A DNA stretch of 63,012 nucleotides, filler included, from Perkinsus chesapeaki ATCC PRA-425 (GCA_013115145.1; 3 parts of 3 records of this genome joined end to end with filler, not necessarily neighbours in it), one strand, 5' to 3'. Counted from the whole stretch's first letter, positions 1 through 63,012 are shown. Notes: a model not told the origin generated them from the sequence alone. A program made the numbers and translations.

Positions 1-679
1 CAAGAAGTCTGCCTTGACCGATTACATCACGCATGATCAGCAGCGGAAAGAACGACACAATGTCATCTGTAGGAGCCGAGGGATTCTGATTCGTGGTTGT
101 TAAAGACTCGTGAAGAGCGTTCTCAGCGCGGAAAACTCCGATTTTTCTATAAATAAGATACTCGTAGTGAGAAATGAAACGCTAATGGCTATGCTCTCGG
201 CCTCTTACGCTCCTCAGCAACCTTTCGGTGAGAAACTCTGAAATTTAATATAGTCAATAACTGAAAACGATTATTTAATGTATAATGGCTCAAGTTCAAT
301 ATTATATTCGGTAACTGGACGAACGAATCACCTTTCCCGCTCAAAATAAATATATGGAAATTTATGAAAGTGGGAAACTCGCGTGTAGATGATAACGATG
401 CAGCGTTTCCCCTCAGGCCTTGGCGATCTAATCGCTGATGTCGACTTTATCGATTCTGTACCGGAGCTGCACACCTCTATCGCTGTTGGTTTCTTGGTAG
501 GCCATTGTCACCATTATTCCTCTTCAAGAGTTTATCAGGCCAATTCTCCCGAGTCGTGTCCGGAGGCCAAAGAGCTGTTGGAGCATTATCTAGATTACTA
601 CGACATTGTTGTCACTGGTGACGGTTCAATGGACATCGTTGTGGCGATTCTCCAGGCAATCAGTGACAGCAGTCAATGA
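1..679 (+). CDS. NT5C3: Cytosolic pyrimidine 5'-nucleotidase (NT5C3/UMPH-1 family, HAD), 3' part of copy 1; 5' exons lie before the window
   Basis: Exons 1-68, 417-496 and 539-679 join in phase at GT-AG sites to give ...ERHNVICLGDLIADVDFIDSVPELHTSIAVGFLANSPESCPEAKELLEHYLDYYDIVVTGDGSMDIVVAILQAISDSSQ*. This matches HAD motif IV (NVIxLGD) and the YDIV C-terminus of the family. Confidence 0.88.
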
Positions 680-1159
680 ATGCATACACTTTGCATCAAA
701 CGTTGCCCTTCCCGGGAAAGCTTCTTGTGTTGTTACGTATTATAACGCGACCTGACTCTGGAATCTATCAAGCTCACGGAAATGCACCCCAGCACATCTT
801 GCCACAGTCCCTCAAATAAGGGTGATGATTCTTGTGAAGGAAATAACATTGTTGACATTCTTTATGTGTTCAAACTGCTTCTTCTGCAGTATGGACCGTT
901 ATACAGTGACGAGTTACGCATTAAAATTTAATGATTTAGTATTTAATGATTAAATAGTGCACTCTGTCCGTCATTCGTATTGACAATTCTAATAAAGGCC
1001 CTGGAAGGGCTGTTACGGAAGGACTGGTGGCAACTCAAGAACGACGGAGGACAAGAACTGCTTTATACCGAGTGACTTTAACCCTTTTGGGCGGACCGTC
1101 TCACATGCGACCGAATTCTCTGAGAATTATTCTCAACCTATAAAAACACCCACTGAGCA

Positions 1160-2200
1160 CTAGCATTGAGCCTTTAACGGCTTAGGCAATAACAAAACGG
1201 GCTGAGCGATCAACGCAATGATCTTCTGGTCATCGATGTCGTGCTTCTTAGCCGGCCACCAAATTAACGCCGGTGCAATAGGGGATGCTTTCCTTCTTGG
1301 GTATGGTCCAGCCGCTGGACTCCAGCGAGACTCTACCTTAGTCCACAAATGGGTGCTGCCTCGGACTCGAGTGTAGTCTCCGTCGTACAGGAGCTGGCAA
1401 CTGGCCTCTCCAGAGGCATCGGTGAACAGGTACAACACTTCAGAATGAGTCGTTCTTAAGCTCTACTCCTAGTCCCAGGGGGTCGTAGAATGCCATGACC
1501 AAACCAAAAGCTGCCTTTTGGCTCATATTCTCAGCGCTCAGGTTCATGAGGTCAGTCTTAGGGGTGTACTTGACGGAGAGCTTGTCGTGTCGCCACAAAT
1601 ATCCCAAGTAGGTAGTATCAGGTTGTTCCCATGAGCGGTACTTCTTAACCTTGTTCGGGGGGAATCCATGTCCCTTCAGAGCTTCATCAATTTCTTCTGA
1701 GGTGGCTTCCGCCTCCTGGGGAGTCCTTCCCTTGGCCAGAGAGTCGTCCACATAAACCGTTACTCTATCTATCAGTCGTACTGCTGAAATCGCCTCTCCC
1801 GAAGCAATTGCCTTCTGCATAACCTCAGCGGTCGGCTCCTTCTCATCGCAGCGGTCAGAACCATGGCTAGTAGGGGTAGCACACTCGTCGCCGTTGGGGT
1901 CAGCGTTCTCGGCGGTGGCGCTTCTCTCTCTGATCTTGCTGGTCAGCTTGCAGTAGTCCAAGTAAGCATCCAGTAGCTGCCACACTTCTGGGTCGAGTCG
2001 CTTGGCCTCATCCGGGTCGATCCTGCCTTTACGGACGTCATACATTTTCAGAGCAGCTCGAACTGCTCGAGTCAGTCCGCTAGGGGCGAAATTGGCTCCG
2101 AATATCATAGCCATCCATTGGCCAAAGTCAAGCTCGTCCAACTCGCTTACCGTGCACATCCCAAGGTACTTCTGGTTGAGCGTTCAATCCCCAGAGGCGA
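1160..2200 (-). mobile_element. Degenerate Bel/Pao-like LTR retrotransposon pol fragment (RT plus start of RNase H)
   Basis: ORF 1440-2159 has MIFGANFAPSGL (RT motif 4-like), YVDD, TYLGY and FYDPLGL (Pao-type). The adjacent ORF 1160-1438 in another frame starts LYLFTDAS (Pao RNase H). An upstream stop and a collapsed RT-RNase H spacer indicate decay. Confidence 0.75.
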
Positions 2201-2419
2201 CATAACTGGCAAACTTTGTCTGTCCGGCGGAGCAATGAGTACTTCTGGGGGGATCCATATTGAGTCAATGCGACATTGAATTGTGTGGTCGGATTGCTCT
2301 AGTCGTATAAGGGCCATCTGACATGGGCAAGGCTCTCGGCTCGAATCTGACCCGGAGTATTTTGAGTTAATGGGAGTGTGGGGAGCTGAAAGCCTTAGGC
2401 GACTAAGCTGGGAGTTGAA

Positions 2420-2494
2420 GCGCCGGCTGAGCCGGCGCGAAAAATTTTAAAAGGCAGTTGCTGCGGCCGCAGCAACTGCCTTTTAAAATTTTTC
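2420..2494. repeat. Two abutting palindromes: a 19-bp hairpin (2420-2438) and a perfect 56-bp palindrome (2439-2494) centred on GCGGCCGC
   Basis: GCGCCGGCT-G-AGCCGGCGC followed directly by GAAAAATTTTAAAAGGCAGTTGCTGCGG/CCGCAGCAACTGCCTTTTAAAATTTTTC; arms checked base by base. Confidence 0.95.
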
Positions 2495-3205
2495 AAGTGT
2501 ACGGAATAAAAGTGAACGAGATATGCTTGTGTGAAAAAAGTGTGGATTGAGATTTTGGTGTATTAAATTGGGGTGAACGAAATGAAAGTGTACGAACTTT
2601 TAGTGTACTGAATGCAAGTGTACTGAGCTTATGGATACGAGATAATAGTGAACGTACTTTTGGTAGTCGAACTGCCGATGATCTGAATAGGAGCGAACGG
2701 GTGTACCGCGATTCGTCCATTATTGTTTCGTCCATGGCATGTTCCGTCCAAGATTGTTCCGCCCAAATCGCAGTTTATCCAGGATCGTTTTGTCCAATGT
2801 GATTGTGCTCGTGACGGCATCACATATGTCAAAAATTGGCGTGGATGAAACGAGCATGTACGAATCGAAATTTACATGTACGAAGTGCATATGGATGAAA
2901 CGAGCAGATTTACAGCGAGAATGGAAGGAACGGCGTGGACGAAAGAAGCATGGGGGAAAAGCGCGTGGATGAACTGCAACTGTACGAAGTGAGCTGGAGT
3001 AAACGCGCATAGATGAAAAGAGCTGGACGAATCCGCGCATGGACGAAACAATTTTGGACGGAACATACCGTGGACGAAACAACACTGGATGAATGGCGAC
3101 ACCCCCGAGCGAACGAGCTGACTGTGTACGTGTTTCAAGCAATCGAGTTGAGTGTGAACGTGATTTATGGAGATTAAACATTAAGTGTACGTGTTTTATG
3201 TGTAC
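2495..3205. repeat. Array of degenerate short AAGTG(T/A)AC(G/T) repeats, probably one arm of an older foldback-type element, interrupted by a younger insertion
   Basis: Repeated gtgtac/gtgaac units every ~15-20 bp at 2495-2698, continuing in the same orientation at 3105-3205. Confidence 0.55.
2699..3104. mobile_element. Non-autonomous foldback/MITE-like DNA transposon with long imperfect TIRs built from TGGA(C/T)GAA subrepeats
   Basis: Left end GGGTGTACCGCGATTCGTCCA; right end reverse complement GGGTGTCGCCATTCATCCA. Region 2711-2765 is an inverted copy of ~3038-3093. GAGCGAAC flanks both ends (2691-2698 and 3107-3114), like a target-site duplication. Confidence 0.7.
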
Positions 3206-4314
3206 CAATCGTTAACATCCCCACGAAGATAGTTACCAAGGCGTTCAGTTAACTGTGAGTCAGACCAACCCGTACCACGACCATCAGCTTCATATCTGCG
3301 TAGCCAATCCCCAAAATCAGAAAGACCCTCGTAACGCTCAGGCATAGGAGTCTGCATTACTTGAATCACCGTAGACGAAATCGGATCAGACGCTAACGCA
3401 GTAGTACCACGGGCCGAAGAAGACGAAGAACCACCGTTATAACCATAGCCCATGGCCTTGAGAGCCTTTACTACCTCATTATGAGCTGTAGCATTGTCTC
3501 GGGCCATAGCACGAGCCGTCTCCGCAACCTCGTCGGACACTCCTAATTTAGGAGTCCTAAAGCCTTATACTCCTCAAACGCCAAGTTGCCAGCCTCGTCA
3601 ACATCCTTCTCAATAATAGGGAAATCACCAATCATAATAGCTTATACCGAAGAATACACTTAGTAGTAGAACAAGGAGCTGCTACCAATTAGATGTCAAG
3701 GTATAGGGGGTTGTGAACGATACCAAGTGTAGTCTTTGAAGGTATAACTTGTAGAAAACGCAAATCAGGACCTTGCACCTAATACGCACTTGTACGGGGA
3801 CAAGCAGCGTCAAGTTAATACGAATAAAAACGTATACTTACGTCGTATACCTACGTACACGATCTGTGCACTTATACGAGTATATTGCAGCACCTAAGCT
3901 ATTGGATTGTTCAATGGTCATGATAAGATCCAAGCTTCCAAAGATATATGTAATATCAACACAACCTCAATTTAAGCAGTTAAATAATAGCTTATTAACT
4001 ATGAGGATCAAACGTCAACCAATTTATAAAGAATATAACATTATATTCTATCCACTGGCTTACTAGCGTACTAGCCTACTAAGCTTTGTGCTAAGTAGAC
4101 AACATTACGAACTTATAGGAAAAGTTAAGAGACCAAGATAATCCAGCTATAGCTAGCCTAGCACAGCTCAGCCACAAGATACGTTACTCAAAGTCGTCAC
4201 AATAATTGTCTACTTAATTCGCGTCATCCCACAACAAAGTATGCCGTCTTTTTACCCATTTTAACTCAGGTCAGTTAGACGGACAAGCGTTGCCATAAAT
4301 ACAGTACAACAACA
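3196..4314 (-). mobile_element. 5' fragment of an LTR retrotransposon: putative LTR (~4314-3694), tRNA-iMet-type PBS (3687-3678) and truncated gag (3540-3196)
   Basis: Gag-like PERYEGLSDFGDWLRRYE...W...LGNYLRGDVNDWY. On the minus strand ...ACA is followed after 6 nt by TGGTAGCAGC, complementary to the 3' end of eukaryotic initiator tRNA-Met. The TGTTG outer LTR boundary is tentative. Confidence 0.6.
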
Positions 4315-4670
4315 CTGATATCAGTAATTACCGATGAAATTATAAACTTAAAGGACTATAAATTCGATCCTCCTGTCTCCATCCCACCAACATTATTGCG
4401 CTCGCCATTGTGATCTATATCGCAGTCTGCGACAAAAGCCTCCCCGAACGGCGGTCCTTCACACGGCAACCAGGTAGGCTTACCGAGACGGTTTTTCATA
4501 GCCGTTCGTTGGGCGTGGAAAAAAAGGCCACCTTCAGCCCACCACTGCAATGCAGTGACTGCATGCACTGTAGTTTATTACTAAAGCGCACTTGTTGTAT
4601 TCAGGAAAGATAAGAGGCTTCGATGACTATCACGCGCTTGCTACCCGTATATCTGCCGTGTTTCTGCCTG

Positions 4671-6716
4671 ATGAGCCCACCGATGAGCCCTAGTCTGGCT
4701 CGTCTTGCCGCGCGGTCAAATGTACATATTCGTGACGTTAAAGTGGTGAGAGATAAGTTACATAAAATGATAGAAGATGGTGGACTTGATAATCTACAGA
4801 TTGTCACCGACTTCGATCGTACCTTAACGAGGTGAGCGGCACTTTCTCCATCCGAAGGAAGTAGGTAACATACTTCCTTCGGATGGTAACCTACTGTAGG
4901 TTCGATCTCCTCATGCGTCTGTTTAATTGGTCCCGTCATATTGGCCCTGTTACCGAATTAGGAAACCATAGTATTTCTCGGTAGTCGTGTTACCGAATGA
5001 CCTACGATCATATATGTGTCTTCGGCGAGGAGTGTTTGGACTAAAAACCGTTGGGGATGTTCACACCAAAATGGGCCAGAAGTCGGTCGTTCGCCCTCCC
5101 TCGCTTCAGTAGTAAATGTAAGGCTCGCCTTCACCGCTGAAATGGTTTAGTACACATGAATATGAACATAGTAACTATCACAAACTGCAGACGAAGAATG
5201 CTCTCTTAGTCACTACGTTTCTCCCGGCGTCAGCGGTCAGTCCTGCCATGGCATCTTCGAGACCTACCCCAAGTTTACCGATGACTTCTTTGCCCGATCT
5301 CGTGCTCTTTTAAATAAGTATCACCCGATTGAGGTGAGAATTATAGGAATATCGATAGACGAATCTGAGATCAGCTTATTCAACCACGTCATGCCAGGTG
5401 CGGTTGAATTCTACCATCTCGTGGGATTTTGTAATTTAGGAATCCAACCATCTATCAAAGATTCCAGTGAACTCTACCACGTAGAATTCCCTGAAAAGAA
5501 TAACCACCGCTCGGAATGGGCCTTCAAGAGGGCGGCGTCTGATTGTCTGTAGCGCGGCTACAGTAGATAGTATTGCTTCGTTGGATGCTCGAATTTCGTG
5601 GCGAAGATCTTTTGTGTGGTCGTCGAATTAGGAGTTGCGATAATAGTGCAAGTACGTGAATCTCGGCGCTACACTGGTTTGGGGCTCCACTGCAACGCGG
5701 TTATACGACGCCCCTTGAAGGGCCCCTTCTGGTTCAATGCTAGTCTGTTCCTTGATACCGTCTCAGATGGATCCCTACATGGCCAGAGAGGAGAAGCATA
5801 AGCATATGGATTTCTGGTGGACCGAGACGCAGAAGCTCATCTGCGAGCAGGAAGTCTACAAACATGGAGTTGAAGACATTGTTGAGTTCGCTAGGTGAGC
5901 CGTTGTTGGAGCCGGCTGCTCCATCGAGCCCCCTTTCATTTCTAATGACGCCATGATTTTCAATTGTACCGTCGGTTCCAGTCCGCTACTAACATGAACT
6001 TGTCGATCCTAACCCACCCCTGGTTGTATCCTACTCGACGTACGGATCCGGCGGGAGCATGACGGTTCGAGTCCATACACTTGAGTGTGTTCGATTGTAA
6101 TGAATCAGCAACGCAACATCAAAACGGGTCTTGCCGAACCCATGTCGTGCACTGTTTGATGCGCTTGATTTCAATACTGCTAACATGAGGTTCTATAATA
6201 TTGGCCAACACCATTCAGTTGGGTACGAAATTTATTACCAGCTCTGAGATGTCCGTGAACCAACCTATGGTATCCAGCAGTGCTGGACCAGCACTATGGG
6301 TTAGTGTCCGAATTTTATGCCGCTTTCCTTAGTATGGTCGATTGGTTCGGAAGTCGTCTCGTTTAGGCAATCCAATAAATTCTCGCTGAGGTCTATGGCA
6401 CCCGAGATGCTTCAATTGGCCCACAAGGACGGAGTGCCTGTTACCATTTTGAGTGCTGGTATCGGTAACATTATCGAGTATGTGCTCAAGTGAGTGACCG
6501 CGGCTGCCTCTGCGAGCTTAGTCTGTTCTGTCAGGGGCTACGACGCTCTTTTCCCAGACAACACCGAGATCGTTTCCAACATTATGGAGTTCGATCCCGA
6601 CACGGAGCGGCTCGTGTCCTTCCGTGGTCCGCAGATTCACTGCCTTACCAAGAAGTCTGCCTTGACCGATTACATCACGCATGATCAGCAGCGGAAAGAA
6701 CGACACAATGTCATCT
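4671..6716 (+). pseudogene. NT5C3: Pyrimidine 5'-nucleotidase copy 2, apparently lacking the last two exons (3'-truncated)
   Basis: In-phase exons 4671-4831 (LQIVTDFDRTLT, HAD motif I), 5210-5333, 5767-5894, 6367-6489 (ILSAGIG) and 6535-6716. No downstream exon encoding LGD/motif IV was found before the next gene. Confidence 0.75.
4848..4886. repeat. Perfect 16-bp inverted repeat with 7-nt loop in intron 1 of NT5C3 copy 2
   Basis: CCATCCGAAGGAAGTA-ggtaaca-TACTTCCTTCGGATGG. Confidence 0.9.
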
Positions 6717-7902
6717 GTAGGCATCGAAGAATTCCCTCCCCTGCTGAATCCGCCGTGTTCCAAAACTCGCGGAATTGTTTTCTCCAGAATGCATTCTCAC
6801 AGCGGGCAGATCGAAATAGGCAACACGTTACTAGTGACTCCGTAAACACTATATATATTTTGTCGGTGTTTCATTTACTTTAGCAACCTTCAATAACTAT
6901 ACAATCAGCGCTTTAATATCTTGATAAGTTCATATACTAACATTATCAACTGTCGGTATGAAAACTCCAGTCTTGTCAGTCTAAAATGACAAGATGATAT
7001 CCGTTGTGAAATATGTGATATGATCTATCTTTATAAATATCTATGATGGGTACTGACGTGTGGGACCATTATATATACTTGTAGTTATAAACTCGCATGC
7101 AAGAATTCACCTTAACGAAATACCGATAATATCTACATTTGCAGGTGGGGAAATTCAATATTATGGATGAATTTGGATCATCTCTCCAGTTAGATAGGAA
7201 AGAGCTATAAGGAAACTCCCCGCGTTGGTTAATTGCCGCAGTTGTAACGTACAAGTCGATAACGCTTCACTTAGATGCATGTCGTAACATGCACCTCCCC
7301 TTATCAGTGAGAGCTAGAAATTATGCTTTCCCAGTTTTGGGTGGATCGTTTGACAGTTATGAGTTATGCAAGAAAGTTGTCATTTTGGCGGACATTTCTT
7401 TGGGCAATCCCATTATGCCGCTCAATACAATCGCATGATTGAGAATACACTGTATAATGTATAATTTAACGAGTCCATGATTATTTAGGCACTCATGGAG
7501 TTAGTCTGCGAAGACCTTTGAACTGCTATGCTAGAACTTTAGACTCGGATAGACTGGTGGTAACTCAATAATTCTGACGAGTGATACTCTTAGACATTGC
7601 ACGGGATACGCTGTACTCGCTAAGTTAACTAACAGTTTGATTTCATTTCGTTGTAACTCGGACGGTGGACTCGGACGTCTTTAAACAGAATGGATCTAGT
7701 GCCCCTGGAGCTGGCCGTTTCATGCGTATTTCGGGGAGCGAGTTGTCAATCTATAAAGATAAACCCGTTCAATTCATCAGCATCTCAGCCGTTAAGCAAT
7801 TAGGACAACCACGACAGGCTGTGCTCTTTAAGAAGCCTAGCCCATGATAGAGGTTCATTGACTCCAACACAAGTATCTTGCAACTGCTCAGAAACACACT
7901 CG

Positions 7903-10900
7903 TTAAATGCTCTCATGAGGCAACATCATCACTATGGGGAACATCCGCATCCTAAATAATGCAAAATAACTCCGACCTTAAGATACCGAACCTTACTAGT
8001 TTATCAAGACGCTCTGCCATTTCGGGATGGGCCAGTCGGATCAAAGTCCTCACTGTGATGCTGGTGTCATTGCACAGGCATTGCCACCAGTACACTATCC
8101 GGTATCTAAGCGATAACAGTTGGACCCAGAAATAACTCCAATGGTCGTAACAAAAATTACAGCTCAAATTGCAACGATAGATTACGCTTACAAATGAGTG
8201 TCGTTATCAGCCTCTTCTAGAGCACCATGGGACACCTCAGATGCCAAAAGCTCCGCGGAGTGCGCCCAAATGTCCAGCTGAAGGCCTTCTTCTGCAAAGC
8301 ACTCACCACTGGCATATCTTTGCAGCTTACCCAGTTGCCTATGTATTTTGGCGGTGCTTTCCAGTGTGTGAGCAAGCACTCCAAAATGAAGCTTTTTGAA
8401 CTGCTTGTTCGACTTCAACAGCCACGCGTAAAGGATCGCTGCTATCTACCATAGGAACGCAAACTTGCAAAATAGAATAAGCAATGTAACTCCCGCAAAT
8501 AGAATAAGCACTTCCCGCAAAGTGTAGACAATTTGACGGTTAAACTTGTAGAGTGATTGGCATCAGTAACTTAATGTTGACATGAACCAAATCGATCTAC
8601 TCGCCTGTCACGTTGTTACAGGACGACTGAGAAATATTTTTGCCCGAAATCACGCACTCAAGAAAAACGCACGCACCAAACCGTTATGAGAAATCGTTTT
8701 CTTGGCATTATTTTTACAACTTCACGAATAAAAACTATTCAACGGTTTGATTCACACTCTTGGACGGCGGTCTCGAGGCATTTCGCTCATCACCTCAAGC
8801 TGCGAGGAAGGCGGCTAACAAGTGTTTTCACCACGGATCCACCTAGATACAGAAGTTGCGGTTCTGGAAAATTCTGATAACTCTTTGCATTTTCACCAAC
8901 TGTCATTTAGCATATCCAATAGCGAATTAATAAAGTTACCTCTTGCCTGCCTGCTGCGGTAGCTTCCACTTTATTCAACCCGATGTCAGCAATACACTGT
9001 ATAATCTTCATGTACCGAACGCTGGCTGCCGTCGAGTGCATCGCCAGCATCATCACACGATGCACTGAATGATAGAACAGGATTAAGAAAGAAGAAACAA
9101 TGTATTCCGTCTTGCTTAATTCATGATTTTCGATCTCCTCCTCCTCCCCCGTACGACTAGTAAGATTTTCACAAGGCTAAGCGAGTCCCCATTGCCTTAC
9201 ATATTTCGTAATCGGGCAACTTGTCAGTATGTTCGGCCCACAAATCCAATAGGTCCACTGCGAGCATCGGATCCTCTGTTTCTGCTGCCCGTTCGTTCAA
9301 GATACCCATGGCGTGGTCCAAGAGCAATGCTGAAGTCAGGAAAATGCATGGCGAATCGAAACTACTTCTCACTTTTGGAGAAAGCTCCGTCGTCTCGTTC
9401 CTCCTCGCTGCCGGCCAGCTTAGTGGCAGCCGTTGGCTTGAGTGCTATGTTGATGAGAGCCTTGGTAGAAGTTTCCTGAGGAAGGTAGGATATTTTCAGA
9501 ATCAACGTATGAACCTCTCCCAGAAAATTAAGATGCTCATCAAGACCGGCGCCAGTAGTCATATTCACAGGCACTCCCCCCTCACTTCAAGCGTTGCTGC
9601 CAGTGTTGCCTGCATAATCTCTCTATCCCCCATGCCCAGCTTGTCCGCACACACCAGCGCAGCCATCGTCAAGGCCTTCAATCGCACCGGGCTGCTCGTA
9701 ATTTCTTCGACCAGTGAGTCCAAATTTGCGCAATGTATCGTATCTTTGTGGTCGACTTTGAGATGGTAGGCGAATGTGAGCACGAAGTTATCGTAATTTT
9801 CATAGTGCTTCGGAACTTGCACCAAAACCGTCGCCGAATCCTCGCCCTCCTCAGCGACTTCTTCTTCTCCTTTGTTCGATTCCCCCTTTAACCCTTCCGT
9901 TGCACGTCCACGCATCAGCGCGTCTGACACCACAATCTCAGCCAGGCCTTTGAGGTAGATCGGCTCATGACGTCCGAGGCGCGCAAGAAGTTTGAGAGCG
10001 AAGAGCTGCACTAAAGGGTATTGGAGGGCCTCTGGACCACGCCCGACTAGGTTGTCCACGAGCTTGTCGATCTTATCTGAAAAGGAGTAGTCGGCAAAAT
10101 AGCACTCTGTTGGAGTCTGTAATGGATTTTAGAGCTCAACTCGATTTTTCAGTTGGTGAAAGTAAGCGTCTTGCGGTTATTAAAAGGTTTGTTTTCCATG
10201 AAATTTCATCGGGCTTTTCAACTCCTCAAATGCAGCATTACGACAAATTGTACTGTAGTTGCCTTGCCGTTGTATAATTCTTACTACTCATACATTTCTC
10301 GCGCGCCCATTAATTATTTTGATGCTGGTCAGTTACCTTGATAGAACGGATGTAGCTCCGTGAGTTTAATGTCCTCTAAATGGCTGATGAGCCTAAGAAG
10401 ATGTGATGGCGGAATTCGGTCCACATTAGCGACTGTCGCATCTGAAATGAGAGCCGTCAGGGTAATAGCATCGCAGCGACAAAATAGAAGCGACGACGTA
10501 CTCAACAGAGCTCCAACCACCCGAGGGCTGCCGGCCATCGGATCAATGTTGGCTACGAATTGCATTAGGTTCATGATGGTAATCCGACAGGCCTTCTGGT
10601 TCTCGGGAGTGGCAAAAAAGAATCTAACCGTGTTGATGATGTTGGCAACCGGCCGTCTTGGCAGCTCCCCGAAAGGCATCACGCGCTTCATCAGTTTGAG
10701 AGCGCGAATGACCACCTCAGCTGAGGGAGGAAATAACAGAGAGATACGGCAGAGATCAACATACTGGACAGTTTTGGACGTTCGCCGAACTCAGCCATGA
10801 CAGCGTGTTGAAGTGGTGTGCCGGGGTGGACGACATCGGCCATCCTACCGAGCTCGGTTTGGGATACCTCCGATAGACCCCTAAAGAAGAGAGGCGAACC

Positions 10901-13037
10901 GGATACCAAGCAATGACCACAAACGCGGAAATGACAAGAGAGCTCTGGTGATGATGTGTAAAGATTCGTGGACTGAGTAATATGAGTATCTAGTCCCACC
11001 CAACGCCCCCCCCTGGAAGCCGCAACTCTACAAAAATGATTGATGAGATATGAAACCACAAGGGAGATGAATCACCAGTTAATAATTATCAGCATGCTCT
11101 CCCACCCTACCTGGAGACTATGATTCCCTCCAATTCGCGAGTCGCCGCGTTATTCCTGCCAAGCGCTTTCTCGAGCGACACATACGCAGCCACCAAATCA
11201 TGCACTTCCAGATCTCCAGTAGCAGCCATCGTTCGTACCCTCCGAACGAGCTCTAAGGAATCTTCACAGTGCGAAAAGATACTCTCTGACCTCCAATAAG
11301 CTGCTTAGTAATGCTTCCGTCCTTTTTCCCTTCATCAGCCAGCCCGTCTGCATTCTTTGCGTGGATTGCTGCTAACTTCTGTAGGCAATGTAACGCCACT
11401 TGAATTCCTAGACTTGGCGGAGGCATCGACAGCGGGTCACCCTTCCCCTTTAGGCGACGATCGCGGTATTCCTCCTCTCGCCGAATCACCTGAGACGCTG
11501 CCACCTTGTCGATTTTTATCGACTTGACACTATTTCGATCCCAGTAGAAATGTTATTAATCTCCACTCGCACCAGTAAGATCTCCTATTCCCCTCCGTTA
11601 CACTGAATGAACCCTCCAGCGACCCCTCCTCCTGCTGCTAGGCACACAGGTACCACTCAAGCTCGCTGGAGGCCTTCCAAAAAGCCCTCCGAAAAAAAAA
11701 GTTCCAAAAAATTGCTCCTTCTAGGGTTGTGCGTTGGACCAATAATTATCCCTCAACAGAGCACTATGACATCATTCCATTCAAGCTGTCCCGCCACTAT
11801 TACAGCCAGCAGTCTTTCCTCCACCGCCTTCAATCTAGCATCTGGAATGTGGCGTACTTCTGCTAATGCCTTTAGAACCTGAACGCTAATTCTACAGAGT
11901 GCGGAAAATACCGTATAGATGATATTTCGAGAAACCTGAAATTTACAGACAAATGATATTTGCATCGAATAGATTTTTTTTTCGAAAATTTTACGGAAAT
12001 TCTAAAAAAATTTCAGAAAATTGGTTTCCCCAAAATTCAAGTCGCTGAGCTCATTACCGCTGCCAACGAGTCCGGTTGCAATCGAGCAATGCTCTGGTCC
12101 AGCATGTCACTGATGACTTCCTCCTCGGCAAGAGAGAACAATCGGAGGAACTGCAAAAATGTGAATAAACTACAGCGGAGCGATGCACCATATTACCACT
12201 GCACGGTTATAGACAACGGCCATCTCGTGGGGCTTCATTACAGTGGCTTGCTTGACGAGACTCTCATGAAGATTTTCGTATGCCGGATGGGCCAGAATCT
12301 CCTTGCTGATCCTTCGGACCTGGTGGAGGGAGAGTAAAGAAAAACCGAGACTGTAAAGCAATGCTGTGTCAGGGAAATTCTTCGAAAAAACTAATCTGAA
12401 GGCTGAATCTCTAGGCCTGGTAGAGTCCACCACGCGACGCCGTTGATGCTTACTAATTTTCAGTTGGCAACCGCGGAATTCTGGGGAATTCTGCAGGGAG
12501 AGTTCAGACGGCGATTCTCATCTGAAGTCCCCTGCAGAAACTAATTTTAGCAACAAATAGTTTTTTCCAGTTGGCTCGCTCTGAATTCTCCCTGCCGAAG
12601 TGTCACTTGGCAGCCCCAAAAATCGGTCGGACATTTACTGGATTCTGTATCCGAAATATTGTACTGCAAAGTTTAGGAAATAATAGCTCCAACAAGGCTT
12701 ATATCAACCCCTCTTTTCCTCTCCCTTTACGACCTTCTGTCCGCCTGGGGACGCCGTGGCCAACATTCTGAGAGCGTAGATGGCTTCATCGACCGATAGG
12801 GAGCGAGCGGATGACTCTATGATGCGCATTACACTCATATGTGATTGAGGCTGAAAAGATACAAAATAGCTCAACTTGGAGGCCCCCACCTACCCGTGAC
12901 ATCTCAATGGAAGCCAGCCTCCGTCCTAGCTCTGTATTCGGAGGCATGAGAGAATTGATCCTCTGTGACGCTCTGGCTGGCCGGAATGCCTCTTTCACTG
13001 CCGGACCCACTATTCGGGAGGTGACCGCGGCGGACAT
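7903..13037 (-). CDS. Large multi-exon helical-repeat protein with a probable C-terminal RAP-like domain and a basic N-terminal (mitochondrial-type) presequence
   Basis: A chain of minus-strand ORF fragments bounded by GT-AG. Start MSAAVTSRIVGPAVKEAFRPARASQR. Helical motifs such as MKPHEMAVVYN and IPPSHLLRLISHL. Near the C-terminus ECFAEEGLQLDIWAHSAELLASEV resembles the RAP-domain E..GxxxDI...IAIEV pattern. Several internal junctions are unresolved. Confidence 0.55.
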
Positions 13038-13304
13038 GTATAAAACCGAGGTGAACACCCTCTGGGACACGGAACCACCAAAGTGTTATCTTTTCACCAG
13101 AAAATGCGCTACTGTTTCAACACTAATACAGCCCGTAGAGGTTCGACAGTATGGTGACATTCGGGAAAAATTGCAGCGGCACCGCTAGAACATTCCTGGT
13201 TCCTGGAAGATTCCCCATGGTAGATGAATTAATAAACTTGCTAACAAAAATATGACAAAGCAAATGGAGACAGAAATATTGTGCAACGAAATATTACAGA
13301 AATG

Positions 13305-15155
13305 CTACGAACCAAATAAATGCGATCCGAACTGCTCAGCATTCCGCCTCGTCTCTCTCTTCCGATCGACCACGTCAAGCACCATAATAACAAAGCCTAG
13401 CACGCCCAAGGCTCCAGCTGCCACCGCCACGATCATCGGCAAATATCTCGAGGGGCTTATGGCCAGCTCGACTGACCATTGGTGGGGATCATCTAGTGGA
13501 TGGGGATTGGCCACGACGAAGGTGTTCGGAACCAAAGACACCCATGAGGACTGTTCGCCAGCGTAGCCCAGCGCGAGTCTCGGAATGTAGTTGTTGGTAT
13601 CACCGAGACCTATGTAGGCGTAGGGAAGACCAAGATTCCTGCGGGCTCCCACTGCAGTTGGACTGGCTATTCGGACCGATTCCTCCCCGGAAATCGACAA
13701 GACAGTAACCTTGAATGTTGCCCCCGGAGTCGAGACGCCGTAGCAACCTTTGTCGCAGGCACCATTTCGTGCCAAGGCTTTTAAGTAGTACTGATGGGAC
13801 ACCTCATCTGTGATGCTCTTACCATCAGTGCCGCTCTGTGGGGCCTTCGGAGTGTACACCCGACCGTTGCCGAGCTCATCGATTATCATAATAACCAAGC
13901 CAGTGGCGCCACCACCAGTTTTATCATCTTCTTTACTGTGGTAATCATCGGCTTGAGTTTGCCTGATGTCGATAAGGGCAATGGAGCCCGCCTGGCCGCC
14001 ATCGCTGCAGTCTAGTATGGTCTCTGGTGGAAGGCCTTCATGACTTGGTCGGAGATTCCAAAGCAAGCACGCGCCCGTAGTGGTACCGACCAGGAGGTCC
14101 GGGAGGCCGTTGGCGTCCACGTCCCCCACAATAACCGGCGAATACGCGTCACCGGACTGCATGTTGGATATCTGCCCCAATCGGTACACCACTGGCTCTG
14201 ACGGATCCGTACCATTAAGAACGTATCCTCCAATCCTAAAGTTAGGATCGGACGTGCAGAGCCAGGCATCCGACCGGCAGCCATGTTGGCCGCTTTTCTG
14301 GCAGAGTGGCATCTGGGTGTTCTCGTAAAGATGAATAGTCCCATCGCTCTGGACGAGTAGCGCATCGTTCGTACCGGTCCCGGTGAAATCAGCGAAAGTG
14401 ACATAGTCGGTGGCTTGAGTAAGCGGCACTCGCCTCGGCAACTTGTGGTAGCCGCGATCCTCCGGCTTCCACAACCATACTTCTAACGCCCGAGACCCGT
14501 CCTCAGTGACCACGTCAAGGACGATGTCATTCTGGCAATCGCCATCTACATCGACCCATGCCGAGGAATGATGCTTGGAAAGGGAAGTCATACCGGGCAG
14601 ATAGGCCTCGGTGAATGTACCGTTACCAAACCAAACGTCACCATTTTCTCCAAGAAGTTCAAAAGTTCCGTCACCGTCGATGTCGACAACGATCGGCTCT
14701 CGGATAATTGGCTGGGACGACATCCACTTTAGGTGGAGGTCGAAATTGTCATCCCCTTCCAACGCGAGGATTGTAAATTTCGGAGAGCGACCGCCGTCGG
14801 TCATTATGACGTAAGCATCCATTTTACCATCTAAATTCCAGTCTAACGGCAGCACCGTGTAGACGCTGAGACCGGTGATGTTTTGGGACTCCGCAGCCAA
14901 ATCGAGCGAACGGAAACTTTCGAAAGAGGCGTCAGTTTTGCGTGTCCAAAAATGAATGACCAGCCTTTCGACGAAAACGAGATCAGTCAGTTTATCACCG
15001 TTAATATCCACAAAGGCTGCGAGATCGCCGGGAACGTTCTCCAACTTGAGATCGACCGCACCTTGGCCGTAGAGTGGCCAGTGAGGCTGAGCTGCACTGG
15101 TTAGCAGCAGCAGCAGCAGGAAGGGGAAGAATAATGGAATGAGATAGGGTATCAT
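13305..15155 (-). CDS. ITFG1: FG-GAP repeat type I membrane protein, ITFG1/TIP/LINKIN homologue (intronless, 616 aa)
   Basis: Signal peptide, repeated DxNGDxxxD/DxDGD FG-GAP motifs, PYAYIGLGDTNNYI segment typical of the family, C-terminal TM and short cytosolic tail. Confidence 0.88.
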   Translation of the reverse strand: MIPYLIPLFFPFLLLLLLTSAAQPHWPLYGQGAVDLKLENVPGDLAAFVDINGDKLTDLVFVERLVIHFWTRKTDASFESFRSLDLAAESQNITGLSVYTVLPLDWNLDGKMDAYVIMTDGGRSPKFTILALEGDDNFDLHLKWMSSQPIIREPIVVDIDGDGTFELLGENGDVWFGNGTFTEAYLPGMTSLSKHHSSAWVDVDGDCQNDIVLDVVTEDGSRALEVWLWKPEDRGYHKLPRRVPLTQATDYVTFADFTGTGTNDALLVQSDGTIHLYENTQMPLCQKSGQHGCRSDAWLCTSDPNFRIGGYVLNGTDPSEPVVYRLGQISNMQSGDAYSPVIVGDVDANGLPDLLVGTTTGACLLWNLRPSHEGLPPETILDCSDGGQAGSIALIDIRQTQADDYHSKEDDKTGGGATGLVIMIIDELGNGRVYTPKAPQSGTDGKSITDEVSHQYYLKALARNGACDKGCYGVSTPGATFKVTVLSISGEESVRIASPTAVGARRNLGLPYAYIGLGDTNNYIPRLALGYAGEQSSWVSLVPNTFVVANPHPLDDPHQWSVELAISPSRYLPMIVAVAAGALGVLGFVIMVLDVVDRKRETRRNAEQFGSHLFGS

Positions 15156-15612
15156 GGCATAAGTTTAAACAAAAACTGAAAAAACATTACTACTACTAGT
15201 AATTTATTGGCAATCGTCAAAGCGAACCAGTGTGACTCTCGCCTTCAACGAGCTTTAACGAATTACCACTCGATAGAACTAAAATATTTGCTTCGTTTAT
15301 TGAAAAAGGACAACATTTTTCTTATGACAGTATTTTAATTGAGGTAATTCAAGACAAGCATTTTTAGTGTAATGAGATATGAAAAAATACCTTGAAACCC
15401 AACTACCAGAGATTCAACCCCAGAATTGCAGCACTCAATTCCTCAGCGCTCGATTTCCTGGAAATCGAGCGATGAGCACTTGCCGACTAACTCTCCCTTC
15501 GCCGCGACCCTTTTGCACGAATCATGCAGCTTCGGAGTCAAACGGTCGCCGATCGCTTCAAATCACACATGAAGCTTCATTTTTTAGTTTTATTAAACGT
15601 ATTCTCCACAGC

Positions 15613-16189
15613 ATGCTTTTCGCCGCAGCCCTTCTCATCTTGATGGTGGCCGACGCGGTGGACTTCAGTGGCATCAACCTCGATGGCCCTACTACGCCGG
15701 CACCCTTCAAGATGGTCGGAGATATCTCTCACTCTATGGAGGAGTTTTACGACTCCATAGAGTCAGAGGGGCAGCAGGAGGCATCGTCGGTGATGCCCAC
15801 CGGACAGCAGTAAGACCGCTCTGCCGCTGAGCGTCAATGAATCTTCTTCCTTCAGGTTTGGAACCACGACTGAGCCAACCAGCAGTGGCCAGCCAGGGAT
15901 TGAATCGAGCCCAGAAAACCTCATTCATGGGGCGGGTGCCGACTATCCCGCTGGCCTGCTGGCAGCCATCCTGGCTGTAACTTTATGCCTTCTGGTGGCA
16001 TCGCTGGCTCAGTTTTGGGTAATGTTCAAGCTGCTTTCCAAGGTTTCGGTGGTGCTGGCCAACGTGGGGAAGGGGAAAGAGTAAGTATCACTGCTTACCT
16101 TGGCCACTGAGGCTTGGCGTTTTTCATTCGTCGATATCAGGTTGAAGCAGGGGGTTTTAAGACCGGCAGATGTGGAGCTTGGGTTGTGA
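15613..16189 (+). CDS. Small type I membrane protein (156 aa) with signal peptide and S/T/P-rich ectodomain; unknown function
   Basis: Exons 15613-15809, 15856-16080 and 16141-16189 join in phase: MLFAAALLILMVADA...LLAAILAVTLCLLVASLAQFWVMF...DVELGL*. Confidence 0.75.
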
Positions 16190-16644
16190 ACCCTTATCTA
16201 GCGATCATTGCTAAACAATATGAAAATGATGTTGCCCATATATACTGCGTTTAACGTCGTATAGTTGAAAGTACTCAATCGTAGTCTTTCATTAAGACTA
16301 TCCCCGTGACACACACAGTGATGTTCACTGAACATTGTTCAGGTCGAACCTGATTGAAGAAAACTCGACATTAAGTTAACGGCGTTAACTTAACTCATTA
16401 ACCGACTCATCGAGGACATTAACCGATGATTCATGGAGTTAACGGAGAAGCCGTCCGAGCCAGTCATAATTCCTCAACTATTACCCCCGATACCGTATCG
16501 AATTCGTACGAAGAGCCTCTTCGGCGGAGGAGTTACAAAATCTTGCAAGCTTGCGCAGCCTTGGCAAGTTTCATATATGAACGTTCCTCTTTGCACATTC
16601 CACCGTGAGAATTCTACTGGCTCAAACGATTTAGGAGTTACTCC

Positions 16645-17787
16645 ATGACACTTACGCATCTGCTGGTAGTAAGTACCATATTGATGGATGCTGGCTATAG
16701 TAATACGATAACGCTGCCAGTGCAAAATGGTTACATCACAGCAGAAGTCGATGGACAGAGACTGGGCTTAATGGTGGACTCTGGATCACCTTCAGTTAAG
16801 GTGGTGGATGGCAAGTGGTACAAAAAAGCATTTGGTGATGATGCCTGCGATAAGCCCGGAGCTGCTTGCTACTTCTGTCCATCGACCAGTTCTTGTCTTA
16901 ATGGCCCCAGATATCGGTCAAAATATGTAGACGGCAGTATCTCTACGTTCGCTAACCATAAAGCCCTTCTTACCCTAGGAAGTAGGCATATTACCAATTT
17001 TGATGTGGAAGTTGTCACAAACTTCTCCTCTCCAATTCCGGGGGAAATCCCGCGCGGGATTTTCGGTATTAGTCTGAGCTGCGTACCTGGCAAACCTAGC
17101 ATGATAGAGAAGCTGAAGGCGTGGGGCGCAATAGGTCGACTTAGTTATTATTTAGACACTAGAATTCACCCGAATGTTTATGGTATTTCGGGCCAATTGA
17201 TCTTGGGTGCTCCAGTCTCAAAGCTTGATGCTACGCTAGTAGACATGACACCAACCCTAACCTGTACCAAGTTGTTAAGGGCCGTCCCGGCGGTATGGAT
17301 CGCGGAAACCCGCCTCTTCGGCGCAGACGGAGCCCTGTTATCGCGAACTAAGGACACAGTGAAACAATCTAGCCTAGGGTTTCTAGACACGGGCTCTCAA
17401 AGCATAGTTGTGCAGGGCAAAGAGTTCATGGAGGAGCTAATTCTACATGCTAGGAAAAACCTGACCAATATGGGTTACCCACCGGAAGCGAGGGATAAGC
17501 TGCTCCGTGAAGTGGGGGGTCGATGGTATGTGTCGTCAGAGGTATTGACCAGCTTGCCGACGATAGGCGTTATAGCTACAGTGGCTCACGCTGGGGACGT
17601 ACGGATTAATATCGAACCTAAGATGTATACATTGTGCACCAGTTACCTTTATTGCGTTATTGGTATAAAAGTTCGAGATGGTCGCCTGGCTCATGCATCG
17701 ACACTGGGTGTGCCTTTCTTCAGAGGACACAGCATCTTTGTTGACTATGGTACTAATAAGGTGAGTATAATGGCAAACCAATCATGA
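16645..17787 (+). CDS. Secreted pepsin-like (A1 family) aspartyl protease, intronless
   Basis: Hydrophobic N-terminus, catalytic motifs LMVDSGS and FLDTGS, C-terminal LGVPFFRGHSIFVDYGTNKVSI. Confidence 0.88.
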   Translation: MTLTHLLVVSTILMDAGYSNTITLPVQNGYITAEVDGQRLGLMVDSGSPSVKVVDGKWYKKAFGDDACDKPGAACYFCPSTSSCLNGPRYRSKYVDGSISTFANHKALLTLGSRHITNFDVEVVTNFSSPIPGEIPRGIFGISLSCVPGKPSMIEKLKAWGAIGRLSYYLDTRIHPNVYGISGQLILGAPVSKLDATLVDMTPTLTCTKLLRAVPAVWIAETRLFGADGALLSRTKDTVKQSSLGFLDTGSQSIVVQGKEFMEELILHARKNLTNMGYPPEARDKLLREVGGRWYVSSEVLTSLPTIGVIATVAHAGDVRINIEPKMYTLCTSYLYCVIGIKVRDGRLAHASTLGVPFFRGHSIFVDYGTNKVSIMANQS

Positions 17788-17875
17788 CCATGTTATAGTG
17801 TTGTTTTTAATGATGTCACATCAATTCTGTTATTTTTCCCAATCATCAGTTAATTGTCAGATCTTTGTATTTTCG

Positions 17876-19043
17876 ATGGGCGTTATTGTGTCCGCAGGGA
17901 AGCTCATCACTACTGGCTATGTTATGTTGTTGCATTCTTCCGTGGCCGATAACATCGTCACTTTACCTCTGAAGAAGGGTTTTGTGACTATCGAGGTTGC
18001 CGGGCAGAAAAAAGAGCTTCTGCTAGACTCTGGGTCGTCAATGCTGCTACTGAATGATGGTAACTGGATGAAAAAGACATTCGGTGATGAGGCATGTGAT
18101 TCTCCCCGAGCTGCATGCTACTCCTGAGGGAGGGCCGGCCTCGGATAGACGGATCTACAAAGCGACCTTTGCCGACACCTCGGTTCTATATTACCGGGTA
18201 GTCACTGTACCTGTCTTGATTCTCGGAGGCACACAATTGCACGACATTAAGATCGGTCTCGTTTCGCGATGTGTTGCTCCGAAGACCTCCCCCGCGTTCA
18301 GGCCTAGAGGAATGCTTGGCACCTCTATAACTGAGAAATTTAAGTCTGTGCGACCCTTCATGAAGCAGATGCGGGACTCTGGAAAGATCAGCCACACCTC
18401 GCTCACACTTCAGATCCGTAGGCTTGCTCCTCTTTTGCCCGTTATAAAGGGTATTGTGTCATTTGGGGACCAGGGTTCGCTCGAGCTTACAGCTCACGGG
18501 AGTTACGAGTTACCGATATCTTGCTGTCATCAGTTAGCGAAGTCAAGAGTCACTACGCAGGCATCATTCGCCTCCCTGATGTATGACAGCCAACCAATCT
18601 TTGTAGCAAAGCAGGCTAGTTCGTCGGATTTGAGCAGGTCATATCTAACCTATATTGACAGTGGCTGCTGGCAGATCATCGTTCCCGGTGGGAATGAGAT
18701 TGTTGATAACATACTAGAGGTGGCAGGGCAACAGATGGATAAAGCCGGTATGGCCGTTGCCAGTATGATTTCGAGGGAAGATGGTGAAATCCGCCTAACT
18801 AGGCAGAGTGCAGAGTTCCTGCCAACCCTCAAGCTGGTTCTTGGAGAGCAAGGGGAAGTCCCTGTCTATATAGAACCGGAACACTATCTCTTTTGCTATC
18901 AACCGCACGATTGCTCGATCATGATTCGGGACGAAATGGTGCCTGGCCGTGGAATTCTGGGGATTCCCTTCATGCTGGCCTATGACATTTCGGTTAATTT
19001 TGATACTGAAAAGATAAGCATGAAACAAAAGCTACCAAGTTAA
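17876..19043 (+). pseudogene. Second tandem A1 aspartyl protease with one frameshift near 18121-18125 (pseudogene or sequencing error)
   Basis: Frame 1 carries LLLDSGS and ends CDSPRAACYS*. Another frame continues PEGGPASDRRIYKATFADTS...YIDSGC...LGIPFMLAYDISVNFDTEKISM, collinear with the upstream paralogue. Confidence 0.78.
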
Positions 19044-19603
19044 TTTTGGATATCGATAGGATAATTGTACTTTGATATTATTTATATTTTAGCTCCCATG
19101 TTTTAGTGTTGTTGTTGGCACCATAAAAAATGCTGTAGCGTTGAGTAAGCAACCATCGGGTTCATCGAGGCTTAGACCACCATCGTTTATCCAGTCTAAA
19201 AGGTGATTGGGGGAGTTACTGGTAGGAACACATGGAAGGGGTCGCCAAGCCTAACAGGAATGTGCTCCAATAAGAGATCCGTTGTGCAGATACATATCTG
19301 TATAATACGTTATATATTACTCGATTAAATTCACAATGGAAACTTGGACACATGTAGGCTACATGTGCTACATGATGTAGCACGATCGAAACAAAACTCA
19401 TTCTGTTTAGGAGCATCTGATGATTATATCATCTTGTGGATATTAGGTGACCAGTTTGATGGGGGAAAGTGCCCCAGTGAAAATGAAAAATACCAGTTAC
19501 ACATCTCTCATTCTTGTATTACCGCTGGAGGCTCGTGCCAGGGCCGGAATTGAACGTTCCGCGCTGCTTCAGCTCAGAAGTCTTGGCTCAGTTTTTGTTT
19601 TTT

Positions 19604-22600
19604 ATGGAAGCGTCCTCTGCATCATCAATCAGTGCTGGTGGAGAGTATGATAGAGTCCTGTTAAGGCTGGCATCGACGAATGATGCCAAGTTGCAGCCGG
19701 TAATGAAGGATGTGCGGGAAAAGTACCGGTGAATACGGAATGCCCACATCTTGGGGTCGCCAACAGTATCTTTGGAAGGTGATATATCTATTAGTTATCG
19801 GTGAGCGATCGTCATTCGAGGAAAACTCGCTCACTGACTCTTTGAAAAGAGTTCGCCCTTATGCATTAGTATATAGCTATATAGTCGGATGGTCACGAAG
19901 TGTGGGCTAGGTGAAGAGGTAGGTCAAGTTTTTCTAGTAGTTACCGTTGCCAGGAGGGGGTACAATGTCGTGAATGTATTCCGGCAGGGAGTAGCATCGC
20001 CTTTGGGGCCCAAAGAACCCTGATCAGATTCCCAAAGTTTGATCATCTGATCAGGGCTCCTTTATGTTCTATTGTGTGGATTTTTTCGGGTTGGCCTGGA
20101 GCAGTTTTATTGCTCAGGTCATCGATCGGCTACTCCCGATGGTTTTAAACCAGTTGCAATTGCTGCCGTCAAATGCACCGGCAGCACAGCGAACCAAGAT
20201 ACTTGAGATTGTGAATCATATCCTCTTGCGTCTGCGTGCAAATTCAACGTTGAATGTACCAGTTAAGGAGATCCTCGATCTCTGGTGGAAAGCTGGGGTT
20301 CCTCAAGGCTCGGCATCGTTGGGACAGAAATTGTTCTACAACATGTCGTTGGTGTTTTTGGAGCTGGGTCAATCTCGGATACCTGCGGAAGGTCCCGAGG
20401 CGGAGGCGTTCGCTAAGGACGTCCTATCCGGCTTGGACCGAGTCCCCGCCGATTACCAGCCCTCACTGGCTCTCATGGCGTTCCAACATGTCGGCCGACA
20501 TGGTTCTCGTAAGAACAAGCCCGCTCAAGGGTTCGAACTCGGGTCGGTTGTGTATGAAATGGCGGCAGATTTCCTGTCCATTCCCACTAGAGTCTCAGCG
20601 GGTAACGTGCCGGTGCCGGCGGCATGGCTTACAGGGCAGTCGGCGGAGAGCTGGCGATCGGCTCTCCGAAGGTCGAAGGATGTTACGCGGTCGGTGGAGG
20701 ACTTGGCCAACACCAAGGTTGACGTCGTTGAATTTATCGGTGATTTCGGCCGGCCGAACGAGTCGTATGTTCCGCTTCTGGTGGGGTCGGTGGACGGGTA
20801 TGATAGAGTTTCTAGGATTGCGCAGAGCTATATCAGCCGGATATCTCCGGAGCTTAAGGCTGATGATAGTATCCTAATCGATCGCGTGATCGATTCAAGT
20901 TCTCGGTGCCCGCTGGCTGGCATACCAGCATCTTTCCTGGCGTCATGTGCCCAGACTCTCGCGAGAGGATCTCGGGTCCTGTCGAATGACAAATCTGAGG
21001 TCGAGTCCGTGATGGACATGGTCATCGGTGTGCTGAAGCAAGGGAACTCGGCGAGCACCCAGCTGCAGCGGTCCATGGTAACTCTTTCGACTCGCATTCT
21101 AGAAGCCTCGCCAGAGCAGGCCTATGCGCTGTTGCCTGTGTTGAGCTCTAGAATAGGCTACGGTAGCGAACTCGGCGTCCTCTACCGGCTGGTTTGTGAG
21201 TCCATCGCTCGTAATCGTGGTGATTGGAGCACTGCAGCTCCCTTGGAAGCTCTGGCGAGGCTCCTCCGGCCGAATGGTGGAGGGAACGGACTCACTAGTG
21301 ATAGCGAATGTGCAGTGTCCCTGGCGTATCTTTTATTGCGAAGTCAAGCTCGAGATGAAGCTTTGAGGTTGCTGCGGGAAGCCGTCTATCTTCGGCCCGA
21401 ACCCTCACTGAGGCAGCTGGCGGCGAACTCGCTGCTTAACGGGCTTCTCAATTCCGAGCCTCTCAAGTGGGTGATGGCGGCCATTATTAGGGCAGATCCA
21501 GACGCTGGTGTACGAGACTGCGGGAGACAGCCGGACCCGGCGCTTCTTGGCCCGAGGGCCAGGATGCCTGTCGGAGCTGTTGAGCTGGCCGAGACCGTTA
21601 AAGAGGAGGGAGGGCATCATCGGAGACTGTGCCGAGCTGACTGGTCTTTGGAACAGGGAACTAGTCTGTTGGAATTGCTGACGGCGGCCTGCTCATCCGG
21701 GGTGGTGGAACCCGCAGAGGTTCTATCCGAGGAGATGACATCTTTGATCAATAAAGCAGGTGATGGCGGCAGAATTCACGAAGCTGTCGAAGGCTGTTAC
21801 GTGTGTCGAGAGCTCCCCGACAACGGTGGGATGCTGGACGGGCTGGTGGCACTCGGAGCAACGGGGATATCGGAGCGTGATCGCGAGCATGCTGCGGCGG
21901 CTCTAACGCACCATAAAGATTCTCGAAAGATACGGGCGGATCTCATCGGCAGTTCTGATAGCTCCGCGGTCTGCCTTGGATGCGACATGGTTTCTGGCGA
22001 AGTCGAGCCCGAGTTGGGGGACCGGCTCAAAGAACTCGCGTTAGAGCCGACCACTGCCGCCAGAGACAACGTGGCTGCGCATGCGTGCAGAGCGATCGCC
22101 AGAGCGATTGGAAGTGTTCCGGTAAACTTGGATTTCGTGAAGAGGTTGGAAGATGCGATGACATGTCCTCATCGAGGATCAGCTGTCTTGGAGCTCTTTG
22201 GGGCTGCTGGGGCGCATGACGGTGAAGTGCGAGAGTGGGTGGAACAGAAATGCCGCCAGTTGATTGGCCGGAAGGATTCTGATTTGAAAATGAAGGACGC
22301 TGTTGCGGGCTGTCTGGTGGCGTGCGGCAGTGAGATTCCGGCGGAGCCTTTGACAATCAGGGCTCTCTACATCGTGCACTACTTGAGCGATGCGTCACGC
22401 GCCACGAATTTAGAGACCTTGCTGAGCTGGCTGGATACGCTATTGGCGAGCTGTCTAAAAGAGCCTCCAGAAGATTCCACTGAGCAGGCGGTGCTCGGGG
22501 ATGTGTGCATTAAGACGATGGTTATGGTGTGGGTTAGAGCGAGAAGGTAAGAGATGGTCAAGGGGTAGGGCGGTGGACTGCGTGGGTTCGAACCCTGGTT

Positions 22601-25600
22601 AGTGCATATTTGTATTCGTGAAAATATTAGTGTGTGACGCGAAAACGATATTAATATCAATTCGTTAATAAATAGTAGTAGTGATGAAGGAGTTGTAAAT
22701 CCACAACACTGCTCCTGCTGCTGCTGCTCCTGCTTCGCGATTGTTGAACAGACTCCATCTCCTCGTGGCCTACCTTGGTGGGGCACATGGCGTCTACCGG
22801 GAGTCTTGAAAAGCAGCAGCCTTTTTGTAGATTGCAGTTCCACAGGTCTTTTTTGAGCTCTTTTACTATTACTAGCGGTACTGTATCTGGTATAAGTTTA
22901 GATTGCATTCATTATTGGAATGTAATAATATATAGTTAATGGGTAATATCTGTATTAAGATCCATTTCATAGCCATACCGATATAGTCTACATGGTAATA
23001 AATATTTTTATATAATTGAATAGAATCATAGTAAATATGATAATCTTATTAATTAATATATACTTATAGCTTATATGCTGATCTAGTCTGGACCCTTTCT
23101 TCCTCCCTTAGACTTGATCCTGCCGATGGTGGTCGAGTGGTGTATCAACGGCTCAATACAGCTGTTATCCAAGCTCCAATGGGCGGAAGGAAGAATGCCG
23201 GGGGGCCGAAGAGCGAGGCACAGTTTACGGAGAGGCTTCAATTCTTAAGGGAAGGTGAGGAGATCATCCGACCTTTAGTGTGTTGCGATAGTCATGGCGT
23301 CGTCGTCGCCTCACGGGAATGTGTGTATGGGGGATTGGAAATGATAAATCGGGGTGTGAATTCCGGAGGTGTGGATGAGGATCCTATACAGACAAGTGCA
23401 TCCTCCTTTCTGGGACTGATAAATCCAATTTATATAGGAATGCAATCCTTGGAGATCGTAAAGTGTTCCAAACTTCGAGGAGATACCACGGAGGTTTTGC
23501 TACAAGATACGTTCCCAGGTTGAAGGAGAATGTTGAATGCCTTCCTTTTGGGAACGAGTACACCTCGTTGGAGCCTACCCGAGTCGTTTATTGTTGAGCT
23601 CGAAATAGGGTAGCGAACATTAGGACGATTACTGGCTTGCTGGTCGATGCTCATGAGAATGGAGGAGTGTTGGTGGTGGGGCGGCGAAATAATGTATTCT
23701 TGATAATTACATTCATCATCATTTATAAAAATCCTATATATTTTCTTGTATTTAATCAATCACATCATCCTTCGTATACTTTCATAGGTCATAAATAGGG
23801 AACAGATTTTCGATGAAAGAACGGACATCTGCTCCCGTTCACTCTTATGGCCGCCCCATGGGTTTGCGTCTTCCGTCTTTCCCTCCGAAGTCAACATTGC
23901 CTTTTCAGTGATGGACCTCTCGAGCTGCTCCTCGGTTCCAGAAGTATGCCAATGGCTGGCGTTCCTCATCCTGGACGCACCTGTATCGTCGGTGGCGGTC
24001 CATAATGAGGTGCGGTGGGATTGGGGACCTTCCAATTGACCCGTAGGCTTCAGGTTTCCTGTGTGGATCTGGCTGATAGCATACTAAGATTGCCGGAAGA
24101 TTCGACGGAGGTTGGTTTGATAACAAGGTAAGGAACTGCGCTGGGGTTGTCACAAGATCGACGGCTTTTCCGGGAGTGGGGCAAATTCGTAAAATGATTG
24201 AGAAATCCGAGCCGCCGATGGTCGTCGCGATTCCGGCCGCCCAAGACGCTCCTTACGGCGCGGTATGATGTGGAACGTGAATCTGTGATTGACCATGATT
24301 ATCATTATTACCTGTATTATTCTCAACGGTTGTCGCAGAGGGTATCATCGGTTAATGATGATGCTGCGGGAGCAGAGACTGCTATAACATCGGGGATTGA
24401 AATGAGTTGCTTGTGGTGGGGACTCTTGCCTATCCTTCGATATGTGAGCACGTACACAGCTCCAATGGAGCTGTCATCAATGGAGATTAAGATCTTGGAT
24501 CAAATACGAGATCAATGGAGCTCTCCATTAGCGACCTCTCAATGCTACTATCTCTATCTTATCTCTTCTTATCGGTTAATTCACCACTTCCAGCAACGAG
24601 ACTGTTGTAATATGCACAGGAGTTGTTGTCACCGCCGATGTATCCACGTCTGAGACAGTTCAGGAAGGGCCACCAAAGTCAATGGATGGATAATAAATAT
24701 CGCAGATTCGCTTCATGTTAAACCTGTTAAAAGGTGCAGATGCTAAGTTGAAATCAGTAATCACTCTGCAATCATTACACTGAAATTTTTCCTGCTCCAC
24801 GGAAGATTCTACGTCGCAATCGCCTAAGGAAAATGCAGGGTTCTTGTCCATCAAAGATCCCCGATCTCTCCAACCCTCTCTATCAGGTATCTTCCTCTTC
24901 TCTCCCAAGCCTCTAGTCAGCGAATTCGTGACGCCTCTGTCTCCATACAGTACCTCATACACGCTCACTCGACCAACGGAGATCGTCATCGAGCTGGTCT
25001 GGATAGCCTACGGTTGATGGTGCAATTGCTGGGCAACCCGAAGGTGGCTGTTCGAGGCGCGGCTGCAAGGGCGACAGGTGAGGAGGCTTGGAAGTGACAA
25101 CTTTTGCATGTCGTCACAAAAATCGATTTTCCTTGTTGATTGCATCGAACTGGAATAGTCAGAAGGAAGTGAATCTTAACCTGTAGATAGTCCAATAATA
25201 ATCGGTCACATAAGGTTCGGGCAGTGTCGATCGCCGAAGATATCATCACCGATTTTCGCAGTTATTTTTGGTTGTCTCAGGCATGGTTTTGAGGGAGCAA
25301 AGTTCAAGTTTGAAATGGAGCGATATTAGTGGCATCTACCAGGACATCTGGAACGCCACTGTCCGCCTTATGGATGACAGGGACCAACGGATCAGCACTG
25401 ATGTGATGGACGCTCCCCTGTGGCGCCGCCGAATACAGGTGTTTCGATCAGGTCGGGACCTTGGGCCGGATACTCAAGTCTACGACGGTGAGGATGTGCC
25501 ATGAATGCCCCGATGAATCTTTGCCCGTTATTCTGCCGGCTCTTTACCACACCTTTGATGTGTATAAATTCGCCCAGCCAATGTGTTTGGAGGTAGGCAT

Positions 25601-27456
25601 TGTTTCTCACTTGCTTCGTTCGTGTTTTCGGTTTAAAATGTCCCTCTCTTTTTTAATGTTTTTAATATTTTGACTCTTTCTATCTTGTCTATCTATGAAG
25701 TTGCCTCCTGTGTATGTTGGCGAGATCCTTGTAATTTCTTGTTGATCCTCTGGTCTGTCACGGCTCAGCCGACTCGGTTACGGGCTGGAAAAAGGATAAG
25801 ACTATATAAAAGGATAAGAGTCTTATCCTTTTTCAGTCTTATCATAAGACTATATAAAACGAATCAGAGGAGTAGAGAGAAGTCCAATTCCTCACCTTAT
25901 TAGGGGCGACAAGCTAGAACTGCGTTATATCGCATTTTTCTCGCTGTACCCTCCGAAACTGTGACAACTTCCAACCGCTTTCTGGTCAGATTCTCACTTC
26001 GGTCATCGACAGCAATCCGGGCACGAGGAAATCTGACGAGCTGCTCCTGACACTCGTGGCCCCGATGCTCTTGACGGCGTTGAGCGCCACCGAACCTGAA
26101 GCATTCTCCTACGTTCAAATGCATGTATCTGCCAGCGACTCTCAGAAGGCTTTGGAGTTTGAAAGCGCTCGAGCTAGAGCGGCGGTGAACGACTCGCCCG
26201 TGGGTCGATTGCTGAGGAGACTGGTGCCGTGCGCAACTACAGAGGCGATGCTCAAGACTTATCCGACCATGAGGGACCTGGCTTTGAGAGGCACGGGTTC
26301 GAATACCAGGGTCGGCGTTTGTGAGTTTTGGAATTGGTGTGCGAGTGAGCGGTCGAGTATTATGTCCGATGAGCTCATTAAGAAAATAATAAACTGCTTG
26401 GGGTCGCTCTTGGGGAGCGGAAATGCTGTGGTGAGAGTTTCGGCCGCGCAGTGCTTGTGCACGATGGCAAGGATGCCGGGGGCGGACCAGGCCGATGTCG
26501 ACTGGGCGGTCGGGAGAGCCACGAAATACGGCGACATTATGGGGATGCTTGTCAGAAGGCTCGGAGACTTACTCAGCGAGAATGTTAAGGCTGAAATCGT
26601 CGGGAAGGCATTCGTGAGACGAAATTTGCCGACGCAGAATGGAGGGGGCAATCAGTGGGAGGACATGTGGACAGAATTATGCCCGAATTCGAAGAGAGCA
26701 GTTGTCGTGTACCAAAGCGAGATCATCCAAGAGCTTTGTGAGACGCTCGAGGGGGAGCAGCGCCGGGATGTCAGGGTCGCTGCGGCCCAGGCGGCCACGA
26801 GCTTTTGCCGACTTGTCCAGGACAGCGGAGCGAAGGTGGAGAAAAACGTTTTTAGTAAATTGGAGGGCAGTCTGCTGTCAGCGATGCACAACAGCACTGT
26901 ATTTCCTGGCGCGTGCCGTTTTTTGGAGGCATATTGTGAGGTTGTCGTGATAACCGGAGTTGGTCGGGAAAGAAATGTCGTTGAGGAATCGATCACTTAT
27001 ATGGTTCGAGGAGACGCCGAACACAAAGTCGGATGCGCCAAGGCGTTGACAAGGCTCTTGGAGCGCGGACGAAGTTGGGCCGCAGCTGATCCGGAGGGGG
27101 TCATCCGGGGCGCGCAAGAAATTTTAAATTTTGCGGATACGACGGAGACGAGCGGGATGGGGAAGGCGTTTTCGACATATCACAAATTGGTTATTGCCGC
27201 TTTGGATCTGTGGGTTGCTGTGGGTTTGAAGATCAATCAACTGGGCGCGCGCTGGATGCACGAATGGGAGAATGGCAGTCTTGCTATTAGAGTCTATCTG
27301 TGTCGGATATTACCTCGGATGGTTGCAGCCGCTGGAGAAGTGGAGGGGATAGAGGGATGTGTTGAGGTGGTGAGAGAGCGAGCGAGTGATGAGGATGAGG
27401 TCTCCAAGATGAGAACAGCGGCGAGGAGCGCTGTGCAAGGTGAGGGGAGGGGTTAG
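19604..27456 (+). CDS. ECM29: Proteasome adapter and scaffold protein ECM29 (HEAT repeats), multi-exon
   Basis: Exon 1 (19604-19699) EYDRVLLRLASTNDAKLQP splices to VIDRLLPMVL...KILEIVNHILLRLR, the ECM29 N-terminus. Later segments IWNATVRLMDD, LLTALSATEPEAFSY, ESARARAAVNDSP and RGTGSNTRVGVCEF match ECM29. Middle exons and the last junction are only partly resolved. Confidence 0.85.
22553..22598 (+). repeat. tRNA-like element in an ECM29 intron, just after a GTAAGA donor
   Basis: GATGGTCAAGGGG (A-box-like)...GCGTGGGTTCGAACCC (T-arm/B-box). Confidence 0.6.
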
Positions 27457-28464
27457 AGCAGCAGGAAGCCATAATTGCTGTATGATGTACTTGCTCGTAA
27501 TTGAGGACCGTTTCAATCCGCAGGGTGAGAGGATGATGTCCGCAGCCGGAATGTACTAGGTGTAGCTTCTTCGACTGCCAGTGAATCACGTATCAGTCTA
27601 GAGTAGAAGCTTCATAATATATTCGCCCGAGGAACGCTGGCCGGCCGGGGCGAGCGTTCCGATTTGAGGAACACCCGTTTATGAGGCCTGATGGGGTATA
27701 CGTAAAGATGGATTTTTAGGAATCATTAAACTTCAGTCGTGTATCCAATAGAATAGTAAAATATATAAATAATAACAACATACTCCTCTCATTCTCCCAA
27801 TACAACACTGGCTGCTGCTGCTGCTGGCTGACTGGTGAAAGGAGTGTTGCCTGAGAAATTATACAAACATTTCGGTAGACTACCAGAATTCTGCAAAGCT
27901 TCTACCAGGTATATTGCCGTGAGTCTTGGGTGGTTTACTATCACATACAGTGTAATTGAACACGTATTTCTGTGTGAAGTCTACGTGGTCGGATTTGAGT
28001 TGCCTGTTTGAGTTGCTCATACCATTGTGTCAGAGATCTCCCAGCAAGAATCGGGACAGACATCCGATGGTGACGTGGAGATGAAAACCTACTAACGACA
28101 CCCTCGATGAGGAAGGGCAAGTCGGAGATGGATGACAGTTTTACTCAACATTATATTATTATAAACACTCTACCGTTGTTGTTGTTACTGTGAGAATTAG
28201 GTTTCTTATTCTGACTCTTGCGTGGAAAAAACGGTATGAAAAGTGATCAATTGTGCAATCTGTCCCCCTTTGAGGAATCCTGCGGCATGATTCCTGCCTG
28301 TGCACCTCCTCGATGACCATCTGTGAATGGCGTATAACACGTACACTGAAAAATGCCTTGGACAAGAGAATATTGTCTGGTGCGTTTGAAGGGCGCGGAT
28401 GAATTATGAGAAAAGGTTTCCATAATTTTGACCAGTTATATTTCTGGAAATTTCTACATTCACT

Positions 28465-29588
28465 ATGCCAGATCACACTAATGAAAGTTCATCAGCAGCC
28501 GTGAGCAAGGACGAGGCCGAGCCCTATTTTTCGATGGGCCCGGACACTTTGAAAATACTTCTGTCGATGCATAGAGACCACAGGGAGAAGCTGGCTGAAG
28601 CAATGTTGAAGGGCAAACTTGCACCGGAAGGTACGTGCTTCATACCGTATTTTCCTTTTTGTAGAGTATTTTGAGGGTATACCTCGCCAACTCTGGCTCT
28701 ATTCCGCGTCTGATTCAATCGACGTGTTTCGTACCGTACTGACCTCCCAGTTTATTACGCCAAAGGCTGCTTCAGGCTATGGTAGCGTTGCACATGGCCA
28801 ATTGGGTCAATTTTCCGTTTTTCCCCGAAAATTTCCGTTTTCCAGTTTTTTTTCAGTGCAAGGGCTACCGTGGCTACACTTATATAATCGGGTCGCACAT
28901 TAGACGGAATATTCCCGCCGAGTTCGACTCTCGGCCGTGCAGTGTTGGGGCACACTAGGACACATGCATCGAGGGCAGGGGGGGGGCGTTGGGCGAGTTT
29001 CAGCCGGAGATAGATATCCTTGCATAAACATGCTCGGGAAAAAACCGGCGATCATACGCTCCGGCCCGCAATTAGATAGTCGTGCTTTATCTACGTTTTC
29101 CTTATTATTTAGGTACCGTTATCTTCCTCCGTGGTGGTGCCCTGCAGTCCGTTTATGACTCGGATACAGATTGGGACTTCAAGCAAGAATCTTACTTCCA
29201 GTAAGGGCAACGCCCATCTGAAGTTGCTTATAGTATGACCGTTTCAGATACCTTTTTGGTGTCAAGGAGCCTGGCTGCCTTGCTACTATCCAACTTGATT
29301 CCTCTGCTCCTCGTATGCACAAGTAAGAATTAGTCTAGGAAACCCCTTTCGTTTTATTTGTTGCTGAGGATTATCGAAATTTCCGAAAATTTCTGTGAAA
29401 TTTCCCACTTATATCGGAAATTTCCCTTTTTTTTTCGGAAATTTTCCTTTTTTTTCGGAAATTTTCCACTTTTTCAATTAGTTTTTTGTATCATCGTTTC
29501 TCAGATCTACTCTCTACATCCCTCGCTTCGACTCGACATACGCCACGTGGATGGGACCAATCAAACCCGAGAGCTGGTTCCAATCGAA
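28465..29588 (+). CDS. PEPD: Xaa-Pro dipeptidase (prolidase), first four exons; the remainder is lost in the assembly gap
   Basis: Exons 28465-28630, 29113-29200, 29248-29322 and 29505-29588 give PYFSMGPDTLK...GTVIFLRGG...DWDFKQESYFQYLFGVKEPGC...STLYIPRFDSTYATWMGPI, the prolidase N-terminal domain. Confidence 0.9.
28917..28935 (+). repeat. tRNA T-arm-like stem-loop in prolidase intron 1
   Basis: GCCGAG-TTCGACT-CTCGGC: perfect stem with a TTCGA loop. Confidence 0.5.
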
Positions 29589-29669
29589 GTAGGCGCCAGA
29601 GGCGCCGCATTTTTGGTCCTTGTGTGATTGGGCCGCCCGGCGTCCCTAATATTGGGCCGTGACCCTCGG

Positions 29670-29769
29670 NNNNNNNNNNNNNNNNNNNNNNNNNNNNNNN
29701 NNNNNNNNNNNNNTTAATTAATTAANNNNNNNNNNNNNNNNNNNNNNNNNNNNNNNNNNNNNNNNNNNN
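29670..29769. other. Assembly gap with TTAATTAATTAA linker (29714-29725)
   Basis: N runs flanking a six-frame-stop linker; an identical structure occurs at 61274-61373. Confidence 0.97.
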
Positions 29770-30209
29770 TTGGTTGGGCGATGCTGATTGTACAAGACGA
29801 CGCCTCTCAAGGACAAGCCCATTCTTCCGATCTGGCTTGGATTGATATTACGGCGCATGTTTGCCGGATCCTTTCTTTATCTATTCAATTCAACTGGTTT
29901 GCTGCTTCTGCTGTTGACCAAGCTATCCGGCAGAAGATAGAAGCCTCGGAATCCATGGGTTTGGGATCTCTGAGTGACTTTTACAGTAAGTCTGATTTGG
30001 TCTCTGAAGTCATTTTGTCCGCACTTACAGCATACAGTTTTAGTGACCACCCGAGTCGTTTCGACAAAAAGAGAGGTCGTGCGACCGGAAATGATACTGT
30101 TGGTCCTAATCGAGATAGCAAAAAGGCTAGCCCTTCTAAGCCGAATAATGGCCCAGAACGATCAGGCCGTGATATAGGTCGAGGTCCTCTCGCTAATACT
30201 CATTTGTAG
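29770..30209 (+). CDS. C-terminal part of the gag-like ORF1 of the YR retrotransposon
   Basis: Open from the gap; FNWFAASAVDQAIRQKI resembles the W...YD..FR.K segment of DIRS-type gag proteins. Confidence 0.5.
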
Positions 30210-30394
30210 GCTCCCTATTCATGGGAGTCTCCGAATGGGATGTTAAGCTTTTTCCTTCCGTGGTCTGTTGACTCGTCCTTCGCGTTCAGTCTCTTCTCAT
30301 GGGACTCGGTGCGTCTTATTGTTAGACTTTAAGCTTATTTGACTAACTCGATGATCACCATAGGTTATTTCGGAGTTTCCCCCCTTTTCCAAAC

Positions 30395-32557
30395 ATGTCT
30401 GCAGCCTCGTTGAACGTAGCATCAGACCCTGTCCGTTATGTCGACGGTCTAAGCTTGCTGTCTTCATCTGCTTTGGTCCCCTCCCCCCAGTTATCTCGCC
30501 CCTTTCGCAGCGGTATGGGACTCGATTTTCCGCCTCCCGGTTCACGTTTCCCTGACCCATCGGTGGATCAACAGGTTGTTATCAAGGCCTTTGATTGCTG
30601 CTGCGAGAAGTGGGGTTTGTATGACCTGGTTGGCCACGCTGACCTTTCTTCTGATGGCCATTTGTCCGACGACTGCGTCCAAGAATTTTCTGATAAGTTT
30701 AACGAAGCGGCCATTGATCTTCGTGCCACCCTATGCTCTTTGTTTGGTTGCGTAGATAGGCCCAGTGGCAGTGGTTCTCCTATCAGAGCCCCTCTGTGGA
30801 TTGCCTTGATCCGGTTGTTTAAGGATGATCTCAGCGATTCCTCTCTGGCAGGCATGCTAGATAGAGAGTTTCCCACTGGGATTGTTCACCCTATACCATT
30901 GGCGGGGAACCTACCGCCTTTTGTTATCCCGGCCTCTCGTCTGAGACGGGAACCGCACGACTTGAGATCTGCTTTCTCTAACTACTTGAGTGCTCAGAGG
31001 GTGCCCACGGTCCTGCGAGATTATGTTGAGCATGAGGTTAAGCTGGGCAGAATGGTGTATCTAGATCCGACTGCTGATTCCCTCGAAGATTGCACCGTTG
31101 TTCGGGTGGCCGCTATAGCCAAGTCCAATACTGATCCCTCGGCCTACAGATTGGTGGAGGACTATCGATCAGCCGGCGTAAATCGCCGAATTAGCACAGC
31201 CATGTGCCCTGAATCTATAAGCCTACCCGGCCTGACTGACCTCAAGACGATTCTGCGAAGGATTGCTGAAAGCCCTATCGACTATCTTGGTTGTTCGCTC
31301 GACTTTAAGGATGCATATCGGCATATAGTCGTGTCCAGAGACGAGCGACAATATATGTGTGTACGGGTTCCTGGGACAGAGGGGGAATGTCATGTCATTG
31401 CCCAACATGTATGCCTCCCCTTCGGCTTACGCTCGGCAGGCCTTCTCTGGGTGAGGCTTGCTTCTTCGTGGGCCCGTCTATGTTTCCGTATGTTTGACAA
31501 TGATCCCGACGCCCAGCTAATGGGCTTCCTGTACATCGACGATTGTACCCTTTTCATTCCGTCAAGATGCTTCTCTGTAGTCTCAGCTCGCGCTATGCTT
31601 CTAGCGTCTGCACTAGGTCTGCGCCTGAATTGGCGTAAGACTGTACTATTCGCCTCTCAGTGGAGAGTTCTGGGTTATTCTGTGCACATGGGTCCGCCCA
31701 TCCATATTGGTGTTCCTCAGCTGAAAGCAGATGCTATTGCAGAGGAAATTCGAGCTCTTCTTCAAGCCCAATCAGCCTCTTGTTCGACCATTCGTAGGAT
31801 CACTGGTAGACTAACTTGGGCGGCACAAGCCTTGGCTCTTCTTCGTCCGTATTTGGCGAGGCTTCACGGACTTCTCGGTTACGCCGAACGTCATCATTTG
31901 AAGGGTGACCTTCAAGTCGGCAAACAGCTCAAGGCCGACCTTCGTATTTGGCTAGCGGCTATGGGGCAAGCATGTGTCCCCATTTTTGCAACTCCTGTAG
32001 TCAGGCCTCCTGTCGTGGTAGCATGCGACGCTAGCATTCAAGCTCTTGGTGGTGTCGTCAGGATTCCATCGACTAGTGGTTGCTCTCCTCAAGTTTTCTA
32101 TTTCCAACTAAAGACTAGGGACCTTCCAGGCGGCATTCGTCGCTACCTTCTACGAGGCCGGTCTGCAGCATCCCGGGACATGACTGTCCTTGAGCTACTG
32201 TCAGCCGGAATGGGGATAACTTTATCCTCTTTAAGGTGCTCCCCTGCCTTCAATAGGCATAGTAGACTTACGATCTTCTGCGACTCTTCTCCAGCGGCTC
32301 ATGCTCTGTCTAGGTGCTATTCATCTAAGAAGAGGATGTGCTCTGTTTTAAGATCCATTGCTCTCATCTTAACAGAGTCCGGCAGACTATTTGATAGTCT
32401 GGACGTCAGGCGATTGAAGAGTGAAGAAAACTTCATAGCTGACGCAATTAGCCGATTAAGTTTCTCTCCCCCGGAGCAATGGGTAGAAGTTGACCCGTTT
32501 ATCTTGTTGGATAGCTTGTTCGGCGAAGGAGGTTCTAATTTGGTGAATCTCTCGTGA
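30395..32557 (+). CDS. Reverse transcriptase / RNase H (DIRS-type), 720 aa, uninterrupted
   Basis: LDFKDAYRHI, LPFGLRSA, YIDD; RNase H acidic residues in CDAS, VLELL, FCDS and NFIADAISR. Confidence 0.92.
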   Translation: MSAASLNVASDPVRYVDGLSLLSSSALVPSPQLSRPFRSGMGLDFPPPGSRFPDPSVDQQVVIKAFDCCCEKWGLYDLVGHADLSSDGHLSDDCVQEFSDKFNEAAIDLRATLCSLFGCVDRPSGSGSPIRAPLWIALIRLFKDDLSDSSLAGMLDREFPTGIVHPIPLAGNLPPFVIPASRLRREPHDLRSAFSNYLSAQRVPTVLRDYVEHEVKLGRMVYLDPTADSLEDCTVVRVAAIAKSNTDPSAYRLVEDYRSAGVNRRISTAMCPESISLPGLTDLKTILRRIAESPIDYLGCSLDFKDAYRHIVVSRDERQYMCVRVPGTEGECHVIAQHVCLPFGLRSAGLLWVRLASSWARLCFRMFDNDPDAQLMGFLYIDDCTLFIPSRCFSVVSARAMLLASALGLRLNWRKTVLFASQWRVLGYSVHMGPPIHIGVPQLKADAIAEEIRALLQAQSASCSTIRRITGRLTWAAQALALLRPYLARLHGLLGYAERHHLKGDLQVGKQLKADLRIWLAAMGQACVPIFATPVVRPPVVVACDASIQALGGVVRIPSTSGCSPQVFYFQLKTRDLPGGIRRYLLRGRSAASRDMTVLELLSAGMGITLSSLRCSPAFNRHSRLTIFCDSSPAAHALSRCYSSKKRMCSVLRSIALILTESGRLFDSLDVRRLKSEENFIADAISRLSFSPPEQWVEVDPFILLDSLFGEGGSNLVNLS

Positions 32558-32932
32558 CTACTAGTTATAGGTTTAGTACCTCGCACAGTAGACTCTTATA
32601 GCAGGAGTACTCGTGGACGGACTCATTACTAACGAGTCAGCGGGGCTTATCCAGGATAAGTTATCCTCTTTCATGGTTCTTGTGCAGTGTTCGAGTTGCT
32701 TCCGTTAATGCCATACCCTGGGAAGCCGACAACGAAGCGGGCTCGAACATCGCAGTGTGGTTGGATGCCGATACATGGCATATGGAAACCCCTACGAGCT
32801 CCGAGTATCACACCATCGTCATCGCATCCTCTGCGAGCGGACAATTGTAAGGATCAGACCTTCAAGACCGGTAAGGGCGTACCAGCCAGCACAGACCAAC
32901 TGGCCCTTCGGAGGTCGGGCAGGAGTTCACAC

Positions 32933-33898
32933 ATGTCGAAGAGTCTGGTTATGCAGAAGGCAGCTGCCAAGGCCACAGATGAAGATCTAAGCCAGTTTGT
33001 CGCCAGTGCTCACTCTTTATCAACTGTAAAACAGAAGTCGGCTGCTTGGAATTCTTTCAAAAAGTGCATTAGTGCAGCGGGAAGAAAACCTGGTGGCCGG
33101 GGAGTAGATGATTTTATATTATGGATACACTCTATGACTAAAAGTGAATATAAATATTCAACGATATATAATTATGTGGGTCATGTGAGAAGAAGATTCG
33201 AGGATGTAACGGGCAGTCCTTTCCAGGCGGCGCATAATAAGATCCTGGATTTGTCCCTCAGAGCTGCCCGAAAGATAGTTGGCGACGAAGGGCCGTTAAA
33301 AGCCATTACGTTAAATAAAGATGAAATTATCTCAGTGGCCAAGCTTCTATCTGAAGAATGTGCGGACATTATGTTAGCAGGCATCATCGGCATGTGCCGC
33401 TGCTCGGAGTTATTTGATTTGTATGCTGGCGATGTAATGGTTACGGATTTTGGCATTCAGCTCAGGATCGTGAAGTCTAAGACTGACCAATACCGAACGG
33501 GCCATTGGGTGCGAATAGGATGTATTGGCTCACGCGATCAGATGGGTTCCGGTTGCGGAGAAGCTTGGTGCATAGCGCACCGATTGTTACTACGAGCGTA
33601 TCAGTTAGAAGCACCGGATTGCAAGCTCTTTACGGTTACCCGGAACCAATTCGCTGAATCGCTTCGGGATTCGGTTATCCAGGTTACATCATGTCCCGCT
33701 GAGCGAGCCACCTCCCATCTAATGAGGCGTAGCGGAGCGGTTCTGTACTTTCGCGCCAATACTCCATTACCGACTATAGCAGAACTAGGGAGGTGGAAGG
33801 ACGCGGCTTGTCTCGAAGGCTACCTCCGAGACGCTGGTGATGCTTGTTCTTATTTGTCTTCCTTAACAGTTAAGGTTTGGTCGGCAGTCGCTAATTGA
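32933..33898 (+). CDS. Tyrosine recombinase of the retrotransposon (frame open from 32687; likely ATG at 32933)
   Basis: Catalytic signature R (GMCRCSEL), K (KSKTD), HxxR (HLMRRSGA), W (GRWKD), Y (LEGYL). Confidence 0.9.
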   Translation: MSKSLVMQKAAAKATDEDLSQFVASAHSLSTVKQKSAAWNSFKKCISAAGRKPGGRGVDDFILWIHSMTKSEYKYSTIYNYVGHVRRRFEDVTGSPFQAAHNKILDLSLRAARKIVGDEGPLKAITLNKDEIISVAKLLSEECADIMLAGIIGMCRCSELFDLYAGDVMVTDFGIQLRIVKSKTDQYRTGHWVRIGCIGSRDQMGSGCGEAWCIAHRLLLRAYQLEAPDCKLFTVTRNQFAESLRDSVIQVTSCPAERATSHLMRRSGAVLYFRANTPLPTIAELGRWKDAACLEGYLRDAGDACSYLSSLTVKVWSAVAN

Positions 33899-34046
33899 AC
33901 GACCACTTTTCGCATTATGACCACTCCATTTATTGCTGTGCATACTCAAGTTATTGCAGCGTAGCAACTGAAGTGAAGGGCGTTGGATGTTTCTGACTCC
34001 GATTTGTCTTGTGTTCCATTCCAGTGCGGCAAGTCTGGGAGGAGTA

Positions 34047-34569
34047 CGGGGAGAGCATGTCACCTGCCCATTCTGCCTACTCGCAGATATGGAACAGCTT
34101 GCATGCTTGGTTGACACGATCCAGTGCCACGGGGTGTAACAGTGTCCTCGCGGCAACCGTATTCGTGCCAACCCTCCTCCCAGTCCCCCGCATCTACGGT
34201 TTTATTCTAAGTTAAATACGAAGGATTCTACGGGGGTAAAACCTCTTGCGTGGGGACATCCTTTGTGTGCGGTCGTTGATAAGCTCGTACACTACTCAAC
34301 ACAATCCCCCCTACGCTATGCTGTCCCTCCTCCGCTGCACGTGTAAGGCCGGCGGCGGGAGTCACAAGGTCTGGCTTTGGCCGACAATTTTTTTTTCTCT
34401 TTACCAAGGTGCGGGGAGAGCATGTCACCTGCCCATTCTGCCTACTCGCAGATATGGAACAGCTTGCATGCTTGGTTGACACGATCCAGTGCCACGGGGT
34501 GTAACAGTGTCCTCGCGGCAACCGTATTCGTGCCAACCCTCCTCCCAGTCCCCCGCATCTACGGTTTTA
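34047..34569 (+). repeat. Split direct repeats: 158-bp B1 (34047-34204) and B2 (34412-34569)
   Basis: Both copies run CGGGGAGAGCATGTCACC...CATCTACGGTTTTA and appear identical on reading. Confidence 0.95.
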
Positions 34570-35150
34570 GTGGTATTCAAACAACGCACTGACGCGCGGG
34601 AAGAAGAGACGCGCAAGACTCTGTGAGAGTGAAAACTAGATGATTCGAATAGCAATGTACACACGAACCACAGCGCGTGACGCGAGAGTGGAGAAATGTC
34701 TAGTAGACATTGTCTACTTCTCACGGATGACAGATTACAGAAACAGATGCGGAGTGTTAGGATACTGAAACACACTTGGAGATCCCTTCGGTCCTGTACA
34801 TCCTTCCGTCTATAGGAAATTCACTTTGAATGAGAATAGTGTGTTTCAGTGAGCAACAATGAGCTCGAGTTTCGGGCCTCGAGGGAGGAACTATGCGGTA
34901 CTGCGATGGACAGATTTAGAAATAACTGCTTTGATACTTAATTCATCATTAAGTATCATGAAAGTTGTAAACATGGCATGCTAGAGTTTGTAGTAAGTAG
35001 AGCTATATAGCACTCTGTACAAGGTAGTCATATCGATACAGCGAAGAAGTCGGGACTAAAGAAAACTGCCCCGGCTCCATGTTGCCCTCAAAGCAATGCC
35101 CTGGTGCCTAATGCCAGCGCTCGCACGTCTTTGCTATGGTAGCTGCAGGC

Positions 35151-35577
35151 ATGTTGTATTCAATCCTCCTCATCCAAATGCTCGTTGTTGATTACGCGTC
35201 AAGTGAATTACCTCAGGGTGGGTTCGATGGACGGTGATAAAAACCCGTACATTTGTGTAATCTGCCTTTTCAATAACACCGGCCAGTATCCTACCATATC
35301 TATCCAAGTTGAATGCTCTCCGTAAGGACAATATACTAATACAGATTATCTGCCGCTGACGATAGAACCCAAGGAGTCGCCTCACTCCTTTAGTATTGCC
35401 AATCTAAGCTCGGGAAACTACACCGACTTCATCGCTTCCCTTGATTCCCTCTGCTCCATGAGATTTCACTTTGGTGACTTCAGGGAGTTCGATGTTACCA
35501 CGGAGTCCAGCAAGGTGACCATATTTGAGGAAGGCAGGGGAATCGTGATGGATGGCCCCTACGGATATTCTTACTAG
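35151..35577 (+). pseudogene. Disrupted gene for a small secreted protein (one frameshift and one in-frame stop)
   Basis: MLYSILLIQMLVVDYASSELPQGGFDG (signal peptide) shifts frame near 35230 into DGDKNPYICVICLFNNTGQY...ECSP*(35323-35325)GQYTNTDYLPLTIE...GPYGYSY*. Confidence 0.55.
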
Positions 35578-36189
35578 ATGGGGAAAGACGATCTAATTGC
35601 TGAATGAGAAGGGTTACATAAGTGATGATGAACGCTTTGCTGGCGAAAGACTCGTCTTCTCGTGTCAGCATTTCATTGTATGATTCGTTCAATAGGGAAG
35701 ATCCCAACTACTTGTGTTTCAGCTAAAGATCATGACAGTCCAACAACTCTATCCTATTAGGCTTCTCGGAAGACTTTCTACCCCTACTCTGATAAGTCCT
35801 ACTTGTTACGCCACAGAGCTGCGTCGAGCCCTTGTTGTTACGGTAGCGTCGTTCTTGCCTTTACGGCAACAAGCTGCGGTGAGCTGTATTTGAGACGTAC
35901 GAGATACAAACGTGCAAGCGGGCGCGAAAATGATGGATTCGTGTAGTTCGCCGTGTGCTCTTGAGCCGACCTTTTTTGTATCTTTTGAGATGTTTAACCT
36001 TTTCACTTTTGAACACAACTCAATAACTCTTCATTAGAACATCATCATATCCCCTTCCGGATGTCCGGATTATCAAAATCACATAATTAAATAATAATTG
36101 TTTTACTTATATCAGCCGCTACGATGTAAAGCGAACCATCATAAGGCTGTTCAACAGACAAGAATAATAATAATAGTGCAGAATGGTCG

Positions 36190-37566
36190 TTATTGAATGC
36201 TCCAGTCTGGGGACAACTCGGTATCAGCCAAACTGACAGCGGCATCTCCAACGGCATCAACAATACCACTGCCACCACCACCAGCATCACTGGCTGCGGA
36301 GCTTGGAATGTTGTCCAACGTTGGAGGATCTATATTCTTAACCCAAGTCCATTTCCCACCGCAGAGATATTCGTCGACGAGCCAAACGCTCCAAGCGATG
36401 AGGACACCGCTCATCGTCCAATAGCTCCAGTTATCATCAAAGAGCTTCTTTTTCTTCACAGAATTGTCCTCGGAGTTCACCGGCTTGGCTTTGACAGATT
36501 GATCAAGAGATTGGACTGCTTCAGTGTGGTGAGCTAGAGCCGCTGATTGGCGGCCTAGGCTCGATGCCACATAATGAAGTGAGCTGTCGACGTCCTGTGT
36601 GAAGTCCGAGAGCTGGTGCGTTGCATTTATATTATGGAGGAGAAGGATAATGGCTACCAAAGTGGCCGAACTGAGAATGTAGGTGTACGACTTTAACAAG
36701 TTGATGCTCCGCTGCATGTCATTGAGGGCACCCTGCTCGACGACTCTCGTGTTGCTGCTGCGGTCTTCTTGGAAATCCTCTTGAAATGGTCGTCCACTCG
36801 ACTCACCACCAGAACCGGTGGTACTCTCCTTGATCTCACCAAGCAGCTCAGTTTGTTCGGCCTTGATCTCCTGTATAGATATCTCAAGTCGCTGTAGAGT
36901 CTCCACGTAACGAGCCTCGGCCGTAGCAATATTTTGCACCATAGCGCTCAGCGATTCTAGATTATCGTTCAATCGTTCGAGCTCAACAAAAGTAAGACTG
37001 GCCTGCTCTCCAACTTCAGCCGAGATCTCCTTGACGATGTTCTCAACGTTACCATCGATTTCAGCGAGCTTCGAGGAAATGTCAACCATCGGCTGAGCCG
37101 GCTGAGCCGTCTGAGTTTCCTTCATATCGTTCACCATCACTTCGATGTCCTTCGCAAGAACCTTCAATTGCTGACGTTCCTCCTGGGCGACGGTCTCGAC
37201 TATCTCTCGTAGCTTTTCCTCACTCACACCAACACCGTTTGCCCCAATACCACCATCACGAAGAGCAGCGATGATCTCCGGACGAGCCAAGAGTGACTGG
37301 ACGATCCTGTCAGCGATGTCGCCATTCCCGCGAGCCATCTGGGCGCTCAGTTGTTTGACAACTTGTTCACTCGCCTCGAAATTAGCACGAACCATCGCAG
37401 CAGTTTTATCGTCCAATTTTTGACCAATATTGGCGTTGCTCTCGATGATCTTCGGAACGATAGTAGCGGCCACTTTTTGACCGACGCGCTCGACTTCTGT
37501 GATGACGTTTGTGGTGGCTCGATCGATAAGAGGAGCCACCCACGGCGGAAGGTGATGTCCCCACAT
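36190..37566 (-). CDS. Hypothetical long coiled-coil protein with a C-terminal hydrophobic segment
   Basis: Long open frame rich in E/Q/L heptads, WSYWTMSGVLIAWSVWLV near the C-terminus; a possible in-frame 45-nt intron near 36610-36660. Confidence 0.7.
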   Translation of the reverse strand: MWGHHLPPWVAPLIDRATTNVITEVERVGQKVAATIVPKIIESNANIGQKLDDKTAAMVRANFEASEQVVKQLSAQMARGNGDIADRIVQSLLARPEIIAALRDGGIGANGVGVSEEKLREIVETVAQEERQQLKVLAKDIEVMVNDMKETQTAQPAQPMVDISSKLAEIDGNVENIVKEISAEVGEQASLTFVELERLNDNLESLSAMVQNIATAEARYVETLQRLEISIQEIKAEQTELLGEIKESTTGSGGESSGRPFQEDFQEDRSSNTRVVEQGALNDMQRSINLLKSYTYILSSATLVAIILLLHNINATHQLSDFTQDVDSSLHYVASSLGRQSAALAHHTEAVQSLDQSVKAKPVNSEDNSVKKKKLFDDNWSYWTMSGVLIAWSVWLVDEYLCGGKWTWVKNIDPPTLDNIPSSAASDAGGGGSGIVDAVGDAAVSLADTELSPDWSIQ

Positions 37567-37748
37567 TAAATTGTTCAAGGGAGGAGAGATAAAAGTGACG
37601 CTGCAAAAAGTCGGGAAAATTCCAGCCGGTTGAAACGCAAGAATCTTACGTCGCACAATCTAGATACGGACGCTCACAAGAGCCCAATTGACGATACATA
37701 GCCCCACTTAAATACAAATCTTGCAATCTTACCCCTCTTTACATTTCC

Positions 37749-38375
37749 TCAACACACCTTGTCCCAACCCTCATCAGCGTGACTGGTGGTGCTGGTATTG
37801 TTTGGACTCACATCCTCGGCGGACTGAGCTTCAGTAGGCTCTGGAGAATCTTCCTTTTCTGCGCACTGTGAAGATTTTCCAAGAATCTTCATACCAATTC
37901 TTTCCATATCCTCCCGCGTGGCTCCCATCCAATAAAGAGCTGCTGCCGCGCCAACACCAGCCGAAGCCAGCAGACTGACGACAGTCAAACATGCCGCTCC
38001 CAGCCACCACGATCGATTATGTGTCGAAGAAGTACAGTGTGAGCAGGTCCTAGTAGTAGATATGAGGGCGGAGTCACCAATTGCCATTGCGTGGCTTCCC
38101 GCGGTGCTGGCCAAAGAGCGGCAAAGTGATTTTGCCATCTGCGTTGCCACGGACTCGGCCTCGATGGTTATTCCAGCAGGGCAGCTCGCCGGCACCTTCA
38201 CCGTGGCGGACACGTTAGCGGTGAGCTCTCGGATGAGCTGTGATGAAGAGTGAGCGCCATCGACTGGCAGACGGCTCAGAAGGTCGCATTTCCAGGAGCA
38301 TTCTGGTGAGGAGTATTCCCTAGCGAAGGTTCGAACGATACCATCTGACGTTGGCTTCGAGACCTGGCTGCCCAT
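37749..38375 (-). CDS. Hypothetical membrane protein with an N-myristoylation-like start (MGSQVSK)
   Basis: Open frame of ~208 aa, MGxxxS motif, one TM (WWLGAACLTVVSLLASAGVGAAAALYW). Confidence 0.6.
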   Translation of the reverse strand: MGSQVSKPTSDGIVRTFAREYSSPECSWKCDLLSRLPVDGAHSSSQLIRELTANVSATVKVPASCPAGITIEAESVATQMAKSLCRSLASTAGSHAMAIGDSALISTTRTCSHCTSSTHNRSWWLGAACLTVVSLLASAGVGAAAALYWMGATREDMERIGMKILGKSSQCAEKEDSPEPTEAQSAEDVSPNNTSTTSHADEGWDKVC

Positions 38376-38569
38376 TTTCGAAAACGGCTGAGATAATACA
38401 GATTGAAATGACAACGAAAGGCGGTTAGAGTATCAGGATACGTTATGGAAGTACATTGCGACCTCGGCAGCAGCAGCAACCAGCAGCAGGCGGTGGCTTG
38501 GAGTGAACAGCAATTCTTGCGCGTGCGGGACGGCGAAAGATTCTCCTTATTGTTCAACACGTAGTGCTA

Positions 38570-39218
38570 TTAACATTCATCATCTTCACGAGTTCGTCGC
38601 TTGGTTCCAGAAAGATATCTTTCAGATTCACGCACCTCAGCCAGACCAACGCTCCGAATCCTTCTCCTTCGCCCGTCGACAATGCGTCTACGGTCAACAA
38701 CTCTCCGCAGTCCAATTCTTCGCGGTGCGCAATGAGGCGTATCTTCGCATACTGGAGGTAGAAGGAGCTCCGGAACATCCAACAAAGATTCGTCCAGGCA
38801 ACTTAACCGAGGGCTCTCGGGGACAATGACCTCTGGGGACAGCTCGAGCGGAAGGAAAGATTCGACCAAACAGTCAAAGTCACAATCATCACAATAAGCC
38901 TGGCAGCCTAATCGTGGCTGTTTGGTTGGACGACAGTCAGTAGCTTCGACAATAACAGCATTGCTGGGGAAGAAGCTCCGAGGAGTTTCTGACGGAGAAA
39001 TCGAATAATAGGCTGCTTCCCATATAGAAGGTACCTCCATCAGCACTCCAGGGTTGCTGCTGTTGTTGGGGACTGGTGCCGAATAGAGTCTGAAAGATCT
39101 TCGACTGAGACACAATGGAATCGATGGTGGAATCAGTGGTGGCTATAGTAGGGGAGGAGGAGCTGCTGCTGCTGCTGGTAGAGCTTTGGTGAAGAGGAGG
39201 AGGCAAGTAACAAGCCAT
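38570..39218 (-). CDS. Hypothetical two-exon protein (Ser-rich N-terminus, Cys cluster, Arg-rich C-terminus)
   Basis: Exon 39218-39035, a 46-nt GT-AG intron and exon 38988-38570 join in phase (WSADGE-TPRSFF...). Confidence 0.55.
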
Positions 39219-39647
39219 TATTGATAAAACAGACTGATAGTTTATATACCAAAGATTACATGAAACATATAGGACTTCAAGTCAACCTATCTTGCATCTT
39301 GCACGGTTAACCTCAAGATCCTCGAGCACAAATCTTAGCCACAGCAACATTGCGCTGCGTTTCACTTCTTGTGTCCGTCTCCTTATATAGTCTTTACCCC
39401 TTCATATTTCCTTAAACCTCACAGTTCATTCTACTTCTCATCATCAACCATTCGAAGCTTTCAACAAACACACGACCCTTATCGGTCGTTACATCATTAA
39501 TCCTTTGGAGGACGTACCTTTGTAGATAGCGCGCGCCATGATAATCGATTTAATATCCGCGAGGTTGAGGTGGTAAGATCAAAAGTAGGTCGGCTTCCGA
39601 GCATATTATCTCCTTTTAGGGTTGTTGTTGTTAATCGTTTGCTGATA

Positions 39648-42461
39648 ATGAAGTTTGGGCAATATCTTCAGAACCATCGAGTGATAGCCTGGCGGCCTTA
39701 CTACATGAATTATCACCGGCTTAAGGCGATTCTGAAAGATATAGTGAATAACAATACCGGCAACGAAAGATTCCTGGAAGAGCTCAAGCTGGATATGGTC
39801 CGCGTTGAGGAGTTCTATAAGATGCAGGAAGCCGAAGTCGTTGAGGAGGCCCAGGCGGTGGACCCTGAAGATAAAGACCAGTTCTCGGCATTCGTCCAGA
39901 AAGTCCGCGACTTGGAGAATTTTGCGGAGCTGAACTCCGAAGGCCTCAGAAAAATAGCGAAAAAGTACGACAAGTTGGTGATAAGGCCCGGCTTGTTGCA
40001 TACCATTGAAGAAGGCGGTGGCAGCGGGGCGAGTCTGATGAGAGATATTCTCAAGGAGATTCAGCACTGCACATTCAGCCAGGCCTCGGATCGTTTGGCT
40101 GCCGTGTTGGACTATTCAACGTCGAATGAAAAGTCTCGTGGGATGCCATTGGACCTGGATAAGATAGCAGCGACACATAATAGAACAGCAAGTGTGAATG
40201 TAGGTGACTTTGTGGAACGATACGCAGCTGAAGAGGAGAAGCCTCGAGAGCACGAGACTAAGGTCAAGACCGTCTTACACTACTTCAAAGCCATAGTGTT
40301 CTTCGCCATGGTCTTCGTCGGCTGCCTTGTATGTTGGCTCCTACGGGTCGGTGCGCCCCTTCTTGATGGTTGGTCCTACATATCGGTAGCGGTGACCTGC
40401 TCAGCTCTCGCGTTACTCGTTATGCATTATCCTGCTGATGCTGTTATGATGGGCTCGACTTTAGTTCTCACTCTCACTGGTGTCCTCAATAACAAAGAGG
40501 CCTGGGATGGCTTCTCCAACGATGTCGTTCTATCTGTGGCAGTACTTCTCATCATTTCAGCTGCAGTTAAAAATACTGGTGTTGTCCAATACGTCTTTAT
40601 CGATGGCGGTCTCCTCGGCCATCCTAAGAGCCTTCCTATGGCGATGCTCCGTCTCTTCGTCCCTGCTGTCTTGCTTAACATTTGCGTATCCAATACTGCT
40701 GTGATGGGAGTCCTCCTGCCCGTCGTCCAGAAATGGTCCAAAGACATCGGGCTTGACCAAGGCCTCTTGCTCATGCCTTTGTCGTATATCCTTCTTATCT
40801 CCGGTGTATTCGCCATATTTTCGACTTCGAGCAATCTCATCACCCAGGGTCTCCTCGTCGATGGTGACTTCGAGCCTTTCGAGAACTTCGCCATGGCCCC
40901 CATCATTCTTCCGGCAACGGTTGCAGCCTTCGTTTACATGGTCATCGCCGTCCCTATAGTTTTCAAGGATCGGATGCCCAAAGCTCGAGCGCTGGCCAGC
41001 GCCAACGGTGCAGGCCACAGACTGCTGCCGACGCAGGAATCTGTGATGAGTTCAAAGAAGTTTGTCGTTTCAGCGCAGATCACCGGCTTGTCTCTGGATG
41101 GCAAAACTTTGGCGGATTCTGGTCTCTACGACTTACTGGACTCTCCAGATGACATTGTCGAAATTGAGCGTCTTGGCGAACGGGGGCGAGCGACGCCCGA
41201 CTTTGTACTTCAGCCGTATGATGTTCTTCACATTTACTGCTCAGCTGACACGGTGTTGAAGCTCCACAATGACGGACGTGTCGGTCTGCTTACTCGAGAC
41301 TCAGGAGAACTGTCGACTGGGGGCAATTTCGGCGGTAAAGCCCAAAACACCGAGTTGTTCGAGGTTGTGTTGGACGGTCTATGTCCTCTTATTGGCCAGC
41401 CGATCGTCAACGCTGATACGCGGAAGCTCTACGGTGGTCAGATAGTGGCAATTCGGCCGCACGATTTACAGCTTGTTCAGAAGGATAACAGACAGGTTGT
41501 TGTGTCGAAAAGGCGGATGAAGAATCTGACACCAAGTGCGCCGTCAGCCCACATTCGATCCAGGCCGAGTGCTCGGACCTTCTCGGAGTCGGAGATAGCC
41601 CCTATGGCTTTCGGCAGCGTTGGGGCATCAATTCCGGGACGGTCGGTCGCGTACACTCCACTGCCCGAGTCCGAAATGGAACCTGAACAAGAGTCAGTTG
41701 TTAGATTGCTCCAATCGGAAATGGACGAAAAGAGTTGGCGGCTTGCAGTGGGCGATGGACTCATCATCGAGGCACCTTCGGGATTTGCAGAGCAGTTTTC
41801 CGGCACTGGCCACTTCGCTGTGATCACGCGGCTGAAGTCAGCAGACACTAAGGAGGAGAAGTCCACAGCAGATGCTCGGAAATTGATGTGGATATCTGGT
41901 GCGATTGTCCTTGGTATGGTCCTTCTTGTGGCCACCAACACCTTGCCTCTACTTCAAGCTAGTATGACGGCATCATTTCTACTCGTAATATTTGACTGTC
42001 TTCCATTAACTAAGGCTATCGCTGCTGTTAACATTCGAACTGTGATGACCATTGTCGGTGCCTTTGGAGTTGGTAAGGCCATGGCCAAGACGCACGTGGC
42101 CAAGGTCCTGGCTCAAGCCCTGGTCGGGTTGATGTCTCCATTGGGGGCGATCGGCGTGCTTGGTGCCATCTTTGCGGCTACCTGCTTACTTGGGGTAGTC
42201 TTCCACGCCACAGCGGTGGTGGTGCTGCTTTTCCCCGTTTGTGTCTCTGTGGCTCATCAAATGGGTATGCCGGTTCACCAGTGCCTCGGTCCCTTGATGG
42301 TCGGTGCTGGTTGCCAGTTCCTAAGTCCAATATCTTATCAAACTAACCTCATGGTTTATGCAGTGGCTGGATATGCCTTTGGTGACTTTGCTAAACTGGG
42401 CCTTGGTCTTACCATTGTAGTTGGGATAATAGCTGTCCCGTTGTGCAAGATATGTTTATAA
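39648..42461 (+). CDS. SPX-domain SLC13/DASS-type anion (phosphate/sulfate) transporter with internal RCK_C (TrkA-C) domains; intronless
   Basis: SPX signatures MKFGQYL...WRPYYMNYHRLK and LNSEGLRKIAKKYDK; two hydrophobic halves with the SLC13-like motifs SNTAVMG, STSSNLI and FLSPISYQTNLMVY; central LDGKTLADSGL...LQPYDVL and LIGQPI...GDGLIIE RCK_C-like segments. Confidence 0.88.
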   Translation: MKFGQYLQNHRVIAWRPYYMNYHRLKAILKDIVNNNTGNERFLEELKLDMVRVEEFYKMQEAEVVEEAQAVDPEDKDQFSAFVQKVRDLENFAELNSEGLRKIAKKYDKLVIRPGLLHTIEEGGGSGASLMRDILKEIQHCTFSQASDRLAAVLDYSTSNEKSRGMPLDLDKIAATHNRTASVNVGDFVERYAAEEEKPREHETKVKTVLHYFKAIVFFAMVFVGCLVCWLLRVGAPLLDGWSYISVAVTCSALALLVMHYPADAVMMGSTLVLTLTGVLNNKEAWDGFSNDVVLSVAVLLIISAAVKNTGVVQYVFIDGGLLGHPKSLPMAMLRLFVPAVLLNICVSNTAVMGVLLPVVQKWSKDIGLDQGLLLMPLSYILLISGVFAIFSTSSNLITQGLLVDGDFEPFENFAMAPIILPATVAAFVYMVIAVPIVFKDRMPKARALASANGAGHRLLPTQESVMSSKKFVVSAQITGLSLDGKTLADSGLYDLLDSPDDIVEIERLGERGRATPDFVLQPYDVLHIYCSADTVLKLHNDGRVGLLTRDSGELSTGGNFGGKAQNTELFEVVLDGLCPLIGQPIVNADTRKLYGGQIVAIRPHDLQLVQKDNRQVVVSKRRMKNLTPSAPSAHIRSRPSARTFSESEIAPMAFGSVGASIPGRSVAYTPLPESEMEPEQESVVRLLQSEMDEKSWRLAVGDGLIIEAPSGFAEQFSGTGHFAVITRLKSADTKEEKSTADARKLMWISGAIVLGMVLLVATNTLPLLQASMTASFLLVIFDCLPLTKAIAAVNIRTVMTIVGAFGVGKAMAKTHVAKVLAQALVGLMSPLGAIGVLGAIFAATCLLGVVFHATAVVVLLFPVCVSVAHQMGMPVHQCLGPLMVGAGCQFLSPISYQTNLMVYAVAGYAFGDFAKLGLGLTIVVGIIAVPLCKICL

Positions 42462-42512
42462 GGAAAGGATGAAGCCAGTATTCTGCATTGTTTATTCCCC
42501 GAAAAGGAGTGA

Positions 42513-42830
42513 GTATCTTCAAAGATATTCTTCATAGTGCGAGAAGTATCTTTAAAGATGTTCTTCATAGTGCGAGAAGTATCTTCAAAGATATTCTTCA
42601 TAGTGCGAGAAATATCTTTAAAGATATTCTTCATAGTGCGAGGAGTATCTTTTAAGATATTCTTCATAGTGCGAGAAGTATCTTTTAAGATATTCTTCAT
42701 AGTGCGAGAAGTATCTCTTAAGATATTCTTCATAGTGCGAGAAGTATCTTTAAAGATAATCTTCATAGTGCGAGAAGTATCTTTAAAGATATTCTTCATA
42801 GTGCGAGAAGTATCTTTTAAGATATTCTTC
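42513..42830. repeat. 33-bp minisatellite, about 9.6 copies, with an internal 14-bp palindrome
   Basis: Unit GTATCTTTAAAGATATTCTTCATAGTGCGAGAA starting at 42513, 42546 ... 42810; TATCTTTAAAGATA is self-complementary. Confidence 0.95.
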
Positions 42831-43054
42831 TTGATCTGATATAACTGTTGTTGAGGAATGTCATATTTGATGGTGTCTATCATATGTAAACTTGTTTATC
42901 GACTTGGGTAATACTCCTGTTGTATAATATCAACCTAATCGCCGCTACTTCACCATTGTCACTCTCGTCGCGTTGTTGTGTATTATCATTCAATCGACTG
43001 TTTCATTCTTTATCATTTATGTTGGATGAAGTGTGGCAATAAAAGTAAGGTAGG

Positions 43055-43120
43055 AGGGATGGAACCGGGGACCTTTTGGATGGGAGGAGGAAGGCCTAAC
43101 GGTTTGACTATTGTGGTCGG
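43055..43120 (-). repeat. tRNA-like element upstream of and antisense to the ERD2-like gene
   Basis: Minus strand TAGTCAAACCGTTAGG...AAAAGGTCCCCGGTTCCATCCC. Confidence 0.5.
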
Positions 43121-43149
43121 CAGTCTTACTGTTTATCTTTTCTCGGCTT

Positions 43150-45387
43150 ATGGAGGACGTATTTCTCTTCGAGCTTGGATACGGCATACAACTGGCGGCT
43201 TCGCTGTTGCTGTTGTATAGAATAGCAACAATGAAGAATATATACGGATTGTCGATCGATACACAAGTTTGCTTCCTGATGGGTAAGCTGGAAAGATATT
43301 TTAGAGGTTGACTTTGTACCCTCCTCATGGAACGAGGAAATTGCCCTCCTTGTCGAGTGTGGCGGTGCTAACACTTTCTCGCATAGCCATTCTAAATAAA
43401 AGGCATGAAACGGTTGATCGATTTAGTATTCTCACTGGCGGCACGAAGTTGACGTGAAAATAATGCGAAAGCGGAAGTCTGTGTTTGAGTATAGACGGGG
43501 CGGACACGGCAAGGCGCCTTGGGAACATTCAGGCGTGGGAAAGCTTAAAATAGGGCTTCCGGAACTCCGCGGAATCTATCCAATATTAAGTGGGGGAAGG
43601 CGAGGAGATCGGGCGGATGAAAGCTTCTCTCTCCGAGAACGTAGGTGCCCATACGCATCCAATCCAACTCTTGTATAATAGAAGGATAAGTTAATAATTA
43701 ATATTCTATGAACCTAACTTCGGGTTAGGGTCGTCTAGGTAGTAGAATGCTGTGATGGTGGAGTAGGTTGTATATGTTAGTTATCAATGATTATGTCATT
43801 TAACTTTATAGTGCTGCTGCTGAGTAATGAGGTATCATTACTCCATATGAGTGTGATTACTATATTTACAGTAGTATATTGTACTATTAAGCTTATCCAT
43901 ATTGCTGGGTCCGATGAAATGGTAGTGTTAACAGGTACGTTGTCCCGGTTTGTGTGGATGATGGATACTCGTTTGGTGGAGACATGGTTTTCATATTTCG
44001 AGCTGTGGCTCAATTTAGCAGTTCAGATGGCATTGTGTTACTATTGCTACATGTAATATAAGGAAGGTGGAGCATGTATCTTTCTCAAACAATTCCGCCG
44101 CTCGACCTTCGCACTATAAAGAAGGCGTTTCCTATAGAGTGCGGTGAGGGAATCTTGGAGGTCAACGGATGCAACCGGATGACAGATGGATGCGGTTGCC
44201 GTGAGAGGATATTCCATTGCCATGTGCGCCGGTGCTATTAAAGTGGAAAATATTGTATTCGCAGAAGGATATGTTTTGTGGTTCTTTTTTCTCAACGAGG
44301 AATGCATTCCTCGATTCTGAGTAAATCTCTGATGGGACTTCGCAATTTCAGAGGCGGAGATGGTTGATATGATTGCACTGTACGTTGGCCAACACGAAAA
44401 AATTGCTCATTAGTGTGTAGCGCAGAGGGGTGATCATTTCAACTTTCCGTTGGGGGCCTCGTTGTTGAACATACCGTAGAGATCGATGGAACCTCCCTAT
44501 GTATTTTCAAGCATGAGCTTCGGACATCCACCCATGTTCGAATAGTGTTAGTTATTTAGTTACTGGTATACGACAACAATGCATGCCCCACGTTACCTTC
44601 GTGCCCCGGTATTAGCAGCAGTTGCATTGTTATTGGCTTTCCTATTCCATCCGGGATATGAATGGTTATCTGGCCAGGTAATACATTGTTTACGTCATTC
44701 CGTCCCTTGCTGCACTCTACAGTGTATGTAGCCAACGAATTGATGTCTATCTTGACCGCTATCGGTAAATTGATGTGAACCCTATCCGTAAATTGATATC
44801 TTTCTTCTTCAAAGGTAGGCTTCGAAAAGGTATAGTAATCTTAGAGAGTCTTTCTACTCTCCGCGGTAGATGATATCGCGAACTGCGGTGGATGTAATTG
44901 ACGTGATCTACATTATATCATATTTGTCGTCTTTCTTCGACTGTAGCTTTTATCAGGTATTAGTAGCTTTTACCATGTACATAGAGGCAATGGGACTTTT
45001 ACCTCAACTTTGGTTAATGAGGAAAATGATGGATGTAATAATATTCAATAACCATTCTCGTCAACTACCCTGCTGTTCCAGATCGAGCCGATCACGTCTC
45101 ATTACGTGGGGTTGTTGGTGATATCTCGGGCGGTCCGAATGGTCTTTTGGGGAGTGCTTTACATGCAAGTGAGTCATCGAAAGGTCCCTAGTTCGATTCC
45201 TGGTCACGGTGTTTCTCTGCCAGGGAGAGCATTTCTTGTGTTTGTTTTTGGCGGATCTCTTCCATACTTTATTTTGCGCCGATTACCTCTACTTGTGGTG
45301 CAAGAAATTGAGGTAGTGTTACGGGTGGGTTCAAGTTGACCTAAAGATTCCTTCAGGACCGGAGGTCGTCTTGTCTATGCTCTCTAG
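43150..45387 (+). CDS. ERD2: ER lumen protein-retaining receptor (ERD2/KDEL receptor-like), 7 exons
   Basis: Exons 43150-43282, 43935-44052, 44560-44677, 44957-45034, 45082-45168, 45224-45312 and 45357-45387 all join in phase; motifs GLSIDTQ, FTMYIEAMGLLPQL, SHYVGLL..SR, HTLFCADY. Confidence 0.88.
45169..45223 (+). repeat. 55-nt intron made largely of a tRNA 3'-half-like sequence
   Basis: gtgagtcatcg-AAAGGTCCCTAGTTCGATTCCTGGTCACGG-tgtttctctgccag. Confidence 0.7.
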
Positions 45388-45492
45388 GCTGGGGGTGGTT
45401 GAACGATCGAGAAAGGGCCTCACCGCAGCTGTCATATAAGTGCCATAGTTTCTTCAGTCGAACGAGGCTATGTGTTATTATTTCATTCAATA

Positions 45493-45513
45493 GGTCGCAG
45501 GTTCAATTCCGCG
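45493..45513 (+). repeat. tRNA T-arm/B-box-like motif between ERD2 and the JmjC gene
   Basis: GGTCGCAGGTTCAATTCCGCG. Confidence 0.45.
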
Positions 45514-45532
45514 TGACTTCATTTCAGTTTTT

Positions 45533-48316
45533 ATGATCATTTTTCTATTTCTACTAGCATCAGCGGCAGTTGGCTCCCGGGAGGGTGAAATCCTGGGTGA
45601 ACTACAGTACAACACTGGCGGCCTTGGTAGTACTTGGATGGTCGTCTTATAGTCAGTTGGGGTAGTGGTACCTTTCCTTTGACTCCGTTCGCTGGCGATA
45701 TATGGTTGTGGTTTATCTCCACTGGTGATTCAGTTGTTCAATGCAACATATCTTGTGTATTCAGTGTGTATTGTTATATGTTTAAAGCTTGTCACCCCAC
45801 AAGTTTCAGAACAGAACTCTCAAAATTGGCTGAGAAATAAAATTTGCCTAAGGAAAAAGCACGCTCCTTAATGACCGTATGGCGAGTAAGATTAAGATCA
45901 AATATCTCCGTTCTATTAATCTCAATCAACACTTACATTTGAACTGATTTTATTAGTTCCAATAAACTGCACATTTTCAGATCTACTTGTAGTGATTTTT
46001 CGGATCTAGGTAGAGTACATTACTACAACTCGGAGGATTCACTAACATCGCAGACGTTCGCTGATCATATAAATAAAGGTCGGATTGAATGCCAAGGGCC
46101 TCCTTGATAGGATGTCATCCAGGCGATGTCGTAGTAGTTCGCGGGGTAGCGAGCAGTTGGCCGATAACTGGTAGCAGCTGCGAAGACTTTTGTACTAATG
46201 AAGAGCTGGATGGTATACAAATAGAAAGGCTGTATGGGGAGGAGGATGGCACGTGAGACAGAAACCGGTGAATATCTTTGCAGTACGTCACCGTAGTAGT
46301 AATGGACGATGCGCTCGAGTATAGTGGGCTACTCGATTAGAACTGAGTACTCAAGCACGTTAAAGTGATTGAGATGCCTAATATTGCTACTCGAATGCGA
46401 TATCATATTATCGAGTTAGATGGCAACGTTCTGCCGCTGGCTCTGTGATACCCCTGTTGTGGAACTAAGCTGCTGGTGAAAACTGATACACATTTGGTGA
46501 AATGATGCGTTCATTGATGACCTTCATCTTTACTTTTCAACGTCGTTCGAAGTAATGACTAATTTACTTCTGCCTCTTCCGCGACTAAAGTGTTTTCGAA
46601 CCGAGTGGAGGGGAACTGGTTAATGTGGTAATCTAGATAGGAATTAGCATGTCCCGGGCGGTAGGTTCGTGCCGATCTACAGTGACGAGTGCTGGGACAA
46701 GCCGAATGCTACAGTGGCAGGCGGGCAGACTTCTCCTCGGTAATCAAAAGGTCCCGGGATCGATTCCTGGCTGGGATGTTTTGGGCAGCTATTGGGCGGT
46801 ACGAGACACTTTGGAAGGACATCCGAGAGCACGTCAGTGGATTGTTGATTCAACAAGACTGCCGAAATTCATGGCCAGTCGGGGGAACGAGAAGCTGTTT
46901 GAATGTAGCACGCTCAACCTCCGTGGCGAATTATCGTCGATGTTAGTGGGGAGCGAGATTTGGTTCACCCCCGAGGGATCGGGAGCCAAAGCCCACGCGG
47001 ATTCCCATGCACAGGCGACGGCAGCGGTGAGGCTCGGTTGATCGAGACGGCATTGGAGCTGGTGGTGAGGCAGTTTCAATTGTCTGGAAAAAGAACGTGG
47101 AAGCTGGCTGAGATGCCAATGTTCCCCCATCCAACATTGCGAGCACACCTATACGACTCGACGCCATTCCGGTGGACGCCGGAGCTTGAGATTACACTAG
47201 GGCAAGGAGATGGCATTTTCATTCCGCCAGGTATGACCGGAAAACTGAAATCTACAGTCGAAAGCCCTTTCTCAATTACAATACTTGTATAAGTAGATGC
47301 TGATTAGGTATAATCCACGAGACAGGTCGAAGCCCTGATGCTTTGGTGGGTTGTGTGGCATCGCTGACGGTCCAGTTTGACAATCCAATGCCATGGGGAT
47401 ATTATAGACGTAGAATGGCAGCTATTAGGAAGGCAGGCGACGGTCGAAATATGTGGAGACTTATGGTGGATCTGGTGAGGTCGGTGGTGGTGGTACGCAA
47501 TCAGTGTGTAGTGTTTTAGGCATCGGGAGGGCAGTTGGCACCATCGATGAAGAACTTTCCCTTCATAGCGTCGTCCGGGTAAAATAGTCTAATGGTATTA
47601 TTGGTGTTCATCAAGCCTAAGGTCGTGGGTTCGATCCATGCAGATGTCTTTTTAGAGTCTTCTACAACGTCACAGTTCCCTCAAACTTCGCCAAGCAACT
47701 TCCTGCTCTCCTAGCCACCGGCCCTGGACCATTCACCACTGCTTGGACCAAAGACTCCATCGCATTCGGCGTCGACCCGTATAGTCTATTCCACGACAGA
47801 GGTAGCCGAAATCTCCACCGTCCTGCCGGCCACGTCGAAATATGTGCAAGGGCTCCTTTACGTGTGTTGCTGAGAAAAGGGAATCCGGGGGAATGTGACA
47901 CGCCCGTTTTGTGAGCATGTCTTAATATTGAAGAATGTATTCTGTGACGGGCGCGAATTCGGAGGGGCTCTCATCGAGGGCTTCGTATATTCTGGTATGT
48001 AGATGGTGACGGGGTGGTGACACGTGAAGAGATCGAAGAGACCTTCTTGGAGTGGCATGCTATGGAGATGGATGTTTTAATTGAAACACCGCCAGTGGCC
48101 AGATCGTTGCATTATTTCCCTCGGTGAGTTTATCAACCAGTTCTTGCGACGACCAGGTCACCGAAAAGTGATTCTCGGGGATTGAAAAGAAGTGTTGTTT
48201 GGAAAATGCTCTTGACTCTCCTAATATTAAGATACCCTCTCACCGATAGAATAGACGAGTTCGAGGCTGAGATGTTTAATAACTATCTGAAGAGAAAGCG
48301 AAGCGATGAGCTTTGA
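45533..48316 (+). CDS. JmjC/cupin 2OG-Fe(II) oxygenase with an EF-hand and C-terminal SDEL (predicted ER-lumenal); 5' junctions partly unresolved
   Basis: In-phase exons 46789-47026, 47074-47230, 47308-47474, 47520-47578, 47656-47801, 48003-48123 and 48232-48316 give IWFTPEGSGAKAHADSH, FQLSGKRTWKL, LGQGDGIFIPPGIIHET, DRDGDGVVTREE and KRKRSDEL*. Upstream exons encode KGDVVVVRGVASSWP. Candidate signal peptide MIIFLFLLASAAVG at 45533. Confidence 0.75.
46740..46788 (+). repeat. 49-nt intron made largely of a tRNA 3'-half-like sequence
   Basis: gtaatc-AAAAGGTCCCGGGATCGATTCCTGGCTGGGA-tgttttgggcag; closely resembles the ERD2 intron at 45169-45223. Confidence 0.65.
47579..47655 (+). repeat. 77-nt intron that is essentially a whole degenerate tRNA-like sequence
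   Basis: gtaaaa-TAGTCTAATGG (A box)...AAGGTCGTGGGTTCGATCC (variable loop/T-arm, B box)...tctttttag; the flanking exons join in phase. Confidence 0.75.
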
Positions 48317-48936
48317 GCATGATGGGTGTTATGAGACAGTGTGTCGAGTTCTGAAGTCGGGAGGGTCTGTAATGATTGAAATCGGTAACGTGAGATTTCA
48401 CCTGAATGCCAACCTTGGGAGCATCCCCGCCAATGGGCAGCCATAGGAACCTTCGCCTAGTGAAAGAACTTGCCTTCCGAAAGATACATGGGCAAAGAAA
48501 AGAGCTCGGGCAGCACTGTCATCACCGGAAACTATAAATGATGAAGAAACAATCAAATATCACATCCCGACAAGTCGGGTACTGTCGGCGTTGATCGACA
48601 GCAGCAACAAGCTATAATAATTACATTGATACCTGCTAAGATGGTCACGAGTATTATAAGGATAATACGATATATGGTAGATATGAGGCAACACATCTAA
48701 GCTAGAAGGTAGTCCAAATCCCTTAATGGTAATGGACGAAGTTATAGGCTACTGCGAATGATATTGATGTACATGTTAAATGAATACCCCCGAAAGTCCA
48801 CCCAATAGCCCATTTAGGATTTAAAACCCAACATTTGACGAGCCACTTCTGAGGCTTTCGATTTCGTTCCTGCAGTTGCTCATCATCATCATTGCCGTCG
48901 TAGTTGTATACCAGAAATGAGTGCGCAATGTGAAAC

Positions 48937-49603
48937 TTAATCGAAGAGATCGAAGCCCATATCCTCATCTTCCTCTTCCTCCTCCTCAACAGGGGCAGCG
49001 GCCTTCTCCTCAGCAGCAGCAGGGGCAGCACCGGCAGCGGCACCTAAACAGGGGGAAGCTTCACTAAATAACATTTAATATATCTCTCAGTATTAGCATG
49101 GAAAAAGTCCTCAAAATTATTAGGACGAAATGAGATGATTTCATCATTGAGAAGTTGATATATAATAGGTCAGAATTAGCATGGTAATTGGTCCGCAGCT
49201 TGAATTGCTAGGACGGGGGCATTTCTTCTTTCATCACTCCCATCATAAATAATAAAGTGCAGGATATCTTCTTACCAGCAGCGGCGGGTGCGGCACCAGC
49301 ACAGGCGGAGAGCTTCTCCTTGCCCTCCTTGATGACGGCAGCGATGTCCTTGCCTTCGAGCTGGCTGACAAGGGACTTGATCTGCTCCTCATCAACGGGG
49401 GCATTCACGGACTCGAGAATCTTCTTGACCTGAAGTGTCATAGATACAGCATGGCACGGAAGTTGAGCTATTTTGCATCTTGCAAGGTTAACCTCAAGAT
49501 ACCAATCCCAAAAAAGCAGCGTATATATTACATCGGCCTCACTGGGAGACTCCTGGCCGGCCACATAGGCCATGCAGTAGGCGGCAGCAACCTTAAGAGA
49601 CAT
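48937..49603 (-). CDS. RPLP2: 60S acidic ribosomal protein P2
   Basis: Exons 49603-49532, 49429-49276 and 49043-48937 give 110 aa: MSLKVAAAYCMAY...LEGKDIAAVIKEG...EEEEEDEDMGFDLFD*. Confidence 0.97.
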
Positions 49604-50613
49604 TTTCTAGGGAACGAACCTCAGCAGGTGAAAATGAGGGATGGATCACAGAGCGCGGCGAGTTGATCGATTTCAACGAAATTAGCTATGGCGCATCTAA
49701 CTTGATTTAAATAAAGCTCTCATCCGAGACAACGTGATTATAAAAAACTGTATTCAGAAAATATACACCTTCCTTTAAAGGCGCACTACCACTTGTTAGC
49801 TTGTCAACTTGAGGCGATAAAAAGGGAACACCAAGAACAAGGTAAACTAGTATTATTTATATAGCAATGGAACAGTCCTCAATATGACTATCAGTTGAAC
49901 GTTCCCTAAAAAGGCCATAAGTCCACATACTTGTATTTACTACGAGATACAGCTCCGTCAGTGAACCTTGAACACTGTCAGCTTTTTACCACGACTTTAT
50001 TCGTGGGAGCGGTAGTCTACTTGCAAGACCCTTCCAGTGGGGTTTATTGAGAAGTTGAACGATATCTGCGACTTGTATTGTTCGCATACCTTAACTTCTG
50101 TATAGAAAAAACATACTTAACAAAAAGCTACTAAGGACATCCCGACCTTAACAGAGTCCTTCTTAGCACACCAGGCTACCAACAGGGATGCATTGTTGCC
50201 CTTGTATTGATAGTGGTCGTATAAAGTAATACGTCACCAATAGAAACGTCATCTGTTGTTGGTGGAGATAGAATTGATTTAACCCCATTATGAACGTTGG
50301 TAATATAGGTTTTAATACCTACTGATATATGAGCCTTTATCGGGATGCTCAACTTTTTACGAGTGGCTGAGCCCGCAGCTACTCTCCTTCACTGTCTGTT
50401 GTCCGAGAAAAAATATTATATTTAATATCATAGTTTGATACTACTAATAAAGACTATTATATCTCGAACTGTATTATAAATTCACTGACAGATGGTAGTA
50501 TATTAATCAATTAATATAGATAAACCTGTTATTACAATCTAGTTGATCTCGATGAAGCTCGCGGTCGGTTTTCAAAAGCTTTGATGCGTTCCGATAGATC
50601 AGTTTTTGTCATT

Positions 50614-53600
50614 ATGCTCCTATGGTGCCTCGTAGGGCTGCTGTTATCGGCGACATACGTGAACGGTCGGATAGATGTAGATATCGAACAGGATGACAAT
50701 ATACCATTCAGTACAGATGGAGGAGAAGTCTCGACAGAATTCAAATCGGATGTTGGTAGTAAAGGAAAGAGATAATGCTCGCTAGTATCCCTACTACTCA
50801 TTCGTACAGCTGTCGAGAGTGCGTTAGTTTGCCTGGGCACCAATAGTGCCCAAGTTCCCATAAAAGTATTCGCGCAACACTAACTTTAAGCCACGGGGAC
50901 CTGTATCATTTTAGGGGTATTGCGATATCTTTCAACGCATCATATCTCGCCGAAAAACACTGCCCAAGCCAGTATCTTCGGCGGGCTGCATTCACTGGTT
51001 ATATCACCTGATGGTCGTGATTTGATATCAATAGGGAGAATGCGGTACGCTGGGATGATGGTGGTTTTCATACCAGTCATATCTTACAAGATACTTCGTG
51101 GAGCTCAGCACGCACCAACGGCTGGACAATCCAGGCAAGTTGAGAATCGAGCGAGTCAGCCTATATGATATGAAATATACGAACGGCTCCTCTATGGCAG
51201 GAAACACCACCGGTTGGGGTAGGTCTATTACTGATTACTGACTATTACTGCTATTAGGGTCGATTATATTACTGATTAATATTATTACTGCTTTACTGAG
51301 GGTCATAGTATTATTATATATTGTATCTCCCGACTTCATCAACTGTTCTTGAGAGGTGCTATCGTAGGACATCAGACTCATCAGTTCTGCGATTTATAAT
51401 TTATCAACTTCCGTGGGGTTACTGTTTTATTATACTATACAATTATAAATACTTTATATCGTATCTTTTATTAGATATTATTTTCAATTGACAGGCTGTA
51501 TATTAACAAAGTGCTGCTGTTATACCCAGTGTACAATAGCACGAAGAATATAATAGGTTCTAAGATTGAATGTCTAGTATATAACTATATACCACAATTA
51601 AGCAACACCGTGAATCACTGCCATGCCCCTCGGACTGGGTAATTCCGGATGGCTTCGTGTGGCTTAATGATTGAGCCATACAAAGCCATCGGGCTGATCC
51701 ATGATTGAGCTCAATCGCCTAAAGATATCACATGATTGTCATTAATACAATTATGTACCACACCACGCTGCTTCCTATCTCTCATTAACTTTGATCTTCA
51801 TCGATAATCTTCTTTCAGATTCACCAGGAGGTCTGGCGGTTTTGAGCGATAAGGCCGAATCGGCCTTTTTAGTGGCATATAACAAATACCTTCTGAAGTA
51901 GGCTCGGGCTCTGTATGCCGCTCATCGGAGCAACGATTTAGATAATGGTTCGCACTTTCTGTCTCAAAATTAGGGTCGTCCCGCGGATGCAAAATCTCTG
52001 TAAGGCCGGTCCCTCTGTGCCGGTTGGCACTCCCGTCTAGGAGAGCTCTGCGTAGCTGCTTGAACCGCGCTAAATCACATGACCGGGTTTGATACACGAG
52101 TTCGGCCTTCGTTTAAGAACTATCAATAGCAGAGCAGTGTCACGCTGCCAACGTGTGAATGATTCCTGGGGGGAAAGGCACCTCCGGAAGGGCTGCTATG
52201 AGCTACAGTTGATAATCAGCGCGAAGAGACAACAGAAAGCACTTCCATGGCGTGCTGAGGATATTTCGGCTTCCTTAGATTTCCTAACGGTCTCGACTCC
52301 ACCAAAAGCGAAATGATCGAAACTGGCAGGGCAGGAGAATGCCCTACAGGCGGACCCCCGCAAGGTCTGCACGTGACTGGTAGCGTCTAGACCGACCTAA
52401 GCCCAGCACGCCTCGATGTCCAGACGAAAAGTCCGAAGAATTGCTTGTTTTTTGCGATCCACCGAACGCTGCTGCGCCGTCCTTCGATATCTACCTCATG
52501 AACTTGGTAAATAAAGAGTTCAAGGCCTTCCAAATGGAGGTTCGTGTTGTCAGCTTCGTACCGGTTTCATCGTTCTTTTTCAGAGGGATCGTGACTACAG
52601 AGTTGTTGATATAGCTCGACTCCCGAATGGCGACTTCCTTGTGCTCAGCCGAATGTGAGTTGGTATGCTACCATTTCCGCGGCGGTCCTAATTTTCGCAA
52701 TACAGACTGGTCAAAAAATTGTCCAGCGCAGATCTCCACGAGTTATGGATCGAATATAAGAATGACTTATATTGTCAAATATTTGCCTCCCTCCCGGTGG
52801 AGTGGAGTGTCGAGGGTTGCAGCATTGGAGAGTTCATTGTTAGCTTTTTGGTCATGTGGTGGCTTTTTAAATTGGGAGTAGGATTAGAAGGAGAGATAAG
52901 AGATCCCCTCTTGATAAGAGGGGATCTCTCTGAGGATGTTATCAAAACTGGTATTAGATATTTACTCTCAGTGTTTGTAGCGCCGCATTGTTGAATATCT
53001 TTTATATATAGATATTTACTCTCAGTGTTTGTAGCGCCGCATTGTTGAATATTTTTTATATATGATAGATACTAACAGATCGACTGGCCAATAGACTTTT
53101 AACGCTGTGTAATACGGTCGTCGGGCGAACACTTAGTATTTTACGCGTGTCACTTCCACCTCGTGAAGTAGTTATCTACAGTAATCATTACTGTAATCAT
53201 TACTAAGTATTACTGAGTAGTATTCAGTAATTATTACTATATTAGTTAAGCATTACTGAGTAATACAAACGGAGGGTTGCTCTCGAGAAGTGTTACCAGA
53301 ATCCCCAGGCATGTGAAAGGCGCGGCCAATTCGAATGTTTGTCATCAATCTTACTCTTGTAGGGAACCGCCCAGAACCGGAGCGATTACGATAGATCACA
53401 TCTCGCAGTCTGATATAGCAGCAGCAGGCTCATCGAAGCCAACGATACTTGGACATAGAAGAATAGCCAAGTTGAGCAGCAATGATGGGTAGGCGAGGGG
53501 GAGGAGGTCGTCTGGATTGCAGCGTCATCATTGGGATGGATGATACCGTGATAACAGAACACTATATGTTGGTATGCCAACACAGAGCCAGTGTGCTTTT

Positions 53601-54736
53601 GATTTGATTGTTAGACAAACCAATACTAGAGTTGTTTGAACTCACTGATTCTTCAACTTCATCCATCCTCTTCGAATTGGGCCAATCGCTTCAACACAAT
53701 ACTCCAAAGAAAAGTTAGTTAGGCGTCTGCACGCATGCACACATTCCTAGGTGATATCCATTTCACTTTCCTCAAAGCCTACAAAGTCCGCATTGTGTGG
53801 GATCGCACTTTATTGTACTACACCTCAGTTCGTATCACTCCCCTACGGTAGCACGCGCTAGGTTACAATCTACGGGCAAGTGCACCATCATAGTGACTGT
53901 ACAAACCTGGTAATTGGAGAACGACAGATGAGATGTCTGTGAGAGCAGGAAGTCGTATGGTCTCCTAGAAATAGGAGGTTCTTATGGGATCAATAAGTGC
54001 TGCTAATGCCGATGAGATTCCGTGCGAATTTTAATAGTAAATTGTTTCTCAACGAAAATTAGCCATCAAATGGCCCGTTCCTTCTGGTCGGCCAAACGTC
54101 TGTAGATCCGAGCCTCATTAGCTCCCTGCGAACTAAACAGTACCTACGACTTAGTTTAACTCCCCTGTTTCATTCCCAAAATGTTTTAAATAGATTATGT
54201 TTTCAGATATAAGATTGATGGGATGAGCGGCATTGCCGCTTTGGAAGACCCGACAACTCACCGCATCTTTATATACACTCTCAGCGACAACAGTCTTGAT
54301 GCTGCGGTGAGGTATGGCTACATGTGTCAGTGATATGTCTGCTTCAGCTGTCTGGGACTGTCCTTTGGGTATTTGAATGGCAACCTTCCTCCGAAAAAGG
54401 CATCGGGCAATTTTCACTTACCGTAAGTTACTCAATCAATTCAATGTGATACTTTTCCCAGATACTAACGTTTTTCGTCTGTGGCATTCTGATCGCTATC
54501 GTCTGGTATAGATGTTGTCGGAGAGCTCAGATACCTCCCTCTCTACGTAACGTGTAGATGCCGATCGTTCTTGCCTGTCATATCTTTCAGAGCGTCTTCG
54601 TGGAGCGTCGGGTCGAAGAATTCTCGGACGTAGGAGTGCTGCGGCGGAGTACTACCGAGGAGAGTTCTCCTCGAGCGATGATGATGACAACGAGGTCGAG
54701 CTTGCGACTGTCCCGATCCGTCGAACGCGAGAGTGA
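50614..54736 (+). CDS. Multi-exon type I membrane protein with an esterase-like/phytase-like beta-propeller ectodomain
   Basis: Signal peptide MLLWCLVGLLLSATYVNG; segments FGGLHSLVISPDGRDL, DIARLPNGDFLVLSR and IDGMSGIA...TLSDNS resemble the Phytase-like family; TM ILTFFVCGILIAIVWY; acidic tail ending RRTRE*. Some middle junctions are unresolved. Confidence 0.6.
52955..53062. repeat. Tandem duplication of a 54-bp intronic unit (one mismatch)
   Basis: TAGATATTTACTCTCAGTGTTTGTAGCGCCGCATTGTTGAATAT(C/T)TTTTATATA x2. Confidence 0.9.
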
Positions 54737-55669
54737 CTTACCGCCATTCCATTTCCACGGCTTCCGCTGTGTGCAACACTTACTGGTCTGTATTTTATGA
54801 CGCGGTGTTTTGTCGAGTTTCCTAGTTCTAGGAGATTAGGGCTTCGGTTCAATGGTATGTTGGGGACTTGGTCCTCGTCGAGGAGCTTCCAGTTCGGCAT
54901 TCCTTTTTGTCGGTCAAGGTGCAAGCTGGCTGCTGCATCCACGGTAGGCGAAAGCGTGGTTTTTCTGCATGTGACCAACGCCACTTCGAAAGGGGTAAGG
55001 AAACTAATGCTCTTTTATATAGCGCATACTTGTGGCGCACATATTGTTATTAATATCCTTAAGTGTGCAGGCCACTAAAATATACAGTACTTTCTTATAT
55101 TTCGGGTTCCTATTCACCCCCGAAAAATCGAATCATATACACTGTATAGTAGTACGATTGCCCAACAGTTGAAAGCATCAGTCGCCCTCCGCACAATTCG
55201 CACAACACTTCCCTTCCACACCGCCGGGTCATCTAGCCTTATAGAAATGGGTTTCTTTGAGATCTCAAAGTGTTCTTAATGCAGAGGAGATATACTAGGA
55301 ATTTTGGTAGGGAATATGGTCTCTAGAATGCCAAAAGAAAACATGACAAGGCTACCCATCCCATCTGGGTAGCCTCGCATCTACTGCTCGTCTATGTCCT
55401 CCCGTTCCCCACTGTGATGAAAATAGGTACTTCATCACAGTACAACAGCAGTCACATCTTGCCTCCTCGTTACGAGGAGGCACGGCTCGGTTCCATCACG
55501 GGCGTCTTTTTTTCGCCTTGGTAGAGTCCGACTCATTTATGATGATTATCTCGCAATAGGTGAAATAGATTGATTAGATCGATTGCATACAGCTTGAAAT
55601 ATTCCTACGAACTCGCTTCTTCCCAGTGGAAATTGAAGTATGTTATCGAACCATCTTCCCTTCTATCAG

Positions 55670-57060
55670 ATATCCACCCTTCCTCGACCAGTAGGCGCGG
55701 TCGCATCAGATCGGCTGAGATCTGAGGAGATCCTCGAGTCCAGAAGTGCACGAATTAAGAACAGGTGAAGGAGCTGCCGAACATATCAGTTGACGGCGGT
55801 CCTCAATCTCTATCAAGTTTACCATAATTCCCGGATTCCGCATTGTCCATTCAGTGTGATACTTCGACGGTCAAGAGATGTTCCTTAGGGACACTCCTCA
55901 CCGAAGAATCATCATCCAAAGCGACGAGGCCAAGCAGGAAACGCGTCGAGCGATCGCCAAGGTTTTGAAAGTAAACCAGCCGAAGATCGGTTCAATAATA
56001 GAAAGTCAGATGTGAAATAGTTCAAATGAGTTATTAAGTGTATTCCTCTTGGGAACATCTCATCCGCGGCACTCGGGTTCGATCCCGGCGCCCGACGATT
56101 TTCTATATTTCTCAGCAAATCGAGGGGCCCTATCCATCATTTCCTCGCGGGTTGAAGTTGAGTGCGATCGTGTCAGTAATGCATGAGATGAACCAGTTGG
56201 AGCAGCAGAGCGAGCATCGCCGACGAGACACTGGCGAGAAACGCATTCCATATAAGATGTATTTTCATGACATTTGGTGACGTCATTCCTTCTTGTTTCT
56301 GATCAACTATACGTTGAGTTCTCAAAGTGTACTCTTTAGTTTGAGCCTTCAATGCCAGCATCAAATGATGCCCACAAGTGCACCCGAATCTTGCTCCTTA
56401 TTGAGGCGATCGTAGCTACCGTATTATTGGTACGAACCTCCTCTTTACGATTGGTACCCTATTTCCATATCAGATTCTGGGTTTTGTTCTTATCGCCGCA
56501 CCCATTCTAATTCTGGCCCTTATAACATCCCTGTGTGCGGCTGCTGGCTGCCTCTGCAATCCGCGCGGTATGAACCGTAACGCAGAAAGTGGAGGAGCGG
56601 ATGTCGGCGGTACGCCCGACTGCCCAGACGAATTCCCCTTGTATTTGTCCTTCAGTGATTACCGTACCATCCCCTACACCACTACGTGATAGTCTAGGTC
56701 TTACTCTAGGGGAGCGCAATAGGGTAAGCTCTCGGCACCGGGGATGTGAATGTGTTTTGTCAGTTGCTGCTCGACACGACAAGTCCACCCCAAGCCATGC
56801 AGATTCTTGTGAAGCGAAGGGCGATCGACGAAAGTTCGCGTGGGAAGCCATCAATGCAGATTGAGAATGACAGCTGTTCGATATGCCTTTTACCTTATCT
56901 TGAGGGCGATTCTTTCGGGCGTCAGTTGCCATGCGGCCACATATTCCATGTAGCATGCATCGACAGTTGGGCCGACAAACAGGCGGTGTGCCCGCTGTGT
57001 CGGGAGAGTTTCTCGAAAGGATTTGATACGAAGGGAACGATTTTTCAAGCAGCAAATTGA
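55670..57060 (+). CDS. Transmembrane RING-H2 E3 ubiquitin ligase, multi-exon; 5' end unresolved (probably ~55250-55450)
   Basis: Terminal exon CSICLLPY...LPCGHIFHVACIDSW...CPLCR (C3H2C3); upstream hydrophobic exons ILLLIEAIVATVLL and ILGFVLIAAPILILALITSLC. Confidence 0.78.
56012..56095 (+). repeat. tRNA-like element in a RING-gene intron, abutting the acceptor at 56115
   Basis: gtgaaa-TAGTTCAAATGAG...CTCGGGTTCGATCCCGG; the start resembles the JmjC intron at 47579. Confidence 0.6.
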
Positions 57061-57210
57061 TGAAGCCATTTTGGTACCACACGAGCGTATCTCATATCAG
57101 CGGTATTGAGTTAAAAGTCATACCGACACATACTAAGGCCGCTTCCCTTGTGGACGAGTTCTGGAATGAGGACCGTTCCAAATCATTAGCCGTCACTATC
57201 AAATCCGCTT

Positions 57211-57292
57211 GTAAAATTCGTGGCAATAATAGACTAGCGAGGAGTATCGCTAGCCTACCTTTCGTACGACCCAGGTTCGATCCCTCCGGCCG
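57211..57292 (+). repeat. tRNA-like element downstream of the RING gene
   Basis: gtaaaattcgTGGCAATAATAG...GACCCAGGTTCGATCCCT. Confidence 0.5.
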
Positions 57293-57528
57293 TCGAAGTT
57301 CGTCGTAAGAATATTGTCAGTACCATAATAGCGTTATGCTACATAATGTTGAATGAGGGAACCAGTGTGTCCCTTAATCAAACAAGCCCCAGTATGATTA
57401 TCTTCCGTCTTGCTTGACTACTGGGTTAACACAATAAACATTCAACGGAAGAGACAGGGTTGTTACGTAGAAAGCGACATCACGACGCTTATGGTTAACG
57501 TTGAGGAACAGCGGCAATTGGCTATTAT

Positions 57529-59768
57529 TTATACAGCGGCACCTGCTCCAGCGGCCTCCTCCTCATCAAGCAGTGGGCTGCGAGCTGATTTCAACCTGAA
57601 AAATAAAACGTCTTATACTTTATTGCGGATAACAATCAATTTACATGTCCTCCTTTTCGCGTCTGTCCAAAGCCTCCTGAGCACACTTATTGAAGTCACA
57701 TCGGTAAAGGATCAAACCGTAACTGAAGGGCAGTGATGAACACTGTGAGCGATATGACTTACGCAGTGCAAGTGACGGCCATACCGATAACAGATGCCCA
57801 CCAGATACCAGCAACTCCCATGGCAGGGAGAGCACCCCAGCCAAAGGCAAATACGTAACTGAACGATAAAGATGAAAACAGTGACCTGAGGATCGGCTTA
57901 CCCAAGAGGAAGGCGAATCAGAAGCATGGCCAGCAGCTTGTATGTCGAGGCGCGACCCTAAGGAGTGAGTGAGAAGTAGATGGAGATGCGGTGACCAACC
58001 TGGAGTGCGCAGCCACGGAGGACGCCCTCCTGGCAGGCTTGCATGGCATCGAAGATACAGAAGACGGAGACAGCCAAAAGAGCAGGGCAAAGGATGTTGA
58101 GAACCTGCTTCGACATAAGATTCTTCTCAACCGTTGATGCATAAGCTCACCGCAGGGTCTCTAGTGTAGAGGTATGCAACATAGTAACGGAATTTGCACA
58201 TAAGGAGGGCCACGCAAATAAAGCAGATCAAAGTGCCACGAACAATCTTCCGGTTGAAGAGATGGGCGGATTTAACATCACCGGCACCGAGGGAGTTACC
58301 TTACAAGCAGATAAGTGCAGGCAAAGCAGCGGACAAAACCTACCAACGAGAGCACTAGCACTCTGACTGATACCGCATGGTCCCATATAGATAATGGAGA
58401 CGATGTTGGAGGCTGCAACGTGAGCGGCGAGAGCCATGGGACCGACCCAACCGGCAAAGACGGACTAAATAGGAGGAATAGAAAGCTATCGGGTAACCCT
58501 AAATCTGCTGCCCACCTGAACCTCATAGGCCCACCATTCGCTCCACATCAACAAGGCAGATGGGATGGCTAATGCCACGAATTCCCAAAGGTTATGAAGA
58601 CTCTCAGGAGTCCAACCATGGGCATGGGTCTCGGGGTGGAGAACAGCCTGCCAGTCAGGAGTCTTCGTGGAAAGGAAGGGACGACAGACTCACCGCGTAG
58701 AGCTCCAACAGGATGAAACGGCCCCATTGAGTGCAGGTCATTGCAATACCAACACCGTAAGCACCGAAATGGAACCTGAAGTTGATAAATGCCTCACCGA
58801 GAGAAAACAACAAGACAGATAGTTCCAATTGTCAAGTTTTGAAGCACAACAACTGCCTAGCAGGCTCACCTCGCGTCATGCATAACTTTAACGCCACAGT
58901 ATGTCGGCGGTCAGACAGTTTGAGGCGCCTACTTACTTGAATAGGAAAAGCCAACAGAAGAGGGCATGTCCACAACCGGTGATGGCATTGACGTAAAGAG
59001 GTGCCTCGGGCAATCTGTGAGACCTAAGCTCATACCGACTTTTCCACAACAATTTCGCGAATATGGCTACCTCAGGAAACTGCACATAGCGTTGTACATG
59101 AAGAAGGGCCAGAGTCCCCAGTTCATACCGCGAACGTAGCTGACAGAACGCCGAATTGAAAATAGCGAGATTCCCATAGACCTACTCCGCGGCGAGCTTC
59201 GAGGTGAGGGGGTCCTGGTTCATCCATAGAAGGATGGGCTCAGTGTAGAACCTGAAAGGTTGGTTATTCTGTGGCGCAGCGGTCAGGAACTTACATGATG
59301 ATAAAGCAAGGAACGGAAGCGATGGTACCGACGATACGAGCTCGGTTGAAGTAGATGAGACCAAGACGAGGGTTACCGGCACCGACTGCCTGGCTGACAA
59401 GAGTATCGAGCACCTGAATAAGTCAGAGGGAATCGAACCTGGGTGTATAGAGATATAACAGAGTTTTAACTACTAAACCATATTGGCGGTACTTACAGAC
59501 ATAAGGCCAACACCAATACTAAATCCGAAGACGTTTTGAATGACGGAGCCAAGACCAATCGCACCAAGCATATTGGAGTCATTGGTGGCCGAAACAAAGA
59601 AGATAGTAATAACGAAGATAGAGTACCTGTGTGGTAGTACAATACTTCTATCAGTGATACGTACATGACTAGGAAACTGATCATGTTGGGAACGGCCAGC
59701 TGCATTATCTGTACAAAAGGCGATTTCTTGCTCGCCTTCTCGAGGCGACTTTCACCGTTGGAGGCCAT
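57529..59768 (-). CDS. MATE-family (SLC47-like) efflux transporter, many short introns
   Basis: Spliced QIMQLAVPNMISFLVMYSIFVITIFFV...LGAIGLGSVIQNVFGFSIGVGLMSVLDTLVSQAVGAGN, typical of MATE proteins; C-terminal RSPLLDEEE...AV*. Confidence 0.88.
59414..59496 (-). repeat. 83-nt MATE intron that is essentially a whole degenerate tRNA-like sequence
   Basis: gtaagtaccgccaata-TGGTTTAGTAGTTAAAA (A-box/D-arm-like)...ACCCAGGTTCGATTCCCT (B box)-ctgacttattcag; the exons join as GLMS/VLDT. Confidence 0.75.
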
Positions 59769-60961
59769 AAGAACAGATTCTCTGGTCTAATCTAGAAAAT
59801 AGTATCTTCAGCTTCACCGTGCAAGATGCGAAATAACTCGGAGCGTGACCCTTAGATTTATTTCCCAGATCCCTAACCGCCCATCATAGCGCTACTTATG
59901 TCGCTTATGTGAGAATCGCCTCTCAAATCAACTGCGACACTGCAAAGAACCACATCCTTTATATGAGGGTAAATTCTCAGTAGAAGGCAAGTAGGTCCGA
60001 GGAGGGCCAAACCCCCCACTACTGATTTATTCGGAGTACACAATAGAACACTACTGATATATACCAATGTGTCACTGATGGCCACTATTGATCCCCCAAT
60101 AGTGCTAAGTTCCTCCTTCTTCGGCTTTTCTCCCTTTTCAAAAGTGAAAATTTCGATAGATCGCGATGGCGCGCGCTTTCAACAAAAAAAGTTAACAGGC
60201 GTCGTTGCTCGCGTCACACCAAAAAGGCTTGTAGGAGGAGGGCTTACTTCGAGATGCGGTCATTCTTGCCACAGAGAATATAATGTAGAGCTTCTCTAAT
60301 ATCTAGTAAACGGCGGGAAGATAGGCAGCCTATCATAGACTATATTATAGCCTATCTTTTGGCCACCGATCATCCCAGTCGTTAGTAATGCTAACTGTCT
60401 CGCCCGTTATCGAATTCAATTCCCCGATCTTTGCAAGCGGCTTGGTTAGTGGGGGATATCGGCACTAACTGCCGGAGACGTGTACTGTGTGGAGCTCAAT
60501 CGTTCTACACTGGAACTTCCAGTCCGCTACTAACAACAATTCTGGCCCTGTAGAGTTGTGAAGGTTATTCCGTAGAGTACACTCCTGCTTCTCGTGAAGC
60601 GATGGCGTTACACCCTCTAACGACTACTCACAATCTAACAGTACGATTCCTACTACCAAGACTCAAACGCGACAACGCTCATAAACCCTTACGTCTCCTT
60701 ACAAGGACAGAGATGCTACAACGTGTGTAGACACCAAAATATCCAAAAGGATCTCTACGCGGTACAGCATAGTAATGCAAAGACAGCAGTACTTGGTACC
60801 GACTCGATGAAAAAGGCATTACTGCATTACAAAAAGGCATTACTGGTAAGCAGACTACATATCGGTAAATGATCGGATTATTAATGCATTATCTCGATGA
60901 TTGAAAAAAGCTGACGACATGAAAAAGATTCCAGCACCGAGCCTAGGACGCAAAGATTAAC

Positions 60962-61273
60962 TTATTGTTCATTTGTAGGGTCACAGGATGGTACTGATAA
61001 TGACGCGGTTTGCAAATAACCCCCAATAGAGGTAGTTCCAGAAACAAGAGAGCATTTCATGGAACTCGATAACTTGTAACCTTCAGCACATAATGGCTCA
61101 CAGACGCGATCAGAGATCGTGGTCAACTCAGTCTTTCCGGCACATCTCCAAGATAACCAATCCTCTTCTGTTAAATAGTCGTTATCATCCGCACTATACA
61201 CCTTGATTGCATCATCACCTGAAGCAGTTGTAGCCATACCGGCGGTTTCGAGCTCATCAAGTGAGAGGCGACC
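60962..61273 (-). CDS. Fragment of a Cys-rich (sushi/CCP-like) extracellular protein, open from the assembly gap
   Basis: WRCAGK...CEPLCAEGYKLSSSMKC; the reading frame continues up to the N run. Confidence 0.4.
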   Translation of the reverse strand, partial: GRLSLDELETAGMATTASGDDAIKVYSADDNDYLTEEDWLSWRCAGKTELTTISDRVCEPLCAEGYKLSSSMKCSLVSGTTSIGGYLQTASLSVPSCDPTNEQ

Positions 61274-61373
61274 NNNNNNNNNNNNNNNNNNNNNNNNNNN
61301 NNNNNNNNNNNNNNNNNTTAATTAATTAANNNNNNNNNNNNNNNNNNNNNNNNNNNNNNNNNNNNNNNNNNNN
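61274..61373. other. Assembly gap with TTAATTAATTAA linker (61318-61329)
   Basis: Same N-linker-N structure as 29670-29769. Confidence 0.97.
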
Positions 61374-63012
61374 CAAGTGATGGGCCTTAAGTGCAGCATA
61401 CACGGCCTGGAGCAAAATCTCTATTGGTGTGAAGGGATTCGGGTTTAATGTTTTCTGTTTAGATAATGAGAAAAGCTGAGATACGAGTATAGGCACATCT
61501 GCCTTCTAGCTGCGCCTTAGCGCTAGTATCTCCCACAGTTTCTCCTGTAATGCTCAAGTGAGCGGCTAGTGCTACTGGCATTTCCTAGTCCTTGGGAATG
61601 GGAGTTTTGTGACTCTGGTAATGGGCTCATTCTGTCAGTTGATGCTGGTGAGGGCTGTCCATCCAACCCTGCGTTGCTGGGTAACCCCACTTGGATTCAT
61701 ATCTCAGGCTTATAACTCGTGAGTCACAGGACACAGTCACTGTGTCACAGTGTGTTTACTATTGCGACATAGCTGGCTGGCTCTGCATTCTGGTTTTTGC
61801 ACCATCTGAGGGTAACTGTCGAGTCACTGTTAAGGCATCATTGAGCGAATGTGTCGAATGCATTAGGGCTCTATTCCTGATTACTTGGTACAAATTGTAA
61901 CTCACAATCGTACTTGAAATTGAAGTCTTCAATTGTGTATAAGAACCAATATCGCTCAATGATCCGTTTTACACATGCCGCATTGTTACATTTGGGGGCG
62001 GGAGACTCAAGTTATTCACTACGGGTTAGAGTTTCGCTGGGCAACGGTCCGTTGACAAGTTGAACGCAACGATGTGTTTGTAGGAAACTGGGATTCTCGT
62101 AGAACCGTGATACGCACCATCTCATCAAGTTGGAGTACTGAAACACACCAGCCCGTGTGTCATACGCGAGGCGGATAGCTTTCTTCTTATATGCACTAAA
62201 TGTCTTTTTCATTGAGGAAATACGGTATTCCGAATACCCCCAAAACCGGAATCAACCGGCGTAGGGGTGACAACGCGAGACGACGAGGACGATTTTGAAC
62301 GTATGTTGTCCTGTTAGCGACAGAGATGAGCAGACGACAGCTACCTCTCACACCAATGTGTGGAGACTAATGATGGGGTACTAACCTCTTACACGCATAA
62401 ACAAAGGGCGTGCGTACAGAACTGTGACAGCATAACTGTCACCTTTCTATTCATGCGGGCAATGACTGCCCAGACTATTGTGTCCTGGAGACTATATAAG
62501 AACATATGTTGACTTTGTTGAACCGAGTTGGATGAGCAGAGTGAGAAAGGCTGCCGACTCTGAATATTTGGGGACACATTAGCGCGAGTGGACTGAATAG
62601 TCGTCACGCCCACAGTAGATTGGTGCACTGAGGGGAAGAGCAATTCGTAAAAATGACCGGCTAGGAAACGCTACATTCCTCCGATTTCGTTACAAACGAA
62701 CTCCTTCAGATAGGGCCAATAGTTTACGCCTTGCTGGCCGACGTTCACCGTAGGATATCCAATAAACGGTGGGATCATGGCCAAAGTATCTACACAGTGA
62801 TTATTTCCTAACGACGCGTAGCTCGAGGAGCCTTCTCGGAGAGAGGGAGCTATCTTTGAACTCCGGTGGCAGCACCATGGGACGCGATGCGTTGAACAAG
62901 CACTGTCTACCTTGAATAGCTTTCTCCTGAAGCCACGATGCAGCTTCGCCAGCAGCACATCTTTCAACTTCACACGAATTCATCCCATTAGACCTTATAC
63001 CTCACAAAGGTG

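Follow-up and report, generated by a model that had tools for sequence, protein, structure and literature searches.

The window analyzed here is a stretch of 63,012 nucleotides from the clam parasite Perkinsus chesapeaki ATCC PRA-425 (GCA_013115145.1), three sequences joined end to end with filler, and it contains several protein-coding genes with introns. A gene for a JmjC-domain protein (45533..48317, plus strand) has 11 introns and encodes 432 amino acids, 305 of which are identical in P. olseni P0001; its label comes from the Pfam JmjC domain found on the P. olseni protein, and no Perkinsus-like JmjC locus was found in metagenome contigs. ERD2, the ER lumen protein retaining receptor (43150..45388, plus strand, end approximate), was identified by Pfam and contig joints. 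It has six coding-region introns and a product of 217 amino acids that matches P. olseni P0016 at 195 of 215 residues (91%). The gene labelled MATE in the initial annotation (57540..59770, minus strand, ends approximate) has 14 introns placed by contig joints and an open frame of 483 amino acids; Pfam did not confirm the label in the three unspliced pieces tested. The label of a prolidase-like gene is weakly supported by a Pfam AMP_N match (E 0.021), and an exon of this gene had no match in the PDB. ECM29 had no match among longer proteins.

We found that introns of these genes contain pieces resembling tRNA genes. We searched the window with an HMM profile built from 98 unrelated tRNAs, taken from other loci and with the motifs of the window removed, and with a matrix for the T arm. 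There were five HMM matches of at least 10 bits, compared to a mean of 0.03 and a maximum of 1 in 30 shuffled windows. Four matrix matches scored above 16, compared to a mean of 0.23 and a maximum of 2 in 100 shuffles. By both measures, tRNA-like matches exceeded the shuffled background. At low matrix scores chance matches are common: a shuffled window should have approximately eight above 8.

The initial annotation had listed nine intronic sites with tRNA-like motifs. Seven of these, in ECM29, the prolidase-like gene, ERD2, JmjC (two sites), RING and MATE, contain tRNA-like pieces, with counts above chance. The other two, at 4899 and 6064 in NT5C3, have matrix scores of 9.0 and 8.5, the level of chance. 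Three further copies, at 43045-43110, 45481-45521 and 57230-57295, were missing from that list and lie outside coding-region introns. Matrix matches at 20537 (15.4, within an ECM29 coding exon) and at 2340 (above 12) were left out as probable chance matches. Antisense matches with a within-intron p below 0.01 were also rejected: two merely mirrored sense hairpins, and the third had a negative score.

The ten retained copies, seven in coding-region introns and three outside them, are all non-coding (P 0.001, for a set picked partly by eye). Every copy includes the B-box half, in part because the searches rely on it, and weak or chance matches look alike in this respect. The within-intron shuffles, the boundary-repeat test and the non-coding test used a list of 78 introns; the later list has 75, as three small ERD2 introns, none carrying a match, are now one intron of 279 nt.

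The tRNA-like pieces are real and above chance. That the matches are chance hits to a short motif is very improbable. Neither Rfam nor ARAGORN called a tRNA, the best covariance-model E value was 0.11, and a match of 15.4 in a coding exon and the two NT5C3 sites show what chance can produce. However, Rfam and the structured (covariance) model are insensitive to such pieces, and the excess of HMM matches, the non-coding location of all ten copies and correctly spaced A-box-like motifs in four of them argue against chance, a reading that no longer holds for the six strongest copies.

Four short introns, of 49, 55, 77 and 83 nt, are almost entirely filled by a tRNA-like piece, as had been proposed, with 4-12 nt remaining past tRNA position 73 and only 10-15 non-tRNA bases in some of them. 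The T run 3' of the piece is also the pyrimidine tract of the intron. The 49-nt JmjC intron (46740..46788, plus strand) has the top matrix score (22.7) and contains a Thr-like 3' half (positions ~35-73) followed by TTTT and GGGCAG. Its best alignments, to tRNA-Thr(TGT), begin at the anticodon: the donor GT corresponds to anticodon positions 35-36, and GTAA aligns to the anticodon loop of tRNA-Thr. The 77-nt JmjC intron (47579..47655, plus strand) has the top HMM match (18.9 bits). It contains a decayed, near full-length tRNA gene with A box and B box, followed by TTTTT and AG, and its donor lies at tRNA position ~2-3. A 19-nt core of this piece lies inside a tRNA called by ARAGORN in 51 of 58 viral loci. 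The 55-nt ERD2 intron (45169..45223, plus strand) contains tRNA positions ~31-73 and a T-rich end. This piece is of the same type as that in the 49-nt JmjC intron and is 84% identical to 46740-46770 over 31 nt, the one tRNA-bearing pair found by all-against-all BLASTN of the 75 introns of this window. The 83-nt MATE intron (59414..59496, minus strand) contains a decayed, near full-length tRNA gene with A-box-like and B-box motifs (HMM 9.8 bits; within-intron shuffle p 0.001).

These introns appear to be spliced. We compared them to transcript-like contigs from two runs, taken as RNA by guess. The MATE intron (CT..AC ends) was skipped in contigs of both runs, and the ERD2 intron was bridged in one of the two (X2), by a divergent contig; it is also needed by the P. 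olseni ERD2. Only with both filled JmjC introns removed does this gene have its 432-aa frame, which shows 71% identity to P. olseni. That is, the proposed splicing is borne out by contigs for MATE and ERD2, and for the JmjC pair it is required by homology to P. olseni only; neither run gave contigs over JmjC or the RING piece.

Occurrence of the pieces varies with intron size. Half (4/8) of the introns of 49-90 nt have a piece, and none of the 34 introns up to 48 nt long does (Fisher P 0.0006). Per intron, the rate is the same in long (3/33) and short (4/42) introns. Per base it is not: four of the ten copies are in short introns, which make up only 6.3% of non-coding bases (P 0.002).

The other pieces lie in long introns or outside coding-region introns. 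In ECM29, a Leu-like piece with D and T arms, from which the anticodon and variable arms are deleted (22547..22606, plus strand; HMM 11.2 bits), begins exactly at the donor of a 565-nt intron (22547-23111) predicted from the reading frame and a distant homologue. Of 120 viral tRNAs carrying its 16-nt core, 113 are tRNA-Leu. The prolidase-like gene has a perfect T arm and an acceptor-side remnant (28913..28942, plus strand; matrix 13.3, covariance model 11.1 bits, within-intron p 0.013) midway along a 482-nt intron (28631-29112) whose bounds were set by eye. At the RING locus there is a decayed full-length piece followed by a T run (56018..56097, plus strand; matrix 13.2, HMM 6.6 bits). This piece lies in a predicted intron, but the donor previously placed at 56012 differs from that of the annotated model (P0002, probably derived from the same DNA), which has a single intron of 369 nt (55971-56339); 56012-56115 is a candidate alternative.

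Outside coding-region introns, a 3'-half piece with a perfect B box, followed by TTTCAG (45481..45521, plus strand), gave the second-best HMM match (14.9 bits). Downstream of the ERD2 stop and upstream of the JmjC start, it is possibly in a 5' UTR intron or an outron. A decayed full-length piece between the 3' ends of RING and MATE (57230..57295, plus strand; matrix 15.6, HMM 7.2 bits) has an A-box-like motif 46 nt before T54. The third copy (43045..43110, minus strand; HMM 8.0 bits) is near full-length (positions 8-73, then TTTT) and antisense to ERD2. It fills a GT..AG stretch (43045-43123), a putative intron, just upstream of the start codon, with its own position 73 at the GT. Its best alignment, to tRNA-Gly, scored 41, compared to a shuffle maximum of 31, and an A-box-like TAG lies 46 nt before T54. 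Intronic copies had all been described as sense. This holds for the seven in coding-region introns, but not for this copy.

The best-matching tRNA types vary among copies (Thr, Leu, Met/Ala, Gln and Gly). These types were assigned from phage and giant-virus tRNAs rather than Perkinsus ones, and part of the alignments, like the counts of viral tRNAs with the 16- and 19-nt cores, used tRNAs chosen with motifs of the window and so carry a selection bias. Exact searches to fix the type were mostly empty: none in metagenomes and none in viral sequences, and in further searches one viral match (not called a tRNA), two in genomes (neither a tRNA) and three viral (one tRNA-Asn). The portions consulted of the supplements of PMC9550989 and PMC3706591 yielded no Perkinsus tRNA sequences. 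Together, the alignments and the enrichment over shuffles support the tRNA origin proposed for the intronic motifs.

None of the pieces is a functional tRNA by ARAGORN, Rfam or covariance model, and ARAGORN found no intact tRNA gene in the window. None of the ten copies folds into a cloverleaf, and the suggestion that they have a structural role in introns is unsupported. They are of the grade of tRNA pseudogenes or fragments, with similarity beyond chance and no tRNA structure. Seven of ten copies have TTT within positions 73-80, compared to 8.3% in the background, resembling a Pol III terminator; in two of the seven (ECM29 and antisense ERD2) the T run is not beside an acceptor on the tRNA strand. 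A processed copy of a mature tRNA was considered and rejected: an encoded CCA past position 73 was found in none of the ten. The best pair of copies shares 26 of 35 positions. We saw no target-site or terminal repeats and no inverted termini (the latter checked in the four filled introns).

The B-box core is better preserved than the stems. It has two mismatches in 70 positions over the ten copies (partly ascertainment), compared to 17 of 40 broken pairs in the T stem, and no uniform decay rate fits both core and stems in all ten copies (joint P ≤0.0002). It is conceivable, although improbable, that selection keeps the pieces as B-box (TFIIIC-binding) sites, which would be tolerated in short introns of compact genes. 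An intact B box is what is expected of extra-TFIIIC sites, tRNA-like repeats mark such sites in C. elegans (PMC6950938, consulted in part), and a B-box half is found in every copy, again partly from detection. However, detection depends on the B box, weak or chance matches show the same pattern, and truncation right after the B box yields an identical one. Limited to the five strongest copies without indels, the effect is not significant (joint P up to 0.08).

The ends of some pieces raise the question of whether functional tRNA genes, either nested or freed by splicing, once lay in these introns and have since decayed and been trimmed toward the usual 38-48 nt. The donor is within ~9 nt of tRNA position 1 in JmjC 47579, MATE and ECM29, orientation in coding-region introns is uniformly sense, and in P. 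olseni three short contigs break off at the orthologous intron, as if there were a repeat there; C. elegans has nested tRNA genes (PMC4999229, consulted in part). We consider this quite unlikely. The window has no intact tRNA gene and does have an antisense copy, the 5' acceptor strands have been replaced by donor sequence, and two copies begin in the anticodon loop.

Was an intron created at each filled site, or was an existing one rebuilt? According to the initial annotation, tRNA-derived copies may have inserted into exons and supplied or recruited splice sites. A piece of a tRNA gene landing in an exon could have brought its own GT (from the anticodon loop or 5' end) and T run, with AG supplied by the flank, in events of various ages, some predating the split of P. 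chesapeaki and P. olseni. Four introns are almost only tRNA sequence, the donor of 46740 falls on the anticodon GTAA, pieces are in excess per intron at 49-90 nt and per base in short introns as a whole, and position 73 of the antisense copy coincides with the GT of the GT..AG stretch that this copy fills. Because so few non-tRNA bases remain, replacement needs both an insertion and a deletion, whereas creation needs one event.

Several results argue against creation, which we regard as possible but doubtful. Three partial P. olseni JmjC models end at IGLGG, aligned to the phase-2 intron at 47579, and the position of this intron appears to be common to P. olseni; the comparison covers one of the four filled introns, through partial protein models. 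The 19-nt core of this piece matches real tRNAs exactly, unlikely for a neutral relic as old as the P. olseni split, and so the piece would be younger than the intron. Splice-site slide at the boundaries was 1.4 nt in five introns with a tRNA piece at the edge, no longer than in the other 73 (1.8 nt), and there is no near-identical family of copies. In the part consulted of a survey (PMC9860276), three Perkinsus species are scored as introner-free, by a method that needs at least four similar introns per family.

We prefer replacement, and put it a little short of an even chance: several kinds of tRNA gene would have supplied pieces, now decayed, that were pasted in singly and, in short introns, replaced most of an existing interior. 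The source would be the many tRNA gene copies of the genus, with hundreds of copies of some tRNA genes in P. marinus (PMC3706591, consulted in part). A mature tRNA was probably not the template, which would instead have been the tRNA gene or a pre-tRNA that was still unprocessed and kept its oligo-T terminator. Short matches may have guided joining at the two ends: at one, the terminator T run would match the pyrimidine tract, and at the other, GTAA or AGT of the anticodon loop (or else the 5' end of the tRNA) would match the donor. Replacements retaining a donor and a T run before AG would survive selection, and sense orientation would thus be favored but not required. The pieces would be passengers, contributing only intron filler and splice signals. 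Replacement is consistent with the copies in long introns and outside coding-region introns, and with the equal rate per intron in short and long ones. The per-base excess in short introns and the exact start of the ECM29 piece at the donor argue against it, and the preservation of the B-box core relative to the T stem is unlike purely neutral decay of passengers.

How new introns arise is an old question, for which the well-documented answers are transposons. Creation of introns by tRNA genes, if it occurred, would add a new source. Tentatively, and at the same low level as creation itself, Perkinsus tRNA genes could be a non-transposon source of spliceosomal introns: the anticodon loop or 5' end would provide the donor, the Pol III terminator would become the pyrimidine tract, and about one in eleven introns (7 of 75 in this window) would bear the mark. 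Since the templates are many and the pieces decayed, introner screens based on similarity would miss such introns. If only interiors were replaced, an intron of 50-80 nt can be rebuilt from a tRNA gene, the Pol III terminator serving as pyrimidine tract. Several Perkinsus genomes could separate creation from replacement computationally.

Our literature search found no description of pieces of tRNA genes filling Perkinsus introns. Several known systems are related. SINEs derived from tRNAs keep the A and B boxes, lose tRNA structure and have a T-rich end; they also have a body unrelated to tRNA, a LINE-like tail, a target-site duplication and a shared consensus. The Perkinsus pieces are similar in the first three features. 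In contrast, the copies of this one window lack the last four: they have nothing in common beyond the tRNA part, and the window has no additional copies.

Introners likewise are a repeated kind of sequence that makes up whole introns in unrelated genes (PMC9860276, in the part consulted, which is also where Perkinsus is scored without them). Like introners, the Perkinsus pieces are spliced out of mRNA, judging by contigs for MATE and ERD2 and by homology for JmjC. Unlike introners, they form no family of at least four members similar at both ends, have none of the target-site or terminal repeats of many introner families, and have several host tRNA genes as templates. With neither terminal or target-site repeats nor a high-identity family in this window, the pieces are not introners. 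The A box of tRNA genes is where Dada transposons insert in P. marinus, a member of the same genus (PMC3706591, same portion), and several copies in the window begin at or near this point. No Dada transposase or termini turned up in the window in analyses directed at other features. An involvement of Dada in the tRNA-like pieces is speculation.

The tRNA-like CeRep3-type repeats at extra-TFIIIC sites of C. elegans are decayed and non-coding and keep A and/or B boxes (PMC6950938, same portion), as do the Perkinsus pieces; these differ in filling introns of 49-83 nt from donor to pyrimidine tract and in deriving from several tRNA types. The nested tRNA genes of C. elegans (PMC4999229, same portion) also lie in introns of protein genes, but are intact and expressed, and none in the window is intact. 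Human nimtRNAs are intronic tRNA look-alikes of mitochondrial origin that promote splicing and need a cloverleaf to do so (PMC7722341, consulted in part). Like nimtRNAs, the Perkinsus pieces are tRNA-like sequences within spliceosomal introns. Unlike nimtRNAs, they are nuclear in type, no longer keep the cloverleaf and themselves make up the intron.

There is no intact tRNA in the window, as ARAGORN reported no tRNA genes, no tRNA was among the 13 Rfam matches with E ≤ 10, and the best match to a structured (covariance) model had E = 0.11. We found that the window does contain tRNA-like pieces. We used profiles trained on tRNAs from ten virus records, minus those with the search motifs: an HMM built on 98 tRNAs and a T-arm matrix built on 140. 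There were 5 HMM matches of ≥10 bits compared to a mean of 0.03 in 30 block-shuffled windows, 7 compared to 0.3 at ≥8 bits, and 11 compared to 1.2 at ≥6 bits. The six top matches were at 47584, 45481, 22556, 46729, 45177, and 59442 (the last on the minus strand). The T-arm matrix gave 4 matches above 16 (0.23 in 100 shuffles) and 10 above 12 (1.45). A match scoring 15.4 falls within an ECM29 coding exon, showing the noise level for single matches. Seven of the nine sites in the initial annotation are real by these measures. The other two, in NT5C3 (4899 and 6064), are unsupported because they score 9.0 and 8.5, a level at which 7.95 matches above 8 are expected by chance. That the pieces as a set are chance matches is most improbable.

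As a separate check, exact cores of the pieces were searched in viral contigs and the surrounding loci were run through ARAGORN. The core from the JmjC intron at 47579 was inside a tRNA at 51 of 58 viral loci, that from ECM29 at 113 of 122 (113 of 120 tRNAs were Leu), that from MATE at 18 of 42, and that from ERD2 at 2 of 4.

Seven of the ten copies retained are in coding-region introns of ECM29 (22553), prolidase (28917), ERD2 (45169), JmjC (46740 and 47579), RING (56012), and MATE (59496). Three further copies are outside such introns (43045-43110, 45481-45521, and 57230-57295). The description of introns built from tRNA sequence was correct for four introns (49, 55, 77, and 83 nt). Two runs from one study were taken as RNA by guess, and their contigs were used as evidence of splicing. 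At the MATE site, 83 nt with CT..AC ends were skipped in contigs of both runs, and 45169-45227 in ERD2 was bridged by a divergent contig of one of them (X2). Removal of 6 introns from ERD2 gave 217 amino acids (195 of 215 identical to P. olseni), and removal of 11 from JmjC gave 432, of which 305 were identical to P. olseni; the second tRNA-filled JmjC intron (77 nt, 47579-47655) was placed by reading frame. The putative ECM29 intron was placed because ECM29 domains flank both sides, the prolidase boundaries were placed by eye, and the RING piece falls within an annotated intron (55971-56339). One exon of RING matches a P. chesapeaki protein at 99% identity and the ECM29 exon matches another at 100%, but the gene models behind these proteins probably derive from this same DNA and are not independent evidence.

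We ended with 75 introns, 20 of them backed by some RNA evidence, 29 placed from proteins, and 26 placed by eye. A piece is present in seven: 4 of the 42 that are ≤90 nt and 3 of the 33 that are longer. Short introns were enriched (4 of 10 copies in 6.3% of non-coding bases; P = 0.002). Introns as a whole were not clearly enriched relative to other non-coding DNA (7 of 10 copies versus 42%; P = 0.07). In within-intron shuffles, using an earlier list of 78 introns, sense matches had p<0.01 for six copies and 0.013 for prolidase. The claim that all intronic copies are in the sense orientation held for coding-region introns (7/7, P = 0.016). Adding an antisense copy upstream of ERD2 makes it 7/8 (P = 0.07). 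This copy spans tRNA positions 8 to 73, with TTTT directly after them in the direction of the tRNA, and fills a 79-nt GT..AG stretch, a putative intron only.

Two copies are 3' halves that begin in the anticodon loop, with donors at about positions 35 and 31; these two share 84% identity over 31 nt and look Thr-like against viral tRNAs. Further copies extend over nearly the whole tRNA and have A-box-like motifs 43-46 nt upstream of T54, and the ECM29 copy resembles a Leu tRNA gene, as judged against viral tRNAs, with its middle deleted. TTT followed tRNA position 73 in 7 of 10 copies (background 8.3%) and CCA in none of 10. Five of the seven adjoin a real or possible acceptor, so independent support from T runs comes from the ECM29 and antisense copies only; two further copies away from any acceptor have no T run. 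None of the ten folded as a cloverleaf, and fold z-scores were between +0.9 and -1.8 for nine, with one non-tRNA hairpin at -2.8. Selection could maintain B boxes. The B-box core was better preserved than the T stem across the ten copies, but the difference was not significant in the five strongest indel-free copies, and we regard this explanation as unlikely.

It is also possible, if doubtful, that the pieces create introns. Boundary repeats of piece-bearing introns resemble those of other introns. We compared eight members of a P. olseni JmjC cluster, as protein models and not DNA. Three partial models stop at IGLGG and two start at GDVVVV. Both points align with P. chesapeaki introns, IGLGG with the tRNA-filled phase-2 intron at 47579. 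Based on these ends we infer that this intron, one of four filled positions, predates the split of the two species. The proteins are 71% identical, and a neutral relic that old is unlikely to have kept a core of 19 nt that matches tRNAs exactly. The piece is thus probably younger than its intron, or constrained. The proposed intron-generating system is unproven, and somewhat disfavored for the one testable intron. Several P. olseni contigs (records P0013, P0015, P0017, and P0011) appear to break at the orthologue of intron 47579-47655. The breaks may mark a repeat there, perhaps a tRNA gene. The explanation that we tentatively favor is that pieces of tRNA genes or pre-tRNAs get pasted into non-coding DNA and, in short introns, would replace the interior. 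We think it very unlikely that the pieces are decayed nested tRNA genes.

Several other features were seen. At 30347-33898 (+), a reverse-transcriptase ORF (Pfam RVT_1, E = 1.4e-10) comes ahead of a second ORF that matches integrase weakly (E = 0.013), and further on a stretch of 161 nt is directly repeated (34044-34204 and 34409-34569); together these presumably form a DIRS-type tyrosine-recombinase retroelement. Nothing connects it to the tRNA-like pieces. An intronless gene (39649-42461, +) with an SPX domain, a citrate-transporter-family permease, and a TrkA-C domain probably encodes a phosphate transporter; directly past it is a tandem repeat (42511-42830) of ~65-nt units with internal near-palindromes. 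Positions 1-86 and 6649-6734 are 94% identical and belong to tandem copies of the NT5C3 (pyrimidine 5'-nucleotidase) gene, and a strong hairpin (4845-4889) in NT5C3 intron 1 immediately precedes the 4899 site. A perfect 56-nt palindrome (2439-2494) adjoins an ORF without a Pfam match (1443-2183, minus strand). Introns of two unrelated genes have a short non-tRNA repeat in common (12851-12893 and 49430-49531, both minus; 22 nt, 95%), with a longer form, found by eye, in a gene gap near 39300 (39283-39320, +). Two intronless aspartyl-protease-like ORFs are in tandem (16609-17784, with a weak Pfam match, and 18072-19040, which looks broken near its start; both +). N runs surround a 12-nt AT linker at 29670-29769, where prolidase is truncated, and at 61274-61373; because three contigs are joined, gene neighbors across these runs may be artificial.

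Our literature search, which did not cover subscription Perkinsus genome and later introner papers, found no description of tRNA-derived spliceosomal introns or of such pieces in Perkinsus. One introner survey scored P. olseni, P. marinus, and P. chesapeaki as lacking introners (PMC9860276). Nothing connects the pieces here to Dada, a group of transposons that is present in P. marinus and targets tRNA genes (PMC3706591).
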